Shown: one piece after another, positions 1 to 64,000 of the stretch
Position numbering within the stretch: position 1 is the stretch's first letter
How the letters are laid out: each line of letters opens with the position of its first letter
Assembly: GCA_016748015.1 (NCBI GenBank)
Contig: JAAOMT010000226.1
Coordinates: 287,250 to 351,249 of the forward strand
Origin: Geosiphon pyriformis uo1
Taxonomy: Eukaryota; Fungi; Glomeromycota
Length of the DNA stretch: 64,000 bases
Direction: 5' to 3'
The notes under the pieces: model-generated
Seen by the model: only the letters and a program-made list of their open reading frames with translations
What the model was told of the DNA's origin: nothing
The model's database searches: none
Made by a program: the position numbers and the translations under genes

Positions 1-41
1 TCATATTTATTATATATTTTTTTCTTAACATAAAACACAAG

Positions 42-222
42 TGAAGACTTGCAAACTTACAAAAAAAAAATTCGTGATTATATTCAGTCATGTTGGGTTT
101 ATGAGGATTTTAATCCTAATGATCTTAAATCAGCTTATATATTGCAACAATTTATGCTGTTTAATTCAAGATCTACATTCATCGAAAAACTTTTAGAAGA
201 TAAATTTCAAAAACATTACTGA
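42..222 (+). CDS. Terminal exon of an unidentified host gene (EDLQTYKKKIRDYIQSCWVYEDFNPNDLK...FQKHY*)
   Basis: T-rich tract, CTTAAC branch-like site and AG acceptor at 40-41, then an open frame to TGA 220-222; CpGs retained. Confidence 0.5.
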
Positions 223-3200
223 AATAATTTTAACCAATTTAATTTCCAATGACAATAAAAAATTCTTGGTACTCACTCAATATTTAGAGTTGTTAAAGTG
301 TAAGATTTTTTATGTTAAATATTTTTTAGACCAAATTTTTTCAGAACTGTAGGAAAAGTTTGGAGAGTGGGTAGGTTTTGAAGAATAAATAGGTTTTGAA
401 AAGACTAAAAAATTTTGACACTATTGTTATCACCTATAAAAAAAACAAAGCACACATATAAACTACATATAGAAGCCCAAAAAAATTCTATAAAATTTTA
501 TAATATTCTAAATGTGTTCTTATGCCATTCAAATAATAATTTTTTTATAGTAAATAAAACAATTAAGAAGGTTATAGATGACATTTATTTAGATAGTTAC
601 AAATATGTTTCTAAACTTAGCTGTTTTAAAAATATAATTGGTAAAATGATAATAGATTTCTTTAATTTTACAACCATCTGGCTGTAAAGACTGCACAAGT
701 AATAATAGATTAATATTATAAACAAATCTTAGTAAATTTTTTTATTAATCTAACCAATTCATCAAGGATTTAATAGAACATTTTAGTTGTTTTGCCAATA
801 ATAACAATATATTATATGTCATTTCAAATACTGCTTTTACATATTTTTAGGAGCATTGTAAGTGTGTTCAATATTTAATCTAAGAATTTTAGCTATTTTT
901 CAATACAGTAAATGATTATCTTAAAAATGCATATTCGGTATTATATATTAAAATAAAAAAACTCAACTTAGGTTCTAACACTCCTAAATCTTTTGGAGTC
1001 TTCTCTACCTATAGTATTAATTTTAATAGCATCTGTTAATTTCATCGAGATCTAAAAGATTATCATAATACACTTTGTATTATCTACTTTTTCAAAATGT
1101 TTGAGGGTAAATATTTAGCATTTTCTGAACTAAAATTGACAGTTATGATGAAACAAAAACAGGCAATTGCTTTTCAGTTGCATTGTTTAGTTCATGGAAA
1201 CTTTCCAATAATGACTAGTTCAAAGCATAGTGTTTTTTTTTATATTTATAACACTATTATAAAACAAAATTGAAATTTGGCTCTCTTTTCAATGATAGAA
1301 ATTTAGATATATCAAAGATTCTAGATAATACTTACTTAATTATAGATAATGTTAAAAAACACAACAAAAAACCACAAAAATATTCTTCCCAAGTTAGATT
1401 CTTAAAAATCTACAATAAAATTAAAAAACTATAGGTAAAGTTATCTTGGTAAGTATAATAAATTAATTCATTAAAATCTTATAATAAAATACATTAAAGA
1501 TCTGGAACTGGTAAAGCAAAGATTATTAGTGCAATATAGGAAATATTGTTTTTATAATAAAAAATTATTGCTGTGTAAACTTAAAATAACTATATAAATG
1601 CACTTTAATCTAAAATTTAAATCAATTACTGTATCTAAAAAAATCAATTAACTATACTTCAAATATCTAAAACCAAATATGTAAATTTTTTCAAGTTTTT
1701 AAATCTTAATTGTTCTAAAACAAATCTGTATTTTTAAATAATATTAAGATTAATTATCTTTTCTTTTTATTTTTAACAAACTTTAAGTCCATATTTTTGA
1801 TTAATTTGTTTTTTTTTTTTCTATTTTTAGCTTGCTATTGATATTACAATTTTTAAACTGGTAAACTTATTATTTTCAAAATTTTTTTAAAACCTAAGAT
1901 ACTATTTTTTAAATAAAAAACTCTTATACACTTCATTATTAATTTGTATATTAAATATATATATAAAACTTTTTTAATTTGTGCTTTAAAAAAATAAATT
2001 TTGCCTTTGATCTTTATACTGTATGTAAATTAATAGGTTAATTGATAATGCTAATTAATTGTAAATTTATAATGTTGCTTTGGTTTTATGTTTTTGAATT
2101 AACTTGATGTATTTAAGTAATAGTAATTAAGCTTTTATTTACAGATCTGTTAGAACTATTTGTTTAAGCAAAAAGACAATAGAAAATTTATTTAATGTTT
2201 TTGAGTACTAAAACAACTTAGATTATTTATAATTAAACAACAATAGTTCAAGGAAAAGAAAATATGAAAGAAAAAACGGATTATTGTGATTTACATTTGG
2301 GAAATACTTTACAACATAATCGAAATTAGGTAGAAGGAAATATTAAAAGAGAATACCTTTATAAAGTTCAATATAAACATATTTGCACAGATTTGATAGT
2401 ATTATTTACAATTATAATATTTTTTTTGGTCAAACTTGCAATAGCAATTTTACTACTTTTAAAAGCAATGTCATTTGAATGATTTCTTAAATGTGATGCC
2501 CTTTACAAAATCTTAAACAAAATTAAAATTTCTTATTTTGATAACTTTTTCATAAGCCAAATGCTATAAAATTAATATTCAAAGCAAAAAATTTCTAACA
2601 CTAACATTGAGTAAGTTCTTTTGAATAAGAAACAGCAATAAGAATATAGCTATTTACAAAATTCTAATTTTTTTTCTCTAAGTTTTGCATCTTGATTAAT
2701 AAAATTCTTTTTCCAAATTATTTTCCTAAGTTTTCGACAAGTTTTTCGAACTTTTTACTTTTGCCAGTTGTGTCAACATGTTAGCTATGGTTTGCTTTTC
2801 CAAACTGCTTTTTTTAATACACTTTATTAAACATTGCTTTGCTGTCCAATGTTGCAATTTTTTTCTTGTTATTACCAGAATTTTGAGTATTTTTAGCATT
2901 CTTTGGCTTTCTATACTTATTTAAGTTATTCAATAAAACGGGTTTTTTGCTATTTTTTGCCGTTTTTTCACTACTACTGCTACTAACATAAAGTTCTTGA
3001 ACAAAAAAGTCAAAAATATTTAACTTGAACAATGTTGAGAAACAAAATTAACGGTTTACTTAAAAAATTAGAGAACTTTAACCAAGAGTGTAAACTTTAG
3101 TGACTTCTTGGGTTTTGGTAATTCAGGAATTAATAAAAAAAGAAGTGATATTTTTAATAATTTATATAAATTTAAAAATTAATGGTTTGATTTATTATAA

Positions 3201-3799
3201 CAACCAAATGTATTCCAAGTTCAATTAAACGTTAAAATTATTGCTAGAAAGACCGTTAAATCAGTTCTTTAATTTTAGTTTCTTTGAATGTATTTTAAAA
3301 CTTAATCTTAAAAAACAATTAATATTTAGTATTCATTTTTTGCTTTTTAAACTCATCTTTTTTAAGGTTGGCAAAAAACCTAATGGTTAGCCAAAATAAT
3401 ATTTAAAGATGAATTATTATTTACATCTTTATAAAATCAGAAAGATGATTAAAAATTCTAATATAAATTTTTCCAGGATCATATAGTCATAACTGATTAT
3501 TCTGAAAAATTTAGAATTGAATCCAAATTTTCAGAAACAAATACATTTACTTGTTATTGGCCTGACAGTTTATTTATTATTTGTAATTATCTTATAATAT
3601 TATTTAGAAATATCATCCAAAATTTCTCAAATGTGAAGCAGTTTTCCAAAATAACATAGAAGTAAAGTTTCAAATGTACAGTTTCATTTATTTTAAAGCT
3701 TAGAATGTTTTAAGATTTTTAATATACAGTATGGAACAAAAAAACTAATTTGATTTAATCAATTTTAGTTAAATTGTGGCAAAACTTGGAAAAATAAAT

Positions 3800-4545
3800 G
3801 GAAAGACAAACGGCCAAATGATTATGAATTTTTTTGTGCATTTTACTAATTATTTTGTTTTAAAATTCTTTTGCAAAATGCTTTCATCCAAGCAAGAAAT
3901 GTGGCAACACACTTTATTATATTTCTGAAATAACAGCATATAAAATACAAGTAAAATACAACAGAAAACAAAAACTTTGACAACAAATTTGTCAAAAACT
4001 GGTATAAATATATTTTACAAAACAACAAAAAGATATTTAAAATTTCTTAAATATCAAAAAAACCTTTTTTTTAATAACCACAATGCTTATAAATAAGCAT
4101 AAAAAAAACTGTATAGAATAGGCTTACTAATGTTTAAATAACAATAAAAACTGAACTGTTTTTACAAATAAAATAGTATTTTGTTTATTTAAGAACACAT
4201 TAGAACATTGATATAAAAGTTTGTAACCAATTTGGCTATATCAAAAGACTGAAGAAAAATTTTTGTTTGGGTAGTTTTTATAAAGGAGGAAAATCTAATT
4301 TATTTTGTTTACTGGTATAATGAACGGTGAATTTTACATTGAAATTTTCCACATCCATTTCTCTAAAATTAAAAAAAAACTAGAACGTAAATGGTGGTTT
4401 CAGCAAGATAATGATCAAAAGCACAAATGTAAAATTGCTTAGGCATTTATTGCTAAAAATATCCGCAATGTTATTGATTGGCTTGCCAATTTACCTAACT
4501 TAAATTCAATTGAAAACTTATGGGCTATTGTTAAAAAAAAAGATG
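3800..4545 (+). mobile_element. Degenerate Tc1/mariner (DD34E) transposase relic
   Basis: Manual translation gives WWFQQDNDQKH...WLANLPNLNSIENLW (degraded FQQDNDPKH...WPxxSPDLNPIENLW). D at 4407 and E at 4512 are separated by 34 codons. Upstream PMLINKHKK..E*A and TVFTNK match the Tc1 PxL and FSDE blocks. Stops and frameshifts present; TIRs not found; 5' limit approximate. Confidence 0.8.
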
Positions 4546-5349
4546 CCATAAGATCTAAACTAGTTAATGCTATTTATGGAAATAACGTTGTGTGAGATAG
4601 TAATCGTGAATAATGATGTACTAATTTTTTTTTTTAGTTGAAATGTAATAACCATTTTTCTAAATAAGGTTCAAATCTTAATCTTCCTTTTTCTAATCAG
4701 ATTCCCTTTTGAATTCTGTTTCCTTTAACAATTTGAAGGTTGTTATTTATCCTAAACGAGAAATCATAAAATTTTGACAAAAAAGAAAGACATTAAAAGC
4801 TTCCTTTTCTTTTGTTTCTAAAAGATGCGCAAATAGTTTAGAGATGATTAAACAGGACGACCAAAAATTATGACGATGATGCTATTCTTTTAAAATTTAG
4901 TGTTATCTAAGAGGGTAATGAAAAATTAAAAATTTTCCCAAATTTAATGAATTATAAAACTCTCAGTTATGACCACTAGTGATAACGATTGATCATACTA
5001 TGTTCCATATTGTCAAAATTAAAAGCCCTTCGGCAAAATGAATAAAATAATACAAATGCCTGTAAATTTTTTTTTGAAATCTTTTTTTAAATGAATATTA
5101 AAAACTAATTTTATTTTATGAAATAATGTTATGCATTTTTTTCTAACCCTTTTAATTAACATGATATTAATCGCTGACTATAAAAAATCTTCTAATTCCA
5201 GGCTCAAATATAATTTTATTCCTTAAACAGTAAAGAGTCCGATTGAGAAAAAAGGTGATTTGACATCCGAATCTCATGAAATAAGTAATTGAAGAAAATT
5301 ACATGGGTACATTTCAGGTTAAACGCTACTTGGTGTGAATAATGGTTTC

Positions 5350-5640
5350 TTAGGGCTTTTTGTCAATTTTATTATGATTGTTATTCCCAATCGTATCATC
5401 CTTTTTGCTTCAAACTGTATCGTCATTATTATTTCCAACCCTACTGTCATTATTGTTCCCAACGTCACTTCCAACATTTTCATTGCCAAACCCGTTGTCA
5501 TTCCCACCACTCTTATTTGTAATGACAGTAGGATTTGAAATAACTGAAATTGGTGGGTCTTTTGATAGGCTTAATAGAAATGAGAAAACAAAGGAAAGGA
5601 GGACTAAAATAGTATTGATGTTGATGTGGAAATTTTTGAT
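5350..5640 (-). pseudogene. Small secreted-protein-like pseudogene with 8-aa GNNND repeats
   Basis: Minus frame reads (I)KNFHININTILVLLSFVFSFLLSLSKDPP...GNENVGSDV GNNNDSRV GNNNDDTV *SKKDDTI GNNNHNKI DKKP*. Hydrophobic N-terminus, ATC where ATG is expected, internal TGA at 5410-5412. Confidence 0.45.
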
Positions 5641-5759
5641 TTTTTAAAAAAATTAATATCCAAATAATAGAGTTTGAAGAGAAATTTTCAAAATAAACAC
5701 ACTTATTTCACAACAGAACACTAAAATATTTATTGAACATTCAATTATCAAGTCAAATT

Positions 5760-7050
5760 TCCGACTCTCTAAGTTGTGCCAATTTTTTAGTAAAACGAAC
5801 TTCAGAGTAACATGTCATACGCCTCTTTTTTCTATAAGCAATCAAACCAGCTTTCGTTAAGCAGACACACAACTGTTAGCAAAATATGTTGTGACTAGAT
5901 TGATGTAAATATTAATATTGAGCAATAAATATATAAAAGTATATACTTACCACCCACTTTATAACTGCCTCATACATGGACACAAATTTAGGCATATCTG
6001 ACCAGTCTTTCGGCAGAGAATAGCATCTAAAAAACATATTCAAATATGTTAAGAGATTATGCCCACACTTATTTTAAAGCTTTATATAACAATTCATACC
6101 ATGAAAGTCAAGCATCGTTAATGATGCTTTAATTTTGTAGGCTGTCAATCCATAAATTCGCAAATCAGCAAACAATTGATGTTGAACATTTGCTTTTCCA
6201 ATGATAATATTATTGTAAAGACGGACCATGCTGATGGCATTCTTTATATCATCTTCATCTTGCTTCTTTCTAGAAGCCCTAGGCCTTGCTCCTTCACCAC
6301 AAATGAGAGGATAATTGGTGACATCATTCATATAGCCTATTCCATCTGCACGAATGCATGATTTTTCTGTTTGTAAATGAATTTCACCGCTATGGAAATC
6401 ATATAAACACATTGATTAGTATGACCAGAAATGCTTTTTACAATATTAAAAATCAAATCAGTAAAACTACTAAATATAGTTTCTTCTCCCAAATATCCAA
6501 AGTGCTGCATCGATTATTGGATGCTCAAATCGATTTAGATAAGGTTTCTCTAATGTCTCAAGGTTGGGCAAAGGATTAAGAGCATTTAATTAAAATGCCT
6601 TGAAACTAGATTAATTAATAATAAATCAGTAAGTATTCATTAAGAACTTAATGTACTGTCATCTATGAGATACTCAAGTCCAATACTGAATTAATCGAGC
6701 TTAATATACATCTGAAAAAACAAAAATAGATTAACTAGAACTTGGATGTGGTATCTTCCCAAAGATTCTCTCCATCCCATATTTAGCTTCTTTTTTCTCT
6801 ACAAAACTGTTCGAGTTTAGCATGCAAGTCATCATCAAATTTCTTCTCTCTGATGGTTGATTCAAAACATTATTTTCGGACATAGGCATCATTTGTTATT
6901 TGCGCAAGGGTAATCCTTGTTCCAGATTTCATATATTCAATGAGTTGAAGTGTAATATCTATTGGCTATTGTTATAGCCACATTTTTAACTCTTTTTCGG
7001 GATTGTATGATTTCCTCAAATGCTTTTGAAGATAAATAAGATGCATTTCA
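5760..7050 (-). pseudogene. Multi-exon gene or pseudogene, possibly PD-(D/E)XK (restriction-endonuclease-fold) type
   Basis: Exons joined by GT..AG introns give LETLEKPYLNRFEHPIIDAALWIFGRRNYIYGEIHLQTEKSCIRADGIGYMNDVTNYPLICGEGARP...LTMLDFH and SLPKDWSDMPKFVSMYEAVIKW. RADG...GEGAR resembles a D...ExK/R nuclease motif. Upstream exons contain stops. Confidence 0.4.
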
Positions 7051-7221
7051 TCCTTTTTTGTAATTATATAAAAATTATTGAAAATTATCGAAAATGATTG
7101 GTAATTATAGGTAATTATATATAGTATCTAATATTAATAATTTTGTTATTTATCTTATATTTTTTAAATATATCAATAAGTATGTCACTATTATTTCCCA
7201 TAACATTTATTATTATTTATT

Positions 7222-8170
7222 ATGAATAATTTGAAAGACCTTAAGAATTATATAACGTCTTCCAAGATTCTTCAGAGATACTTGGCTATAATAGTAAATT
7301 GCAGAATAATTATGAGGAGCGAGAAAAAGATTTTAATTGAGAGAAGAAGGGGTGGGATCAGGAGAGAAAAAAATGTTGCCAGAATCTAGTGAGTGCTAAT
7401 ATTGAGATCCAAAAATTATGTATTCATAATTTCAGAACTTGATGAGATTAGGCGCTTCCAGGCTAGAAATTCCCGGAACGATGTTTCTCTTGCAGATTCT
7501 AAGGCTAAGATTAAGCCGCTCCAGATTAAGATAAATTCATTGAAAGATAAGTTAGCATCGGCCCAGAAAGATACATCTTCAGCTCAAAAGGTTTTATTGA
7601 AGAAAATACCTGAATTAGAATATATAAAGGATGAATTGACATCAAAATTCAATGAGTTGGAGCTATTGAAATCGGAATCTGTAATTGGAATAGATAATAA
7701 GGAACAGAGGAAGCAGAGCTTTGAGTTCTTGACTCACCCTATTATGCCTACAATAAAAAATATAATGAATTCCAAAGAACAGGGATTAAAGTCTCCAATT
7801 CATGATATTCCAACAATTAGCAAACCTAGAAAGAATCTTCACAAATTTTTTTACAAAGATTTTTTATCCGGATGCAGAGTAATGTTTCTTCTGAAATAAG
7901 TACGTCTTACTTACAGAGTGAGGAGACTCCTGCTTTTGATATAGCATCTTAGGATATATAGATAAAGTCTAATCTATTATCATCTAAAAATGTAACCTTG
8001 TATCTTGTATAACAGAGAACTCACACTTCCTGTTTGATCAACTCACATTCACAAATTTCAGTAGTAGGTAAAAAAGCAGTTCCTATTATAGCAAGTTTTT
8101 ATGTTACTGCTATTTTTTACCTTGTTGGTAATTGCAGTTGTGTGTTTTATGATCCTAAAACATATTTGAA
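7222..8170 (+). pseudogene. Frameshifted coiled-coil protein gene (core ORF 7393-7899), function unknown
   Basis: 168-aa K/E/L-rich heptad-like ORF; upstream ATG at 7222 and a downstream hydrophobic stretch lie in other frames. Confidence 0.35.
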
Positions 8171-8790
8171 ATGAAAAAAAGGGTCAAGTAAAGTGAAAAG
8201 CAGAGCATCATTTCTTCAGAAATAGCTTTAAGGCTCTGCCTCTAAGCATATAAATCTATTTTGGGATGAATTGATATGAATAAAATATAAAAATAGATAA
8301 AAAATACACAGGATTAGAGATTAATAATATATTAATAAAAAAACTGTGAAACGTGGATTGGCATTTTAAAGTAAACATATATTAACTTGCTCTAATGCCT
8401 GCATTAGAGCAAGCTTTTGTTTATAATTGTAATATTTATCAATGTTAGTAATAGATAAATAAGAGGTTTTAAACATCATGAATTATTCTTTATAAAAGGT
8501 ATTTTGGCTTGAATAAAATAAAAATATCTTGGTATCCTATTTGAGTCTTTCATTAAAACGTTTAAACATAAATTTTTACTAGCAACTTAAATTTCAACAA
8601 TGCTGAATTGATTGCTTTCTTGTATAATTAAAGTCGAGTTTCTGTTCTGTATTTAATCTATTTACAGTATATAATTCTATAACACTTTGATATCCAATCT
8701 TTATCTACAGCAAATGCGATAAATTAGATTTGTGGCCATAAAATTTAAAACCCTCATATTTACACATGTACATTCAGATTCTATTAGTAT

Positions 8791-8960
8791 ATGAGTTAGA
8801 AGGTGGCAACCTTTAACATTGTGAGAAAATTTTTCCAGTAACATTACTCTTTCAGACCATTTCCTTAACCAGTATACAAATATGGTTAGGGGGTGGCAAC
8901 TCTCAACATTATGAAAAAATTTTTTTAATAACATTGTTTTTTTGGACCACTTTTTTAACT
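8791..8960. repeat. Two-copy ~90-bp tandem duplication
   Basis: GGTGGCAAC..AACATT.TGA.AAAATTTTT..TAACATT occurs at ~8802 and ~8891; seen as a 30-aa repeat in ORF 8701-8934(-). Confidence 0.75.
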
Positions 8961-9296
8961 ATTAGTATACTAATACTGTAGTATTTGCTATAAAATTATT
9001 ACTTAATATAGATTATAGAAAAGACTAAATATAGAATATACCAATCTGTAGTAAAACTTTCAATACTCTTATTTTTTGTTCAAAATCAGTTATTTTTGTT
9101 AATGAAGAATTTACTGCATGTTTTGCTAAGTCTTCAACGAAAAGTAATAATTGTAAAACTGTTTCTTTTCTTGTTAAATAAATGATAGTAGCAAAACATA
9201 TAGTGTCAAAAGAGTCTTTTAAAAAAAAAGCTGCAAGAAAAAATGAAGCAACAAATATATATAATATAGATATTCTGTTCTTTTAAAATGTTTTTT

Positions 9297-9680
9297 TACT
9301 TATTTCAGATATAGAAATATTAGCTTGATCCAATTTAGCAAACGTTATTACAGTCTTCTGTCACAATCTATTTAATTGAAGTCAAATTAACACAATCTTA
9401 TTAAACTCAGACAAAGCTGAGATAATCACTTCCTTAAAAGCATCTATAAAATTTTTTTTAATAATTACTACTTAATTCATAACATAAATATATTGTACTT
9501 TTAAAATATTTCTTTCCACTTATTTCAGATATAAAAATATTAACTTGATCCAATTAATAAACTTTATTACAGTTTTTTGTCACAGTTCACTTAACTAACA
9601 CAATTTCATTGAATTTAAACAAAGCTAAAATAATTGCTTTTTTAAAAATATTCATGAAAATTTTCTTAATAATTATTACA
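9297..9680. repeat. Two-copy ~220-bp degenerate tandem duplication
   Basis: ACTTATTTCAGATATA.AAATATTA.CTTGATCCAATT occurs at ~9298 and ~9518 with continued similarity. Confidence 0.7.
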
Positions 9681-9800
9681 CAATTTGAATTATTGTTTAC
9701 TAAAATGTTTTTATTTATAACCAATAATAATTTTTTGAAATTTTGAAAAAGTAAAAACTTTTTTAAACTATATATAGTTAAAAATAATTTTTTTTAACAG

Positions 9801-10732
9801 TATTATTCATAAAAAAAGTACAAAAAAAAAAGTAGAAAAAACAAATAAAAAAATAGTACTTAGTAAGTAAATATAATATTAAAAAATTATAATACATTGC
9901 TTAACAATATGCATATTGTTAGTGAATTATAACACATTACTCAACAATAAGCATATTGTCAGAAAATCATGTCATATTGCTTAGTAATACGCATATTGTT
10001 AAAAAAATAAAACACATTGCTCAAAAAAATATGTAATCTTATATAGCAAGAATTATGTATATATCAAGAATATTAAAAACAGAAAAAACAGAATTAATAC
10101 TAATAATTAGTTAGAACTTATTAATTAACCAATATCTCTTCCTTCAAAAAGTAGTTTTTTACAACTTGAAATAGAATCAAATCATATATTAATAAAATAT
10201 TGATTAATACCTGAATTCATGTTATTATTATTTAATTAAAAAATATTAATTACTTCTATTTTATTAACACTTCATGTTGATAGAATCCAACATTTAATTA
10301 TACTGGACCAATAACTTTTGATTATGGCTATTAACAAAATATTAATTTTTTATTTTCTTTTCTTATTTTCTTTTTATTTTTTTTTATTTTTTTTATTTTT
10401 TTTTATTTTATTTGTTGTTTACTAATTGATTAAAAAGATTAAGCACTAAGTATTTTATATCAAGAATAGTCTAATAAAAAACCCAGAAATAAGAATAGAA
10501 ATTTAAAAATAGCTTATTAGAAAAGCATAACTGCCAAAATAAACTAGCTACTATACTAAAAAAGAAGATTTATAAAAGAAACCATTAATTGAATTTCTGT
10601 TTATTATACAAAAAACTCAACCAAAATTTTCAGATTCTAAAAATCATTAGAAATTACCAATATTATTAACTATTGAGCACCAAGTTACAGATTTGTTATT
10701 TGTTCTAACATTTTAAATAAACATTTATAACA
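9801..10732 (+). repeat. Element A 5' LTR
   Basis: Direct repeat of 49369-50291; ends TATAACA followed by PBS-like TTTAATGTTCTTAGTGAG. Confidence 0.9.
9891..10025 (+). promoter_or_regulatory. U3 array of 40-bp tandem repeats (~3.4 copies) in LTR A
   Basis: Units start at 9891, 9931, 9971 and 10011, each with an ATTGCTnAGCAAT-like palindrome; a TATA-like TATATAT follows near 10058; mirrored at ~49475-49610. Confidence 0.7.
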
Positions 10733-13700
10733 TTTAATGTTCTTAGTGAGATATAATTTAACAGAAAACCAACACCAATATCAACCATTTAAAAAAGTGA
10801 CAGACCAAGAAATTATAAGAGAAAACCATTTAAAATTTGTGAAATCTTTATTTTAACATTAATAAATTTAATTTAAATTAACAAGTAATTATTGGTTAAC
10901 AGAATCAGCTTTTAATTACTATGTTAACAAAAAAATTAAATTCTACTTAGAAGACCAAAAAAATCCAGAAGTTATTCTTAACAATTTCTATAGTGAATTA
11001 TTTCAAAACACTACACTTCTACTAAACCATTTGTTTCCATTACTAATTACAGAAATAAACAAAAAAATTGAAAATTACACTTAACAGAAATTTTTTGTTA
11101 CTTTCACAGATAAAAAAAATTTATAAACTTTAGCAGAAACACCAAAAAAATTACAACTACCAAATTGAAAAAAACCAAGAGTCATTTTACCTATTCATTT
11201 ATAATACCATCATATATCCAGAAGTATTATATACATACTCTTAGAATCTGTATCATCATCAACTATGAAAACATTATTACTTAGAGTACTATTCTAAAAT
11301 TATCAAGAGAAAGCCAAATTATTAAAAACTTATAATAATTACTTTAAAGAATTTAAATTGTGATTAACAATACTATTAAGACTTCAATTACTGTTATCTT
11401 AACCAGATTTCGAATCTATCAGTTATTGGGAAGATACTAATTCAGAAGAAAAAAAAGACAATGATCAAAAAAACAATAATCAAGACCTAATCTCAAATAA
11501 CTCAAAAATACAAACTTTGATTATTTAAACTCCACAAAACTTGAACAATTCAAACCTCATTTTTATTATTTAGTAAGACTTACCTTTAGTAATTGTGATC
11601 AATTCACCAGTTGTATTAATTGTATCACCATAACAACAATCTCAACCATAATCACAACAAGAATTACTAGCACCAATAGCATATGTATCTATTGTCAAAC
11701 TCGAGAAATTCATTAACAAAAAAGACAATGTCCAAATATAATTAAATAATATTACCAAAACAATTACAATTAATAACTGAGATAACATTAAAGCTTTTTA
11801 AGCCATTTTTTACTTCTTACAAAATACTGCTAACTTATTATATTAAAACTTAATCAACAAGTTACAAACCTTTAACACATTTAAAACTGTGTTTCTGTAA
11901 TAGTTTAGCAATCACAACAGCATCAATTATCTGTTAACTAGTTTTACTATTATTAAACAGAGTAATACAAAAGCAATCACTACTTACTTAGAAAACTTCC
12001 ACAAGAATCTATGCCAAATTCAGACAATCTAAGTTAACTACTTTACAAAAACACAAATTTTAAATTAGTTTATTTGTAAATTATACAGCAGCTTATTACA
12101 ATGAGTACATTTAATGCACTTAAATACTCTTTAAAATGCAGTAACTTATGCCAGAAATTTTGAATTGGCCAAATTCAAAGCCAATTATATCCAAGCTGTT
12201 AACTTAGTGATAAATGGATCATTTGAATTGAATACCAAATTGAAGCAATTTGGTAAAATTATTAATCAAAAAATCAAGAAATATTTCGTTAATAATCAAG
12301 CCATCTATTAGTCTTTTCAATACTATAACAATTAAAAAAACTCAAATTATTTCCAGAATTAATTGTGCCTATCATTTTCATCAACCAATTAATTATGACA
12401 GTAAGAAACACATATCTGTTATTATTATAATAAATAAAAACACTTAATATTAAACTACTATACAAGATTAAATAATTAATAATCAGAAAATCAATATTAA
12501 AACTCCAATCAATGATTTTAAACTCTAAATTACATCCAAAATCAGAAATTATATCAATTTTATTACACTTCAATAATACAACAACCAATATACTTATCTC
12601 TATTATATCAAATTCCAGCACCATTTATTTATTAGCCACAGCCACAAATTATTTTTCAACCCTAACCAATTCAAACACTACTTTAAAACATAGTTCAAAT
12701 ATTAATTAGCAATCAAAGACTGAAAATTACTTACATACAACAGAATTAGAGATCAGCAATAGTAATATACTAATCAATTTCTAGTTTATTAAATCAGTCA
12801 TAAAGATCACACCAGTAAAGTTTAAGAAGTAAGTATACTCAAAATTTAAATTTCCAAAACTATTTAAGTTTTTTAGTCACCTCAAAAACCAACTTATCCA
12901 ATAATTTGAAAAGCCTAAAAACACTAATTATCAGTAATATTCTACTAGCAATTATTATTGAAAACAAATCACTTGTAGCTTTATTTCTCTTTAAAATAAA
13001 AGAATCAACAATACCACTTTTATTTATTAAAGCCATTTTTAATACCAAATCAATCACTGCTATATATACTAACACTAAAGTTAATGGTTATCTTATTAAG
13101 CTAATTTTTGATAATAGTTTAGTAAACAGCATCATTATATGACAACTTATAGACTAATTAAGTTGTTGAGTTGATTATACTGCCAATACCAGAATAATTT
13201 TAGCCAATAAAACAACAAAAACTTCTATTGGCAAAATTGATGACTTTCTATTTAAAGTCAATGTATTATAATACCTATTAAGATTTTTGTGATAAAAGTT
13301 ACACAGTACTAAGCTCTTATTGGTAATAATTAGCTATTTAAGACTAATGCCATACTTGACTAGATTATGCAAGAGCTATAGCTCAGTTAAAATGGTCAGC
13401 AAATTTAGATACCAGCTACTTACAGATACTTTAAAGCTCTTTCAAGAAAACAATCATTGATTAAGTTGAAAGAAAAAAAAAACCTACTTGAGAAGTCTAT
13501 TAAGTCTTATAGACTAAGAATAAACACAATAAATTATTGTTAATATTCACTTGAAACAATAAAAGAAAAAAGAAAGAAGGAAATGAACCAGAAGTCATTA
13601 CAGTTACTAAAAAAATAACCAGTAACTAGAACTGATCATATTTTATAGACACCAAAAAAAAACTGTTGTATATTTTACTTAAATACATCGACTGTAACAA

Positions 13701-16700
13701 AGAGCTTTCTTTTATAAAAGCTTGGATTTTACCAGATAAAAACTACTAGACACATATTTATTACTATTGCAAGCCATATTATAGAGAATACTTTGATTAC
13801 CCTAAATAACAAAAAAGTAAAACAACAAATCATGTCTTGTTTGTAAAAAAATATTACTTAATAAAAAAATGTGGAATAACATTCCTGATTAAAGAAAAAT
13901 ATATAACACATTGTGTTAATACAAAATTGTTATTAGTAACTGAATAAGTCAAGAAACTTTTTTTAATGCCACATAAAACCAAGCATTCTTATGCTTGAAT
14001 AATTATCTATATAACAAAAATGAAATCTGGCAAATAACAAGTACTAAAATTGAAGACACTTCATTCAATAAGATATTCATGATCAAAAATAACCCATCAA
14101 AATTTGTTGAAACCATTCTTATTCCTAATTTAGATATTTTTATTAATATTTTAAGCAACTAAAACAATTTCATAAACATTATTAAAACTTAGCATTCACT
14201 AGAAAAAACAAGAGCAGTGTTTAGAACAATTAAATGCTAAATTCTGTAAATATTGCCTAATTTTTAGTGACTTCAAATATTGTAATAATTGTGATCTTAT
14301 CTATAATCCACTATTATACATGACTTATTTAATCTCCAAAAAAAAGAAACCAATTAGTGAATGTGCATTGAAATTGGAATTAAAATTTAATTACAATTCA
14401 GATTCTAACAATGATAACAATAATAATTCTAACTTTATCTATAATGGCAATAATAACAATAATGATTCAAATTTCAATTACAATCTCAAATAATATATTG
14501 TGCTTTCAGATTTGTCAATAGAGCAGAAACTAAAATGGTTTAGTAATAATAATAAAAGTATTATGTCAGAATGCACATATAATACCAATGCAGAATTTGA
14601 TTTCAGGTATCTAAAAAAAACTGCCATTAGATTGAAACCTTATTTATACACTAGTATAGATCTGAAAATAGCACTGAAAATTTTAACAACAACAATAGTT
14701 CAACTAGTCTCTAGATCTAATTTAGTGAAAAAAAGAATTAATATTAGAGAAAAAATAATTGATACAAGATATATAAAAAATATTATTGCAATGCTATAAA
14801 ACAACTCAAAATAAAATATGTAATTAAACTAAATAAAAAAATACCACAAGCAATATTTTTACCTCTAATTAAAATAGCTTAGTTAATATCAGAAGAAACA
14901 AAAAAAATGTTAAGGATTACAACAAAAAAGATAAAAGAATTCAAATTAATGAATAAAATAGATATATTAGTTAATATAGTAAAAAAAAACAATTAATAAG
15001 AAAAAAATTATTTTTATCTATTAATCAATTTCTATTTTACTATATAATTAGTATATAGTAGTTATAGAAAGGAAGATAAAAAACCAACCCCAAATTTTTG
15101 AAGTTAAAACAAACATTTATAAATTAAAAGAGATTGTTATTACCAATCTTTACATATTAGCCAAAAACCACAAACATATTAAAATTCCAATATACAACAT
15201 AATTAAAGACCTTATAGAAATACTAAATAGAACTACCATTAAATACTTAAACATTGCAGTTGAAAATCACTTACCAATTATTATTTCAGACTTTTTACAA
15301 CTTTGTGAATATGTAAATATCATATTACAAACTATATACAGATAAAAAAAATATTATTTGTTATAATTAGAACAATTAAAGCAAATAAACTTAAGAAATC
15401 TAGATTCACTTTAACAAATACAACTTAAAATGTTACTTAACAGCTTTACTAATATTTTTGTTAGTAAAAATGAATTTGGCAGAACTAATATTATTTAATA
15501 CCAGATCAAAACTGGAAATGTAATGTCAATTAAACAAAAAACATACAGAATACCACTAACCAGCTATAAAATCATCTAACAAAAAATCAACCAAATATTA
15601 AACAATAAATTAATTCAATTATTAATAAGCCCATAGTTATTACCAATAATATTTGTTCATAAGAAGAATAAAAAAATCCACTTTTGTGTAGATTACAGAA
15701 AACTGAACAGTATTATTTATAGAAACAGTTATTTAATTTTATAGATTTAAGAATTATTTAATATTATAGATAAACTAAGTAGGATATGGTGATAATATTT
15801 GGTGCTTAAGATTTGGGTTTTTAGGGAGCTTTTGATAGTTTTTTTTTAATAAACTTGTTTGGTGTATTAATGTTATTAATTTCTAAAAGTCTTCTTAATT
15901 GATATGAATTTACTCATAGAGTTTTTTAGTTATAAGGCACAGAAAGATGTTTTGTAGTGTTGTAACTTCTTGTATGTGAATGTGAGCTATTTTTTCTAAG
16001 CTAATAAGCACAGTTATTAAGGTTTGGCAGTGTTTTTTAACTCTTCTAATAAGCTACCAAAATAATATTAATATTCGAAAAAGCTTCTCTCTTTTACTAG
16101 GCTATTACGAAGTCTATTTCCAAACAGTCAATTTTTCTATGTTGCTGTTCTACTAAAGAGAATAAAAAAAAGAAAAGAAAATAAATAAAAATAAATAAAA
16201 ATAAAAAGAAAATAAGAAATTAATATCTTGTTAATAGCTGTGATCAAAAGCTATTGTTCCAAGGTAGTTAAGTATTAAATTTTATTAACATAAAATGTTA
16301 ATAATAATGACAGTGATTAATATTATTAATTAAGTAATAATAACATGAGTTTGAAGATAATAGATAATTTTATTGATAAGAAAATGATTTCACTTTAAGT
16401 TATAGAAAAATATCTTTTGAAAGAAAAGTATTGTTTTAAATTAATATAAATTCTATTGAATTCTCCAGGAATTTTTTTCTGGCTGTCTTTTTAACTTCTA
16501 CAACTATTTATTTTTATATATTTTTTTTGTTTTACAAAATTGCTTTTTAATTGTTTTATTTTTGCTAGTTATTGTTTTATTATTTTTGTTATTGCTTTAT
16601 TCTTTTATGTTATTACTAGTTATTCTATGTTTTAATTAAATATTTCATGCTATAACATGTTATTAAGTTTTGTATTATGTTATTCTGAGTTATTACACAT

Positions 16701-17810
16701 TATTCTGTGTTTTTTTATATTATCTTGTGTTATTATGTTTTTGATTATGTTTTTTTATAATTTGAATTTGTTTTTTTACTTGGATAACATTGATGTTTTT
16801 AAAAAAAAAAAATGGCTTTTAATATTAAACTTAGATAGTAGTTATTGACAAATAGCCATAAATTTAGCTGACAAAAAAAACAGTATTTACTATTAGAAAA
16901 AGAAACTTTGAATTTGATGTTATGTTATTTAACTTAACCAATATTCCAGCTATCTTCCAATGGCTTATAAAAATCATATATACTGGATTACTATGAAAAT
17001 CAGTAATAGTCTACTTGAACAACACCAATGTGTTCTTCAAAACATTTGATAACCATTTTCATTATTTTTAACAAGTGTTTGAAAAATTAAGAAGAGTTGA
17101 ATTGAAATTAAATGCAACTAAATGCTTTTTTGACAAAACTAAACTTAAGTTTTTGGAATATATTGTAAGCAAAAACAGCATAAAAACAGATTCAGACAAA
17201 ATTGAAATAGTCAAAAACTTTTTGGTACCAACAAATTTTACAGAATTAAGAGTATTCTTGAGATTTGCTGAATATTATTATCATTTTATTCAAAATTTTT
17301 CCAAATTGGCTCAACTATTTCACCAGTTCTAAGCAAAAAATATCAAATATAAATAAACAAAAACTTAACAAGAAGCTTTTGACATCTTAAAAAGAAAGCT
17401 TATTTAAGCACCAGTATTAATCTATTAATATTACAACAAGCCATTTATTATTACTATTAATGCATCTAGTCAAGCATTGAAGACTGTATTGTCACAAAAA
17501 AAAGCAGATAGACGAAAACATCTAGTGTTATATGTTAGCAAAAGTTTAAGTCCAGCCAAAAAGAACTATAAAACCTCAGCATTAAAATACTTAGCTATAT
17601 ATTAGACTGTTATTAAATAGAAAAAATACTTAAGTCAAAAGTTTGATGTTTATACTAATCACAAAAAATTGACATTAATCCAGAAACAAAAATTTGGAGA
17701 TAATTGTCATACAAGATAGAAAATAGAGTTATTACTATTTAATTATACTGTACATTATAAAAAAGAAAAAAAATAGAAATGTCAACAGTTTGTTATAAAT
17801 AAGAAAATTA
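10733..17810 (+). pseudogene. gag-pol: Element A polyprotein relic (N-extension-Gag-PR-Cys-rich-dUTPase-RT-RNase H), split by solo LTR E
   Basis: PR relic LIFDNSLVNS (~13100), dUTPase relic ORF 14500-14799, RT YLNN (from YLDD) ~17012, RT/RH relics 17075-17800; very many stops. Confidence 0.85.
15762..16789 (-). mobile_element. Solo LTR E (A/B-related family) inserted antisense in the RT of element A
   Basis: Minus-strand termini TGTTATCC...TATAATA; flanks TTAA (15758-61) and TTGA (16790-93) fit a mutated 4-bp TSD (probably TCGA); removing it restores E-L-F-D-(A)-F-(G-G)-K-K-W as in B; shares the GGAACAATAGCTTTTGATCACAGCTATT block with A/B LTRs. Confidence 0.85.
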
Positions 17811-19074
17811 AAAAATATTTTAATTCAAAAATATAACAAAAGATAAACACACAAATATTAACAATTCTAACATTATATTAATACTTAACACTTCAAGGAA
17901 AAATTATCTTAAAAGAAATAAAACAACATAAAACAACAAGCAAAATATCTTATTATTTACCAAGATATATTATATTAAAAAAACAAAAAATACTCAGATC
18001 AACTACTCAGAATAATCACAAAACCAAAAAAAAAACAATACTATTCAACATATACTTAAATTTAATAGTAAGACATTTTTATAAAGAAGCAATCATAAAA
18101 AGAATTAGAAAAAAATACTATTGGCTATTCATATATCCAAATATTATCTAATATATTTAAAATTGTGATGTTTGTCAAAAAAAAAAGAAAGAACAAGACC
18201 TAATAAACCACTAAAACTTATCAAAATAAGACAATCATTTAATCAAATTAAAATTGACTTAGTCAAACTATTAACAATAACCAGTAAAAGCAATAGATAT
18301 ATAGTGGTAGTTATGGACTATCTTACAAAATAGCCAGAAGCAAAAGCAATTCAAAAAGCAGATGCAGAATTTATAGCTAAATTTGTATACTAAAATTTGA
18401 TTTATTAACATAGATGTCCAAAAAAATTATTATCAAACCAGAGAACTTACTTTGTGAACAAAACATTAACAGAATTAAGTCAAAAATTTACAATCAAAAG
18501 ATTATTATTATTACTATATTATTTACAAATTAATAACTTAGTTGAAAGATTCAACAGAACATTGTGTAAAGCAATAGCCAAGATCAGCCAAAAAAACCAG
18601 AACAAATAAGATTTGTTTATACTATTAGTATTATTTACTTATCAGACAATGAAGCAAGATAATATATTAACAATACCATTAGAACTTGTTTATAATAAAA
18701 CAACAATATTACCAGTTAAAATAAATATTAATACATATCCAACTAAACCAATAACAGAAGCCAACTTCAAAAAAACATTATTGAAAAAAACATATAACTT
18801 AATAAAAACATTAAAAAACAAAAGGCAAAAAGCAGTTGATAACATATAAAAATTATAAGCAAAACAAAAAAAATGATATTGTAACTAATTATTAGATAAA
18901 CCAATCGAATTCAGAATTGGAAAAAAAGTATTTTTATATTATACCAAAGTAAAAAAACAATAGAATGGAAAATTAAATTCCAAATAGAACAAACTATTTT
19001 ACATTAAAAAAATTCTAGAAAATAGAGCTTATAAATTAAGATGAAACAACAAAATCTTAGTTAAAACAGCATAT

Positions 19075-19972
19075 TGTTACTTATAGAACATAAAAAGTAT
19101 ATTAGCATATAAATTAGCCAATCAGAAGTAGCCATAGTAAAATGTGAAATTCCAGGATTTCTTTCAAAAGAAATTGCAGAATTCCAGGAATTTCAGAATT
19201 CTCGTACAAAAGAATCACAAGATTCTAAAATTTCAGAATTCCACTAAAAAAAAATTGCAGGATTCCAGGAATTCCAAAATTTCTGGTGTGAAAAATTGAG
19301 GAATTGAGGAATCTCAATTATGTATATATAGCAGTAGTGCTAAAAGTAAAAAAGGCAGAATTCTTTAGTTAGAGACCTCTCAGTTTAGATTTGATCTAAG
19401 CAACCTTCCAATATTACAAATATCAATAAATAATTATTTACTATCTCCAATTTCACTCTTCACTATCAACACTTTATGTTGATAACAAGTAATACTTAAC
19501 TACACTAGAACAATAGCTCTTGATCACAGCTATTAATGGGATACTAACTTACAAATTGTCTTGGCTTATTTTCTTTATTTTTTTTTATTTTTTTTATTTT
19601 TTCTATTTCATTTCTGTGATTTTATTGTTGTGTACTAATTGATTGAAAGAGAATAACATGTGGAATACTGATGTCAAAGTGACTGGTAAAAGATCCAAGA
19701 ATAAGGGTAGAACATTCAATTAAGGATAGCTTATCAAGAGGAATACCAATTATCACACTGAAAAAAAAATTGACAAAACTATGGTTTTGGAAAGCTACAG
19801 ATAAACACTATTGAATCTCTGTCCATTATACAAAAAACTCAATTAAAATCTTTAGATAATAATACTTTTAGATACAAACAACCTTTAGATAAAATCATCA
19901 ACCAAAACATCCACCAAACACCAAGTTATGGGTTTGTTATTTCATTTGAGACCCCAAATCACACCTGTAACA
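19075..19972 (+). repeat. Element B 5' LTR
   Basis: Direct repeat of 47615-48505; U3 array of GAATTCCAGGAATTCC-like units ~19145-19315; TATATATA ~19323. Confidence 0.95.
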
Positions 19973-19990
19973 TTTGGTGTTCTCTGTAAG
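19973..19990 (+). promoter_or_regulatory. Primer-binding site of B (TT-TGGTGTTCTCTGTAAG)
   Basis: TGG 2 nt after the LTR end, complementary to a tRNA 3' CCA end; tRNA identity unresolved. Confidence 0.8.
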
Positions 19991-22900
19991 GTATAATTTT
20001 ACAGAGAACCAGCACTAACAACAATCTAAACAGTAGCAGAATCTGAAGAAATAGGAACAAACCATTTGGAATTTGCAAAATTCTTATTCTAACATTATCA
20101 CACTTATTTCGGATTAATAAATAATAGTAGGCTAACAGAATCAGCTTTCAATTGCTATGTCAATGAGAGAATCATATACCATCTAAAAAGCCAAAGAGAT
20201 CCAGAATTCATTTTTAACAACTTCTTCAGTGAATTGTTTCAAAGCACTACTCTTTCACAAAACTACTTATTTGCACTCCTAATTACAGAAATAAACAGAA
20301 AAATTAAAAAATACACCAAACAGAAATTTTTTATCACTTTTGCCAATAAAGAAAAAGAAAGATTACAAACACCAACAGAAACACTAAAGCAAATTCAACT
20401 ACTTACTTGGAAGAAACAAAGATTTGATTCACCTATTAATCCATCATATTACTACACACCTGGAAGCACTATCAATATAATAAGCACAGCTACAACAAGT
20501 GTGACAATGCCACTAAACAGAATTCTATTTCAAAGTAAACAAAAAAAAGCAGAGTTATTAGGAACATATGGCAATTATTTTGAAGAATTTAAATCACAAT
20601 CTTCAATACTATTAGGAATTTAATCACTATCATTACAACCAGATTTTGGAGCCATTAGTTTTTGAGAAATAACCAATTCCGAGGAAGAAGAGAGTAGCAA
20701 TTAGAAAACTAGCAAACAAAATCCAATTCTAAAAAATTCAGAAATTAAAACTCCAGTTAATCAAACTCCAGAAAATCAGAATAATCAAAACCCTAACATA
20801 ATTAATCAACAAAACTTACCTTCAATAATCAAGATCAATTCACCACTCATTCTACCAATCACCAAACAGCAACAACAGCTACAACTGCTATCTCAACAAC
20901 AAATCCAGCAGCAACCACAATAACAACCAATGGCCTACACTCCAATTGCCAAAATAAAAAAATTTACCAGTGAAGAAAACAATGCCCAAGTATGACTTAA
21001 TGATGTGAAAAAAGCCATCACAGCTAATAAATAGAATAATGACAGAGTTTTTCAAGTGATTCTCTATTTTCTACAGGATACCGTCAACTCATAGTATTTG
21101 AGTTTAGCCACTAAACCTCAAATGTTCCAGGAATTTAAAATTGCATTATTGGAATATTTCACTAATAATAACAGTATTAATTGTCTAGTCAACATCTTTA
21201 CTACAATCAAACAGGGAGAAACTGAAGCAGTTACCACTTACTTGGGATGCTTTCACAGAAACTTGCACCAAATTCAAGCAATTCAAGCTGACTATTTTAC
21301 AGCATCACAGATCTTAAACCAGTTTATCTGTGGACTGTGCAGTAGCTTTTTCCAACATGTACACCCAATGCATTCACAAACTCTTCAAGATGCAGTCACC
21401 AATGTGAGAGATTTTGAATTGACAGAACTTAAAGCAAACCATGCCCAAGCTGTTAACCTAGTCATGAATAGATTATCTGACTTAGATTCCAAATTAAAAC
21501 AACTCAGTAATTCAATTAATCATAAATTGGAAGGATACTTAGCTGACAATCACACAATTTATCACCCACCACAATGATGCAATAACTCAAAAAACCCGAA
21601 TTGTTTCCAAAATTAGTCATGTCCATCATCATCATTATCATCAAATCAGCCATGGCAACAAGAGACACATGTCTGCCATAACTGTAGTAAACAAGGCCAC
21701 ATTAGAGCTGACTGCCAATTTTATAATAATAATCTATGATTGGAAAATTAATATCGAAATTCCAATTGCTGGTTTCAACCTAATTTAACACCATATCAAC
21801 CAAATTATTTACCTATAATACAACAGCCAATCTATCAACCACCAATTTATCAGCTCTCTGTACTTGTCATTTATCAACCGCAGTCCCAACCCATTTATCA
21901 GCCACAGCCTTAGGTAATTTATTAATCCCAATAAATTCAAACACCACCACAGAACTTACCTCAAAATGAAACTAAAAGGCCAAGACTGACACAACAAAGC
22001 TAGAGATCATTAATAGTAGTCCATCAACTGATCCCCAGTTTCTTCATGCCACCATCAGAATCTTGACAATAGAATTTGGGCACTAGGTACACCCAAAACC
22101 CGAATTCTCAGAACTATTTAAGTCTTCTGGTTATTCCAGAAAACATCACATTCACTAAACCAGAAACCAACCAAAAGTCACTTACTAGCAATATTTTACC
22201 AGCAACTATCTCCAACAATGGATCCCTAGCAGCTATTTTTTCTTTTAAATTAAAGGAACCAGTTGAAATGCCACTATTCAGTAAAGCCATCCTAGAATCA
22301 AAATCTATTACTGTGATATATACCAATGCTAAAGTTGATGGTTAGTACATTAAACTGATCTTAGACAATGGATTAGCTGGCAGCATTATTACATGACTAT
22401 TCATGAACCAATTAGGTCACCAAGTTGATTGTGCTGCCAATGTGTGCATAATTACTACTGATGGAGTGACCAAAACTCCGATTGGTGAAATAGACAACTT
22501 TCCATTTAAAGTCAACAACATCATAATACCAATTAAGGTATTGGTAATAGAAGCAACTCAATATCAGGCTCTTGTTAAAAATAACTAGCTGTTGAAAGCC
22601 AATGTCATGCTCAACTGAAACACCCAAAAACTGCAACTCAGCCAGAACAGCTACCACACATATGTGTCAGCCATCTGTGGTCATTTTAAGACTACTTTCA
22701 ACAACAAACTACTTATTGAATTAGAAGAAAAAGAAAGAAAACCTACCTGAGAAGTGTATCAAGTTTCCTGGGCCAACACTGAACACAATGAATTATTACC
22801 AGTACTTTCCTAGAACAATAAAAGGAAAGGTAAGAAAGAGAACACAACAGAAGAAAACACAACAACCAAAGAAATAACTAGTGGCTGGAAGAGATCCTAT

Positions 22901-23277
22901 TCACATGAGCCATTAAAACAACTGCTACATATTCCACTCAAATGCCAAGATTGTGGCAAGAAACTTTCTTCCATGGGAGCTTGGATCACACCCAATAAAG
23001 ATTACTAGATGCAAACCCACTATTACTACAAGCCATACTACCGAAAACAATATGGCTACTCAAAATGACAAAACAAGTAGAACAACAAACCATGTCTTGT
23101 TTGTGAGGAACAATTACTCAATAAAGAAATGTGGAACAACATTCCTGGGTGAAGAGGAACATGCGATGCTTCATGCCAATACACGATCCTCATTAATAAC
23201 TGGGTAAGTTGTGGAATGCCTATTACTGCCACCTAATACCAAATGATTTCTTGTTTGGATAATTACCTACACAACAA

Positions 23278-24248
23278 TGTTACCAGTAGAATTTTAGCTA
23301 GTAATTAGCATAAAATTATCCTTATAATCCCTATAATTAATTAGTATATTAATATTATTTCAAATTATCATTTATTATTTAATCAATTATTACATATTAT
23401 GATTTAATTAAAATAATCTAATTAGTATAACAAAAAGTAGAATGATCAAATTACACAATACTCTGAACTTTGTAACATTCTAAAATTCATCGAAATTTAC
23501 AAAAATTCGCCGAAATTTATAAGAAATTTGCCGAAATTATGAATAGTTCACTCAAATTAATCAATAGTTCAGCGAAATAACTTGTAGTTCATCAAAATTT
23601 GAGCAAAAAGAAAAAGTGCAAGTTTATAGACTAGTATTACAACAAGTTGTATAAAAAAAGAGCTTTTTTCTTCAAGAAAATGTATCTTACTTTAGATTTA
23701 TTACTTAGAACCATTCCTACATACACAAAGAGAAATAAATATCAAATAATTTGAAAAACCAAATTTTTTAATTATTGCACTTGGAAAATCCCCAAAACCC
23801 AATTAACATTTTGAAATTGATTAGCTACCAATTTCAGTAAACTGTTAGTGACTCCAGACCTGGATAGAAAACGTTTCTCTTGATAAAATCCTATTTCTTT
23901 TACCTTTCTTTTATTTTTCTTTTCTTTTCTTATTACAATCATTAGAGTAGCCTACAGACAAGATTCCTGTAGAAGAGTTGACTTTCACAGCAAAATAACT
24001 ACACATTTTTAGTGAGCTTTCAGATGAGCAATTCTTGGAAAAGAGTTGACATTTACTACAATGTAACTACATAAAATAACTGGCAAGAAATTGGCCATTT
24101 CATTTATAAGCCCAGCAGTTTAAATTATAAGAGATAATTTGAAGATAAATTCAGTTATTGGAGGTTCAACTACTTCTAAAAAACGTGAATTTACAACCAA
24201 CAGATAGTTACAACATTCAAGAAAAGAGACCAAAAACCTCCAGTAATA
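23278..24248 (+). repeat. Element C 5' LTR
   Basis: Direct repeat of 32189-33157; ~20-bp TTCGCCGAA-type repeats ~23480-23600; TATAAAA ~23650. Confidence 0.95.
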
Positions 24249-27200
24249 TTTGGTGCTCTCTCACAAAAATAACACAGCAACAACAAATTCAAAGTGGTAA
24301 CCACACCAGACACAACAACTTTAGAGTATCATCAGTTAATTTACACTCACTGCAAGCAAAGATTCAACATCCCAGACGGAATTGAAGTTGTCAAGAAATC
24401 AGTATACCAATATATTGAAAATTACATCAATAATTATCTTTTTAGAAATTACAACATTTCAGAAGTTAGAAGCAACCTCTACAATAATCTAGTGCACTAT
24501 TCACGATTGGAAACTAAAGACCTTAACAGTAAAACACTTGCCATCTACTTTCAAGAACTCAATTACAACATTATCAAATATTGTGAAGAAAAATACCCAG
24601 TACAGTCTAAATATTCTCTTAACTTTGAATCAAAAACAGAAACAAGCAACAAAGGCAAACAAAAAGTAAAACAATACTCAAGAACCACTCCAAACACTCC
24701 AATATTACCAAAGACAACTGCCAAACACTTGCAAACACCTGAACAAAGAATCAGTGTCAAATTACCACTTTCTATTACATCATTTCCAATTTCATTTGTT
24801 CAATCACAAACACCAAGTTCACCATTTAACTGTTTCTCTAAACCAGAAAATTTTCAGTCACCTAGAAATCTTACTCAACAACAGGAACCAATATCAACAA
24901 ATGCCAATATTATTGATTACTTACAGGAAAACGAAAGTAATCATTCAGAAAGCTTGGAAAGTGAAAAAACTGAACCAGAACCAGAAGAAGCCCCAAAAAA
25001 TGAAGAAGAAATGACAACTGCTTATATTGCAAAGATTCCAGAATTCACTGGTGAAGATAATGATACCAGTCCTCAAGAATGGCTTGACAAAATTTAAAAA
25101 ACAGGAGATACAAATAGTTGGAATGCAGCAAGAATGCTCAAAGCAATTCCATACTTTCTCCAAAACACTGCAGGAAAATGATTTGAAAACTTAGAAGAAC
25201 CATTTGAAAACTGGCAAGCATTCAAAGATGTTTTCCTATAACAATTTACTGACAACAACACTTCTATCACTCTCAGGAACCACTTTTGCAATATCAAATA
25301 AGAAACATCTGAAACTGTTATGACCTATCTTGGAAGATTCAACAAACTTCTCAGATGAATCTGACAATTGGAAACCAATAACTACTATTCTGATGCTTAA
25401 ATTCTGGATCAATTTATAGCAGAGTTAAAAGACAAACTGATTAAAAAAGTCCATCCACATGCTCCAGCAGACTTAGCAACTGCTATTAGACATGCAAAAA
25501 GTTATGAAATGGCAATGAAAAAAGCAAATCACACCAAGCTTGTAAACCTTGCAATTGGAGAAACCAGCTCAGTAGCTGAAAAGAAAATAGACCAATTTAC
25601 AAAAAAGGTTGAAAGCTACTTTACAAACCAACAACAATAGCAACAACAACTACAAAGATATCAATCTCTACAACAATGCAACCAAAACAACTTTGGATCA
25701 CCATCTAATAACCAACTTCAAAATTGTCACTATTGTGGAATTCCAAAATACTGGAAACGAGATTGCAGAAAACTACAAAGAGACCAACAAAACAGGAGTA
25801 ATCAATGTTATTCTTTATCACAACAATCTTATTACCAACCTCCACCACCAACCTATTATTTATCAAGACCACAAAATTAAAACAGTTACTATCCACCAGC
25901 TCCACAACCAATGCAGCAACAATATCAGCAATCTTTACCAATTTAGCCATATCAGACACCACTCACTTAACAATATCAAGTACCAGCAAGAAAATTGGTT
26001 CAACATAACCAATTCACATCCCAAAATCAATTGCAGAGTAACAACAACAGAATCAATCTAAATAACCAATTGGTTCCCCAAAATTCTGGTCAGCAAAGAC
26101 CTAATCACTATCACACTCAACCCAGTTATCTTATAATACCAGAAGAATCGGATTTTCAACAAACTGCACTTTCTGAAGATGAAGTTGTAGTACCAAGATC
26201 AAACCCTTCCAACCACACCATTTCACCAGCTCAAATTGCCCAAAATACCAATCTGTCAGATATATTTCCATTTGAATTTGAAGCAAATGAATCACCATTT
26301 CTGCTTAGTAATGCAGCAGTCAATGAACAGAAAGCAATTACTACTATGTACACAGAAGCTACAGTAAAAGGAAAACCCATTCGCTTAATCTTAGATAATA
26401 GATTGGCTGGAAGTATCATCACTTACCAGCTGATGCAACAACTCAAACAAAATGTAGACAAACCAGCTCAAACAGTTATTGTCATAGCTAATAGTATGAA
26501 AAAAACTCCAGTAGAAGAAATTGATGATTTTCCTTTTACAATTAATGGAATCACCATTCTAATTAAAGTTTTTGTTATAAATGTACCCCAATACTAAGCT
26601 TTAGTTGGAAATGATTGGCTTCTCAAGGCTAATGCAAATCTGAACTGGGAAACTCAAGAACTTAAAATCTCATACCAAGGACAATATACCATAGTACCTG
26701 CAACCTGTTGTACTTTTAACAAATAATCAGAAAAAGCTCCAGTATTTGAATTTGAAGAAGAAAAGGAAATGCCACTTACTGAAACTTACATGGCTCTTGA
26801 ATCACCATCTAATTGGGCTGAGAAAACAGAACAAGAGATTTTTAAAAAATTAAGAGAATAGAAGAAAATTAAATATTTCACACCAGAACCACGAAAAAAA
26901 CCACTATACATTCCATTAAAATGCAAAGATTGCAAAAAGAAGCTTTTATCTATGGAAGCCTGTATTTCCCCAGAAGAAAAATACAAAACTCGCACTTGTT
27001 ACTTCTGCAAGGCATGCCATAAAGGATGATTTGGATCCCCAAAGAGAAGTGGAAAATAAGACAAAACTTCTTGCCTTACTTGTGAAGAAATGCTACCAGA
27101 AGAATGCAATTGGATTGATGTAGCAATGAGAAGAGGAATATGTGATCAGATCTGTCAATATGCTCTATCAATTTCGGAAAAAGTCAGAAGAGGAACACCA

Positions 27201-29915
27201 TTTGATGCAGCATACAACAGTGCTCTCAATAAACTTTACCACTATCCTCATGAGGCTGAAATGATTTTTGACTTAGCAATAACATTGATCAATAGAGCCA
27301 CCCAAAAAGATGTCCACCAAATGAAAGAAGCTAAATACATTGAGTATACCATAGAATTAGCTGAATTTGATTATGAAGATGAAGTAGAAACCTACCACCA
27401 AATTGCAAGCCACATATATCCGACCAAAGAAGCTCAAATTCAATGATTAGAGCAAATGAACATTCAATTGTGTGAAGTATGTGTTATGCCTTGTGATAAC
27501 CAATAGTGTTTAAAATATTATGCTCTTAGCATTTCTCTGCCAGATGAGAATAATGAAAATAAAATCGAATTTGGAGTATTTGAATTAGTAAAAAACTATT
27601 AACCACTCCCATCTATCTTCTTGAAAAGCAACTATCTCTACAACTTAAATATTTTGACAACCATGGCCAAGGAATCAAACCAGAAAAAGCACACGAAATT
27701 GATGCTGGATATGACTTAAGATATCCAGGAAAAAATACTTTGGTTCTCCAATCAAAGTCCTTGACAAAAATCAATCTCAAAATTGCTCTTGAAATTTCAC
27801 CAGAAGCAATGGTTCAAATTGCCTCCAGATCATCATTGGCAAGCAATGGAATCAATATTAAAGGAGGAGTTATAGATGCAGAATACACTGGAGATATTAC
27901 CATCATGTTACAGAATGAAACAGACAAACCATTTAAAATTGAACATGCTGAAAAAATTGCTCAAGCAATTTACTTACCCTTAATCAAAATTTCGGGTTTA
28001 CAATCAGTAAACAACAAAGAACAATTGGGAAAAAGTGAAAGAGGAACTCAAGGTTTTGGTTCAACTGGACGATTTACAGTTTCAGTAAACATAGCTCTTA
28101 ATACACAAAATAAATCTCACCAGATTCTTCAACTTCCCCAGCCAATTACCATTTCATCTTTTGAAGAACATCACAAAATTTACACTTGCTCAAAACCCAT
28201 CACTACACAACAAATCTTTGAATTCAATGAACAAATCTGTTTGAAGCATGAAATCTCAATTCCAAACGTTTATATTCCCAAAGAAATGAAAAAATTTTGA
28301 GTTATATTCTACAACCCCAATAATTACCCTATTGTCTTATTAAACAAACTAGAGATTGGAATCATACACAGCAATATTTTTCAAGATGAAAACCCTCAAA
28401 TTGTCTCTAATTTCATCGAAATTGTAAGGTATACTCTACTCCCAAATCCAAATATCATTCTCACTACTGAAAACTACCATTTTTTGGAAAAAAAACTCTC
28501 TCAAATCAACATGAGTCCTTTAGAACTTCAACAACAAAGACAATTGAAACAATTGATAGCTGAATTTGCAGATATATTTGCAAAGACAACAATGACCTGG
28601 AAAAAACGGATATGGTTCAACATCAGATCCATATAAGAGATACTCCACCAAAACATTAGCAAGCTTACAGAGTGCCATCTGCCAGCCACCAATTCATCAG
28701 AGAAGAAGTCCAGAGAATGCTCAATAACGGATTGATTCAACCATCAAGAAGTCCTTGGGCCTCACCAGTAGTCTTTGTCAAAAAGAAAAATGGAAAAATC
28801 AGATTTTGTGTTGACTATCACCAATTGAACAATATGACAATTGAAGATGCCTATCCTCTTTCAAGAATTGATGACATGCTAGATGCTCTAGGAAAAGCCA
28901 AGTCTTCTCAACTTTAGACTTAGAAAGTGGATACTGGCAAGTTGAAATGAATCCAAAAGACCGACCCAAAACAGCATTCACTACCCAAGAAGGAAACTAT
29001 GAGTTCAATGTTATGTCTTTTGGACTCTGCAATACACCAGCAACATTCCAACGACTTATGGATGTTGTATATGAAGAACTCTTATGGCAATTAGTAGTTG
29101 TTTACCTTGATGATACTGATGTGTATTCACCAAGCTTTGAAGCCCATCTTATTCACCTATGAGAAATTTTTCAATGATTACAGAAAACAGGATTAAAATT
29201 AAACATTGAGAAATGTCACTTTGGAAAAACAAGCTTAATCTTTCTTGAATACATTGTAAGCAAAGATGAAGTCAAACCAAACCCTGGAACAATCAGTGCT
29301 GTCAAAAACTTCTAAACTCCCAAAAATACTACAGAGCTACGAAGATTTGTAGGATTAGCCTCTTACTATTGGAAATTCATCAAAGAATTCTCAAAAATTG
29401 CCAAACCACTCAATTATCTTACCAACAAAAATGTACCATACAAATAGACAGAAGAACAACAGAAAGCTTTTAAAACTCTCAAAACAAGATTGAAAACAGC
29501 CCCAGTTCTTGCATACCCAAACTTCAACAAACAATTTCAACTAGCCACTGATGCTTTACACATAGCATTCAGTGCCATCTTATCACAATTAGATGAAAAT
29601 GGGCAAGAACAAGTCATCGTCTATGCTAGTAGAACACTCAAACCAACAAAACTAAAATACGGCTCAACTAAATTAGAAGCTGCTGCAGTTATTTGAGCTC
29701 TTAAACATTTTTAACAATATCTGAAGAATGGAAAAGAATTTGACATAATAACGGACAACATTGGCCTTAAATGGCTCAATAAAAAGAAAACTGAACAAAG
29801 TGCCAAACAGTCTTGATAGAATGACTTCTTAGCAGATTACAGATATATTGTACACCACAAACCAGGAAAACTACATACCAATGTTGATAGCCTCTCAAGA
29901 ATGAGACAAGATTAA
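24189..29915 (+). pseudogene. gag-pol: Element C polyprotein: N-extension-Gag-PR-Cys-rich-dUTPase-RT-RNase H
   Basis: One frame from the LTR through 27446 (ORFs 24294, 25995 and 27090 share a frame); Zn knuckle CHYCGIPKYWKRDC at 25725; PR ILDNRLAGS; dUTPase; RT YLDD 29103-29114; ends NVDSLSRMRQD* (TAA 29913-15). Confidence 0.93.
27665..28072 (+). other. dut: Trimeric dUTPase domain within Pol of C (also D ~40550-40951, B ~33690-34095, A ~14535-14960)
   Basis: All five motifs present: DAGYDL, ASRSSLA, GGVIDAEYTGDI, EKIAQ, RGTQGFGSTG. Confidence 0.93.
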
Positions 29916-29973
29916 TACCAATAACAAATTCTATCACAACTTACCAACTTACCAACAAAATAACCAAACAAGA

Positions 29974-31358
29974 ATAGATCTCAGAAATTACAGCAATCTT
30001 AAAAATTATTTGGAGACTCTTACTATGCCAGAAAACTGGTTTCTAAGTAAAAAACATTGTTTACAACATCAATCAAAACAATATTTTATACACCAGAACA
30101 AAATCTATTATAAAAATCACAGAAACCCAAACCAACTACTCAGATTAGTACAAGAGAATAAAAAAAAACAATTTTATACAACATGCACACAGATTCATCT
30201 TCAGCACACTTGGGAAGAAATAGAACAATTCAAAGAACCCTTGAATATTATTTTTGGCCTTACATGTAAAAAGACATTTGACAATATGTAGAATCTTGTA
30301 ATAGTTGTCAAAAAAGAAGAGGAACTTGCTTCACAGAACCTTTAAATTCAATCAAAGTTGGACAACTTTTTGACAGAGTTGGAATTAATTTAGTCAGACC
30401 ATTACCTATTACAACCCAAGGAAATTACTATATTGCAGTAGCAGTAAATTATCTTACCAAATGGCCAGAAGCTAGAGTCATCCAAAAAGCAAATGCAAAA
30501 TCAGTAGCAAATTTCATCTATGAAGACATTATTTGTAAACATGGATGTCCAATTGAACTTTTATCTGATCAAGAAACACATTTTGTGAACAACTTGATAC
30601 AAGAAATTTGTGAACAGTTCAATGTCAAAAGACCTCTATTATCACCTTATTACTCTCAAACAAATGGACTTGTAGAACGTTTCAACAAAACATTGTGTGA
30701 ATCTCTAGCCAAAGTCTCAACAGACTTTAAGCAGAAATGAAATATCTTTATTCCATCAGTGTTACTAGCATACAGAATGCTAAAACAAGATACTATGAAA
30801 CACACACCATTTGATTTTACTTATAAAAGGACAGCAACATTACCAATTAATTTCACAGTAGAAACATATCCAGTGCAACCAATCAATGAAGAAATCTTTC
30901 AAGAAACACTCCAAAAAAAGGCCTACACTCTTCTTAGTACACTGGAAGAAAAAAAAAAAATAGCAGCAACTTATATTGAACATTCTTAAGCTCAACAAAA
31001 AGAAAGACATGACAACAAATTACCACCTATTACCAATGAATTTAAAATTGGAAATAAAGTTCTCTTACACAAAACTAAGACAGAAAAACAATGGAGTGAG
31101 AAATTTAAAAACAAATAGGATGGATCATTTTATATTCACGAAATTCTACACAATGAATTATACAAGTTAAGACTTGATGATAAAATACTAGCAAAAGTTG
31201 CACATGAAGACAAATTGAAACACTATCATTCCAGAAACAATCCTGAAACATTAATTCCACAAATTGGTACACATTCTCTTTTAATTAATTCTGAAGATAT
31301 TTCCCGAAATTTAGAACCAATAATTATAATAGAACAACAACCAAACTTGAACACTTAA
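29974..31358 (+). pseudogene. int: Element C integrase, separate ORF (start ATG eroded to ATA)
   Basis: HHCC (MHTD..AHL...SCNSCQ), LSDQETHF, NGLVERFN, GPF-like module; no chromodomain. Confidence 0.9.
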
Positions 31359-31500
31359 ATTTTACAATAATTTTCTAATAAAAACACAAAGACAAAAATA
31401 ATAAATAATTACAAAACACCCAAACCCAAAAACAAATAAAAACCCCATATCCAAAAATAATTTTTTTTATTCTTTCTTTTCATAATTAGTCAATTTTATT

Positions 31501-32208
31501 ATGATTATTTCCCGAAATATTCAACAAATATCCCAAAAGTTAATGTTAGCCTTGAAAACATTTCCAAACTTATCCATAACGATTAATAGAAGTTAAATTA
31601 ATTACATTCAGAAAGAAACCACAGCCCCAGTAGCAAATCATTTACAGAACTATCACCACTATGGAAAAAAAACAAGAAGTCACTCTGAAAATAGGTTACC
31701 AAAACTTTTGAAGCAAGCATTGAAAGAAAATTTTTTAATTGCCCCTATTGACATTTTACCAAATACTACAATGTAACAAAAACTTTTACTACTTCTCAAT
31801 GAACAGAACAATGGACACACCCTTATCTATAAATACTTTCACATTGGAAAGACACTTTATGAACGAAAACTGGAACTTGAAGCAACAAATCTCACTCCTA
31901 AAGCTATACAAAAACAAATTCACAATGAATTCAAAACAGCAGCTAGACTAACAAACACTTGCTACAAATTTAGAACAGCTTTTAGACTCTATAATTTGTT
32001 TAATACTTGTGAAAATGTTCTACAAAATTCAATACTACAACCAATAAAAGTCCAATACATTGGCAAACTCACAGAACTGAAATTTCAACAATTTTCAGAC
32101 TAGATTACTTCAATTATTTTGGATCACTATCTCAATATTACAGATAGTACTTGGACTTTGATAGAGCTCAGTCTTGAGGAGAAGATTATATTACCAGTAG
32201 AATTTTAG
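31501..32208 (+). pseudogene. Element C ORF3 (~235 aa, unknown function) running through the PPT into the 3' LTR
   Basis: MIISRNIQQISQKLMLALK...YFHIGKTLYERK...RLYNLF...IGKLTELKFQQF...LEEKIILPVEF* in one frame with three TAA/TAG stops at Gln-like positions; homologous in D, B and A. Confidence 0.85.
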
Positions 32209-33157
32209 CTAGTAATTAGCATAAAATTACCCTTATAATCCCTATAATTAATTAGTATATTAATATTATTTCAAATTATCATTTATTATTTAATCAATTA
32301 TAACATATTACGATTCAATTAAAATAATCTAATTAGTATAACAAAAAATAGGGTGATCAAATTACACAATACTCTGAACTTTGTAACATTCTAAAATTCA
32401 CCGAAATTTACAAAAATTCGCCGAAATTATGAATAGTTCATCCAAATTAATCAATAGTTCAGCAAAATAATTTGTAGTTCATTAAAATGTATCTTTAGTT
32501 TGCCAAAATTTGAGCAAAAAAAAAAAGTGCAAGTTCATAGACTAGTACTACAACAAGTTGTATAAAAAAAGAGCTTTTTTCTTCAAGAAAATTTATTTTA
32601 CTTTAGATTTATCATTTAGAACCATTCCTACACACACAAAAGAAATAAATATCAAATAATTTAAAAAACCAAATTTTTTAATTATTGCATTTAGAAAATC
32701 CCCAAAACCCAATTAACATTTTGAAATTGATTAGCTACCAATTTCAGTAAACTGTTAATAACTCCAGGCCTGGATAGAAAACGTTTCCCTTGATAAAATC
32801 CTATTTCTTTTACATTTCTTTTATTTTTTTTTATTTTTTTATTACAATCATTAGAGTAGCCTACAGACGAAATTCCTGTAGAAGAGTTGATTTTCACAGC
32901 AAAGTAACTACACATTTTTAGTGAGCTTCCAGATGAGCAATTTCTGAGAAAGAGTTGACATTTATTACAATGTAACTACATAAAGTAACTGGCAAAAAAT
33001 TGGCTATTCTACTTATAAGCCCAGCAGTTCAAATTATAGGAGATAATTTGAAGATAAATTCAGTTATTGGAGGTTCAACTACTTCTAAAAAACGTGAATT
33101 TGCAACCAACAGGCAGTTACAACATTCAAGAAAAGAGACCGAAAACCTCCAGTAACA
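32189..33157 (+). repeat. Element C 3' LTR
   Basis: Follows the PPT; ends AGTAACA followed by TSD ACAA. Confidence 0.95.
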
Positions 33158-36100
33158 ACAAAGACAAGATCTAGCAGATGGCAAATGCCAAAGTAGAAGA
33201 TGCTATGCCCAGTGAAATATTAGACATCAAGAACCAGTTAACATTGTTCTGATTTCCAATCCAGATGTTTTTCTGGATCTGGAAACTGGCCCAGAAGAAT
33301 TTTATGAACACTATCAAAATTTGACACCAACTAAAGAAAAACAGGAACAGCATGTGGAAAAAATAAACACCCAATTATGTGACCACTGTTTAATCCCATG
33401 TGACTTCCAGTATTGTAATGAGTGTGACTTCATCTACAATCCATGACCATGTATAATTTACACAAATCCAGAGGAAAACAAGCCAATTAACAACTGTGTA
33501 TTAGAATCAGAATCAATTTTCAATCCCAATTCAAACTTTGACAATGATAATAACAAAAACAATAGTTTCAGCTCTGCTCAAAATGACAATGGAGATAACA
33601 ACAATTTAAACTCTAATTCAAATTCTGAAACATTTATCGCACTTTTTAATCTCACCAAGGAACAAGAACTTAAATGGTTTAGTAATAATAACAAAGATAT
33701 TATGCCAGAATGGGTGCATAATACCAATGCAGAGTTTGATTTGAGATATTCAGAGAAGGATGCCATCAAATTGGAACCATATTTGCACACATGCATTGAT
33801 CTCAAAGTAGCATTAGAAATCCCAGCAACAACAATAATTCAATTAGTATTTAAGAGTAGTTTAGGGAAAAAAGAAATTAACATTAAAGAAAGAATAATTG
33901 ATGCAAGATATGTAGAAAATATTATTGCAATGCTACAAAATGATTTAGAAAAGACTATGTCATAGAGCCAAATGAAAAGATAGCACAGGCAATATTCCTG
34001 CCTCTGGTTAAAATAGCTCAATTAGTATCAGTAGAAAACAGAAAAGAATTAGGGATTACAGCTAAAGAAATACAGAGATTCAGATTCACAGATAGAATAG
34101 ATATACCAGTCAATATGACAGAGAAAGAGGCTATTGACAAAGAAGAAATTATCTTCACCCATCAACCAATTTCCATTTCATCATATGACTAGTATATGAT
34201 AACTATAGAGAAAAAAGTGAAGGATCAAGTTCAAATATTTGAGGCAGAAGCACAACTTTGTAAATTAGGAGAGATTGGATTAATTAATCTACACATACCA
34301 GCCAAGAATCATAGTCACATTAAAATTTTTATTTACAACAACACGGAAAACATCATGGAGATATCAGAAGAAACTACCATTGGATACTTAACCATTGAAA
34401 TTAAAGAACAACAACCAAATCTTATTCCAAACTTTTCACAATTGTGTAGATATGTGGATATTACATCACAAACAATATATGGACAAGAAAAATATTATCT
34501 GCTCCAATCAGAACAATTAGAACAAATAAACTTGGGAAACTTAGACCCACTACAACATATTCAACTTAAAATGCTACTCAACAATTTCAATAATATCTTT
34601 ACCAGTAAAAACAAATTTGTTAGAATTGACATCATCCAATATCAAATTAAGCCTGGAGATGCAATGCCAATTAAACAGTAAGCATACAGAGTACTACCAG
34701 TTAGCCATAAAATCATTCGTCAAAAAATCAATCAAATGCTTGACAATGGGCTAATTCAGCCATTAATGAGCCCATGGTCATCACCAGTGATACTAGTCCA
34801 TAAGAAAATTGGGAAAATTTGCTTTTGTGTAGATTACTGGAAACTGAATGGAGTGACCAAAGGAGATAGCTATCCAACTCCAAAGATCCAAGAATTGTTC
34901 AATGCTTTTGGAGGAAAGAAATGATTTTTGACACTAAATTTAGACAGCAGTTATTGGCAAGTAGCCATAAAACCAGAAGACAAAGAGAAAACAGCTTTTA
35001 CAACTTGGGAAAGAAACTTTGAATTTGAAGTAATACCATTTGGCTTAACGAATACTTCAGCCACTTTTTAGTGACTTATAGAAATTGTTTATACTGGGTT
35101 ACTATGAAAATCAGTAGTCATATACTTGAATAACACCAATGTGTTCTCAAAAACATTTAATAATCATCTGTATTATCTTCAACAAGTGTTTGAAAGACTA
35201 AAAAGAGCCAAATTAAAGCTAAATGCAATTAAATATTTCTTTGAAAAGACTAAACTCAAGTTTTTGGGACATGTAATGAGCAAAAATGGAATCAAAACAG
35301 ATCCAGACAAGATTGAGATTGTTAAAAACTTTCTAATACCAAATAATCTCACAGAACTAAGAACATTCTTGGGATTTGCTAGATACTACTGCCACTTTAT
35401 CAAGAATTTTTCTAAAATAGCTCAACCACTACACCAACTCCAAACAAAAAACACCAAATATGAATGGACATAAATTCAGCAAGAAGCTTTTGATACATTA
35501 AGAAGAAAGCTTATTTAAGCTTCAGTACTAATTTATTCAGATCATAGCAAGCCATTCATAATCATAACTGATACATCTGGCCAAGCATTGGGAGCAGTAT
35601 TATCTCAGAAATGACCAGACAGACAAGAACATCCAGTAACATATGCCAGTAGAAGCTTAAGTCCAACTGAAAAAAACTATGAAACTCCAGCACTGAAACA
35701 CTTAGCTATCTATTGGGCTGTCACCAAATAGAAAAAATACTTGAGTCAAAAGTTTGATGTATACACCAATCACAAAGAATTGACTTCAATCCAGAAACAA
35801 GAGTTTGCAGATGATTGCCATGCCAAATAGAAAATAGAACTTTCATTATTTAATTATATAGTACATTATAAAAAGGGAAAAGAAAACAGAAATGCTGACA
35901 GATTGTCACGAATGAGACAAATCTAAAAACATTTCAACCCAAAAATATAACAAAAGATGAATATACAAAAATACCAACAACTTCAACATTATATAAATAT
36001 TCAATTGTTTAAAGAGAAATTATCTCAAAAGGAACAATACAACATAAAACAACAATCAAAATATTTTATCAACCACCAAAATATACTTTACCAAAAAAAT

Positions 36101-36452
36101 AGAAAGAATTCAGATCAACCAATTAGAGTAATCACAAAACTAGAGAAAAAAACAATATTATTCAACATGCACTCAGATTCAACAACAAGACATTTTCATA
36201 AAAAAGTAATCATAGAAAGAACTAGGAAAAGATACTATTGGCCATCAATATATCCAGACATCATCCAATATGTGCAAAATTGTGATGCTTGTCAGAGAAA
36301 AGAAGGAACAAGATCCAATGAACTATTAAGACCAATTAAAGTGGAATAACCATTTAATCATATTGGAATTGACTTAGTTGGACCATTATCAATTACCAGT
36401 AGAGGCAACAGATATATTGCAGTAGCCATAGACTATTTCACTAAATGGCCAG

Positions 36453-37164
36453 TGTTACCAGATAAAATTAGAGATATTATTTAGCATAAAATTATCTTTA
36501 TAATCTCTATTATTAATTAGCATATATTATTATTTCAAATTATCACTTATTACATTAGCAAAATGTCCAAAATTATCATTTAATTAATAATTCAATTTGC
36601 ACATAACATAAATGTAACCTAATTGTAATGATCAATCATGCAATACCCCGAACTATATAACATTCAAAAAACCAAATTCTTTAAATTATTGCACTTAGAA
36701 AATTTTCAAAACTCAACTAATGTTTTGAAATTAATTAGCTACCAATTTCAATAAACTGTTAGTGACTCCAGACCTGGATCAAAAACAATTTCCTTGACAG
36801 AATTCAATTTTTTTTTACATTTCTTTTATTTTTCTTTTATTTTCTTATCATAATTATTAAAGTAACCTACAGACAAGATTCCTGTAAAAGAGTTGACTTT
36901 CACAGCAAAGTAACTATATATTTTTAGTGAGCTTCCAGACAAGCAATTCCTGAGAAAGAGTTAACATTTACTACAATGTAACTACACAAAACAACTGGCA
37001 TGGAAATGGCCATTCCACTTATAAGCCCAGCAGTTCAAATTATAGAAGATAATTTGAAGATAAAATTCAGTTATCGGAGGTTCAAACACTTCCCATAATC
37101 ATGAATTAACAGCATTACAACAAACATACAAGAGCTAAGAAGAGACCAAAAACCTCTGGTAACA
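36453..37164 (+). repeat. Element D 5' LTR (712 bp; ~270-bp internal deletion)
   Basis: Matches 45038-46019 except for the segment between two ATTCAAAAA copies (45247 and 45518). Confidence 0.93.
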
Positions 37165-40100
37165 TTTAGTACTCTCCCACAGAAACAACACAGCAAAAAC
37201 AACTTCAAAGTGGTGACCACACCAGACACAACAACTCTAGAGTATTACCAGTCAATTTACACCCACTGTAAGCAAAGATTCAACATTCCAGACGGAATTG
37301 AAGTTGTCAAGGAATCAGTATACCAATACATTGAAAACCACATCAACAATTATCTTTTTGGAAATTACAATATCTCAGAAGTTAGAAGCAATCTTTACAA
37401 TAATTTAGTACACTATTCACAGTTGGAAACTGAAGACCTTAACAGTAAAACACTTGCCACTTACTTTCAAGAACTTAATTTTAACATTATCAAGTACTGT
37501 GAAGAAACATATCCAGTGCAGTCTCAATACTCTATTGATTTTGAATCAGAGACAAAAACAAGCAACAAAGACAAACAAAAATTGAAGCAATACTCAAAAA
37601 CCACCCCAAATACTTCAATACTACCAAAAACAACTGCCAAACACTTACAAACATCTGAACAAAGAACCAGTTCAAAACTTCCACTTACTATCACACCTTT
37701 TCCAGCTTTACTTGTACAAGCACAAACACTTAATTCACCCTTAAATCAATTTGCAAGACTAGAAGATTTTACATCATCCAGAAGTCCCACCAGACAACAA
37801 AAACCCCTTCAAACTAGTTCCAATCTCCTTAACTTTCTAGCTAAAAATCGAAGTGAACACTCTGAAACAGCAGTGAACAAAGAAAATGACTCTAAAATAT
37901 TTAAAGAAGAATCAATAGACAGTGAAAATGAAGAAGACGAAATAACAGCATACATCGCAAAAATCTCTGAATTTAATGGAGAAGACATTGAGACCAGTCT
38001 CCAAAAATAGCTTGACCAAGTTACTAAAGCTGGAGATGCAAATTGATGAAATGCTGCTAGAATGTTAAGAACAATTCCCTACTTTCTCAAAAGAACAGCA
38101 GATGAATGGTTTGAAAACTTGACCACCCCTTTTAATGACTGGACAGCTTTTAAAACTGCCTTCTTAGAACAATTCACCAATAACAACACCTCAATCACAC
38201 TTCGAAATTGTTTTCACAATATTAAACAAAAACCCTCAGAAACTGTCATAACTTATATTGAGAAATTCAACAAACTTCTCAAACAAATTTGCCAACTTGA
38301 AACTAATGATTATTATTCTGATGCTTAAATCTTGGATCAATTTATCACTGGTTTAAAGGATAAACTGATTAAAAAAGTTTGTCCACATGCTCCAGAAGAT
38401 TTAAACTCTGCCATTCAGCATGCAAAGAGATATGAAATGGCCATGGAAGAAGCCAATCATACAAAACTCATGAACTTAGCCATTGGAGAGACCAGCTCAG
38501 CAGCTGAAGAGAAAATTGACCAGCTCACAAAGAAAGTCAAAAACTATTTCACCAACCAACAACAACAGCAACCCCAAAGATATCAACCACCCCAAAGATA
38601 AAATCAAAACAACTTTGTATCATCCTCTAATAACCAGTCTCAGAATTGCTATGACTGTAGAATCTTTGGCCACTGGAAAAGAGATTGCAAAAAGCTACAA
38701 CAAGACCAACAAAACAGGAGTAATCAACGTTACTCTTCGCCACAACAATCTTATTACCAATTACCACTATCACCAGCTTACTATTTACCAAGACTGCAAT
38801 ATTAAACTGACTACTATCAACCTGCTCCACAGCCAATGCAACAACAGTATCGACAACCCATTCAACATTACCAAGTATCTGCTTGAAAATTGGTTCAACA
38901 AAACCAATTTGCACCACAAAACTGATTTGTAACAAACAACAACAGAATCAACCCAAATAACCAATTAGTTCCCTGAAATCCAGCTCAGCCAAGACCCACC
39001 TATTATCATACTCAACCTAGCTATCTTACAATACCTGAAAAACAGGATTTTCACTATACTGCACTCTTAAAAGGTAGAGCTACAGCATAACAACAAAACC
39101 CTTTCTATACTCCTATCACAATCCCACCAGCCAGAATTGCTGAAAATGCCAATCTTTTAGATATATTCCTTTTTGAGTTCGAAGCAAATGAGTCATCATT
39201 TCTGCTTAGCAATGCAGCCGCCAATGAACAAAAAGCAATTACTGCTATATACACTGAAACAGAAGTCGAAGAAAAGGCAATTCACTTGATCTTAGACAGT
39301 GAATCCGCTGGAAACATTATCACCTACCAGTTAATGCAACAGTTAAAGAGAAATGTTGACTGACTAGCTCAAACAGTAATTGTTACTGCCAATGGCATAA
39401 AAAAGACTCCAGTAGAAGAAATTGACAATTTTCTATTCACTCTTGATGGAATCATCATTCCAGTCAAAGTTCTTGTAATGGATGTGCCCTAGTATCAAGC
39501 CTTGGGAAATCCAAGAATTACAACTCTCCTATTAAAAACAATATGCCTAAGTACCCACTACTTGTGGTATATTCAACAAATGATCAGAAAAAGCCCCTGT
39601 CTTCGAATTTGAAGAAGAGAAAGAAAAGCCTGTAGTCAAAACATTTATGGCACTTGAATTAATATTTAACTGGGCTGAAGAAACTGAGCAAATGTATTTT
39701 ACAACAAACTCATATTCAGAGGAACCAGAAACCCCTGGATAGAACATCCCATATTTTAAACCAGAACCAAAAAAATGACATCCTTACATTCCGCTCAAAT
39801 GCAAGGACTGTCACAAAAAACTCTTCTCAATGGGAGCCTGTATTTCACCTGAAGAAGAATATGAAAATTATACTTGTTATTACTGCAAGACTTGCTACAG
39901 AGAATGATAGGGCCATCTAATAAAAAGAAGTGGAAAATAGGACAACACCCCTTGTTTGACTTGTGGAGATATGCTACCAGAAGAATGCAATTGGATTAAT
40001 GTAGCAATGAGAGGAGGAGTCTGCAATTAAATCTGCCAATATGCTTTATCAATTTCAGAAAAAGTCAAAAGAGAAACACCTTTTGATGCAGCATACAACA

Positions 40101-42793
40101 ATGCTCTCAACAAACTTTATCACTACCCCCATAATGCTGAGATGATTTTCGACCTAAAAATGGCATTAGTTAATGGAGCTACCAAAAAAAATGTTCGTCA
40201 AATGAAAGAAGCAGAATACATTGAATACACCATGGAATTAGCTGAATTCAATTATGAAAATGAAATAGAAGTGTATCATCAAATCACAAGTCACACCTAC
40301 CTGACTAAAGAAGCTCAAGCTCAATGGCTAGAACAAATGAACATTAAATTATGTAAGGAATGCATAATGTCTTGTAATAAACAATGGTGTTCTGAATGCT
40401 ATGCTCTTAGCATTCTCTTGCTCAGCAAAAGTAATAAATACAAAATTGAATTTGGAGAACCTGAAGCAACAGAAAAAATTGAAACAACACCCATCTATCT
40501 CATTGAAAATCAGCCTGTTTTACAACTCAAATACTTTAACAACAACGGACAAGGAATAAAACCCGAAAAAGCACATGAAATTGATGCTGGATATGATCTA
40601 AAATATCCAAACAAGGATACTCTCATTCTCAAACCCAAATCTTTCACAAAAATCAACCTCAAAATTGCTCTCGAAATCCTGCCAGGAGTAATAGTTCAAA
40701 TCGCCTCCCAGTTCTCTCTGGCAAGCAAAGAAATCAATGTCAGAGGAGGAATAATTGATGCTGGATATACTGGTGACATAACAGTAATACTCCAAAACGA
40801 AACTGACAAGCCATTTAAGATTAAACATGCCGAGAAAATTGCCCAAGCCATTTATTTATCCTTAATCAACATTTTGGGTTTACAATTAGTTAATCAAAGA
40901 GAACTATTGGGAAAAAGTAAAAGAGAAACCCAAGGTTTTGGTTCAACTGGATGATTCACAGTTCCAGTAAATATAGCCCTCAACAAACAGAAAGAATCTC
41001 ACCAGATTTTTTGACTTCCACAACCAATTACTATTTCACTCTTTGGAGAATACCCTAAAATTTACACTTGTAAAAAGCCAACAACCACACAACAAATTTT
41101 TGAGTCCAATGAACAAATCTGCTTGGAACATAATATCTTGATCTCAAACATTTATATTCTAGAAGGAACAAAGAAAATCCGAGTTACTTTTTACAATTCC
41201 AACAATTTCTTTATAGTTTTATTAAATAACTTAGAAATTGGAGTTATTCACAGTAATATCTTTCAACAAAAATTACCTCAAACAGTCCCCAATTTCTCTG
41301 AAATTATTGGACATTTACTACTAAAAATCAACCCAAACCCCAGCTCTGAAAACTACCATGTTGTTATAAAAAAACTATCTCAAATCAACATAGGACAACT
41401 TGAACCACAACAACAGAGCCAGCTCAAAGAGCTAATTGCAGAATTTGCAGATATTTTTGCTGAAAACAACAATGACTTAGGAAGAACTGATTTGGTCTAA
41501 CACCAAATCTATATAAGAGATACCAAACCAAGGCGACAGCAAGCCTACTGAGTTACTCCAGAAAGCCACCAATTTATCTGCAAAAAAGTACAACAGATGC
41601 TCAACAATGGACTTATCCAACCATTAATGAGTCTATGGGCCTCACCTATGGTCTTAATTAAAAAGAAAAATGGAAAGATACAATTTTGTGTTGATTATTG
41701 ACAACTCAACAGTGTCACTATTGAAAATGCCTATCTTTTTCTCCGAATTGATGATATGTTAGATGCCCTTGGAAAGGCCAAATACTTTTCAACACTAGAT
41801 CTAGAAAGCGGATACTGGCAAGTTGCCATGGACCTCAAAGATTGTTCTAAAACAGCCTTCACAACCCAAGGAGGAAACTACAAATTCAATGTAATGCCTT
41901 TCGAATTATGCAATGCACCAGCAACATTTCAGAGATTAATGGATATTGTGTACAAAGAACTTCTTTGAAAGTCAGTAGTCATTTATCTTGATGATACTGA
42001 TGTTTATTCTCCATCATTTGAATTACACTTAAAACACCTGCAAAAAGTTTTTCAATAATTACAAAAAGCAGAACTGAAACTCAACATCAAAAAATGCTAC
42101 TTTGAAAAAACAAGCTTGGCCTTTCTTGGTCACATCATTAGTAAAGATAGAATCAAACTGGACTCTGGAAAAATCAGTGCTGTCAAAAACTTCAAAACTC
42201 CTCAAAACACTACAGAACTAAGAGAATTCATAGGGTTAGCCTCCTACTATCGGAAGTTTATTAAAAGATTCTCAGAAATTGCAAAATCTCTCAACCAGCT
42301 TACTACCAAAAATGTCAAATACAAATGGACTGCTGAACACCAAAACGCATTTGAAATCTTCAAAGAAAAACTAATGACAGCTCCAATTTTTGCCTACCCA
42401 GATTTCAGCAACCGATTTCGGTTAGCAACAGATGCCTCTTATACTGCCTTTGGTGTCATTCTATCACAGTTAGATGACAATGGAAATGAGCAAGTAATTG
42501 TTTATGCTAGCAGAACATTGAAACCAGCCAAAAAGAACTACCCTGCAACAGAATTAGAAACTGCAGCAGTAATCTGGGCCCTACATCACTTCAACCTTTA
42601 CCTCAGACCCAAAGAATTCGATATTATTACTGATAATATTGGACTCAAATGGCTTCAGAACAAAAACACTCAGCTAAACGCAAAATAAATCTGATGGACA
42701 GGATTTCTAGCTAACTACCAATATATTGTACACCACAAATCAGAAAAACTCTACACCAACGTTGATTGTCTCTCAAGAATGAGGCAAGATTAG
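37105..42793 (+). pseudogene. gag-pol: Element D polyprotein (~1,900 codons reconstructed)
   Basis: One frame to ~39500, a ~44-nt deletion at the end of PR, then one frame through ORFs 40142, 41123, 41756 and 42116; PR ILDSESAGN; dUTPase; YLDD 41984-95; ends NVDCLSRMRQD* (TAG 42791-93). Confidence 0.93.
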
Positions 42794-42839
42794 AATACAA
42801 AACCAACACTCATTTGAATTAACAACAAAACAACAAACA

Positions 42840-44224
42840 ATGAACCCCGAAAACTACAACAATCTTAAACAATATTTGGAGACATTAACAATCCCAACAG
42901 ATTGGTTCTCAGATAAAAAACATCAGTTACAACAACAAGCCAAACAATACTTCTTACACAACAACATGATTTATTATCAAAACTTCAGAAACCCAAACAA
43001 TCCACTCAGATTAATACAAGAACATGAAAAAGAAACTATTTTATATAACATGCACTCAAACTCTTCATTAGCACACCTAGAAAAAGACAGCACCACCCAG
43101 AGAACACTAGAATATTATTTTTGGCCTCAAATGAGAAAAGACATTCATAAATACATTAAGTCTTGTAATAGTTGTCAAAGAAAAGGAGGAACTCATCCTA
43201 CAGAACTTTTAAACCCAATCAAAGTTGGACAGCTTTTTAACCAAGTTGATATCAATTTAGTCAGACCACTTCCTATCATAAACCAAGGAAACTATTATAT
43301 TGCAGTAGCTGTAGACTATTTTACCAAATGGCCTGAAGTCCGAGCCATTCAATGAGCAGATGCGAAATCAGTAGCAAACTTCATCTACAAAGACATCATT
43401 TGTAGACATAGATGTCCAATAAAACTTTTATCTGATCAAGGAACACATTTTGTGAACAATTTAATCCAGAAAATTTGTGGATGATTTAATGTTAAGAGAC
43501 CATTATCTTTACCCTACCATTCATAAACAAATAGATTTGTAGAATGTTTTAACAAAACATTGTGTGAATCATTAGCCAAAGTCTCAACCGATTTTGAGCA
43601 AGAATGGGATCTCTTTATTCCATTAGTGTTACTAGCATATAGAACACTAAAACAAGATACCATAAAACACACACTATTTGATTTAACTTACGGAAGAACA
43701 GCAATGTTACCAATTAGTTTCACAGTGGAAACATACTCAGCACAACCAATTAATAAAAACAATTTCCAGAAAACATTTCAACAAAGAGCCTACACTCTGC
43801 TTAGCACGTTGGAAGGAAAACAACAAATAGCAGCCACTCATATTGAACACTCCTAAGCTCAACAAAAAGAATAGCATAACAACAAATTGTCTCCAATTAC
43901 TAATGAATTTAAGTTGGAAACAAAGTTCTCTTACACAGAACTAAAGCTGAAAAACAATGGAGTGGAAAATTTGAAAATAAATAGGATAGACCATTCTTTA
44001 TTCATGAAGTTCTAGGCAATGGATCATACAAGCTAAGACTTGATAACAAAATCTTAGCAAAAGTTGCACATGGAGATTGTTTGAAACACTATAATTCCAA
44101 AAACAATCCTGAACCATTAATTCCACAAATTGGTACACATTCTCCTTTAATCAATCCTGAAAATATTCTCTGAAATTTAGAACCAATAGTTGTCATTAAA
44201 CAACCTCCCAACTTGAACACTTAA
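42840..44224 (+). pseudogene. int: Element D integrase, separate ORF with its own ATG
   Basis: MNPENYNNLKQYL...MHSN..AHL...SCNSCQ; DYFTKWPE; LSDQGTHF; GPY/F-type tail; frame differs from RT-RH. Confidence 0.92.
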
Positions 44225-44349
44225 CTTAAATTTATTATTATAGTTATCTTCTTATAATTTAGAAACAATCTTACAAAAACAAAGCAAAAATAACATAAAA
44301 AAAACCCATACACCAAAAATAATTTTCTTTTATTTTCAAATCTTTTATA

Positions 44350-45069
44350 ATGACTATTTCTCAAAATATTCAATAAATATCTCAAAAATTAATGCTAGCT
44401 TTAAAAACAATACTCGAATTATCTATCACTATTACAGAAAAACATATTAATTATACCCAAACAAAAATAGTTACCAATTTAGTCCCAAATTCACGAAAAT
44501 ATCACCCATATAAGAAGAATGCAAGAATTTATTCTGGAATTCACCTGCCAGAACTTTTAAAGCTTGCTTTAAGAGAAAACTTAATGCTCACTTCTATTAG
44601 TATTTCACCAAATGCTACTATTCAACAAAAACTTTAACTGTATCTTAACGAAAAAAACTACAACTATACTCCAATATATAGATATTTCTACATTGGAAAA
44701 ACACTTTACGAATGAAAATGAGAGCTTACAGCAGCAAATCTCACAAAAGAAGCTATTCAAAAACAACTCCACAATGAATTCAAAACAACAGCTAGATTTA
44801 CAAACAGTTATTATAAACTAAGAACTACTCTTAAACTTTATGACCTATTTCACATCTGTGAAAACGTCCTACAAAACCCAATTTTACAATCTTTGAAGAT
44901 TCAATACATTGGAAAGCTTATAGAACTGAAATTTCAACAATTTTCAGACCAAATTTCTTCAATAATTTTAGATTATTATCTGGAAATTACAGACAGTACT
45001 TGGACTTTAATGGAGCTTAGTCTTGAGGAAGAGGTTATGTTACCAGACAAAATTAGAGATATTATTTAG
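44350..45069 (+). pseudogene. Element D ORF3 (~239 aa), overlapping the PPT and start of the 3' LTR
   Basis: MTISQNIQ*ISQKLMLALK...YFYIGKTLYE...KLYDLF...IGKLIELKFQQF...LEEEVMLPDKIRDII*; collinear with ORF3 of C. Confidence 0.85.
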
Positions 45070-46019
45070 CATGAAATTATCTTTATAATCTCTATCATTA
45101 ATTAGCATATATTATCGTTTTAAATTATTACTTATTACATTAGCAAAATGTCCAAAATTATTATTTAATTAATAACCCAATTTGCACATAACATAAATGT
45201 AACCTAATTGTGATGATCAATCATGCAATACCCTGAACTATGTAACATTCAAAAAGTTTGCCAAAATTTGTAAAAATTTGCCGAAATAATTGATAGTTCA
45301 CTGAAATATCTAATAGTTCGCAGAAATAACTTGTAATTCACTGAAATGTATCTTTAGTTTAGCAAAATTGTAGAAAATAGCAAAGTTCAAGTTCATAGAA
45401 TAGTGTTACAACAAGTTGTATAAAAGTAGAGCTTTTTTCTTCGAAAAAATGTATCTTACTTCAGATTTAACAATTAGAATCATTTTTTATACACAAAAAC
45501 AAAATAGATATCAAATAATTCAAAAACCAAATTTTTTAAATTATTGCACTTAAAAAATTTTCAAAACCCAACTAACATTTTGAAATTGATTAGCTACCAA
45601 TTTCAATAAACTGTTAGTGACTCCAGACCTGGATTGAAAACAATTTCTTTGACAGAATTCAATTTTCTTTTACATTTCTTTTATTTTTCTTTTATTTTTT
45701 TATCATAATCATTAGGGTAACCTACAGACAAAATTTCTGTAGAAGAGTTGACTTTCACAGCAAAGTAATTAAATATTTTTAGTGAGCTTTCAAACGAGCA
45801 ATTCTTGGGAAAGAGTTGACATTTACTACAATGTAACTACACAAAGCAACTGGCATGGAATTGGCCATTCCACTTATAAGCCCAGCAGTTCAAATTATAG
45901 GAGATAATTTGAAGATAAAATTCAGTTATTGAAGATTCAAACACTTTCCATAGTCGTGAATTAACAGCATTACAACAAACATACAAGAGCTAAAAAGAGA
46001 CCAAAAACTTTTGGTAACA
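45038..46019 (+). repeat. Element D 3' LTR (982 bp, complete)
   Basis: TGTTACC...GGTAACA; TATAAAA ~45419. Confidence 0.95.
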
Positions 46020-46942
46020 CCAGAAACAAAAGCCATTTAAAGAGCAGATGCAAAATCTATTGCCAAATTTGTTCATCAAGATTTGATATATCGACATAGA
46101 TGTTTAAAAAAACTATTATCAGATCAAGAAACTCACTTTGTGAATAGAATATTAGCAGAATTAAGTCAAAGATTTGGAATAAAAAGACCATTATCATTAC
46201 CATACCATTTACAAACAAATGGGCCAGTTGAAAAGTTTAACAGAATATTGTATGAAGCCATTACCAAAATCAGCCAAGAAAACCAGGACAAATAGAATTT
46301 GGTTATATCATCAGTATTATTTGCTTATTGAACAATAAAGCAAGACACTACACAAGCAACACTATTTAAACTAGTATATGGTAGAACAGCAACATTACCA
46401 GTTAAAATAGAAGTCAAAACAGATCCAACAAAACCAATAACAAAAGAGAATTTCTAAAGAACATTGTTGAAAAGAACATATGACTTAATGGAAACACTAG
46501 AAAACAAATAGTGAAAAGCAGCTAATAATATCCGAAAGGCACAAGAGAAACAAAAAAAAGACATGATAACCAACTACCAGATAAACCAGTTGAATTCAAG
46601 ATTGAAGACAAAGTACTTTTGTATCATACCAAAGCGGAAAAACAATAAAGTAGAAAATTTGACACCAAATAGGATGGACCATTTCACATAGAAGAAAGTC
46701 TTAGAAATAGAGCTTATAAATTAAGATGGAACAACAAAATCTTAATCAAAGCAGCACTTAGTGATCAACTAAAACCATATCATCATATAATATTACTATC
46801 TACCAGTAATATTCTACAATTAGGAGTACAAAGAATACTAGTCCAACCAGATGAGATTCCATGAGATCTGGAACCAATCATAATCATTGGACCAAACACA
46901 TAAAATTAAACAATAAAAAGAAGATATAAAGACATAGTAAAC

Positions 46943-47601
46943 ATGACAGAAGATTTCAGAAAAATGGAAATTACTGATAACATCCACTTACTAGCACAAC
47001 AAATCTTTTAACTAATTTAACAACAGAATATGGAAATTACTATCAATTAACAAACCATTCAATATTAAGATACCAGAAAAATACTCAAATACAAAAGTCA
47101 AAAGAAAACAGAAAACACTATTAACAAAATGGTTCTGAAAATAAAATTAGCAATAGAAAAACCAACAAGTGTTATCACATATCAAAAGTTGACCAAAGAA
47201 ACTTGGAAATAGTGGATACATGAATTTCCAAAGAACTTTGTTATTTCTACTTAGAATAATACTTGAATATTTAGAATTTATACATGGATAAAACAAAACA
47301 ATTATTCAACACAACAATACTTCAACAACTGAAACAATTTGTGGGAAAGAACAATTTGACTACACAAACAAGAGCTATCTATTGGCTACATACGGGATTC
47401 TAAGACAGATCAGAAATTTTACTTAATCCGAAATTGGACTCTATTACACTTAACCAAATGAAAAAAATAACCAACACCTAATTTGAAAAATTACAGAACA
47501 AGATAACTCAAGTAATTCTTAAAAAGGAAGTTCAAGAAATACTCAACAACAGAGAATTAGAGTTAGAAGATTTGAGAGATCTTGACAGAGCTCAATATTA
47601 A
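46943..47601 (+). pseudogene. Element B ORF3 (divergent homologue of C/D ORF3)
   Basis: MEITDNIHLLAQQIF...CYFYL...LLNPKLDSITLNQMKKITNT*FEKL...DRAQY*; ends at the PPT; one frameshift. Confidence 0.75.
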
Positions 47602-47614
47602 AAGGAGGGAATAA

Positions 47615-48505
47615 TGTTACTCATAAAACATAAAAAGTATATTAGTATAAATTAGCCAATCAAAAGTAGTCATATTATAATGTAGAATTCCAGAATTTCT
47701 CTCAAGAAGAATTGCAGAATTCCAAAAATTTCAGGATTCTCATACAAAAAAATTGCAAAATTTTAGAATTCTAAGATTCTACTAAAAAGAAATTACAAGA
47801 TTTTAGGAATTCCAAAATTCCTGGTGTGAAGAATTGAGAAATTGAGAAATTTCAATTATGTATATGTAGTAGTAGTACTAAAAGTAGAAAAGACAGAATT
47901 TTTTAGTTAAAGACCTCCCAGTTTAAATTTGATCTAAGCAATCTTTTAACATTACAAATATCAATAAATAATTATTTACTATTTCTAATTTCACTCTTTA
48001 CTATCAACACTTCATGTTGATAACAAATAATACTTAACCATACTGGAACAATAGCTCTTGATTATGGCTATTGACAAGATACTAACTTACAATTGCTTTG
48101 GCTTATTTTCTTTATTTTCTTTTGTTTTTTGTTTTTTATTTCATTTCTGTGATTTTATTGTTGTGTACTAATTGATTAAAAGAGAATAATGCACAAAATA
48201 CTGACATCAAAGTGACTGGTAAAAAACCCAGAAATAAGGGTAAAACATTCAATTAAGAATAGCTTACCAGAAGGAATACTGGTCATTACACTGAGAAAAA
48301 AATTGACAAAACTGCAGTTTTGGGAAGCTACAAATAAACACTATTGAATCTCTGTCCATTATACAAAGAACCCAATTAAAACCTTCAGATAACAATACCT
48401 TCAGATACAAACAACCTCCAGATAAAATTATCAACCAGAACATCTACCAAGCACCAAGTTACAGGTTTGTTATTTGATTTGAAACCCCAAATCACACCTG
48501 TAACA
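47615..48505 (+). repeat. Element B 3' LTR
   Basis: Follows the PPT; ends CCTGTAACA followed by ACAT. Confidence 0.95.
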
Positions 48506-48715
48506 ACATGAAAATCGATTAAAACCATATTACAATATAGTATTATTATCTATCAAATATATTTTACAACTAAGAATACAACAAATACTAGTTTAATTAG
48601 ATAAAATTTTACAAAATCTAAAACCAATCATAATTATTAACACAAACACACCAAATTAATCTACAAAAATAATATATAAAAACATGATATATGTAACAAA
48701 AGCAATAATAAAAAG

Positions 48716-49356
48716 ATAAAAATTTCAGATTACATTTACATAATAGCTTAACAATTATTTTAGATTATATATCAACAATAATTAGACATAGAAATTGTTA
48801 TCAATTACCAAACAATTTGCTATTAAAACACCAAAAAAGAAAAAAAACAAAAATTATTTTATATTAATAATCACAGAACCAAACAAAATACTGATCAGAT
48901 AAAGTTATAGAAAAAATAAAGAATACTTTTGGGAAAATACCAATGATAATCTTAACAGAGAAACTAACTAAAGAAAACTGAAAACTATAGATAAAATAAC
49001 TTCTAATATTATATTGTTTTTATCAATTGAAACAAAAACTGAATATTCAGGAATTATATATTGATAAAGCCAAAAGAATATTCAATTAAAAAATAGTACA
49101 ACAAATTAAAAAGTTTATTAAAAAGAAAACAAATTTTAGACTATATATTAAAACAATTTACTGACTACATACCATATTTCAAAATTATCCAGAAATATTA
49201 CAACACTAAGAAATAAAAACAATAACTGTTAACCAGTAAAAAAGAATGAACAACTCTTAATGTGAAGAAATAAGGAACAAAATTGAACAAACAGTATTAA
49301 AAAGAAAAGTAATAAACTTAATTTAAAATAAAAATTTCGACAAAGCTTAATATTAA
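48716..49356 (+). pseudogene. Element A ORF3 relic
   Basis: (M)KISDYIYIIA*QLF*II...IEIVINYQTICY aligns with the N-terminus of B ORF3; ends GCTTAATATTAA like B GCTCAATATTAA. Confidence 0.65.
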
Positions 49357-49368
49357 AAAAGAAGATAA

Positions 49369-50291
49369 AATTATTCATAAAAAAAGTACAAGAAAAAAAA
49401 ATAGAAAAAATAGATAAAAAAATAGATCAATAAGAGAATAGTACTTAGCAAATGAGCATAATATCAAAAAATTATAACATATTACTCAACAATATGCACA
49501 TTGTCAATGAATTATAGTACACTGTTCAGCAATAAATACATAGTCAGAAAATCATGGCACATTGTTTAGCAATAAGCATATTGTCAAAGAAAATAAAGTA
49601 TATTGTTCAAAAAAATATAAGATCTTATATAACAAAAATTATGTATATATAGTGAGAATATTAGAAACAGAAAAAACAAAATTAATACCAACAATTAGTT
49701 AGAACTTATTAATTAACCAATATTTTTTTCTTTAAAAAATAGTTTTTTATAATTTAAAATAAAATCAAATTACATATTAATAAAATATTAATTATTATCT
49801 AAATCTATGTTATCATCACTTAATTAAGAAATATTAATTACTTCTATTCTATTAACACTTAACCACACTGGAACAATAGTTTTTAATTATAGTTATTAAT
49901 AGAATTTTTAATTTTTTTTTCTTATTTTCTTTTTATTTTTTTTTATTTTTTTTATTTTTTTTTATTTTGTTTGTTGTTTATTAATTGATTAAAGGAATTA
50001 AGTACTGAGTATTTGATGTTAAATATAATCTGATAAAAATTCCAGAAATAAAGATAGAAATTTAAAAATAGTTTATTAGAAAAACATAACTATTAAAATA
50101 AACTGGTTATTACACTAAAGAAAAAAATTCATAGAAAAAATTATTAATTAAATCTCTGTTTATTATACAAAAAACTTAACCAAAACTTTCAGACTCCAAA
50201 AATTTTCAGAAATTACCAATATTACTAACTATTGAGCATTAAGTTATAGATTTGTTATTTGTTTCAATATCTTAAATAAGCACTTGTAATA
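49369..50291 (+). repeat. Element A 3' LTR
   Basis: Direct repeat of 9801-10732; ends TGTAATA followed by TSD ACAG. Confidence 0.9.
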
Positions 50292-50699
50292 ACAGCTAAA
50301 AAATTAATATCCAAAACAAAATTTTCTTTTAATTTTCTTAATTATTTTAAAAACAAACAACCAATTTTAAAACAAAAAAAAATAAAGTAAAAAAAATTTT
50401 TTTTTGTTTTTATTATTAATATTAAATTTTTTATTAATATTAAATTTTTTATTAATTATTATAAATTTTTTAACACATATTTTATATTTGTTTTTATGTT
50501 TTTATTTTATTTACTATTTAATATAATATAACAAATTAAAAATTTAAAACTAGATATAAATAAAATATTTATAATATATAACCAGTCATTTAAATTAATT
50601 AAAACTATATTATTATTTAAACCAAAAAAAAAAACAAATATAATATATGTAAATTAAAACTTATAATATATACTTTAATAAAACTAAGTAAATATATTA

Positions 50700-52880
50700 T
50701 TATTTTTATTATATTTTATAAGTAAAATTCAAATATTATCTAATATAATACATCAAACTAAGTAATTTAAACTAAATATAAATTATGTATTTTTTTATAT
50801 AAGATTAATCACTTGGATTAATTAAAACAATATTATATATTTATACAGAAACTAATTTTTTAATACTTAAGAAAAAAAAATATATTTATATATACTAAAA
50901 CTAATTTTGAATGCTTTAATAATTTTAAGCAGCATAATTATACTACTAGATAACACAAACAAAAAATTATTAACAATAACAAGTCTAATCTTATTATATA
51001 AAATTAAATCTTTTTTTTATAAAAATTTAAAATAAACAAGCCAAATATTTAGCTTATATATTAATTCTAAATTATGCACAAAATTTACAAATTTTTTATT
51101 AGTAGTTTTAGTATTCTTAAAAACAAATAAAAACTTATAAAGCTAATTTTTAAAAACAAAATTTTTATATAAAGCAATATATATAATAATATTAAATAAA
51201 CATAAAAAAAGCAGTTAAAACACACATAATAATAATCTGTATAAATTAAATTCAGTTTTTAAATAGTTATATATATTTTAAATATGTTTTTATATGTTTC
51301 AACATTTATTTTACATAAAAAAAGTGGTTTAAAAATTCAATTTTATTATATTAAAAATACAAAGTATAATAATAATATTTATTATACAAATATTTACAGA
51401 TAACTATAAACAATTGATAATACAAGATTTTCATAAAATAAAAATATGTATTAATTATAACTTTGCTTATAAAACCAGTTGTTTTATAAAAATTAGATTC
51501 AATCAATATTTCTAATTAAATTAATATTTAAAATCTTAACAACAGACTTAATTTTTTAATAAATACAATAAACTACTTAAAAAATTTTATGAATAAAATA
51601 TTTTGAATTTTTTATTATAACCAAATAATTAATTATAATAAACTTTTTTCAAACATAGATCAAAAATACTGTATTTAAAAATAAAACAGTACTAACCAAA
51701 AAATTAGTTTTTTTATTGTTTAAAATACCAAAATAACTTTTAACTTTATATTAATTAATATATAGATTTTTTTTTAATAATATTTAAAATATGCTGTCAT
51801 TTAATTTAATAATAATTATAAAAGTTTAACAAAACTAATACCAATTTTAAAGAACATATATTCAAAACTATTTAGCTGTTAAAAAATATTTTAATTATAT
51901 AAAAAATAAAAATACATTATAATACTAATATAATAATCTGTAATTTAGCTATTATAAAAAAAATCAAACCAATTACTTTGATATTTATACTTAAATTCAG
52001 ATTTTTAAAAAATACTATAATACTAGTTTTCATATTAGTAATATTCAAATTGCTTAAAAAACCACCAATATAAATAAACAAATAAATTATATAAATATCA
52101 AGCAACTAATTACAAATCAAACTAAATTCAACCAAATTTAATATATTTAAAAACTGAAAATTAATAGTTAAAAATAAGTCAATATTATAAAAAATTAAAC
52201 TGTTTAAAAACTTAGTTGCCAAAATAAACTACTTAAAAATTAAGTCTTGAGAGTTTAATTTTTTTTAATATATAAAAGTTTTCTAGCTAAAAACATTTTT
52301 ATTTTTGTTATGTAATTGTTTAATAAAAACAATATTAAACTATTTAAGTAAATAAAACATTTTTAAAAAAGTTAAGTTATCTAAAACTATTAACATTAGA
52401 GTTTTACTTAAAAATCAAAATACAGAACACAAAAAGTTAACCAAAAACAAATTACAACCATGAAAAATTTTAATCATATTAATCAAAAAATTGTTAATAA
52501 AGTTGATATTAAAACAAACCAAAAAACATGTAAAAAAAAACCCAATTTAAAATTTGAAAATTCAAAGATCTATAATTAAACAGTTAGTTCAAAATATTAT
52601 TAATATTAAAAAAATTCAATAATAAAGTCAATTTGTATTTAATTTGTATCTGTTTAAAAAATTTTAAGCTATGTAAAAAAAGTAATAGATTATATTACTT
52701 AAAAAATCTAAAAACAAACTAGATTTTAATTTTAAATTCTTTCAAATCAAAGTATTTTATTTATTGTACATACTAATTAAAATAAAGTTCAACTAAGTCC
52801 TATAACTAATGATAAAATATAAAATTACTAAAACAAAATAAAAAAATTATTTATTTAAAATAAATTTTCTTAATATTATA
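50700..52880 (-). mobile_element. 5'-truncated LINE fragment (post-RT region, RNase H, C-terminus, 3' UTR)
   Basis: ORF 51917-52105 LFIYIGGFLSNL...IAKLQIIILVL parallels the RNase H relic of the + strand LINE (~58705-58860); the reverse complement of 50700-50990 aligns with 59830-60120. Confidence 0.75.
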
Positions 52881-53514
52881 TATTATATTATCAAATAAAA
52901 TAATAACAAATTATAAATTAACAAATAAATAAAGCTATTTTTATTAATTAAATTATATTTAAATAAATTAATTTTTATTTAAATTTATATAATTATATTT
53001 TATTATAAAAATTAATAAATAAAGTATATATAAAATTAATTAGTTTTAATATACAAATATAATATTATCAAAAATAATTTGTTTTTTATATTAATTTTTA
53101 AAAACAAATTTTTGCTTAATATTATATATAAAGAGTTATTAAAAACTCTAAATAATACTACTTAAAAAACTAAAAAAAATACAATATAATAATTAAATGA
53201 AAAAATTTTTATATTTATTTAAGTATTAAATAATTTAATTAAATATTTATATTATTAATATACAAAATACATAATTTGAAAATTTGATCTTATTATAGTA
53301 AATATATAAAACATTAAATAAAATTTGTTGTATAATTTTTTTTAATTATTATTAACAACTTTTTATAAATTGTTTTTATTATATATTTACTTATAAAATC
53401 TATTATATGTAAATTAAAATAAAAAATTTTTTCTTTTGTTAATCTTTTGGCCATAATAAAAGCATAAAATTATCGAAAAAATAGCTTTTCTTTCCTTCTT
53501 TTTTTTTTGTTATA

Positions 53515-55409
53515 ATAGAACTAATAAACTTTTTTGCTAGTAATTTTGATTTAAATTCGGCTGGTTTAAAAACCTGCTTAAATACTAATAAAAAACATAT
53601 AGAAAATGTCTATTTTTGTAATATATATTACAAAAAACCAAAAAAATTTGTTATAAATATTGGTATAGTTAACTTGTCTACTGGCTTTTTAAGACTTAAA
53701 AATATTAGTAAGTCTGGTAAAAAGTCTGTAGTATTTTTGAAAAGCAAAATTAGCAGTGAAACTAGTAATATTAGTAATCTGTTAAATATAGAAAATATAA
53801 AAAACATAATTGCTAAAGAAACTAGTTATGTAGATTTAAATACTTTAGTAGTTAACAATAATATAAATAATATAATACTATAAAAAACTTATATTTAAAC
53901 ATATATATTAGATGATCTACCAAAAACTTTTTTATTTATGGATTTAAGCAATGACAAAAATGATTTAATGCTTCCATTATCTAAGTTTAATGACTTTAAA
54001 CAATTTTTATTGGTCAAATTATGTGTCTTGAAAAAATAGAGTTTTAATTTGGCAAAATTTTTTGTGTTAGATATTAAGTTTTCTGTTGTGCTTAAAAAAA
54101 CTTTTGGTAATAAATTATTAAATATAAAAAAAATTTATTATTATGTTGATAGTTTTGAGAAAATATTAACTTTTTCAAAATTTTTAGGTATTATTAAATC
54201 ATTTTTTATATTTGAATTAAACTTAAATAAAACTAAAAAATTGGCTATTTGTAAAAAAATCTTGGTCAATAATAATATTAGAAAAATAAACAATTATATG
54301 AATTAAGAAGTAATTGTTAAGAAAATTTTAGTCAATTTTTCTAAATTGGTTGTAAAATTAGTTTTTTTAAAATTTAAAAAAATTATGTCTATCAAAATAC
54401 AGCTTATTGGTCTTTGACAAAAAATCTTAGTGAAATTAAAATTATTAAAAATTGCTGATTTGGTTGTTTTTAAATAGTGTGTATTTATGAAAAAAATTTT
54501 TGTTTGTATGACTAAAATAATGAATAACAAACAAACATGAGTGTTTAAAAATTTTTATTAGATTTTGTTATATACTTTGCCAGTTAATACTATTGCTCAT
54601 AATTTTTCTAATTTGTTGAAATTATATGATAAAAAAACTTGCTCTATTGGTCACAATCCAAATTTATATATGTATAACAAATTTTTTGTAGTTTGTTTTA
54701 TTGATAAGACATTAAAAAAGCTGTTATTGGTTTTACCTTAGTTTTTAAGAATATTAATTTGTATTAGACTGGTCTTTTTTTGTCTGTTGTGCTTAGTCTA
54801 AACAATTTGGTTATGTTTTTAATGTGTATTTAGTAGATAAAAATTTAAGTGATTACAGTAAACAAATAATTAATTTTCAGAATCAGATTTGTTTAATAAA
54901 TATATATATAAAAAACAAGCACCAATTGCTTGTCCAATTTTATTTGGTAAAAAGATTTATGCTCAAATTGTTAATAGTTTTATTTTTTATGTGATGTCTT
55001 TGGTTTTTTTTGGTGCTAGTTTATTTTTGAATACTAAACTTTTTTTGTTGATTTTTTTGAAAATAAATAATAAGTTTGCTGCTTTTGAATGCAGTCTTAT
55101 TAACTTTGCAAAGCAAGTCAACAAGCTGGCTAAAAGAATAAATATACTTGAACTAATAGTTTTTTAGCTTAGTCCTAAATATTAATTATTAATAATCTCT
55201 TTATTACAAATTAAGAGACAGATATAGTAATAAGTAAAAATTTAAGTACAGTTATTAATAGTAAAACTATTGCAAAAACAGTATTTTTAAATTTGCCAAT
55301 AGTTTCTAAGTTAAAAAACAATATAATAAGTCTTTTTAATATAGTCATAAATTTTTTAGCCAAAGTGAACAATTTTAGTTTAAGTTTAAGATCTTATCTA
55401 TCTAAATAA
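53515..55409 (+). pseudogene. LINE ORF1 relic (RRM-like and Zn-knuckle-like regions)
   Basis: EVIVKKILVN...VFLKFKKIMSIKIQLIGL*QKILVKL (~54307-54440), LLYTLPV, Cys relic ~54785. Confidence 0.65.
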
Positions 55410-58400
55410 TTAATTTAGTCTAAAAAATTGCTATGTACAATATTAGAGATATCAATGTTTTTACTAAGTAGAAAAATATTGTTTATTGATATATTAATTC
55501 AAATAATATGATTTTTATTATTATAAAAACTAAATTAAAATTTAATATTAAGCCTTTAAATCATAAATAAGTTCAAAACAATACAAATTTTTACATCTGA
55601 TTTGAACAAAAGTTTTCTTAATATTGAAATAATTATTGCTATGAACAATTTTTTGGCTTGTTATGTCTTAAAAGTTTAAACAAAATTATTTTAATTTGTC
55701 TTCTATTTGAAAATAAACTTTTAGTAAAAATTTTAAAATTGTATCCTGGTGTTTTTGCTAACATTAAATTTGAGCAAACATTAAAAATTAATTTTTTTAT
55801 TGTTAAAGCAGTTAATTTTAATACTTTTGTGGTCTTGGGTAGAAATTTTAATAAAAATAAATCCAAAAAAAGTGCAAATTTCAAGTTTTGTTTAAATTTG
55901 AATTTGGTCAATGTATTTAATAAATATTTATTAATTAAAACTTCTATTTGATGCAATTTTAGAGGTGTTAAAAAGATGTTAAATTTTATATTTGTGAACA
56001 AAAATCTGGTATCTGCAGTTGCAAATCATAAAATTAATATAAATTATAAAACAGTTATATTTAGTTAATTTGGATGATTTTTTAAATATTTATCTTAATA
56101 GCATTTGTAAGCAAGCCAATAAAAATTAATAGAAATATAAAATAAAAATTGTAGATAAAAATAAGTAGATGTAATTTAAAGAACACTCTTTTACTAAGTT
56201 ATTAGCAATGTTAAGTATGTTTAAAAAAACAGAGAATTATAATGATTTAGATATAATATAAAAAATGTTAATAAAAGCTATAGTATAATTTGCTAATATG
56301 GTGTTTTTTAGAAATAATATAACAAATATAATTGTTTAAAAACAAGCAGTTATCAAGATTTTTTAAATTAAAATTGCTTGTTGTTAAAATTATAAAGAAA
56401 TAAAATTCTGAAAATCTGTTAAAATTTGAGTATCTTATCAAAGTTTGGTTGATTATTAATAGTATTAAGGCATTTAAGATAACCAGCATGATTCAAAATG
56501 ATATAAAATTAATAAATATTATTAAATATTTGTTAATAATTAAGAAAAAATAGCAAAATTTAAGTATTATAAATTAAAAGCATCTAAAAATTCAATTATT
56601 AAGAAAATAATTAAATAATATATGGAAAATTTCTGTTTTAACAAGAAGTGAATAATAAAAAATATTTTGAAATAGTCTTTTTACAAAGTTATTTTAGATT
56701 ATTTGGTGGTTAAAAATAAATTGGTAGTAAAATCTAATGAAATAAAGCTTAAAGTTAATGAAATTATGCTTTTGAACTATGTAGATAATGGTATTTTTTT
56801 TAATGTAATGAAAATAATTAATATGGAAAAGTTAGTTTTGGTAATTGATAGTTTGTCAAGTGATAAGACTGTTAAATTATCAGAAATTTCAAATAAACTA
56901 TAGAAACATTGTGATAATAAAGTGTTAAAATACTTTTTGAAGTTGTTGAATTTGTGTTTAATTTTGGATATGGCTCTAGTTTCTTGGAAGAGAGTATAGA
57001 TTTCAATAATTCCCAAATCTTATAAATAGAATAGTGTTTTAAAAAATATTTGGTTTATTGTATTGATTAAAACAGCTAAAAAAATTTTGTTTAAGATTTT
57101 TTTGATTAAATATTTTTAATATGTAGCAAATTCAATGTTTTTTGTAATAATAACTTTTTAGTATTAAAAGATACTTTAACTTAATATCTTATTTTTGTCA
57201 TTAAACCAGTTGTTAAAGATGTATTAAAAAAAAATAGAGAGCTTTAGTTGATTTTACAGAATATGTACTAGACATATAATTTAATAAAGTAGTATTATTT
57301 AAAGACTAGTTTGCTATATATCAAAATATATAATTAATTTATTGAGTTTTTTGGCAATATATATAAAGATTAAATTAATAGAATAATGACTAATTTTAAA
57401 CTCTCAGATAATTATAATATACATAATAGATTAAATTAAAATAAGATTTTTTTTCTTTTTTTTGAAAAATTTTTTATGATCCACTTTTGTGTAAAGTTAA
57501 AAGACATAAATACTTGTATAAATACTGAATTGATACTAAGCTTGTGGTTAAAACTAGCAAAATTGAAACTATTAAAAGAAAAACTTCATTTTTTACTGCT
57601 AGTGTTTTTGTTAATAACACAATTTGAATCAAAAGTAGCCAAGCTTTTACACAATATATTTTGAATATTGCTAATAAGTTTTTTAATGTCAATAACATTT
57701 CAATTAATAATAAAAAGACAGTAGCTATTTTTATCAACTAAGATATTAAGATTGTCTTATTAATAATTAGTGATTTGTCAATTTTAATTGCTAAAAAAAG
57801 TAAATTGCACAGATATTTAAGTATTTTTTTGTTAACTAAAAATTTTTTTAAGCTTAGTATAGTCCAAGCTTATGTAGATGTCAAATTTTTTTTAATATAG
57901 TATTAAGAAAAGTAATTATAAACAAACAGTTTTTTTATTTAATATTGACTGTTTTGTAATTTATAGTTAACTATTAATTACAGTTTAGTTTTGTTTTATT
58001 AAGTATGTATTGTAAATAAAATATAATAATTAGAAAAAGTCTTAAGACTAAAACTAATTTGCCATAAGGCTTTTTTAATAAAGTTCTGTATTATTCATTT
58101 TTATATGATCTAAAGCTTTTTAAACAAGTATAGTCAAAAGAAAAAATGGATTATTAGTTGTCTTTTTTAATATAATAAGCATTTTTGAGCACTTGTTTAA
58201 ACATAAATTCTTGGATTTGCAAGTTTTGAGGTAGTCTTTTTCAAATTTTTTGCAGTTTTCTGTCAAGTTATATGTTAGTCTAATAAACAATTTTTTGGCT
58301 GGAGTAATAAAAATATTTTTGAACAATAATTTATCTTTTGGTAAACAATTTGCTCAATATATTTTATGGTTTTGGCAAATTTTCAATGTTAAACATTTTG

Positions 58401-59990
58401 AGAAAATTCTTGTATTATAGCTTTGTTTTTTCTTTAAAGTGATTTGGAATTGTATTTATTAACAGGCTTCTAAACAAAAAAGATAATATGATAAGCTAGA
58501 AAATATTTTGCTAATAAAAAAACTGAATACAAAGAGCTTTGTGTCTTATTGATTCAAGCTAATATTTAAATTTTTGAGCATTAAGAGTTCTTTAATAATT
58601 AATTCTGCAAATGTTAATAGATTACTTGGGTTAAATGTTTTAAAATCTAAAGAGTTTTTTAATATGTCAGAAAGCTTGCTTGAGATTTGATTAGATTTTA
58701 TTGAAATCTATACAGATGAATTTTTAAAATACACTGGTTCTGTTAAAATCATTAGTAAAACAGTTACTTACTTTCCAGTTGTAAGTATGAATATTGGTAT
58801 TAGAGTACATAAGCTTTTGTTTTTTATAATAGCCAAATTATAAACTGTTGCTCTGTTTTTGGAATATGTTTTGTTTTTTTATGTAGTAGTTTTATATCTA
58901 AATAGTTAAGCTGTTATTAATATATATATATTTGAGGTTTTATTTGCTGTGCTAAACTTTTGTAATTAGTATTAGATAGAAAGAAAACATAGTGTTAATT
59001 TAATTAAAAATAAGAATCTTTTTATTAAAGAGTAAAAATTAAAAGTCATTCAAATATTTTAGACAATGTTAAAATTAATGTAATAACAAATAAGACCATA
59101 TATTTTTCTTTTTTTTGCCAATTAAAATTTGAAAATAGTTTATGATGGTTAAAAAAATAGCTGTATTTAGCAATACTTATTATTTTGTTCATAATTTGTA
59201 CAAGTCTATTTATTATACTCAATAAAAAACTGGCTCTAATTATAATATGATTCTAAGTATATTAATTAGAAAAGTGGATTGACTAACTATTGTAAAAGTC
59301 TGGCATCTTGATTTGCATATGTTTTTTGAATTTACTAATAAAAAATTTGTTAATTAGTATATATACTTAATAAAAGCTGTACATAGAAAACTATTAATAA
59401 TAGTTAGAAAAAAGTTATATAACAAGATATATCTTAATATACTATATTTACTGTATAATAAAATAGAGTTATCTGACCATGTTTTTACTTGTGTTAAGAA
59501 TAATAATATTTAGAAAAAAATTTTGGTAAAAGTTTTTGAACAATAAATTTTATTGGTAAATACTTGCTGTTTGTTTTTTTCTGCTGTCTTATATATATTA
59601 TCTTAATATTTGTCAAATATAGGTTTATATGTAGTAATTTGCAAAAAATTTATGCTAAGAAACTGATATACAAAAACTTGTATAGTTTTTAATAAAAAAA
59701 TAAAAACTGCTTCTACTATTGTTAAATATGTAGAAATTCTGGTAAAATTGCATTATATTAAAATATAACTTGTAAGATCTAAGCATAGAATAAATATAAA
59801 AAAAGTTAGGTTAATTAGAAATAGTAATTTGATTTTAAATTTGTCTTATAGTATAATATTTATGTTATTAAATATGATAATTTAGTTGCTTAGTATAGTG
59901 AAATTTTTTGTGGTTAATTTTGGTAAATACAAACTGTGCTCTTTTTTTTTTGGTTTAAGTAAAAATATATATATTAATATAGATATTTAG
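55406..59990 (+). pseudogene. LINE ORF2 relic
   Basis: APE: KIAMYNIRDIN (from ATxNVRG) and VVLGRNFN (from GGDFN); RT: SIIPKS, LQNMY*TYN (from QDxxKAYD), FVNN (from FVDD) at 57607-18; RNase H: IYTDEFL ~58708; HVFTC ~59478. Confidence 0.8.
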
Positions 59991-60125
59991 TGTTGTTTTA
60001 TTTGGTTTGAGTAATTGATCATATATAATAAAAACATAAATTGTATTTAATTTAAGCCATTTAGTTTAATTCTATATATTAAATAACAATTGAATTTCAG
60101 TCATAAAATGTTAATAAAAAAAATT

Positions 60126-63100
60126 TTTTAATATTATATTATTTTAAAACTGAAATAGTAAATAAAAAAGTAAAAAATATAATTCTATTAATAAATTTGT
60201 TAAAATATATATTTTAATATTATATTTAATATATATTATTTTTTAAGCTAATATTAATTGTAAAAATTAAAAAATATTAATTTAATTCCAAAAATCTAAA
60301 TATTTAAATACACAATTATTTTGTTAAATAATAAAATATATTCTAAGATTAAAATAATTGTTTAAAATTGAGCCAATATAAAAAAACCTAACTTATATAT
60401 TTTAATTTTTAATCTTAAATTTAAGTTTATAAAATATTTATAATATCATTAATAATAATAAAAAATCCCAAATTTTTTAAAAAATTATATGTAAAAATAT
60501 TTATTACTTTTAAATTTACTTTACAAAAACTATTATATATAACAATAAAGTTATTTAATTTGTATATATTATTTAAAAAAATATAAAATTACTTAAAATT
60601 AATATATTAAAAATATTTACTATTAATAAAATTAATTACTGAATTAAATATTAAAATATTAAATTCTTTAAATTTTTTTTTTAATAATAAAGAATTTTTT
60701 AATCAAAACAACAATTGTATTTGTTAACAAATAATTAATATATATTATCTTAAATTATATTAATAAAACTATTATTTTATAATAAAATTTTTTTTTAAGA
60801 TTTTAAATATAAAAATACTATTAATAAACTATATATTAGACAAATTGTTTTTAAAAAAAATATTATATTTTAAGAAAATTTTAGTCATACCAACTAAAAA
60901 ATTATTTATAGAACTAATATCTAATTTTATAAAAAACTAAACCAAAATTTTTAAATTTAAATAACAATACTTAAATAATCTATTAAAAAATACATTAATA
61001 TTACTTTTTTTTTGCTTAAATTTAATTAAAAAATTTAAAACCATAAAGTAATCAATAAAATTAATTTATAATTTATAATTAATTATAAATTAGAAAACAA
61101 TTAAAATCAAATATAAAAACTGTTTATTTAAAATTTTTTTAATATTATATTGACAAAAAATTTAATATTAAAGTATATTTTAATTATGTTAAATTTGAAC
61201 AAATTATTTATTAACAAATAAATATTTTTTTTATAATAAAAATTAACAAATTACTAATTAGCAAAAAGACTTCTTTAACTTTCTAATTAATAAAAAAAGT
61301 TATTGTTTATTAATATTTATTAAAATATTATTAATCATAAAAAATTTATTGTAATATTTAAAATATATCAAAAAATAATTTGATTATTCTCAATTTATAT
61401 TAATAAATATTTTAATTATTAAGTATAAAATTTATTTTATAATTACATAAATGGTTATGTTTTTTTATTTTACACAAAAATAATAATAGAAAATATTTTA
61501 AAAAATAAGAAAAAAACTTTATTTTGATCTATATTATTATTTATTACATAACTATTAATTAAAATAAAATCTGTTATTATTTTGTTTACATAATTATTGT
61601 AAATTTTTTGATAAATTTTTACATATCTTAATCTTAATTATTTACAAATAATATTAACCAATTAAAATATAGATTTTTACATATTATAAAATTAATCAAA
61701 ACTACTAATTTTTTCTAATACTTTTTTTTATTAATAATCAATTGTAAAAATCAAAAATTAAGTTAAAATGCTTTTCAAAACTGAAAAAATATTTATTCAA
61801 AAAACATTAAATTGCTATAAACAGTTAAAATATAATTAGATAAAATCTTAAAAAAAAATTTCTGATAGTATTAATTAAGATAATTAGACAAATATTTATT
61901 AAAATATTTTTTTATTAAGCTTAAAAATTATAAATATTCAGATTTTTTTTAAGATTTGAAAACTAAAAAATTATTTAACAAAAATTCATAAAATTTAAGA
62001 ATAATTTCAATATAAATTTATGATAATATTTTTAAAGTTTATTAAAAATATTAAATAAACTAGTAGTTTTGTTATTTGGCAAATTTTTAACTATATTAAA
62101 GCTTATTTAAATGTATTTTTTTGCTTTTAAAGTGTTTTTTTAAAAGTTAAAAACAGTTTTAATTTTATTGTTTGTTTTATAATTATTAATAATTATTAAA
62201 GAGCTTTTTATTTCTGTTTAAACTGCTTAGTAAAAATATTATTTAAAAAGATTATTAAAGTTAATTTAATTTATTTTTAAATTTTATATTACCAATTATA
62301 TTTTTTCGTTTTTGTATAAAAACACTATTAATAAAATTATAAGTTATCTTTTTTACTAGGTTTTTATTATTATAATATTATTAATAGTAATTGTTAAGTT
62401 TAATAAATATAACAAAAAAACAACAAATCAAAAAGAAAATATTTTTACAAGTTAAATTATTTTAATTTTATTATACTTTTATTATTTATTAAAAATCTTC
62501 AGAAAAATTAAAAATTTCACAATATAAAAATAAATTAAAACCAATAAATATTACTTGTTTTAGCTAGGATAATTAAAAAAAATTAATTTAAAAAACTTAG
62601 ATTTACTTTAATAAATTCAAGTAAAAATTTTAATTATATTAATATTTTTATTAATAAAAATTGGTTTAAAAAAACTAATATTAAATTAATATTAAATTAA
62701 TTAGAAATATAAAGCAAAAAATTGATCAAGTTTTATTTATTAATCATAAAATTATTTAAAAAAAGATATAATATATATTAAATAATAAAATAATTTAATT
62801 ATTTATAAACTTCTAATTATTATTTATTGTTTTAGTACAAAAAAATGAAAAACTCTGCTTTTGTGTAAACTATTAGAAGCTTAATAATATTATACATAAT
62901 AATAATTATTTAACTTTTATTATATAAAAAATACTATAATAATTAGTAATTATATATTTAAATAATATCAATATATTTTTTAATATATTTAATAAACATT
63001 TGTATTATTTACAACAAGCTTTTAAATAACTATAATTAGTTAAATTAAAACTTAATGTTAATAAATGCTTTTTTAAAAAAACAGAATTCAAGTTTTTAAA

Positions 63101-63540
63101 ACATATTATTCAAAAAAAAATTAAACTAAATTCAAAAAAAGTGATTAAATTAAAATTTTTTTAACATTCATCAATTTTACAGAATTAAAAAATTTTTTAA
63201 ACTGCTTGAATATTATTAAAAATTTGTTGAAACTTTTTGAATATTTTATAAATACTTTATTAACTATTAACAAAAAATATTAAATATAAATAAATTAAAA
63301 AACAATAAAAAACTAGTTGATTATTTAAAACATTAATTATAATCATAAACTTTTTATTTAAGTTTAAATAAATAAAAATTAAAAGTTTAATAAATTAATG
63401 TATTAAAACCTGTAATTGAAGCTATTTTATTACAATTTAAATTAAATTATTAAGAGTATTTAATAATATATTTTAACTAAAGTTTAAGTTTATTAAAAAA
63501 ATTATAAAATCACAAAAATAAAATGCTTAACTTTAGCATT
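60126..63540. other. Extremely AT-rich eroded sequence, probably an unrecognisable TE remnant
   Basis: Almost no CpG and very few G/C; no ORF of 60 aa or more in the track. Confidence 0.5.
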
Positions 63541-63550
63541 TGTGATTAAG

Positions 63551-63905
63551 GCTGCCCTGAGACGAGGTTTACCAAAATTGAATTCGAAATAGAGCTGGCT
63601 GGTTCCGTGGATATATTAACCACACGTCCTTTAGAATTACTTCGCAATAACTCTGATTTTCGAATCAAATTTTCCCGTAACAGAACTGAGAAGTATGTTC
63701 TCATTTTGTGTGCTGTTCTTAGTGTTTATTAGTTTTTGTTTCCATGTCTAACAATAATTTTATACTTTGTTTTCTAAGGGTCTCAAAAAGTACTCCAGTG
63801 ACAATACAAAATAGACCTGATCTTCTTGGATATGTTAAAGATGTACTAGTGATAAAAAATGAAGAGAGGGCTGCACGAACAATCTTGAAACTGCCAAAGA
63901 TCTAA
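63551..63905 (+). CDS. Last two exons of an unidentified host gene (63551-63692, 63779-63905)
   Basis: AG acceptor 63549-50; intron GTATGT...CTAAC...CTAAG (63693-63778); spliced frame is open: CPETRFTKIEFEIELAGSVDILTTRP...RTEK/VSKSTPVTIQNRPDLL...KLPKI*; CpG-rich. Confidence 0.7.
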
Positions 63906-64000
63906 TAGCCAATTTTAGCAAGCTCGATCCATTATATTTCGGTAGTATTAACTTTTTAATTTGTTATCCTGTAGCAAAGGACATTATGTGCTTTTATACA

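Follow-up and report, generated by a model that had tools for sequence, protein, structure and literature searches.

Three described fungal systems come closest to the repeat decay analyzed here. In the RIP of Neurospora and the Pezizomycotina, C:G>T:A changes on two strands ruin repeats and leave AT-rich relics with nonsense and missense mutations in transposon genes (PMC4352252 and PMC12543289, in the parts available to us). In Zymoseptoria tritici, the Dim2 mutator yields more than 90% transitions in repeats, mostly non-CpG C>T, in a repeat-confined pattern that is consistent with meiosis-free accumulation, and Dim2 raises mitotic C>T mutation in repeats more than 10-fold (PMC8016269, available in part). 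The third system is the CpG (TpCpG) decay of basidiomycetes and Tuber, in which old elements have lost almost all of their CpG (o/e 0-0.2; PMC4352252, again in part). The window that we analyzed, 64,000 nt from Geosiphon pyriformis, which belongs to the lineage of arbuscular mycorrhizal fungi (AMF), shares these features, and differs from each system in others. In the available part of the Zymoseptoria report, more than 98% of the changes fall on CpA, and CpG and CpT escape (PMC8016269), whereas in Geosiphon all 3' contexts are changed, CpG is the hottest, and it is the 5' base that sets the bias. Unlike in RIP, there is no CpA target, the indices are negative, neither clusters nor strand coordination are seen, and large repeat families persist. 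Unlike in TpCpG decay, which the 5'-T preference of Geosiphon recalls (PMC4352252, in part), 89% of the transitions fall on sites other than CpG, with non-CpG C>T changes running at about 49 times the transversion clock. In short, the dead retrotransposons of this window lose C to T in every context, far faster than a nearby dead low-copy gene. The host belongs to the Glomeromycotina and thus is no ascomycete and lies outside Dikarya, where the original prediction of a repeat-targeted, broad-context C>T process holds: the process is directional, acts on both strands, and affects high-copy repeats far more than their low-copy neighbor.

The substrate of the process, which is not itself the finding, consists of dUTPase-bearing Ty3/Gypsy elements that resemble described ones, as far as the available part of the source goes, in their LTRs, 4-bp target-site duplications (TSDs), and gag-protease-dUTPase-RT-RNaseH-integrase order. 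Four Ty3/Gypsy elements are nested, with B within A, and both C and D within B:

9801-50291, forward strand: element A, Ty3/Gypsy, the oldest copy (LTRs 9801-10730 and 49370-50291; TSD ACAG/ACAG)
19075-48505, forward strand: element B, inside A (LTRs 19075-19972 and 47615-48505; TSD ATAT/ACAT)
23278-33157, forward strand: element C, Ty3/Gypsy, inside B (LTRs 23278-24248 and 32189-33157; TSD ACAA/ACAA)
36453-46019, forward strand: element D, of C's family, inside B (LTRs 36453-37164 and 45038-46019; TSD CCAG/CCAG)
16155-16446, reverse strand: inverted A/B-type LTR fragment in an insertion that breaks up A's pol

The TSDs are 4 bp long in all four elements, and the two copies of B's are themselves separated by one C/T transition. 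LTRs with TSDs, and RT-RNaseH ahead of integrase, place the elements in Ty3/Gypsy; A has Pfam matches to RT-RNaseH and the integrase zinc-finger, C carries its dUTPase between protease and RT, and the 5' LTR of D (36453-37164) is about 270 bases short. The inverted fragment differs from A's 5' LTR by 40 transitions and 17 transversions. Contigs of sequencing run X1 are identical to the window (0 differences over 756-910 bases), which argues against an assembly error, albeit X1 may be the source sample; as the effect is also locus-specific, we rejected an assembly or amplification artefact as unlikely. When metagenomes were scanned with the RT-RNaseH protein, none of 181 candidate stretches proved to be a relative.

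The two LTRs of an element record the changes that followed its insertion. Pooled over the four pairs, 339 transitions stand against 22 transversions, with a transition excess in every pair (A, 126/11 in 900 columns; B, 115/5 in 893; C, 50/4 in 946; D, 48/2 in 712), on both strands (C/T 181, A/G 158), and with only 36 of 330 scored transitions at CpG, just as had been noticed from the sequence. Ti/Tv ratios of 11.5-24 lie above the RIP criterion of Ti/Tv >2; non-RIP transposon families have 1.2-1.7 (PMC4352252, in the part available). Internal comparisons between elements and the oldest relic pairs were left out of the spectrum: the former have lower ts/tv ratios of 1.9-4.6, because selected divergence of active lineages is included, and the latter are near 1, as expected when cytosines run out. 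The decay load rises with element age and pushes relics towards 6-10% GC: the estimated C loss per LTR copy is 0.40 in A, 0.23 in B, 0.12 in D, and 0.10 in C, and GC declines from 0.33-0.34 in the internal parts of C and D to 0.19-0.24 in A and 0.10-0.19 in the relics. An erosion series from C/D over B and A to the LINEs had been proposed to follow nesting depth. The trend is there in GC and C loss, but nesting depth adds nothing beyond age, as inner elements are necessarily younger, ts/tv is alike in the four pairs (chi-square p=0.53), and the worst-eroded relics lie outside A.

The direction of change was read from sister copies at 500 places where the window differs from at least 75% of the sister-copy depth. 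Here, 410 changes are C>T or G>A (226 and 184, respectively), 54 go the other way, and 36 are transversions, corresponding to per-site rates of 0.0595, 0.0041, and 0.0018; after insertion, C>T thus occurs about 15 times as often per site as T>C, and about 33 times as often as any transversion. The same direction is seen in 120 Geosiphon paralogue proteins, where 1548 deviations are explained by C>T/G>A only, 176 by the reverse only, and 279 by transversions only; a further 323 are ambiguous, and 146 need more than one step. E>K was found 354 times and K>E twice. As the copies are kin, these counts do not stand for independent events. Polarising the LTR differences by one sister pair, where 29 of 101 differing sites had no usable outgroup state, gave a weak 48 C>T versus 20 T>C. 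Private changes in a four-way comparison (down/up) were 60/20 in A, 19/42 in B, 22/38 in C, and 15/42 in D, and thus without directionality for B, C, or D, which we tentatively attribute to lineage substitutions and parallel hits.

As to sequence context, CpG is the hottest site and yet accounts for only about one tenth of the events, and a preceding T or C about doubles the rate at which non-CpG cytosines change, relative to a preceding A or G. In the sister comparison, C>T rates by 5' context were 0.138 (TC), 0.110 (CC), 0.065 (AC), and 0.060 (GC), and the 3' base was near-flat (CA 0.097, CC 0.113, CT 0.083) except for CG with 0.207. The tabulation from LTR pairs, which are independent data, again showed all contexts changed: TC 0.40, CC 0.31, GC 0.27, and AC 0.23 on the 5' side, and CA 0.28, CC 0.37, CT 0.32, and CG 0.68, the highest, on the 3' side, with 36 of 53 CpG sites differing. 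The non-CpG order is TC>CC>AC=GC, and the relics agree with it (TpC o/e 0.58-0.75, GpC o/e 1.8-2.9). CpG is depleted as in CpG decay (o/e 0-0.25 in element bodies), but non-CpG cytosines are not near background, as C>T per transversion is 48.7 in the LTRs and 3.1 in the control pseudogene described below.

This spectrum has to be weighed against true RIP, a RID/Masc1-dependent, homology-triggered process that would here have a relaxed context and act at low intensity in the course of numerous cryptic sexual or parasexual cycles, blurring its bursts. The dominance of C:G>T:A in repeats next to a weakly affected low-copy neighbor would suit it, as would two short tandem duplications (8789-8975 and 9261-9685) that are also transition-rich (19:1 and 34:7). 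RIP is commonly scored as a product index >1.15 with a substrate index <0.75, and mutations within a RIPped copy are burst-like, clustered, or strand-coordinated. None of the 127 1-kb windows passes both thresholds; the composite index exceeds 0 in 28 of them, every one in A or the relics. A CpA preference is absent from the sister comparison and from the LTR pairs. Across 119 of the 120 copies, with mutation loads of 3-19%, there is no strand bias (chi2/df 0.85), not even in the least-mutated third (1.12), same-strand neighbors are as frequent as expected (1683 versus 1675), and changes at most 30 nt apart are not enriched (1149 versus 1210 expected); seven of eight strand-run tests on LTRs were null and one was nominally significant (p=0.011). 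Such loads without bias, coordination, or clustering point to gradual accumulation. Copies have, moreover, built up to hundreds to thousands. RID is stated to be kept in AMF (PMC8298701, citing Bewick 2019), whereas another survey finds Masc1/RID only in Dikarya (PMC5751038). We therefore regard RIP proper as quite unlikely, and "RIP-like" in the strict sense does not describe this locus.

Whether the excess is specific to repeats was judged against one low-copy sequence 3 kb from the elements, and against the edge of the eroded zone:

5720-6662, reverse strand: control, low-copy pseudogene of 943 bases (overlaps model G9A89_012514; CpG o/e ~0.5)
63545-64000, no strand assigned: gene-like DNA at the window's end that retains CpG and borders the eroded zone (GC 0.34; 10 CpG in 456 bases)

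The pseudogene, whose copy number is uncertain as related contigs pile up there, has an ordinary spectrum of 31 C>T, 12 T>C, and 24 transversions, and of the 25 amino-acid differences that it shows, 24 arose on the lineage of the window. The repeat spectrum differs from this near-neutral local control (Fisher p ~1e-10 to 1e-12) and so is not simply that of neutral unique DNA; for the stronger effect on repeats than on unique DNA, the Fisher p is 1e-10 to 1e-13 with this one control; the C>T excess relative to transversions is 9- to 16-fold weaker in the pseudogene. On this one control, the excess is thus repeat-associated. The sequence had been taken for putative single-copy exons that keep their CpGs, which does not stand: it carries two stops, is not shown to be single-copy, and has changed at 9 of 41 CpG cytosines, and so is not spared but only much less affected than the repeats. 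A genome-wide C>T-biased neutral spectrum, for example after loss of repair or translesion functions, that becomes visible in repeats for lack of constraint alone appears very unlikely to us. The pseudogene is biased, too (31:12), the flank at 1-3800 is AT-rich and CpG-poor (GC 0.22, CpG o/e 0.29), and Rev1 is absent from all Glomeromycotina, which might lower transversions (bioRxiv 2025.09.02.673565). But Pol zeta is retained in Geosiphon (same source), and the pseudogene combines 2.55% transversions, mainly on the window lineage, with a loss of 9.7% of its cytosines, the level of the young elements C and D, whereas A's LTRs combine 0.61% transversions per copy with a loss of 40%. Furthermore, a GC of 0.09-0.13 gives way to one of 0.33-0.36 over no more than 100 bases at 63545; the adjoining 63545-64000 has no Pfam match.

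The coding sequences show the damage that had been noticed from the sequence. In C (29103) and D (41984), the RT motif is YLDD, whereas B (35123), A (17012), and a relic (62955) have YLNN. In 437 pol codons aligned in all four elements, A has 18 in-frame stops, B 9, C 8, and D 2, mainly where another copy codes Gln, Trp, or Arg. A and B share 33 C>T-type changes out of 138 where 19.6 are expected (p=1e-6), so their YLNN might be inherited from a common source. Asp first positions are hot, however (8 of 9 changed in A, 5 of 9 in B), and 4 of B's 9 stops are common to A, close to A's general rate, so independent mutations would be enough as well. Four relics lie downstream:

50300-53400, reverse strand: second relic, kin of the 57.9-59.3 kb part of the next (GC 0.12; CpG 0)
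53500-59900, forward strand: heavily eroded RT-bearing relic (GC 0.19; 1 CpG in 6.4 kb; FVNN near 57610)
60000-62400, reverse strand: third relic of the same kind as the two above (matches 61054-61916; GC 0.10)
62543-63540, forward strand: Ty3/Gypsy RT relic (YLNN at 62955; GC 0.11)

The relic at 53500-59900 is presumably LINE-like by its domain order, and its FVNN at 57.6 kb agrees with the FVDD>FVNN change noticed from the sequence; compared with the Geosiphon RVT_1 protein P0103, it has 87 residue changes of the C>T/G>A type and 15 of the reverse (two main HSPs). Pfam found no domain in the relics at 50.3-59.9 and 62.4-63.5 kb, and the last relic stops abruptly at the CpG-rich DNA at ~63545.

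We consider it moderately probable, and the most likely reading of our analyses, that repeat cytosines methylated in all contexts deaminate gradually, and not that classical RIP acts. Repeats would be packaged as heterochromatin, with a DNMT1/DNMT5-type enzyme methylating CpG and a DIM-2-type enzyme that favors 5'-YC methylating the non-CpG sites. The 5-methylcytosines would deaminate during vegetative growth, spontaneously or enzyme-aided, and the resulting C>T changes would be fixed without selection. The outcome would be like that of RIP, as transposon reading frames are irreversibly ruined, and neither meiosis nor repeat pairing would be needed. In Rhizophagus irregularis, LC-MS puts the methylated share of cytosines at 32.5-49.5%, and DIM-2 is said to be retained in AMF (PMC8298701); mCG sites, at 13.8% of cytosines (PMC8647823), appear to leave room for non-CG methylation. 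The literature examined has no report of a 5'-YC preference of DIM-2, and our search on Geosiphon methylation returned Rhizophagus work only.

The 5' preference could also come from deamination of unmethylated cytosines in repeats, by a TC-preferring cytidine deaminase or by poor uracil repair in heterochromatin, with CpG methylation adding only the CpG peak. APOBEC3-type deaminases favor 5'-TC/CC, and their editing of retroelements leaves one-strand G>A clusters gained in reverse transcription. The order TC>CC>RC resembles that preference, though only about 2-fold, and at the scored sites CpG exceeds non-CpG cytosines in change rate only about 2-fold. Nevertheless, strand-coordinated clusters are absent, G>A and C>T changes occur side by side, and AC and GC still change at ~0.06, a rate over 10-fold above that of every transversion class; we judge this explanation unlikely, and cDNA editing as the sole cause was rejected, since LTR-LTR differences post-date insertion, affect both strands, and form no clusters. 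Sunlight damage, with C>T at dipyrimidines persisting where repair is slow, comes to mind as Geosiphon dwells on the soil surface with a photosynthetic partner, and a 5' pyrimidine about doubles the rate. A UV signature has an excess of CC>TT tandems and spares non-dipyrimidine cytosines. However, CC>TT was as frequent within one LTR copy as on opposite copies (15 each), and in the sister comparison ACA (0.047) and GCA (0.062) are still changed and a 3' T brings no rise, which makes UV highly improbable as an explanation, rejected as the sole cause and a contributor at most. Beyond gradual deamination of methylated repeat cytosines, we can imagine, more doubtfully, a dedicated enzyme-driven, meiosis-free defence that deaminates high-copy repeats with its own 5'-YC signature in Geosiphon, and perhaps in Archaeosporales generally. 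If true, this would be a RIP analogue outside Dikarya that is invisible to dinucleotide RIP indices.

A kingdom-wide screen confines repeat-directed mutation signatures to Ascomycota and classes Gigaspora as "no_rip", with neither Geosiphon nor Ambispora in its genome list (PMC12543289), and RIP signatures are described as undetected in Gigaspora and Mucoromycotina (PMC8647823); a listing-level literature search gave no report of such a signature in Geosiphon or AMF. We now have a glomeromycotinan genome whose repeat-associated C>T decay equals RIP in strength but is scored as negative by dinucleotide indices, and index-based RIP negatives may therefore be blind spots. The signature predicts that non-CG 5mC in the Geosiphon methylome follows TC>CC>AC=GC. 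The decay would account for the only 51-84% likeness among Geosiphon's expanded Gypsy "genes", and would skew the ages that LTRs give for bursts of transposons in this group of fungi. Should a strand-coordinated or RID-dependent component turn up, it would be relevant to cryptic sex in the lineage.

The window holds four nested Ty3/Gypsy LTR retrotransposons (A–D), whose borders were drawn by self-alignment and boundary reading, and eroded relics beyond A. Pfam domains in the Ty3/Gypsy elements follow the order protease, dUTPase, RT, RNase H, integrase; dUTPase-bearing fungal LTR elements occur in the portion of the literature covered.

9801–50291, plus strand: A, Ty3/Gypsy, 4-bp TSD, contains B
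19075–48505, plus strand: B, Ty3/Gypsy, 4-bp TSD, within A, contains C and D
23278–33157, plus strand: C, Ty3/Gypsy, 4-bp TSD, within B
36453–46019, plus strand: D, Ty3/Gypsy, 4-bp TSD, within B
27584–28300 (C), 40031–40954 (D), 33447–33965 (B): dUTPase between protease and RT (Pfam)
50.3–53.4, 53.5–59.9, 60–62.4 kb: three relics, related to one another, beyond A; putative LINEs, judged by domain order
62.5–63.5 kb: Gypsy RT relic, beyond A

The relic part at 56.6–57.7 kb aligns with a Geosiphon RVT_1 protein.

The two LTRs of an element are identical when inserted, and differences between them are therefore post-insertion mutations. The original observation of mostly transitions, on both strands, is borne out by all four pairs (transitions/transversions A 126/11, B 115/5, C 50/4, D 48/2; homogeneous, p=0.53): C/T (181) and A/G (158) are both frequent, and loads are similar in the two LTRs of each element (A 67/59, B 62/53, C 22/28, D 23/25). 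Mean Ti/Tv of non-RIP TE families is given as 1.2–1.7 in the part of PMC4352252 available. The D 5' LTR (36453–37164) lacks about 270 bases found in its 3' LTR, and the C pair differs by two reciprocal 21-base indels within a tandem-repeat tract.

The direction of change was read from 122,740 contigs of X1, a sequencing run possibly from the source sample, placed on 23279–43278, with some differences uncounted. At 500 places at least 75% of contig depth differed from the window, which carried T/A against family C/G at 410, the reverse at 54 and a transversion at 36; the per-site rates (C>T 0.0595, T>C 0.0041, transversion 0.0018) imply a GC equilibrium of about 6.5%, and the oldest relics have 10–12% GC. 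Among 120 paralogous proteins (285 columns, 21,357 residues, after removal of 15 columns in which no residue reached a 60% majority and of columns with fewer than 30 sequences), deviations were C>T/G>A-only in 1548 cases, reverse-only in 176, transversion-only in 279, ambiguous in 323 and multi-step in 146, with mean per-site rates of 0.091 for C>T, 0.007 for T>C and 0.001–0.004 for each transversion class. The bias was less clear in two weaker tests: C>T vs T>C was 48:20 when one sister pair of LTRs served as outgroup, and a four-way count of private changes was directional in A only.

Region 5720–6662 (minus strand) had been described as putative single-copy exons keeping their CpGs. The CpGs are largely retained; the region is a decaying pseudogene, possibly not single-copy, and serves as a near-neutral control. 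It aligns at 90% identity with a soil-metagenome locus, and the window lineage carries 24 of 25 amino-acid differences (207 codons; outgroups Entrophospora and Ambispora proteins), two of them stops; at base level these differences comprise 12 changes of C>T type, 3 in the reverse direction and 10 transversions. Its DNA-level count over 943 columns is 31 C>T, 12 T>C and 24 transversions. Each transversion is accompanied by 3.8 C>T changes there vs 33 in the elements (p=1e-10), and by 3.1 vs 48.7 outside CpG (p=8e-13), a repeat enrichment read against one low-copy locus that is itself somewhat C>T-biased. Compared with A, the control has four times the transversion load per lineage and one quarter of the cytosine loss. 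Summed X1 contig depth, which is not copy number, is 2,000–3,000 for the control, 55,000–474,000 for the elements and 63–106 for unique contigs. A rise in GC from about 0.11 to 0.34 at 63545 is a second hint of repeat enrichment. A C>T-biased spectrum acting genome-wide is improbable; Geosiphon has lost Rev1, which might favour it, but retains Pol zeta (bioRxiv 2025.09.02.673565, in part).

The control's family is found in Mucoromycota and has no Pfam domain; its relatives (Entrophospora, Ambispora, soil metagenome) are mutually close although the orders are distant, and two related proteins (P0002, P0124) have N-terminal stretches that hardly differ. The family may have spread horizontally or belong to a mobile element. 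Beyond the abrupt GC switch (11% to 34%), 63545–64000 is gene-like, with 10 CpGs, possible introns and no Pfam match. A weak DDE_3 (Tc1/mariner-type) transposase remnant lies at 4299–4595 (E=0.004, under the curated cut-off; regional CpG o/e 0.66), and a 168-codon ORF without Pfam match at 7393–7899 keeps some CpGs, related contigs lacking 114 bases (7395–7508). Two short tandem duplications beside the A 5' LTR have ts:tv of 19:1 (8789–8975) and 34:7 (9261–9685); the C>T process may extend into flanking DNA or act on small local duplications.

Cytosine loss per copy rises from 0.10–0.12 in C and D to 0.23 in B and 0.40 in A, as originally noted, and transversions climb alongside, from 0.14–0.21% (C, D) to 0.61% (A). 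The gradient is an age series; nesting, proposed as its basis, merely orders the elements. C>T-type changes common to A and B number 33 vs 19.6 expected, of 138, including the RT motif YLNN, mutated from YLDD (17012, 35123); hot sites may be enough for them, but A and B may also stem from an element that was damaged before it was mobilised in trans. The A RT is interrupted by an insertion of about 1.1 kb (15708–16792) that includes an inverted A/B-type LTR fragment (16155–16446).

Of 120 paralogues, 119 had 80 or more scored sites; their C>T load ranges from 3% to 19%, with no excess strand bias (chi2/df 0.85; 1.12 in the least-mutated third), no strand coordination (neighbouring hits on the same strand in 1683 of 3191 cases vs 1675 expected) and no clustering (1149 hits within 30 nt vs 1210 expected). 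CC>TT tandems in the LTRs were equally frequent within one copy and across copies (15 vs 15), and UV damage is a highly improbable source.

Changes also fall outside CpG, as originally noted: CpG is the hottest LTR context (36 of 53 sites changed) and holds 36 of the 330 transitions with clean neighbours (339 in total), with CA, CC and CT hit at 0.28, 0.37 and 0.32. A 5' pyrimidine raises the LTR rate (185/495 vs 109/452, p=1e-5), clearly in B and D, not in C, and with saturation in A. Paralogue proteins (1353 sites) give TC 0.138, CC 0.110, AC 0.065, GC 0.060 and CpG 0.207, and the 3' base makes little difference; some sites of C are homologous to sites of D, and either set taken alone yields the identical order. 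TC is the most affected context on either strand, whether copies are lightly or heavily mutated, and the relics show the expected residue (TpC o/e 0.58–0.75, GpC o/e 1.8–2.9, CpG nearly gone). Because CpA is not favoured, none of 127 1-kb windows passes the product (>1.15) and substrate (<0.75) RIP thresholds, so that the RIPCAL-type check proved negative; the composite index exceeds 0 in 28 of 127, all within A or relics. Of the 'RIP-like' label, the outcome stands, a directional C>T ruin of repeats resembling slow RIP, yet the tested hallmarks (CpA preference, indices, clustering, strand coordination) failed. True RIP in many weak rounds is quite unlikely, and RID was confined to Dikarya in the part of survey PMC5751038 available.

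A G. pyriformis model (G9A89_012514) matches minus-strand ORF 6074–6412 at 100% identity over 93% of its length, and the 120 matches listed of 145 for dUTPase-pol ORF 40031–40951 are all G. pyriformis paralogues (51–84% identity), which indicates a glomeromycotinan (Archaeosporales) host outside Dikarya, the setting in which the signal was to be notable. In the portions available, this genome is given as 129 Mb, 29% GC and 64% repeats (PMC9453076), with LTR elements at 41% (PMC11952901, where the word RIP is absent).

The repeats thus carry a directional, two-strand, dispersed, age-proportional and repeat-enriched C>T process that peaks at CpG and favours 5'-YC sites. Its simplest cause, on balance a probable one, would be 5mC laid down in repeats in broad context, whose deamination would yield C>T. 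In partial texts, LC-MS finds 32.5–49.5% of cytosines methylated in Rhizophagus irregularis, and AMF are stated, citing another paper, to keep DNMT1, DNMT5, DIM-2 and RID (PMC8298701); nanopore mCG sites make up 13.8% of cytosines (PMC8647823), and Phycomyces, with DIM2, methylates TEs at CG and CHH (PMC11258239). In Zymoseptoria repeats, Dim2 increases mitotic C>T over 10-fold (PMC8016269, in part), but at CpA, for which Geosiphon repeats show no preference. Deamination, or poor uracil repair, acting without methylation is unlikely.

Badet and Croll (2025) report RIP-like signatures in Ascomycota only, with G. margarita classed as 'no_rip'; neither Geosiphon nor Ambispora appears in the portion of their genome table covered (PMC12543289). 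Because an index-based RIP signal, with caveats, is published for the entomophthoralean Zoophthora (PMC11105155, in part), a RIP claim outside Dikarya is not the first. The literature covered, which did not include the Geosiphon genome paper, contained no report of this C>T signature in Geosiphon, and the available parts of PMC13297926, PMC12344493, PMC7862722 and bioRxiv 10.64898/2026.01.14.699541 added nothing on this fungus. The C>T decay of these repeats is real, strong and outside Dikarya, a distinctive 5'-YC, all-context form of repeat decay, probably methylation-linked, whose signature escapes index-based RIP screens.

Follow-up and report, generated by a model that had tools for sequence, protein, structure and literature searches.

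Nested Ty3/Gypsy elements of Geosiphon pyriformis with a stand-alone integrase gene and a non-Env third ORF

Nested Ty3/Gypsy elements in the window

The window analysed here, a stretch of 64,000 nt of the Geosiphon pyriformis genome, contains four LTR retrotransposon insertions of two families that are nested in one another, C containing D and D containing both A and B:

23278..33157, + strand: element A, a decayed Ty3/Gypsy LTR element with an LTR pair and the TSD ACAA on both sides
36453..46019, + strand: element B, of the A family (76% nt identity to A), with a deletion of ~270 nt in its 5' LTR; TSD CCAG
19075..48505, + strand: element D, second family, split by A (in the Cys-rich insert) and by B (in the integrase)
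9801..50291, + strand: element C, the oldest, of the family of D, split by D as well as by an LTR-like piece in reverse orientation

Element A comprises the following features:

23278..24248, + strand: 5' LTR, with a TATA-like box (23650-23656), AATAAA (23734-23739) and a long putative U5, the U3/R/U5 borders being placed from motifs alone
23802..23864, + strand: conserved LTR hairpin, followed by 12 nt that are nearly palindromic, and fully so in the 3' LTR
24154..24246, + strand: U5-terminal stem, 24154-24166 pairing with 24235-24246
24251..24262, + strand: predicted PBS, 2 nt past the LTR end
24294..25010, + strand: N-terminal Gag extension
25011..25766, + strand: Gag capsid region and CCHC knuckle
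26340..26720, + strand: aspartic protease (tblastn, LILD motif; Pfam on neighbours)
26880..27560, + strand: Cys-rich insert
27647..28075, + strand: trimeric-type dUTPase (Pfam PF00692, E 1.5e-23)
28076..28510, + strand: conserved coding segment between dUTPase and RT
28630..29915, + strand: RT and RNase H, interrupted by stops and a frameshift
29916..29973, + strand: spacer between the RNase H stop and the integrase start
29974..31358, + strand: stand-alone integrase gene, with YPYY-like N-terminus, H2C2, DDE core and GPY/F region
31501..32208, + strand: ORF3, 235 codons, predicted to encode a soluble helical protein; its frame spans the PPT and terminates within the 3' LTR
32176..32185, + strand: PPT
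32189..33157, + strand: 3' LTR

The hallmarks of Ty3/Gypsy elements (Metaviridae) are present, namely TG..CA LTR ends, TSD, PBS, PPT and the order PR-RT-RH-IN. The two LTRs of A are 94.4% identical and, in both A and B, Pfam families occur in the order Retrotrans_gag, dUTPase, RVT_1, RNase H, integrase H2C2 and rve. The borders and domain plan originally predicted for 23278-33157 are confirmed. The four independent insertions from two families with 4-bp TSDs (ACAA for A, CCAG for B, ATAT/ACAT and ACAG for the other two) also stand, as nested insertions. Decay by transition is heavy, accounting for 336 of the 357 scored LTR mismatches, and element C is too decayed for a clean reading.

Gag-Pol and its additional domains

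The Gag extension is coding and under selection. Neither A nor B has an ATG in frame with it, and GTG stands at 24294 in both. The ATG-less start that had been claimed for the lineage holds for this family but not lineage-wide, 19 of 22 relatives having a Met within the first 31 codons.

The Cys-rich insert, common to both families, belongs to no known family; Foldseek found no match with its predicted model, which is poor (pLDDT 53). Its homology to a Cys/His domain that follows RNase H in relatives was rejected (1.2%). The dUTPase scores alike against eukaryotic, viral and bacterial enzymes and was not matched by pattern in prokaryote genomes; its motifs 1-5 are all present among the Geosiphon copies taken together, each window copy having decay changes. 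Third-position bias between A and B (45/27/75 for the Cys-rich insert and 21/15/52 for the dUTPase) indicates that both have been under selection. They are found only in Geosiphon-type copies: no dUTPase was matched in 80 related loci (see below), and relatives carry other cargo (NUDIX, thymidylate-kinase-like). The predicted Cys-rich/dUTPase Pol is therefore real in both its parts but represents local cargo. A second, "dUT-like" domain that had been proposed downstream is unsupported, with no Pfam match and a profile probability of 0.04% against dUTPase.

Integrase is encoded by a separate gene

The RNase H domain ends at a stop codon in A (TAA, 29913-29915), B (42791-42793) and D (35924-35926), and the integrase starts 58, 46 and 30 nt further on, in frames +1, +1 and 0, respectively; D has a second in-frame stop. 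The integrase start codon is ATG in B (42840) and D (35957) and ATA in A. Because A and B share 8 of 62 stop sites through C-to-T/G-to-A decay, the RNase H stop is weak evidence in the window alone. These shared sites and the heavy transition decay of the LTRs would be in line with hypermutation of an ordinary PR-RT-RH-IN pol, in which case stops and frame changes would be secondary and ORF3 a chance frame.

Related metagenome loci argue against this. From 566 matches to stand-alone integrases the best 80 loci were taken, so that fused members may exist further out; RNase H occurs upstream in 50 of the 80, the remainder being mostly short contigs or extension-bearing. Unlike in canonical Ty3/Gypsy pol, the integrase lies outside the RT-RH frame, which runs into it in none of these 50 loci. 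The relative frames 0/+1/+2 are represented 14/20/16 times, and the two ORFs overlap in 10 loci (including TAATG and ATGA), are separated by at most 100 nt in 24 and by longer spacers in 16. Spacers occur in all three frames and measure between -20 and about +500 nt, a range set without three loci that are included in the count of 50 (L075, L076 and L059, with 943, 1026 and 371 nt) and whose spacers are likely breaks in a post-RH extension. A Met occurs at the start of the integrase profile in 74 of the 80 loci, with a purine at -3 in 66 of the 74. In a protein search that by design cannot return fused forms, 92 of 120 integrase matches begin with a Met at that of B, including two Rhizophagus irregularis proteins.

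Furthermore, the split is retained in intact relatives, in which the Gag-Pol, integrase and ORF3 frames are all open. Together with the invariant Met these relatives refute the hypermutation-only explanation, which selection on ORF3 (see below) also contradicts and which we regard as extremely improbable. The architecture is almost certainly real and the pol split is not decay, in agreement with the original prediction; judged from the sequences, the three-cistron layout is conserved across relatives that are ~40-50% identical. Separate RT and integrase trees, which took in the window copies and related loci and no named reference elements, have 16 of 21 and 18 of 23 supported splits in common, and this broad agreement indicates that the integrase was co-inherited. 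In viral contigs, no match was found for the integrase of B, and the integrase profile gave distant matches only, one of which (L081) is a fused 1321-aa frame.

A conserved, soluble third ORF

ORF3 is found at 44350-45069 in B. Over the whole window its profile matches A and B, not C or D, and its presence in D was detected by hhalign (93%, E 2.7e-7). Third-position bias between A and B (31/13/52), set against the unbiased spacer between integrase and ORF3 (12/9/8), indicates that ORF3 is under purifying selection; it is common to both families. Homologues amount to 205 proteins, and an all-library profile search yielded 36 proteins. None of 40 has a hydrophobic or membrane segment (Kyte-Doolittle 19-mer of at least 1.6), and no Pfam family scored above cut-off, Env included; ORF3 thus has neither the transmembrane segment nor the Env family match of Env-bearing Gypsy elements and retroviruses. 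The conserved, non-Env ORF3 of the original prediction is in this respect upheld.

The AlphaFold model (pLDDT 84) has a helical core. No match was found to PDB sequences, or by Foldseek in PDB and viral structures at E<=0.001; the best VIA structural match had Z 5.2, rmsd 4.8 and 78 aligned residues, and Atlas offered a weak lead, placing ORF3 with unnamed clusters (0.93-0.94, low recognition). Six of 50 members matched DUF1016_N below cut-off (best E 0.015), and hhalign gave 13% over 61 columns, with 7.6% and 1.2% in other alignments, one of five plasmid pieces having been left out of this comparison owing to a stop. An ORF follows the integrase in 37 of 79 related loci, while 11 loci with more than 1 kb downstream have none, and just 3 of the 37 match a Geosiphon-only ORF3 profile at E<0.001. 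In L017 the protein in this slot is of helix-turn-helix type (HTH_24, E 8.5e-6), and so, with weaker support, is that of L027. That ORF3 acts as a regulator of the element is given an even chance.

LTR structures, spacers and the expression of integrase

The conserved LTR hairpin carries a donor-like GT in its 3' arm, and a T-rich tract with an AG lies ~100 nt downstream; these motifs could have a role in splicing. At the U5 terminus, the stem of A has a counterpart of different sequence at the matching place in the C/D family. Compared with shuffles, five of the six window LTR ends reached p<=0.005 for this stem; among relatives, where it is weak, 5 of 21 reached p<0.05. Windows of 150 nt in U5 had z values mostly between -2.1 and +1.7, and of 103 consensus pairs just 3 change on both sides. 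The "structured U5" claimed earlier is thus retained as short conserved stems but not as an unusually stable fold.

The spacer that precedes the integrase in A is G-poor, C/A-rich and ATG-free. In the related loci, 22 of the 24 short spacers have no ATG, compared with 9.9 in shuffles; since the control triplet ATC is likewise missing from 17 of 24 (7.0 in shuffles), this depletion is partly compositional. The locus is a dead copy of a Gypsy element whose lineage encodes integrase with an ATG of its own; we lean towards translation of this integrase by termination and restart, and towards a nucleic-acid-binding regulator for the soluble ORF3. Gag-PR-Cys-dUTPase-RT-RH would be produced as a single polyprotein, after which ribosomes would terminate and restart on the same RNA to make integrase, either directly at stop/start overlaps or, as in the window, by scanning a short AUG-free spacer. 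The free integrase would enter the particle by binding RNA or Gag/Pol, not within the polyprotein. The dUTPase would be one of several swappable nucleotide-metabolism cargos that clean up or replenish the dNTP pool used in reverse transcription, and ORF3 would likely bind nucleic acid to regulate the element.

Taken by itself, reinitiation as the route of integrase translation is a question on which the evidence is evenly balanced. Ribosomes that have translated a very long ORF usually reinitiate poorly unless special signals help them, and no such signals were seen by eye upstream of the stops. The long spacers of one subclade (L015, L024, L032, L040 and L046) also count against it because scanning cannot cross the 4-10 ATGs that they hold. 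Such spacers would be better accommodated if the integrase, and ORF3 with it, were separate genes expressed from subgenomic mRNAs of their own, which would arise through splicing at an LTR donor or by transcription from an internal promoter. An AG immediately before the integrase start in A and D is compatible with splicing, as are the donor-like and acceptor-like LTR motifs, and ORF3s of LTR elements typically come from spliced messages in the accessible descriptions (PMC5408684; CERV, PMC10309623). However, an AG is missing from the last 30 nt of 12 of the 24 short spacers (6.4 expected) and from the last 44 nt of the spacer of B, and splicing leaves the tight overlaps of 10 of the 50 loci unexplained, so that this explanation is possible but rather doubtful.

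Internal initiation via a cis RNA element in the spacer, which would recruit ribosomes, block a nuclease or cleave the RNA to yield a short mRNA, is less probable still. What speaks for it is a predicted structure of ~40 nt, present in one copy in 24 of the 80 loci, with its end no more than about 25 nt from the integrase ATG. In this structure 97.9% of cells are paired and 7 of 12 pairs change on both sides, none of 500 shuffles pairing as highly and slid controls reaching 22-45%, for pairs picked from the alignment on which they were scored and sequences that are related. Covariation in the alignment marks it as an RNA structure new here and belonging to one subclade; it is absent from the window elements and most other subclades, and a hairpin so near the ATG might just as well inhibit initiation or serve as a protein-binding site. 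Rfam gave nothing at gathering score for spacer RNA in 13 loci (best E 4.4, in one spacer), and the pattern did not occur in viral contigs or prokaryote genomes.

Novelty and significance

LTR elements and retroviruses are taught to bring integrase into the particle within the Pol polyprotein. A free integrase gene kept across deep divergence implies that initiation, dosage and packaging are solved differently, and the short spacers, stop/start overlaps and 40-nt covarying RNA are parts ready for reporters. Searches of the open literature turned up no published Gypsy clade whose integrase has an ORF to itself, consistent with the undescribed architecture suggested earlier. TE libraries of AM-fungal papers may hold these families unnamed.

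More tentatively, these elements could represent an old, widespread and so far undescribed soil-fungal Gypsy lineage of operon-like organisation, with a spacer device specific to each subclade, integrase packaged in trans, ORF3s that are new regulators and a free integrase as the missing step to Ginger1. Three types of spacer device are distinguished in such an operon-like reading, namely stop/start overlap, unstructured C/A-rich leader and covarying RNA element.

LTR sequence is reported to make up 41% of the G. pyriformis genome in the available part of PMC11952901. Hundreds of G. pyriformis "hypothetical proteins" are fragments of these elements, which bears on gene counts in this species.

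Comparison with known systems

The lineage shares with Ty3/Gypsy elements the LTRs, PBS, PPT and order Gag-PR-RT-RH-IN, and differs from them by an integrase with its own ATG, a third non-Env gene and a long Gag N-extension. Against solved structures, RT-RH of the relative L033 scored 332 bits with Ty3, 226 with 8r0s and 125 with foamy virus, and the integrase profile (46 relatives) 178 bits with Ty3 and 115 with foamy virus; no chromodomain was matched at the integrase C-terminus by Pfam on A/B or in the integrase protein search. With Ty3 as the nearest relative of both RT-RH and integrase, and with Env absent, the "complex-retrovirus-like" label of the original prediction is an analogy only.

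Termination-reinitiation at TAATG/ATGA overlaps is known in RNA viruses and some non-LTR elements. Such stop/start overlaps occur in 10 of the 50 relatives, although the unit concerned here is just the integrase and the majority of spacers measure tens of bases. Foamy viruses express Pol separately, and there too an enzyme must reach the particle without Gag fusion.

Gypsy elements of other fungi and of rotifers have previously been described with a dUTPase placed between PR and RT, namely those of Postia, Phanerochaete and Tuber (PMC2864245) and the bdelloid Juno, Vesta and TelKA (PMC5408684). This placement and an extra non-Env ORF3 are shared with the present lineage, whereas a split of integrase from pol is not described in the accessible portions of either source. 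Rotifer ORF3s are described as Env-like, GDSL or DEDDy in what is available of PMC5408684, and the helical ORF3 found here is unlike them. CERV of the C. elegans element Cer1, a small non-Env accessory protein made from spliced mRNA (PMC10309623, in part), and the small non-Env proteins encoded by plant Gypsy aORFs (PMC7264820, in part) might offer a precedent for an RNA-export regulator, ORF3 being likened to them by description only.

The YPYY-integrase group includes, according to the accessible text of PMC2836005, Athila/Tat, Cer1, Gypsy-1_RO, DGLT-A1 and the Ginger1 DNA transposons; it was compared by description, its sequences being outside our trees. From Ginger1 the lineage differs in having LTRs, RT and RH and an integrase tree that follows the RT tree, and in having no TIRs, CCGG target preference or OTU/Ulp1 domain, as these are described there. 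A segment of ~40 residues before H2C2, with a Y/F-P-Y/F-Y/F pattern read by eye, may correspond to the YPYY segment of the group; the lineage shares with the group GPY/F and TGTNR ends, and with Ginger1 a 4-bp TSD and an integrase of ~400 aa that begins at its own Met; a self-starting integrase gene of this kind would be a plausible route to Ginger-type DNA transposons.

Nested elements of two families

Self-comparison of the window resolved four nested LTR elements:

9801-50291: element C, enclosing D
19075-48505: element D, inside C and enclosing A and B
23278-33157: element A, inside D
36453-46019: element B, inside D

The original prediction of four LTR insertions from two families with 4-bp target duplications was borne out by this comparison, by the LTR pairs (94.4% identity for A, 93.0% for B, 86.6% for D and 84.8% for C) and by the 4-bp duplication found for every one of them. 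A and B are 76% identical, and C and D form the second family. All four copies are dead. Transitions account for 336 of the 357 LTR mismatches scored, and CpG in A stands at 0.15 of expectation. Pfam placed Gag, dUTPase, RT, RNase H (RH) and integrase on both A and B. Other remains in the window comprise, within the RT of C, a reverse-oriented LTR-like insertion from the C/D family (~15710-16790), very AT-rich (10-20% GC) degenerate direct and inverted repeats (51100-63300), and a decayed RT remnant (62543-63300).

Separation of integrase from RT-RH

In A, B and D, RH terminates at a stop codon located 58, 46 and 30 nt upstream of the integrase start, with the integrase in frames +1, +1 and 0, respectively. 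Because 8 of 62 stop sites are common to A and B, a shared stop could be mimicked by decay, which makes the relatives decisive. Among the 120 integrase protein matches listed, mostly 38-50% identical, 92 have as their first residue a Met exactly at that of B, and two of these proteins come from Rhizophagus irregularis. Since fused proteins could not be returned by this protein search, DNA of relatives was fetched for the 80 best among 566 matches in metagenomes. RH lies upstream of integrase in 50 of these 80 loci, and the continuous RT-RH-integrase frame sought there occurred in none of the 50, in agreement with the predicted split. Stop and start overlap in 10 of the 50 (-20 to -1, TAATG and ATGA among them), the spacer between them is at most 100 nt in 24 and longer in 16, and the integrase frame relative to RH is distributed 14/20/16. 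A purine occupies position -3 of the integrase start in 66 of 74 cases, and in many of the relatives the frames of Gag-Pol, integrase and ORF3 are all fully open. Of the supported splits, 16 of 21 in the RT-RH tree and 18 of 23 in the integrase tree recur in the other tree, with two conflicts, and A, B and D cluster together in each. The sole fused element seen (L081) is distant.

One integrase-family member, P0405, is deposited under an Acidobacteria MAG and is likely to be fungal contamination of the bin. Seven loci (L011, L012, L015, L024, L037, L065 and L068), which belong to one well-supported subclade, carry a lone in-frame stop between Gag-PR and RT-RH, a read-through candidate at an unusual position.

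Production of integrase

From the mixed frames and the fixed Met we infer that read-through or frameshifting into integrase is excluded. ATG is absent from 22 of the 24 short spacers (9.9 expected), with the control triplet ATC likewise scarce (absent from 17, 7.0 expected). Together with the stop/start overlaps, these ATG-free spacers favour termination followed by restart, in which ribosomes would terminate after RH and resume at the integrase ATG. Two observations count against restart, and integrase may instead be translated from a subgenomic mRNA: one subclade of relatives has long, ATG-filled spacers, and an AG immediately precedes the integrase start in A and D. Judged from sequence, termination and restart is the favoured route. 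The spacers in the window are poor in G and rich in C and A; that of L058 (L058:3737-3833) contains two interleaved 5-bp stems before the integrase ATG, by eye a possible H-type pseudoknot.

In one subclade, other than the long-spacer one, the spacer contains a conserved structure of ~40 nt adjoining the integrase ATG, recovered in 21 loci by pattern and in 24 of 80 by covariance model (E<1e-8), in single copy each:

L010, L020, L022, L025 (L025:3349-3396, for example), L027-L029, L034, L035, L041, L042, L044, L045
L048, L053, L063, L064, L066, L067, L069, L071, L074-L076

It consists of a short stem, an 11-nt purine-rich bulge, a 6-bp covarying stem and an 8-nt loop; by eye, the loop could pair with the bulge in a 2-bp pseudoknot. 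The stems are 97.9% paired with both-side changes in 7 of 12 pairs, higher than in any of 500 shuffles or any slid control, in statistics computed on related sequences with a structure derived from the same alignment. No Rfam match was found, and the structure does not occur in the window. It co-occurs with a 220-400-aa extension 3' of RH (L010:4940-5719, L025, L028, L045, L063, L071, L074 and others) that includes a Cys/His domain conserved at 18 invariant columns across 12 sequences, without Pfam match in the two tested.

ORF3

In A, ORF3 is a single 235-codon frame that spans the PPT and stops within the 3' LTR. The prediction of a conserved non-Env ORF3 is upheld by 205 matching proteins (all 120 listed are named Geosiphon pyriformis, the best at 84% identity), by a third-position bias between A and B (31/13/52 of 134), by a homologue in D and by the lack of a membrane segment (0 of 40). 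The spacer preceding ORF3 has no such bias between A and B. An ORF follows integrase in 37 of 79 loci and is missing from 11 loci with more than 1 kb downstream; 3 of the 37 are significant against the Geosiphon-only ORF3 profile, and 29 were aligned and have a motif pattern in common. The fold predicted from the pooled ORF3 alignment (pLDDT 84) has a helical core; no Pfam family was found for ORF3 and no fold match for the model. Unrelated helix-turn-helix proteins occupy the ORF3 slot in L017 and, by a weaker match, in L027, and together with a below-threshold likeness to DUF1016_N they lead us to guess that ORF3 might be a nucleic-acid-binding regulator. A precedent for a regulator in a Gypsy element is CERV of Cer1 (PMC10309623).

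Accessory regions of Pol, Gag and LTR

Of the predicted Cys-rich/dUTPase Pol, both parts are real in the window, but dUTPase does not hold as a lineage trait, being found in none of the best 80 of 566 loci. The domain (Pfam E 1.5e-23, five motifs found among copies) is under selection (A versus B, 21/15/52), and other fungal and rotifer Gypsy elements have it at the same Pol position (PMC2864245; PMC5408684). The segment 3' of it, predicted to be a second "dUT-like" domain, is conserved coding sequence whose likeness to dUTPase found no support. The Cys-rich insert is common to both families, with its cysteines kept, and is under selection; all 120 matches listed are named Geosiphon pyriformis (best 76%), and none was obtained to any known domain, fold or post-RH Cys/His domain of relatives. 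A different Cys-containing insert lies between PR and RT, at the corresponding place, in L008, L014, L017, L030 and L056. Relatives also carry NUDIX domains at two positions (in L076 between PR and RT, in L047 after integrase), a thymidylate-kinase-like domain after RH (L062, score under cut-off) and an Mrr-type nuclease preceding integrase (L077).

The Gag N-extension is coding (A versus B, 49/32/66 of 239), with conservation beginning near a GTG at 24294; in A and B it has no in-frame ATG, and no ATA common to both before 24702. An ATA at 20051, perhaps a decayed ATG, is common to C and D, and a Met lies within the first 31 codons of Gag in 19 of 22 relatives, so the predicted ATG-less start is at most an A/B trait and not lineage-wide. 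A common Gag N-terminal domain, with His and CxxC residues and then helices (by eye), unlike the window extension, occurs in L002, L004, L010, L011, L017, L024, L027, L028, L039, L045 and L065 (no Pfam match in L010 and L017).

Between A and B, U5 is conserved at 0.86-0.93 with 1-3 transversions per 100 columns, versus 0.71-0.84 and 7-11 in the LTR upstream. The structured U5 that had been predicted stands as to several short stems and a stem at the LTR end in both families, differing in sequence, but not as to overall folding, which was unexceptional. Inside the LTRs of both families (23802-23950 and 19520-19650) lies an intron-like stretch in which a T-rich tract ends in AG; C/D also show a branch-point-like motif there, and in A a donor-like GT sits within a hairpin. 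A 12-nt palindrome (32762-32773), perfect in the 3' LTR of A and altered by one transition in each of the other three copies, is a candidate RNA dimerisation site.

Comparison with known systems

Termini, domain order and enzyme scores all mark this as a Ty3/Gypsy element, RT-RH and integrase both scoring highest against Ty3 among solved structures. Canonical Gypsy elements have pol in a single frame, whereas this lineage does not. It is neither a chromovirus nor a Ginger transposon and, unlike Env-bearing Gypsy elements, has no Env. No description of a Gypsy clade in which integrase is a gene apart from pol turned up in our literature search; two papers on transposable elements of AM fungi, in the portions available, give counts at class level only. 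Judged by eye, the window integrase resembles the YPYY type reported for Athila/Tat, Cer1, Gypsy-1_RO, DGLT-A1 and Ginger1 (PMC2836005, in the portion available).

Follow-up and report, generated by a model that had tools for sequence, protein, structure and literature searches.

We have identified, in LTR retrotransposons of the fungus Geosiphon pyriformis, a stretch of 240-300 codons that precedes the capsid gene, is almost methionine-free and, as comparisons among copies show, is a conserved coding region. The explanation that we favor, with a probability of about two in three, is that weak initiation at a GUG codon combined with leaky scanning would yield a long Gag bearing this extension (+239 aa) as well as a short Gag. 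Non-AUG Gag isoforms have been shown for gammaretroviruses (PMC5778647) and for the domesticated gene PEG10 (PMC2800197), and we found no report in the open-access literature of a Gag initiated at GUG in any mobile LTR retrotransposon of fungi, or of the four-helix domain predicted here. If this reading is true, fungi evolved the glyco-Gag strategy on their own, with a whole folded domain appended. Annotation pipelines that require an ATG overlook such extensions. The G. pyriformis genome is 41% LTR sequence (PMC11952901).

Retrotransposons of the window

The window, i.e. the 64,000-nt stretch of G. pyriformis DNA analyzed here, contains decayed, nested Ty3/gypsy LTR retrotransposons with a dUTPase. 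Four copies, A to D, are compared, with the following parts.

23278..24248, + strand: 5' LTR of element C; 971 bp, TG...TA from a decayed CA; 4-bp TSD ACAA
24249..24268, + strand: putative PBS and TT spacer of C (TGGTG...; TGG follows the LTR and TT); 3' end approximate
25011..26600, + strand: capsid, zinc knuckle and protease of C; single frame, stop-interrupted
36453..37164, + strand: 5' LTR of element D; 712 bp, internal deletion; TSD CCAG
45038-46019: 3' LTR of element D
37210..37941, + strand: extension of D from GTG (aaaGTGg); 244 codons, no stop, no in-frame ATG; capsid start is ATA 37942 (decayed)
19075-19972 and 47615-48505: LTRs of element B
20033..20929, + strand: extension of B; 299 codons from GTA (family: GTG), 5 stops; capsid ATG at 20930
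10797..11675, + strand: extension of element A from aaaGTGa, heavily decayed; capsid start is ATA 11676

The LTRs end in TGTTAC...GTAACA (one base is decayed in two of the six LTRs checked), and the elements have the TG...CA termini and TSDs of Ty3/gypsy. The 5' LTR of C is 94% identical to its 3' LTR (32189-33157). A Pfam scan of ORFs identified Retrotrans_gag, Ty3_capsid, protease, dUTPase, RNase H and integrase domains, ordered as in Ty3/gypsy, with the RT core lying outside the scanned ORFs. The capsid of D scored 45.5 bits for Retrotrans_gag (cut-off 24.1) and 33.1 for Ty3_capsid (cut-off 29.1), and its RNase H domain (42059-42685) is followed by the integrase Zn domain (42783-43352); the Ty3_capsid score of C was under the Pfam cut-off. 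Differences within LTR pairs are almost solely C/T and G/A (27/29 and 31/33), so that an ATG can appear from ACG or GTG after insertion.

An original prediction for this DNA held that Gag of element C has an N-terminal extension of about 270 codons with no ATG, in a frame that opens within the LTR and continues across the PBS. The Gag frame of C does open past TGA 24186. It contains a single stop (TAA 24270, where D has CAA, at 37186) and reaches its first in-frame ATG at 25011; D is likewise open from TGA 37102.

Conservation of the extension as protein

Substitutions between C and D indicate that the extension is under purifying selection, in agreement with the original expectation that it does not evolve neutrally. 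Over codons 24273-24635, which cover the domain described below, transitions number 8, 3 and 23 at the three codon positions, with pN of 0.039 against pS of 0.202 (p=1.7e-6). The transversion-only comparison gave a ratio of 0.43 for the whole extension (p=0.0055) and a pN/pS of 0.40 for the linker (p=0.003), with 0.15 for the capsid; transversions within the domain were 6/6 non-synonymous, too few for testing. No significant selection signal between C and D was detected in the other two frames of the domain and linker regions. An antisense ORF was considered and rejected, the longest having 62-78 codons.

Protein similarity also extends between families. BLASTP aligned the B extension to that of C/D with 19 of 98 residues identical (E=0.009), and hhalign matched the B and C/D family profiles, which were built separately although some of their rows were recruited with a joint profile, at a probability of 85.5% (E=5.8e-6, 20% identity). 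Downstream of the first conserved valine, 97 of 118 gene models are ungapped over 112 aa, and the extension from 24294 onward exceeds chance expectation. All homologues of the D extension among the 120 listed of 295, and all 27 homologues of the B extension, are G. pyriformis gene models; no DNA relatives were found among the metagenome or viral contigs searched.

One could view the extension as a dead relic or a non-coding leader, with Gag beginning at the capsid AUG alone. The region is AUG-poor and A/C-rich, as leaders are, and has no Pfam, PDB or fold match, but frame-specific purifying selection, the homology between families and the same four helices predicted from separate alignments all contradict this idea, to which we give practically no credence.

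A conserved GTG as the predicted start codon

24294..24296, + strand: GTG, predicted start codon; aaaGTGg (A-3, G+4), 45 nt past the LTR end

Similarity across families starts at K/T-V-A. Three elements encode this valine by GTG (A, 10797; C, 24294; D, 37210), and B has GTA (20033). The start column was tallied in 190 motif-anchored gene models out of 281 proteins and contains V160, M21, L7, I1 and N1 (B superfamily V55 M9 L1 I0, n=65; C/D V105 M12 L6 N1 I1, n=125). Among Val codons, GTG alone turns to Met by one G>A change. The ratio of Met to Ile in six other valine columns is 1:28, and Fisher's test of Met at the start column against these columns gave a nominal p of 4e-12, or 5e-7 with internal Met only, values that are overstated because the models are non-independent and gene callers are biased toward ATG (12 of the 21 start-column Met are N-terminal). 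Some internal M/L rows are predicted-splice artefacts, and the family evidence consists mostly of automated gene models of decayed, non-independent copies rather than of DNA. A G>A-rate test for decayed CpG gave a background median of 0.13 and a maximum of 0.41.

An eroded ATG at the start column was considered and rejected, since valine dominates the column and decay runs in the direction G>A; the original prediction had likewise judged an eroded ATG improbable, citing the lack of ATA in the first ~150 codons after the PBS. That lack is borne out, with an in-frame ATA at 24246, in the decayed LTR end, and the next at 24702, some 150 codons later. No ancestral in-frame ATG near the PBS emerged from the family comparison.

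The A-3/G+4 context of the GTG is conserved along with the codon in two families that share 20% identity. GTG accounts for 10 of 107 other Val codons, and GTG with both A-3 and G+4 for 0 of 103. The residue before the start valine is K, T or N, whose codons begin with A, in 56/56 B rows and K in 103/114 C/D rows, and the residue after it is A, or V/T. The A at -3 is thus preserved by the codons for K, T or N, and the G at +4 by those for Ala. In C and D, this GTG is the sole in-frame near-cognate codon up to that point to have both A-3 and G+4. A purine at -3 and G at +4 are reported to weigh more at non-AUG than at AUG starts, with GUG second to CUG (PMC5666671). The sequence downstream of the GUG forms no unusual hairpin (z -0.1 and -0.3).

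The main rival to GUG initiation is a split start, in which an intron from the LTR to AG/TG would remove the PBS and join an exon-final A to TG, creating an AUG; spliced RNA would give the long Gag, and unspliced RNA would be scanned to the capsid AUG. Such an arrangement would account for the conserved GTG, the free upstream frame and the AUG-poor zone. AG/TG, which fits a splice acceptor, occurs at the start codon in 4/4 window copies, a donor-like tta/GTGAGC lies at 24012 and is present in 4/4 C/D LTRs, and gene callers use the acceptor at AG/TG (six 'L' rows). The acceptor would nevertheless be AAG in most subfamilies (preceding K in 46/56 and 103/114 rows), the last 30 nt contain no pyrimidine tract (T just 7-17%), C and D lack a branch-like site, the A/B LTRs have no equivalent shared donor within their last 350 nt, and splicing would place a T at -3 of the new AUG. 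There is also a competing CAG 17 nt upstream of the acceptor, and an upstream CAG acceptor would normally be used first. We regard a split start as unlikely, yet it covers nearly the same observations as GUG initiation.

The frame upstream of the domain

24154..24247, + strand: U5 terminal stem-loop; 13-bp stem, with different loops in C and D; regarded as non-coding under GUG initiation
24186..24188, + strand: TGA in the Gag frame; present in 4/4 C/D LTRs
24269..24293, + strand: A/C-rich leader (A or C at 21/25 positions); other copies include variants longer or shorter by 1 nt

The original prediction placed initiation inside U5, at a non-AUG codon or through an IRES, with Gag reading through the PBS. 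The frame is indeed open from U5 to the PBS in C, D and B, and the U5 stem-loop is conserved, with an equivalent in the A/B LTRs and just one pair with a two-sided change per alignment (little covariation, hence weak support). The Gag frame shows no constraint within U5, though: given the composition of U5, 20 codons without a stop are expected by chance with P=0.18, and across 19 U5 codons 13.2/14 transversions between C and D are non-synonymous (ratio 3.3, p=0.42). The motif V-T-F-G-x-L is shared because it is the translated LTR end (GTAACA) and PBS (TTTGGTG). U5 has no common near-cognate codon in good context, and no evidence for an IRES was found.

The strongest argument against this proposal is length variation between the PBS and the domain, a stretch that the gene models translate in three frames. 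The 25 nt upstream of the GTG are 80-84% A/C, and the residues before the valine fall into frame classes. In the B superfamily (n=65) these are R-T-S-T-N (33), E-P-A-P-T (9) and N-Q-H-Q-Q (6), with 7 rows unclassified and 10 too short or without V/M; in C/D, 82 rows are standard, 16 are +1 and 5 are -1, of 103 with F-K before the valine, and 22 rows are without F-K. When mapped on trees, the classes required 9 changes against 15.0 when shuffled and 13 against 19.9, with 0/500 shuffles as low in each case, in tests that near-copies inflate. This clustering indicates that at least some classes are inherited. Inherited 1-nt length variants occur between the PBS and the domain in both families, so that no single frame across the PBS is conserved; copies with a variant frame may owe their mobilization to elements acting in trans. 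Inherited subfamilies, like element A, depart from the frame of C, which largely refutes initiation in U5, and we consider it extremely improbable. A protein that opens inside the LTR is accordingly abandoned in favor of one whose homology begins at GTG 24294, and the extension shortens from about 270 to about 239 codons.

The gag AUG of yeast Ty1 is located in the 5' LTR. Ty1 thus offers a precedent for the originally proposed Gag frame across the PBS; the Geosiphon LTRs, unlike that of Ty1, have no shared in-frame AUG, and the frame that crosses their PBS lacks conservation. When ATGs 24024, 37000 and 19928 were compared across LTRs, no in-frame AUG in the 5' LTR was common to the copies. 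The ATG at 24024, rejected as a Gag start, is ACA/ACG in D, and that at 37000 in D is AAG/AAA in C; a 1-nt indel and a stop, the shared TGA, separate both from the extension. The ATG at 19928 in B is ACA in B3 (the B 3' LTR), as had been noted originally, and also in A5, and is ATA in A3.

A further alternative gives the AUG at 37000 of D (GGCATGG) a coding role, in that it would open a 53-codon ORF joined to the extension by a frameshift or by removal of a 35-nt intron (GTAACA...CACAG) that spans the PBS. This ATG is in good context in both D LTRs (37000, 45855) and is the start of 21/120 gene models, many of which take the GTAACA...CACAG join. Were it ancestral, the ORF would lie upstream of the proposed GUG start and count against it. 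Its replacement in C and its appearance as T in 3 models, the latter as expected of a decayed ACG, speak against such a role, as do a 1-nt indel between C and D inside the ORF, the lack of coding signal in the stretch and the fact that the A/B LTRs contain nothing equivalent. Downstream of CACAG, the +/-1 variants would disrupt the join, and in B the CAG sits in a hairpin with the PBS (z -2.0). We regard this alternative as very unlikely. A spliced leader joined at the CAG after the PBS was also rejected; it is broken by the +/-1 variants downstream of the CAG, which in B pairs with the PBS.

Depletion of ATG ahead of the capsid gene

25011..25013, + strand: ATG at the capsid start of C; conserved; putative second start, in frame

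ATG in all frames was counted from the PBS to the capsid and compared with the mean of dinucleotide shuffles. Element C has 2 against 8.0 (P=0.002), D 2 against 6.8 (P=0.015), B 5 against 9.6 (P=0.037) and A 6 against 10.3 (P=0.055), whereas the capsid regions show no deficit (17-19 against 18-19 shuffled). Met makes up 9 of 26,283 residues in the C/D extension, compared with 2.0% in capsid columns. Depletion of out-of-frame ATG alone was borderline under codon shuffling (P=0.05, 0.09 and 0.11), where five of six control ORFs gave 0.86-1.0 and one gave 0.05. Leaving out the capsid start, 8 of the 10 ATG columns of this zone in the window copies are missing in the partner copy. The ATG of C at 24901 has G in 95% of the aligned contig depth, the contigs aligned to C being family variants (40 of 277 rows listed). 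Met at the capsid start itself is present in 99/113 C/D rows and 27/35 B rows.

Predicted structure of the extension

24294..24635, + strand: predicted four-helix domain; about 110 aa; no known family
24636..25010, + strand: basic patch, then P/S/T-rich acidic linker; modelled first part low-confidence, remainder probably disordered

Structure prediction and a Foldseek search of the extension, which had been suggested originally, provided a fold without a match. AlphaFold predicted four helices for C (model residues 14-107) with pLDDT of about 90, and an alignment of B alone gave the same four helices at lower confidence (mean 58); families just 20% identical are therefore predicted to have the same four-helix domain. 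No match was found in Pfam or among PDB sequences, or for the C domain in Atlas, and Foldseek with the predicted domain returned nothing at E<=0.001. The best VIA match had a Z of 6.9 (rmsd 3.3, 98 aligned), the VIA rows being generic helical matches, and no MA chain was present among the Foldseek or VIA rows.

The basic patch (residues 116-150) has a net charge of +5 in C, +6 in D and +2 in B, and the linker that follows is long and of low complexity. No signal anchor or transmembrane segment is present, as the maximum Kyte-Doolittle 19-mer is 1.04 in C, 0.88 in D and 1.28 in B. Retroviral MA is myristoylated at Gly2, although not in all MA. The Geosiphon extension has no Gly2 for N-terminal myristoylation, the residue after the start column being A, V or T in 190/190 rows.

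Proposed mechanism and comparison with known systems

Under GUG initiation, translation likely begins at the GUG just past the PBS (24294 in C). This codon is weak, and any ribosomes passing over it would continue scanning as far as the capsid AUG. A single RNA could thereby encode a long Gag (predicted four-helix domain, linker and capsid), probably the minor product, and a short Gag (capsid-NC), the former exceeding the latter by 239 (C), 244 (D) or 299 (B) residues. The ATG-poor zone, conserved capsid Met and conserved GTG are together consistent with two starts on one RNA. The long isoform from a non-AUG start, analogous to glyco-Gag, is the part of the original prediction that survives as the best reading, with the start moved from U5 to GTG 24294. 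The minor long form might, speculatively, co-assemble, with a tether holding its basic patch and helical domain outside the capsid. Its simplest role, which we suggest with low confidence, would be that of a targeting module, nuclear entry being the likeliest task. We also advance, tentatively and with somewhat more doubt than belief, a broader scheme in which 700-900 nt of coding sequence have been purged of AUG so that one genomic RNA gives capsid-only Gag as the major product, together with a minor Gag that is initiated at GUG and bears a new four-helix domain on a long tether. This long form, present in sub-stoichiometric amounts, would decorate the particle as a matrix-like targeting module of independent evolutionary origin, its copy number set by start-codon strength.

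The closest parallel is glyco-Gag (gPr80gag) of MLV, which is reported to start in frame ahead of the gag AUG, at a CUG, or also a GUG, in strong context; its extension region is generally AUG-free, and the long form is minor, with a ribosome density 6.7% of that of gag (PMC5778647). The Geosiphon elements share an AUG-poor extension ahead of the gag AUG, and their conserved GTG in strong context is a candidate for an in-frame upstream non-AUG start. They differ in being fungal Ty3/gypsy elements whose extension, of 239-299 aa, has a predicted folded, soluble domain and neither signal anchor nor hydrophobic stretch (maximum 19-residue hydropathy 0.88-1.28). Their GTG is conserved across families 20% identical, whereas the GUG of MLV is described as not well conserved (PMC5778647). 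In PEG10, a retrotransposon-derived Gag, an upstream CUG and a downstream AUG are reported to give two isoforms that differ by 34 aa (PMC2800197). The Geosiphon elements resemble PEG10 in a retrotransposon Gag with a proposed non-AUG upstream start and a downstream AUG, but PEG10 is a domesticated mammalian gene with a CUG and 34 aa, and these are mobile elements with a GUG and a whole domain plus linker. By analogy, the extension may work like that of glyco-Gag or PEG10, but it has no signal anchor and is not glyco-Gag.

Other Gag proteins have helical N-termini. That of Cer1 in C. elegans is described as a long helical region ahead of the capsid, unlike matrix, with a predicted coiled coil shared with CERV by splicing (PMC10309623). 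This long helical N-terminus of an LTR retrotransposon Gag recalls the Geosiphon extension, while the Cer1 sequence looks unrelated and the portion of that report drawn on here describes no non-AUG start. Like retroviral MA (PMC6525542), the predicted domain is small, helical and N-terminal to the capsid in Gag; unlike MA, it has Ala as residue 2 instead of a myristoylated Gly and is predicted on part of the Gag molecules. A profile search with the domain matched up to 302 representatives, and among the best 150 of these 302, which were listed, 10 of the 134 new matches were looked up and 10/10 were from G. pyriformis. The domain explains a large set of misannotated 'hypothetical proteins' in this fungus.

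Divergence and start codons at the 5' end of elements C and D

Elements C and D, two decayed, dUTPase-carrying Ty3/gypsy elements of one family, differ by just 6 transversions over the 120 codons of the predicted four-helix domain that opens the conserved AUG-poor extension ahead of the capsid (C, 24273-24635 vs D, 37189-37551), compared to 58 over 199 codons of capsid. The scarcity of transversions in the domain relative to the capsid suggests, from sequence comparison, that subfamilies recombined near the 5' end.

When the last 560 nt of the four C/D LTRs were compared, the sole ATG common to all belonged to an ATG-TAA start-stop (24061-24066, + strand), and this ATG may be a decayed ACG. 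A further, out-of-frame ATG is common to C (25000-25014) and D (37928-37944), and its stop overlaps the capsid start codon. The C/D family displays a mix of N-E and N-K at this position (42% K), which suggests that the latter ATG may be a decayed CpG.

Motifs after the domain and the PBS hairpin

K-K-x-R (W-K-K-x-R in the B superfamily) and K-R-Q-K motifs lie past the domain (P0121-P0139, P0101, P0120) and resemble the monopartite nuclear localization signal consensus. TP/SP sites are numerous in the P/S/T-rich, acidic linker that follows. In element B, the primer-binding site (PBS) pairs back onto the next 25 nt to form a long hairpin (19974-20019, + strand; z -2.0, with 7 of 200 shuffles equally good); the same folding test found no equivalent PBS hairpin in C (z 0.2).

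Coding content and window architecture

A single frame holds Gag and protease in both C (25011-26600) and D (37942-39300), and thus no frameshift separates them. Two further features were noted in C:

26700-27600, +, insert of ~300 aa separating protease from dUTPase, rich in Cys and carrying several CxxC motifs
31480-32187, +, third ORF of ~230 codons, stop-broken, between integrase and 3' LTR

Pfam searches returned nothing significant for the insert and no match for the third ORF, which was unrelated to the extension upon comparison and is preceded by a T-rich stretch.

The elements are nested across 9802-50290, where the LTRs of A surround those of B, which in turn surround C and D. Additional element fragments lie within this nested insertion:

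33160-36450, element fragment
46020-47610, element fragment

The region at 50000-63000 is strongly AT-rich (9-22% GC) and repeat-like; within it, 51482-52881 resembles 57895-59297 in inverted orientation.

Follow-up and report, generated by a model that had tools for sequence, protein, structure and literature searches.

What does a duplicated module of inverted repeats do in the long terminal repeats (LTRs) of a retrotransposon family, and does it act as RNA or as DNA? The initial annotation of the window (the whole stretch of 64 kb of DNA that was analysed) described a tandem two-hairpin module with compensatory changes at 23947..24070, and took it for a conserved structured RNA such as an IRES, a packaging signal, a nuclease-resistant element or a ribozyme. 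The analysis reported here finds a duplication whose units carry homologous inverted repeats, whose stems have diverged in a pair-preserving way, which belongs to a block under purifying selection, and which is followed by a helix and a primer-binding site (PBS). A role at the DNA level, as promoter or enhancer, appears more likely than a role in RNA.

The elements and their setting

The window is strongly A+T-rich (10–34% G+C per 2-kb window). Comparing it with itself revealed two LTR elements, C and D, of ~9.6–9.9 kb each, with the following landmarks.

23278..24248, + strand: 5′ LTR of element C (LTR1, or L1), 971 bp, termini TGTTAC...GTAA(C/T)A
32189-33157: 3′ LTR of element C (LTR2, or L2), the partner of LTR1, 92% identity
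~36450-37164 and 45037-46010: LTRs of element D (LTR3, or L3, with an internal deletion, and LTR4, or L4)
24251..24264, + strand: PBS-like TGGTGCTCTCTCAC, 2 nt past the end of LTR1, found only after both 5′ LTRs

The C/D LTRs start with TGTTAC and finish with GTAACA, that is, with inverted TG...CA termini. As in an LTR retrotransposon, ACAA is present at both flanks of element C as a target-site duplication. A polypurine tract, GAGGAGAAGA, precedes LTR2, and TGGTGCTCTC, in the place of a PBS, lies two bases downstream of both 5′ LTRs. No tRNA gene was detected by a tRNA search of the 64-kb window. Both elements sit inside an older element from another family, pieces of which occupy 19464-23277, 33295-36452 and 46020-48505, with a further matching copy at 10262-19972.

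The pol domains in the interiors follow the order protease, dUTPase, RT-RNase H and integrase (zinc finger, core), with E-values of 0.0035 for Asp_protease_2 (a weak match), 2.9e-25 for dUTPase, 1.2e-32 for RT_RNaseH_2, 6.3e-17 for Integrase_H2C2 and 1.7e-8 for rve; no RT palm domain scored in the ORFs scanned. The coding frames are interrupted by many stops, and an ATG is missing from the gag frame of both copies. Judged from their sequence, C and D are dead Ty3/gypsy elements (Metaviridae) with a dUTPase between protease and RT, an arrangement described for fungal Gypsy elements (PMC2864245). Of the named protein relatives, the best belong to Rhizophagus irregularis, at 50% identity, and to Geosiphon pyriformis, at 71% across 24% of the query, the rest being mostly metagenomic. 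Such relatives make a glomeromycotan fungus the probable host. The family is hugely abundant: 14,254 contig pieces of DNA run X1 fell on a 1,124-nt stretch of it (likeness of at least 80%), and 3,564 on the 161-nt stretch of the module.

Anatomy of the module

All four C/D LTRs contain two tandem units of ~68 nt that are 68–75% alike. In each unit a 6-bp inverted repeat, whose loop is of 9 or 11 nt, is followed by an AAG linker and by a second inverted repeat of 9 bp that has a bulged G and a loop of 6 nt; both inverted repeats stand at homologous positions in unit 1 and unit 2. The parts in LTR1, and the three other copies, are as follows.

23945..24012, + strand: unit 1 of LTR1
23952-23972, + strand: unit 1 hairpin 1, CTACAG/CTGTAG
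23973-23975, + strand: unit 1 AAG linker
23976-24000, + strand: unit 1 hairpin 2, AGTTgACTTT/AAAaTAACT
24005..24017, + strand: 13-nt spacer ATTTTTAGTGAGC, same letters in 4 of 4 LTRs
24013..24080, + strand: unit 2 of LTR1
24018-24040, + strand: unit 2 hairpin 1, TTTCAG/TTGGAA in the LTR1 copy
24041-24043, + strand: unit 2 AAG linker
24044-24068, + strand: unit 2 hairpin 2, AGTTgACATT/AATGTAACT
32854..32981, + strand: module copy of LTR2
36860..36987, + strand: module copy of LTR3
45715..45842, + strand: module copy of LTR4

The coordinates and the two-unit, two-hairpin plan first proposed for the module were thus confirmed on the LTR1 sequence and on an alignment of the eight units, as was its presence in all four C/D LTRs. 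Of the features said to be kept between units, the AAG linker is present in every one of the 8 units and the bulged G in 7 of them. When unit 1 is set against unit 2, the four window copies show 14–18 differences per 56 ungapped columns, at a 68-nt period, and Tandem Repeats Finder, at its thresholds, did not report the duplication. The longest blocks identical from unit to unit are AAGAGTTGAC and GTAACTACA(C)A, and (A/T)GTAACTACA closes each unit. The two-unit state is apparently fixed in the family: run X1 gave no common copy-number variants, with a joint in single contigs only. No module homologous to it is present in A/B, the second LTR family of the window.

Pairing and covariation between the units

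The two helices proposed initially comprise 15 pairs. In the eight-unit alignment, 96.7% of their 120 cells were paired, against 32.5–48.3% when the partners were slid by 1–3 columns, and four pairs had changed on both sides. Neither the observed paired share nor the covariation score was reached by any of 500 shuffles. The claim that the stems covary between units therefore stands. In the family-majority state, all 7 of the 7 stem differences between units preserve pairing, and the other differences are in loops. From unit 1 to unit 2, the pairs changed from C-G to T-A, T-A to T-G and A-T to C-G in hairpin 1, and from T-A to A-T in hairpin 2; the T-G pair of unit 2 is compatible with the + strand only. 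Double changes of the transversion type were found at pairs 10-28 and 41-52, which are T-A in unit 1 and G-C or A-T in unit 2.

How often chance yields such a pattern was simulated by mutating unit 1 with random substitutions and accepting any conserved stack of at least 5 bp; the simulation was run on the window copies L1–L4. The observed double changes were matched in 0–2 of 5000 runs for L4 and 38–47 of 5000 for L1, and in 424 and 862 of 5000 for L3 and L2 respectively. On these sequences we regard the covariation signal as real, albeit modest and drawn from one comparison, that of unit 1 with unit 2. Between the C and D element lineages, the number of stem changes is zero.

These results bear first on the possibility that the two-hairpin units are an RNA element of the full-length transcript, situated in the 3′ UTR (or, with a start upstream of them, in the leader), where they would bind Gag or host proteins for export, stability, packaging or 5′–3′ bridging. 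We consider this possible, with clearly less than an even chance. Both hairpins have diverged in a pair-preserving way since the duplication, by changes that include the two transversion pairs and the strand-specific T-G, and a gag frame devoid of ATG also speaks for it; on the other side are the dependence on a single comparison of units and the lack of stem covariation between the C and D lineages.

The module was also sought outside the family, and no relative in the collections covered carried it. Exact-pattern scans with the hairpin-2 motif gave no matches in viral, metagenome and genome contigs, and no relatives of the RNase H ORF were found in viral contigs. From 569 metagenome relatives, 80 loci were kept and used for module searches. 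A covariance model of the unit found nothing significant in these 80 loci (best E-value 0.18, within a coding region), and in the window only the four unit-2 copies were listed. A blastn search of the same loci with LTR2 and LTR4 returned T-rich low-complexity matches only.

Mutation bias and family variants

Variable places in the contigs of run X1 are almost purely transitions (LTR, 115 of 129; module, 22 of 22). Because variation is mostly of this kind, a double change from G-C to A-T arises by the two commonest mutations. Such transition decay would account for pair 13-25 in L4 and for pair 24051/24062, and possibly for the change at pair 8-30; going by the sequences, it leaves the changes at pairs 10-28 and 41-52 unaccounted for. 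The family-majority letters of run X1, given as shares of depth, are C at 24020 (83%), C at 24035 (91%), G at 24039 (82%) and G at 23995 (87%). This bears on the unit 2 consensus TTCCAG/CTGGGA of the initial annotation, which occurs in 0 of the 4 window copies but equals the family-majority letters. At 24025, a quarter of the family has C instead of T. The same run also has minority letters, read as per-site shares without linkage: at 24050 T (13%), at 24051 G (19%), at 24062 C (16%) and at 24063 A (15%). These point to an older ACGTT/AACGT form, in which two CpGs paired mutually. The "compensated" pair 24051/24062 sits on these two CpGs and is reachable by the commonest mutations, which weakens the case for RNA.

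If mutation can mimic compensation at some pairs, the hairpin symmetry as a whole might be a mutational by-product of template switching from arm to arm, in replication or in reverse transcription, the block being conserved for another reason. Reverse transcriptases often switch templates, and the G-C to A-T double decay is what the observed transition bias predicts. Template switching has been reported to create and maintain hairpins (PMC8794818). However, if one arm had been copied from its partner, the bulged G and the T-G pair should have been lost, yet both persist in the family majority; in addition, two of the double changes are transversions, at separate helices. We find this origin unlikely, and its neutral-duplication form is contradicted by the deficit of lineage-fixed differences reported below.

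RNA folding

Folding was compared with dinucleotide shuffles for the 136-nt module of the four copies. On the + strand, z ranged from −0.42 to −1.66, and 17–63 of 200 shuffles folded equally well or better; on the − strand, z ranged from +0.10 to −1.01. The predicted fold is no more stable than that of shuffled sequence on either strand, which counts against an RNA element. Single hairpins reached −1.8 to −6.7 kcal/mol, with competing helices. In a 399-nt context, pair probabilities were 0.06–0.95 for unit 1 hairpin 1 and 0.39–0.85 for unit 2 hairpin 2, but 0.00–0.31 for unit 1 hairpin 2 and unit 2 hairpin 1. RNAalifold, applied to the four LTRs, recovered 3 of the 4 hairpins and replaced unit 2 hairpin 1. 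The low probabilities of these two hairpins, and the loss of one of them in the alignment fold, are further arguments against an RNA element.

RNA–RNA complementarity between the module and the leader did not exceed that of shuffles, of which 9 of 60 and 3 of 60 did as well, another point against an RNA element. The 3′ half of the LTR is rich in long inverted repeats, L4 having 8 stems of at least 8 bp versus 0.82 in shuffles (0 of 200 reached this number), an excess that favours the RNA element.

A three-way junction closed by the flanks had also been suggested. The closure is weak: a 4-bp GUAG/CUAC helix exists in L1 and L2 only, where it overlaps hairpin 2, and RNAalifold closes unit 1 alone, by a G-U-rich 9-bp helix without covariation.

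Going by composition, the hairpins should be equally weak in DNA and in RNA. This also tells against the idea that they act in single-stranded DNA during reverse transcription, by pausing or strand transfer, or as sites related to integrase. U3 is single-stranded in strong-stop intermediates, and there is a likeness between the hairpin 2 arms (AGTTGAC...GTAACT) and the termini of the LTR (TGTTAC...GTAACA); the resemblance is of 5 nt, however, possibly by chance, and no known precedent was found in the literature consulted. Such a role seems very improbable.

The search of Rfam with Infernal that had been advised for the module was run on three LTR copies (LTR1, LTR2 and LTR4) and returned nothing on it at E-values up to 10, a negative result that counts against an RNA element and against the named classes. 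A hammerhead ribozyme has a CUGAUGA core, stem II, GAAA and three helices around the cleavage site. Unit 2 reads CAGAUGAG without stem II, and the hammerhead was rejected. More broadly, a specialised RNA, whether ribozyme, IRES or exonuclease-resistant RNA, is hardly credible: CAGATGAG...GAAAG in unit 2 is superficially like a hammerhead core and the gag frame is ATG-less, but no stem is possible between CAGATGA and GAAA, the C that replaces T at 24025 in a quarter of the family falls inside the hammerhead-like motif, there is no pseudoknot and no stable junction, and the module sits upstream of the TATA box.

Position in the LTR

The module spans positions ~668–795 of the 971-bp LTR, its last base being 24072. 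The features around it in LTR1 are as follows.

23885..23936, + strand: T/C-rich tract, directly upstream of the module
24090..24094, + strand: ATTGG, predicted CCAAT box on the other strand, in 3 of 4 LTRs (AATGG in LTR3)
24105..24110, + strand: TATAAG, predicted TATA box, identical in 4 of 4 LTRs and in the family loose-end consensus
24119..24143, + strand: 10-bp palindrome TT(C/T)AAATTAT-5 nt-ATAATTTGAA, over the predicted start site
24154..24247, + strand: 13-bp helix GTTATTGGAGGTT / AACCTCCAGTAA(C/T), 24154-24166 with 24235-24247, 68-nt loop, predicted U5 stem

From the end of the module to TATAAG there are 33 nt, with ATTGG in between. More hairpins had been described downstream of the module, and the palindrome at 24119-24143 agrees with this in part: it has 10 bp in L2 and L4, and L3 has the same letters, but just 7 bp pair in L1. 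The 13-bp helix, in which GTTATTGGAGGTT pairs with AACCTCCAGTAAC, encloses the final 94 nt of the LTR and stops 3 bases before the PBS. Two of its 13 pairs have changed on both sides with pairing kept (T-A to C-G, and G-C to A-T), and the 68 nt inside it are the most divergent part of the LTR, with 0.29 fixed differences per column. A covarying helix beside the PBS has the look of a leader stem, which would put the 5′ leader on the downstream side of the TATA box.

With this arrangement, the module would lie in the predicted U3, a placement that we believe has about two chances in three of being right. If so, RNA would contain it only close to the 3′ end, within the 3′ UTR, a location that speaks against an IRES or a 5′ packaging role. 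The module could instead lie in R, because TATA-like strings are common in such A+T-rich DNA. The named RNA classes lose ground on two counts, having no match in Rfam and concerning a module that, upstream of TATAAG, is probably outside the 5′ leader.

The A/B LTR family of the window has the same order, a T-rich tract followed ~160 bp later by TATAAAAG. This order gives weak support to the U3 placement.

Selection on the block

Since both LTRs of an element are identical at insertion, differences within one element's LTR pair were scored as post-insertion decay. Differences between the C pair and the D pair were scored as fixed; they therefore arose while the lineage was active. The counts were as follows.

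Module: 128 columns, 4 fixed differences, 19 post-insertion differences
ATTGG/TATAAG/palindrome stretch: 78 columns, 3 fixed, 10 post-insertion
Rest of the LTR: 481 columns, 79 fixed, 54 post-insertion

Lineage-fixed differences are five-fold rarer in the module than in the LTR remainder (Fisher test: odds ratio 0.14 and p=2e-4 for the module versus the rest, p=2e-5 for the module taken together with the promoter stretch versus the rest), whereas post-insertion decay per column is uniform (p=0.28). A deficit of fixed differences together with uniform decay means that a block of ~205 bp, made of the module and the core-promoter-like stretch, was under purifying selection. Neutral duplication is ruled out by this deficit.

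Purifying selection on the block is compatible with an RNA element, and so is the location of the four fixed differences of the module (23950, 24004, 24025 and 24072), all of which are outside the stems. The chance that 4 of 4 fixed differences fall outside stems is, however, (68/128)^4, or ~0.08, which is not significant, and the observation fits DNA and RNA readings alike.

Discussion

The reading that we favour, at about an even chance, has the module acting as DNA, in the manner of an upstream promoter/enhancer block present twice in the predicted U3. TATAAG would then be a working TATA box, with transcription starting at ~24131–24153, and the block, as U3, would be found in RNA only near the 3′ end. 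Host factors would probably bind at its short palindromes and at AAGAGTTGAC and GTAACTACA, the blocks that are invariant. Tandem repeats are often found in U3 and can regulate transcription, and TGTAAC(C)A motifs occur upstream of the TATA box in some LTR clades, twice in Retrofit, according to PMC3601003; the same source states that the U3/R/U5 borders cannot be set without RNA data.

Binding of host factors to a duplicated promoter/enhancer block does not predict the pair-preserving differences in the stems. The T-G pair and the conserved bulged G are, moreover, less readily expected of a symmetric protein site than of a + strand that is single-stranded. The conserved structured RNA of the initial annotation is upheld as regards selection on the block and pair-preserving changes, but not as regards structure, the fold being at shuffle level and two hairpins at pair probabilities of 0.00–0.31. 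A more specific version, in which the module is a protein-binding RNA platform presented twice in the 3′ UTR (or the leader), kept by compensatory evolution, serves the genomic RNA in export, packaging or 5′–3′ bridging, and represents a new class of cis-acting RNA without Rfam counterpart, strikes us as rather doubtful.

If the module is a promoter/enhancer duplication, it is an ordinary LTR feature, of use for marking out the promoter in a retrotransposon family that is very abundant in an A+T-rich, probably glomeromycotan, fungus. Were the RNA role true, it would be among the few known cis-acting RNA elements in fungal Ty3/gypsy outside yeast Ty3. Contrasting lineage-fixed with post-insertion differences is, in addition, a simple way to locate the selected parts of dead LTRs.

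Some known systems resemble parts of this LTR. In retroviral leaders, U5 stems flank the primer-binding site. The 13-bp C/D helix is similar in that it adjoins the PBS, at 3 nt, and covaries, but this likeness concerns the helix neighbouring the module and not the module itself.

Cis-acting RNA elements in the 3′ UTRs of Ty3 and of simple retroviruses (PMC11381356, PMC3856414) lend plausibility to an RNA element in the module. The 3′ half of the bipartite PBS of Ty3 and other cis elements of its 3′ UTR also belong to a Ty3/gypsy element and are functional RNA in the 3′ UTR/U3, and a minimal Ty3 requires part of the 3′ UTR; in contrast to the C/D module, PMC11381356 does not present the Ty3 segment as duplicated hairpins. 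The DR of Rous sarcoma virus and the constitutive transport element of Mason-Pfizer monkey virus are repeated or symmetric structured RNAs near the 3′ end, with roles in export, stability or packaging. As described in PMC3856414, they lie upstream of the 3′ LTR, measure ~115–165 nt and are stably folded. The C/D module differs from them in being inside the LTR, in having stems of 6–9 A-U-rich pairs, and in showing neither sequence nor Rfam similarity to them.

The 72/75-bp repeats of murine leukaemia virus and the boxes of tobacco Tnt1 are tandem repeat enhancer/promoter modules of U3. The Tnt1 repeats are mentioned in PMC3601003, whose paired TGTAAC(C)A of the plant Retrofit LTRs, upstream of TATA, is another case. 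Like these modules, the C/D module is a direct repeat of tens of bp within 160 bp upstream of the TATA box, is conserved in its family, and has a GTAAC-containing motif that closes each unit; what sets it apart from them is the presence of two inverted repeats per unit, with arms that have diverged while preserving their pairs.

Structure at the LTR's 3′ end

The LTRs of elements C and D, two degenerate Ty3/gypsy retrotransposons of the window, carry inverted and tandem repeats besides the two-unit hairpin module (coordinates within the window).

Helix and repeats of the C/D LTRs
24154-24166 with 24235-24247: 13-bp helix, enclosing the final 94 nt of the LTR and stopping 3 nt short of the primer-binding-site-like sequence (PBS)
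23812-23836, 24119-24143 and 45529-45560: long inverted repeats of the LTR 3′ half
23482-23578: further repeats in tandem within the LTR's upstream part, with AAAATTCGCCGAAATTTACA and CCGAAATTATCAATAGTTCA as their units, a period of 20-21 nt and 2.3-2.8 copies

Pairing in the 13-bp helix is preserved between the C and D lineages across a T-A to C-G and a G-C to A-T change, whereas its 68-nt loop has diverged strongly between them. A U5 leader stem is the probable identity of this helix. Perfect inverted repeats 8-11 bp long are over-represented in the 3′ half of the LTR, and in LTR4, the second LTR of D, 8 stems of at least 8 bp were observed versus 0.82 in shuffles. The 10-bp inverted repeat among them and the predicted start site overlap.

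The arms of hairpin 2 of the module, AGTTGAC...GTAACT (23976-24000 and 24044-24068), are similar to the terminal inverted repeat of the LTR, TGTTAC...GTAACA (23278-23283 and 24243-24248), a likeness that may be due to chance.

Variation within the family

The family is extremely abundant: among contigs of the DNA run X1, compared with the LTR stretch at a likeness of at least 80%, 14,254 contig pieces matched 23277-24400. Transitions made up 89% of the variation over this stretch, and the CpG sites at 24025/26, 24050/51 and 24062/63 were mostly decayed; the two together resemble the signature of cytosine methylation. No common copy-number variant of the module was seen among the run X1 contigs. 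In a single contig, 24023 runs back into 23968 after 11 intervening letters of different sequence, the pattern expected if a copy carried a third insert resembling a unit, and other single contigs lacked 94-126 nt around the module.

Organization of the elements

Both elements are nested (19464-48505) in an older element of another family, pieces of which pick up again at 33295 and 46020. This host element and the older family's copy at 10262-19972 appear to have one LTR in common, forming a tandem LTR-internal-LTR-internal-LTR array.

Coding regions of C and D
24273-25097 (C) and 37105-38010 (D): gag-like frame
27584-28300 (Pfam E 2.9e-25) and 40031-40954 (Pfam E 1.6e-18): dUTPase domain

The gag-like frame contains no methionine codon across 274 (C) and 301 (D) codons, and in D it is open upstream, across the PBS and as far as the LTR. 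The start of gag could be explained by an ATG that has decayed, by initiation at a non-AUG codon or by an exon further upstream. In both elements, the dUTPase domain is located between protease and RT, a placement described for some fungal Gypsy families (PMC2864245).

What the first reader, a model, noticed from the sequence alone, without database searches (positions are those of the whole stretch)
42760..42880. Integrase is a separate ORF behind a conserved stop and a CAA-rich spacer
Seen: RNase H ends LSRMRQ(D/I)-stop at the same position in B (TAA 35924), C (TAA 29913) and D (TAG 42791). Spacers are 30 nt (B), 58 nt (C) and 46 nt (D); in C and D integrase is out of frame. A and B share a second in-frame TAA (ATA TAA CAA AAG ATG). 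The spacers are unstructured A/C runs (AACAACAAAACAACAAACA-ATG). Shared position plus frame change argues against random decay. Inference: IN is made by reinitiation, internal initiation or a subgenomic/spliced RNA, and must reach the particle without Gag-Pol fusion. A free-standing Gypsy-type IN also resembles Ginger/GIN-type integrases.
Basis: partly seen in the sequence, partly recalled or inferred. Interest (0 to 1): 0.85.

Follow-up and report, generated by a model that had tools for sequence, protein, structure and literature searches.

The report
Retrotransposons with a stand-alone integrase gene
A large group of Ty3/Gypsy jumping genes, with members in mycorrhizal fungi, ends its polymerase gene after RNase H and carries integrase as a separate gene with its own start codon, likely made by ribosomes restarting on the same RNA, which departs from the usual single-polyprotein design.

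Summary
Real, and not decay. In window copies B, C and D the RT-RNase H frame stops after LSRMRQ(D/I), and integrase (IN) begins 30, 58 and 46 nt later. These copies are dead, so relatives decide the case. All 14 in-clade metagenome loci holding both parts are split, as are 2 divergent ones. IN lies in all three frames, with gaps from -11 to 727 nt; two loci are full-length. Of 102 close Pol proteins, 95 lack IN. IN starts show few upstream ATGs and a purine at -3. Frameshifting and splicing to a fusion do not fit. Likeliest route: reinitiation on a polycistronic RNA (about 0.5), then an internal-promoter mRNA (about 0.25); no RNA data were available. The CAA richness is not conserved. IN shares a superclade and start position with Ginger1-like transposases but is not nested among them; Gmr1-type integrases are distant. 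One nested relative is fused. Nine literature searches found no description; Repbase could not be searched. This scan noted the same split before in other genomes (e1-7415176, e1-7415508).

The parts
36449..36452 (+). Left target-site duplication of element D (CCAG, 4 bp); D sits inside the integrase gene of element B
   Evidence: CCAG precedes TGTTACCAG at 36453 and follows TGGTAACA at 46019; one search shows B's integrase continuing at 46020
36453..37164 (+). 5' LTR of element D (TGTTACCA...TGGTAACA)
   Evidence: (92-94% to 45038-46019 in two pieces)
37105..39560 (+). Decayed gag region with CCHC knuckle (about 38660-38700) and protease remnant (about 39280); boundaries approximate
   Evidence: three-frame translation; Pfam gag and protease hits fall on sister copies B and C, not on D itself
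40562..40951 (+). dUTPase domain upstream of RT
   Evidence: Pfam PF00692, E 1.6e-18
41495..42790 (+). RT-RNase H of element D, decayed (7 internal stops), ending ...LSRMRQD
42791..42793 (+). Genuine pol stop codon (TAG) right after RNase H
   Evidence: 80 of 102 close Pol proteins end within 25 residues of the last RNase H motif
42794..42839 (+). 46-nt ATG-free, G-poor, weakly folding spacer; puts IN in the +1 frame
42840..44173 (+). Stand-alone integrase gene (own ATG in context caaacaATGaac; H2C2, DDE core, C-terminal domain); dead in this copy through stops and one frame change
44722..45069 (+). Open stretch where relatives carry a conserved third gene (ORF3); runs into the 3' LTR; homology to ORF3 only suggestive
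   Evidence: hhalign E 0.088, probability 0.7% against the ORF3 profile, not significant; position matches ORF3 of relatives
45038..46019 (+). 3' LTR of element D (about 260 nt longer than the 5' LTR)
46020..46023 (+). Right target-site duplication (CCAG)
29913..29976 (+). Copy C junction: TAA, 58-nt spacer, start codon decayed to ATA
35924..35959 (+). Copy B junction: TAA, 30-nt spacer with second in-frame TAA, ATG
17809..17845 (+). Copy A junction, heavily decayed sister of B; start position reads ATA

Best explanation
This is the pol/integrase boundary of a Ty3/Gypsy retrotransposon clade in which Pol stops after RNase H and integrase is a separate gene with its own conserved start codon, likely translated by ribosomes that stop at the pol end, stay on the full-length RNA and restart at the next ATG. 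Shown: the stop, the separate frame, the conserved Met, intact relatives with the same design, and a further conserved gene (ORF3) behind integrase with the same kind of junction. Inferred: the element RNA is polycistronic; short ATG-free, weakly folded spacers and stop/start overlaps let post-termination ribosomes reach the integrase ATG. Inferred and untested: integrase made on the genomic RNA would bind that RNA, or Gag or Pol, in cis and so enter the particle without being fused to Gag-Pol. The window's host is likely Geosiphon pyriformis or a close relative (from named hits), and its four copies are dead.
For: Design: 14 of 14 in-clade loci with both RT-RH and IN on one contig are split (L001, L002, L006, L009, L011-L016, L019, L022, L027, L049), plus divergent L037 and L071. 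Gap mod 3 is 0, 1, 2 in 4, 4, 8 loci, and at least 9 of the 16 have both frames unbroken. L011 and L015 are full-length with terminal repeats (139 nt at 100%, possibly an assembly overlap; 435 nt at 96.8%). Of 102 Pol hits at 54% identity or more, 95 have no IN and 80 end within 25 residues of the last RNase H motif (120 listed hits examined). Met1 is invariant in 56 hand-picked full-length INs, with the zinc-finger and D-D-E residues; gene callers force a Met, so this was rechecked on DNA. Scanning-type start: no ATG in the 60 nt upstream of 17 of 25 IN starts, against 10.0 expected from shuffles (p 0.004) and 32% of 130 internal Met codons; purine at -3 in 21 of 25 against 79 of 132 (p 0.009); 9 of 11 downstream-ORF starts also have an ATG-free 60 nt. 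Coupling-type overlaps at 6 of 20 IN junctions: TAATG (L011, L028), ATGA (L010), ATGnnTRA (L012, L022), ATG-n5-TAA (L014), forms listed for termination-reinitiation in PMC5972666. Extra ORFs between pol and IN are chained by overlaps (L010: ATGA on both sides; L012) or short gaps (L002), which separate promoters would not need. Fungal viruses use overlapping stop-start sites (victoriviruses, hypoviruses), and LINE-1 has a 63-nt spacer.
Against: No RNA, ribosome or protein evidence was obtained, so the route is inference. ATG-free leaders and good start context are predicted equally by a subgenomic mRNA. Long spacers are not ATG-poor overall (L015: 727 nt, 12 ATGs against 10.8 expected; L002: 7 against 7.8; L037: 3 against 4.7), yet their last 82-151 nt are ATG-free, which fits an internal RNA start better. 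In L016 and L049 a 51-codon ORF runs 28 nt past the IN ATG, and L019 has an out-of-frame ATG 16 nt upstream. The window's own gaps (30-58 nt) are longer than the usual coupled stop-start distance. No TURBS core UGGGA upstream in 9 of 10 close junctions. Reinitiation after a long ORF normally needs a special element or factor; none was identified, and ORF3 has no significant match in Pfam, PDB or BFVD. P0127 is a fused RT-RH-IN-ORF3 protein nested in the clade (100/97 and 99/94), so the split is not universal. The short-spacer test (1 ATG against 8.2 expected, p 0.003) used a length cut chosen after seeing the data. The loci are related, so the p-values overstate independence.
Confidence: 0.5

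Rival explanations
1. Integrase is a separate gene read from its own shorter mRNA, started at an internal promoter at the end of pol or in the spacer, giving a nested set of RNAs that end in the 3' LTR.
For: An ATG-free zone of 80-150 nt directly before the IN ATG even in long, ATG-rich spacers (L002, L015, L037). Some spacers are pyrimidine-rich or carry TATATA-like runs (L001, L006; IN-ORF3 gaps of L009 and L026; judged by eye). Foamy viruses have an internal promoter (PMC12789967 passage).
Against: Does not explain stop/start overlaps at 6 of 20 IN junctions or the overlap-chained extra ORFs of L010 and L012, where each promoter would have to lie in upstream coding sequence. No shared motif was seen by eye; no motif search was run.
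Confidence: 0.25
2. Integrase is read from a spliced subgenomic RNA that joins the 5' leader to an acceptor before the integrase ATG, as for env genes.
For: Splicing is the usual route for downstream genes of retroviruses (passages) and for Gypsy env (recalled). YAG occurs within 60 nt of the IN ATG in 12 of 20 loci.
Against: 8 of 20 loci have no YAG within 60 nt, and positions in the rest scatter from -8 to -57 with no paired branch site. Several spacers have no AG after the stop codon, among them window D, L006 and L019.
Confidence: 0.1
3. The RT-RH-IN polyprotein is rebuilt after all, by an intron that removes the stop, by frameshifting or by stop read-through.
For: Five annotated fungal gene models join RT-RH to IN (P0123, P0124, P0125, P0246, P0255). 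Upstream junctions in the same elements look recoded (TTTAAAY slippery sites, TGA-CTA stops). L006, L013 and L071 are in frame with one stop, and window C and D have an 8-nt overlap of open frames.
Against: The three models read in full join at different places, and all five lack the last RNase H motif N-A/V-D-x-L-S-R, as expected of predicted introns. Candidate GT[AG]-YAG joins are open and in frame in 12 of 47 cases (chance about one third), and only 1 of 19 junctions has a strong donor. In 9 of 12 out-of-frame loci the open Pol and IN frames do not overlap at all. A fusion does not explain the fixed Met or the ATG-free leader.
Confidence: 0.07
4. The spacer is an internal ribosome entry site.
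For: The window's spacers are A/C-rich and fold weakly (MFE of the 63 nt up to the ATG 0 to -5.7 kcal/mol). Unstructured A-rich entry sites exist in yeast (recalled).
Against: No conserved composition or length; six junctions have no spacer at all.
Confidence: 0.05
5. The stop and frame change are decay in dead copies.
For: All window copies carry many stops, and two have lost the ATG.
Against: Intact relatives whose INs are 40-50% identical share the boundary.
Confidence: 0.01

Closest known systems
Ty3/Gypsy LTR retrotransposons (Metaviridae), the group with the YPYY motif near Athila/Tat (Bao et al. 2010, PMC2836005)
   Same: LTRs with TG...CA ends, 4-bp target duplication, Gag with CCHC knuckle, order PR-RT-RH-IN, H2C2-DDE integrase; IN falls in one superclade with plant Athila/Tat-type INs (99/99; the plant labels are my reading of the hits).
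   Different: IN is not part of Pol. Kojima 2025 (PMC12440569) describes LTR retrotransposons as generally encoding one or two proteins with IN inside Pol. Here IN and a further gene (ORF3) are separate, and some lineages carry dUTPase or NUDIX domains or extra ORFs before IN.
Ginger1 DNA transposons and the GIN1/GIN2 genes
   Same: A free-standing Gypsy-type integrase. Proteins with Ginger1 architecture (IN plus Ulp1 or PHD: P0190, P0391, P0434) begin at or just before the same M-D/E-x-x-x-Y-x-x-L position, lie in the same superclade, and Ginger1 also makes 4-bp duplications.
   Different: These are LTR elements with RT next to IN, without long terminal inverted repeats or Ulp1/OTU tails; duplications seen are CCAG and ACAA, not CCGG. 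Ginger1-like proteins form their own clade (100/99) in an unresolved fork. No named Ginger1 or GIN1 sequence was in the tree.
Coupled termination-reinitiation: hypovirus CHV1, victoriviruses, influenza B M1/BM2, SART1, LINE-1 ORF2 (review PMC5972666)
   Same: A second long ORF behind a long ORF, with TAATG, ATGA or ATG-n-stop overlaps in some members and a short spacer in others.
   Different: Distance varies from -11 to 727 nt within one clade, no TURBS core, and the downstream protein is an integrase.
Caulimovirus (CaMV) polycistronic RNA with TAV-dependent reinitiation
   Same: Retroelement RNA with several tightly spaced or overlapping ORFs; TAV works over a few to 700 nt, like the range seen here; a conserved last gene is present.
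   Different: Caulimoviruses have no integrase (recalled). ORF3 has no significant structural match; its role as a transactivator is a guess.
Foamy viruses
   Same: Enzymes reach the particle without the usual Gag-Pol fusion (passage notes Gag motifs needed for Pol incorporation; separate Pol expression is recalled).
   Different: There the whole Pol, IN included, is one protein; here IN alone is split from RT-RH.
Gmr1-like elements
   Same: Gypsy elements with a rearranged integrase.
   Different: IN lies before RT, and in the loci where the reading frame could be followed it is part of a long open frame; these loci fall outside the superclade in the IN trees. The label Gmr1-like was assigned by domain order and is recalled.

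Membership tests
Ty3/Gypsy (Metaviridae) | Direct LTRs ending TG...CA with a 4-6 bp target duplication | tested here: met
   D: 36453-37164 and 45038-46019, duplication CCAG; C: duplication ACAA
Ty3/Gypsy (Metaviridae) | Domain order Gag, PR, RT, RH, IN | tested here: met
   window; L009, L011, L015
Ty3/Gypsy (Metaviridae) | RT and IN group with Gypsy-type sequences | tested here: met
   few named references and no Copia or BEL outgroup; Pfam Ty3_capsid, RT_RNaseH and Integrase_H2C2 hits
Ty3/Gypsy (Metaviridae) | IN encoded as the last domain of the Pol polyprotein (usual trait, not what defines the family by descent) | tested here: not met
Ty3/Gypsy (Metaviridae) | tRNA primer-binding site behind the 5' LTR | tested here: inconclusive
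   D continues TTTAGTACTCTCC after the LTR, with no TGG start; no host tRNA set to compare
Ginger1 DNA transposons | Terminal inverted repeats of 40-270 bp and no RT | tested here: not met
   RT-RH is adjacent and the ends are direct repeats
Ginger1 DNA transposons | N-terminal integrase with the YPYY-type segment, H2C2, DDE and GPY/F | tested here: met
   The A1 profile covers P0434 from position 1 and P0391 from residue 23; starts compared. The name YPYY comes from the description; that paper's alignment was not seen.
Ginger1 DNA transposons | C-terminal Ulp1, OTU or PHD domain | tested here: not met
   none in the split INs of L011 and L015 or in the Pfam lists
Ginger1 DNA transposons | 4-bp duplication, mostly CCGG | tested here: inconclusive
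   length met in 2 of 2; sequences CCAG and ACAA, in decayed DNA
Ginger1 DNA transposons | Integrase nested in the Ginger1 clade | tested here: not met
   five Ginger1-like rows form a clade of their own (100/99); split INs lie beside it in an unresolved fork
Gmr1-like elements | IN upstream of RT | tested here: not met
Coupled termination-reinitiation | Overlapping or closely spaced stop and start | tested here: inconclusive
   overlap at 6 of 20 IN junctions in relatives; 30-58 nt gaps in the window
Coupled termination-reinitiation | TURBS core UGGGA upstream of the stop (calicivirus and influenza B type) | tested here: not met
   1 of 10 close junctions, and that one is IN to ORF3
Coupled termination-reinitiation | Downstream translation depends on upstream translation and termination | not testable with these tools
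   needs reporter assays
CaMV-type transactivated reinitiation | Element-encoded TAV-like transactivator | tested here: inconclusive
   ORF3 folds as a confident all-helical domain (pLDDT 93) with no match at E 0.001 or better in PDB or BFVD; the wider structural search and the protein atlas did not answer

The most novel reading that the evidence does not exclude
A widespread, undescribed lineage of LTR retrotransposons runs a polycistronic genome, reading integrase and further genes by distance-tolerant reinitiation (possibly helped by the conserved ORF3 protein) and packaging integrase without a Pol fusion. Its ready-made free integrase gene is the intermediate from which Ginger1 DNA transposons and the GIN genes arose.
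Probability: 0.2. Interest if true: 0.85.

Novelty: new variant of a known kind. Interest (0 to 1): 0.62.

Why it matters
LTR retrotransposons and retroviruses normally deliver integrase to the particle as the tail of Pol. A successful clade that makes it separately needs another way to translate and to package it, and offers natural material to study both: junctions from -11 to 727 nt, extra ORFs chained between pol and IN, and a re-fused relative. It also supplies a plausible step for the open question in Bao et al. 2010 of how a Gypsy integrase became the free transposase of Ginger1, since this integrase already has its own start at the same position. In practice, LTR elements cover 41.2% of the Geosiphon genome (PMC11952901), and gene models in related fungi bridge the stop with joins that remove part of RNase H, which look like annotation errors.

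Tried and rejected
No whole genome is held for this window. Sequencing runs: no RNA holder listed; this says nothing about expression. Laying DNA contigs of X1-X3 showed a very abundant family (3871 contigs of X1 on 901 bases). None of the 40 differences shown falls on the stop or the ATG, but 75 more were not shown, so this was not used as evidence, and the spread of the junction among the host's own copies remains open. Viral contigs gave no clade member. A swap of IN into a foreign RT lineage was considered: the RT tree keeps split elements beside the same fused relatives in an unresolved fork, gives no sign of a swap, and does not recover the split elements as one group (0 of 200 bootstrap trees; one origin not excluded). 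One clade for core plus L037 and L071 is neither shown nor rejected (p-AU 0.22). Gmr1 affinity rejected. CAA richness as a signal rejected. Splice-to-fuse and frameshift tests negative. ORF3: no Pfam family, no fold match; the wider fold search and the protein atlas were unavailable, so its fold may still be known. No tRNA gene in the window. Troyka checked as a possible earlier description and rejected: mostly a single Gag-Pol with IN. Rows dropped: the 56 lowest-scoring fused INs and rows covering too little of the profile before the tree; trees use hand-picked subsets (54, 57, 60 rows); A1 uses 56 of 120 listed hits, chosen for full length; 80 of 564 candidate metagenome stretches were returned. 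No complex prediction was run.
Full report
What is in the window. Bases 9800-50300 hold a stack of four decayed LTR retrotransposons: A contains B, and B contains C and D (self-comparison). Element D runs from 36453 to 46019, has LTRs ending TGTTACCA...TGGTAACA and a 4-bp duplication CCAG, and interrupts the integrase of B. C has the duplication ACAA. The order is gag, protease, dUTPase, RT, RNase H, integrase, a further open stretch, LTR. Named hits point to a Glomeromycotina host: two Geosiphon pyriformis gene models match part of the integrase at 80% and 71%. The host is an inference; no genome is held.

The observation. The stops, spacers and frames are as reported for B, C and D. Three corrections apply. 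C and A have ATA where the ATG should be. A/B and C/D are two families, so the window gives two independent cases. Every copy is riddled with stops (D: 7 in 432 RT-RH codons, 5 in 362 IN codons). The window alone therefore does not settle design against decay.

Relatives settle it, from three sides. Protein, IN side: the search with D's integrase listed 120 hits of 199-634 residues, most of them 400-440 residues with only integrase domains, two of them Rhizophagus irregularis proteins. In 56 full-length ones Met1 is invariant together with the H2C2 and D-D-E residues. That search cannot see fused forms, so longer proteins were searched too. The best fused hits were fungal gene models, one metagenome protein (P0127) and more distant elements.

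Protein, Pol side: a search with the RT-RH of intact locus L011 allowed lengths up to 1455 residues. Of 102 listed hits at 54% identity or more, 95 have no IN, and 80 end within 25 residues of the last RNase H motif. The 7 with IN are three R. clarus gene models lacking that motif and four others, two of which were in the IN tree and lie outside the clade.

DNA: among 80 metagenome loci, all 14 in-clade loci with RT-RH and IN on one contig have a stop after RNase H, or after a C-terminal extension of it, and an ATG at the first profile column or at the start of a shorter N-terminus. So do two divergent loci, L037 and L071. IN lies in frame 0, +1 and +2 in 4, 4 and 8 cases; gaps run from -11 to 727 nt; at least 9 of the 16 have both frames unbroken; L011 and L015 are full-length.

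Can a polyprotein be rebuilt? In 9 of 12 out-of-frame loci the open Pol and IN frames do not overlap, so no simple frameshift can join them. Candidate introns removing the stop give an open in-frame join in 12 of 47 donor-acceptor pairs, about chance, and only 1 of 19 junctions has a strong donor. The fused fungal gene models read in full join at different places and drop the last RNase H motif, which points to predicted introns; their RNA support could not be checked. In contrast, upstream junctions in the same elements look recoded: TTTAAAT and TTTAAAC before the gag stop in L011 and L013, and TGA-CTA after the protease ORF in L002, L015 and L022 (reading these as frameshift and read-through signals rests on recalled rules). 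So Gag-Pol likely still forms, but without IN.

How is IN likely made? IN starts look like real scanning-type starts: 17 of 25 have no ATG in the 60 nt upstream (10.0 expected by shuffling; 32% of 130 internal Met codons), and 21 of 25 have a purine at -3 (79 of 132 internal). The ORF after IN behaves alike, 9 of 11. This fits both reinitiation and a shorter mRNA. For reinitiation: 6 of 20 IN junctions overlap in the forms listed for coupled termination-reinitiation, and extra ORFs between pol and IN are chained by overlaps (L010, L012) or short gaps (L002). Against it: long spacers are full of ATGs but clean in the last 82-151 nt; two loci have a 51-codon ORF running over the IN start; one has an out-of-frame ATG 16 nt upstream; UGGGA is absent in 9 of 10 close junctions; no helper factor was identified. 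Members of the clade may use different routes. I put reinitiation at 0.5, internal promoter 0.25, spliced subgenomic RNA 0.1, re-fusion 0.07, entry site 0.05. That IN is a separate gene I put at about 0.95. How IN enters the particle is untested; binding in cis to the RNA it is read from is my guess.

ORF3. Most elements carry a conserved gene of about 140 residues after IN (alignments; profile hits). It folds as a confident all-helical domain (pLDDT 93) with no Pfam family and no Foldseek match in PDB or BFVD. In P0127 RT-RH, IN and this domain are one protein. The window's stretch at 44722-45069 sits in the same place, but its similarity is not significant.

Descent. In the IN trees the window's IN groups with the split loci (0.99; 87/97; 86/93, so short of full support). 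A larger group (99/99) holds this clade, other stand-alone INs without DNA context, L037 and L071, five Ginger1-like proteins (100/99), plant Athila/Tat-type INs and a few fused ones, as an unresolved fork. Gmr1-type loci lie outside. This agrees with Bao et al. 2010, who place Ginger1 near Athila/Tat and leave its ancestor open. Ginger1-like proteins begin at or near the same Met position as the split INs. A Ginger1 origin from a split element is allowed, not shown. The RT tree does not resolve the split elements as one group.

Literature. Nine full-text searches found no account of a Gypsy clade with IN split from Pol. The library lacks most subscription journals, and Repbase could not be searched, so family entries with three ORFs may exist. 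Seen: PMC2836005, passages and parts 1-3 of 4 of its main section, supplements not read, and its alignments bear on the YPYY label; PMC12440569, first fifth and one passage; passages only of PMC5972666, PMC6839031, bioRxiv 10.64898/2026.05.21.726589, PMC3248453, PMC12789967, PMC11952901, PMC12863088 and PMC5911963. Marin 2010 was not read. Two earlier notes of this scan on other genomes reached the same reading, with overlapping start and stop. They are unchecked notes by similar agents and are not counted as support; my reading was recorded before I saw them. Look-ups by place and by sequence found nothing.

Verdict. The feature is real and is the design of a clade. It is a new variant of Ty3/Gypsy organisation, with the expression route inferred. 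Interest 0.62.

Noticed in passing
L001:2284-2715, L004, L005, L009, L015 and others; window 44722-45069 (weak): A conserved gene of about 140 residues after integrase, often running to the edge of the 3' LTR; confident all-helical model with no Pfam, PDB or BFVD match; fused to IN in P0127.
   Followed up: partly
L010:521-1237: A 238-residue ORF with a restriction-endonuclease-like domain (Pfam Mrr_cat_2, E 5e-9) sits directly before integrase, joined by ATGA overlaps on both sides.
   Followed up: partly
window 40562-40951, 27584-28300, 33447-33965; proteins P0312, P0341, P0345; NUDIX in P0257, P0265, P0267, P0339: dUTPase upstream of RT in three window copies (weak hit in B) and in relatives; other relatives carry a NUDIX domain in Pol.
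   Followed up: no
L002:870-875, L015:3358-3363, L022:1585-1590; L011 near 3140, L013 near 735: TGA-CTA stops after the protease ORF and TTTAAAY before gag stops: candidate read-through and -1 frameshift sites, placed differently in different lineages.
   Followed up: partly
P0123, P0124, P0125, P0246, P0255: Public Cetraspora and Rhizophagus clarus gene models bridge the pol stop with joins that remove the last RNase H motif; likely annotation artefacts.
   Followed up: partly
P0127: One protein with RT-RH, IN and ORF3 in a single frame, nested among split elements; likely re-fusion, DNA not seen.
   Followed up: partly
L009:3497-4441, L015:4945-6705: Pol continues 314 and 586 residues past RNase H with no Pfam match before its stop.
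   Followed up: no
L016:393-548, L049:778-933: A shared 51-codon ORF between pol and IN that overlaps the IN start by 28 nt.
   Followed up: partly
window 9802-50289: Four nested elements (A contains B; B contains C and D); the 3' LTR of D is about 260 nt longer than its 5' LTR; no TGG-type primer site behind D's 5' LTR.
   Followed up: partly
L037, L071: Divergent split elements (IN 34-35% to the query), outside the core clade; with many stand-alone INs lacking DNA context they suggest the design is older or arose more than once.
   Followed up: partly
window 51482-52881 with 57895-59297; 57025-57995 with 61054-61916: Diverged inverted repeats of 1-1.4 kb (about 64%) in the very AT-rich right part of the window.
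   Followed up: no
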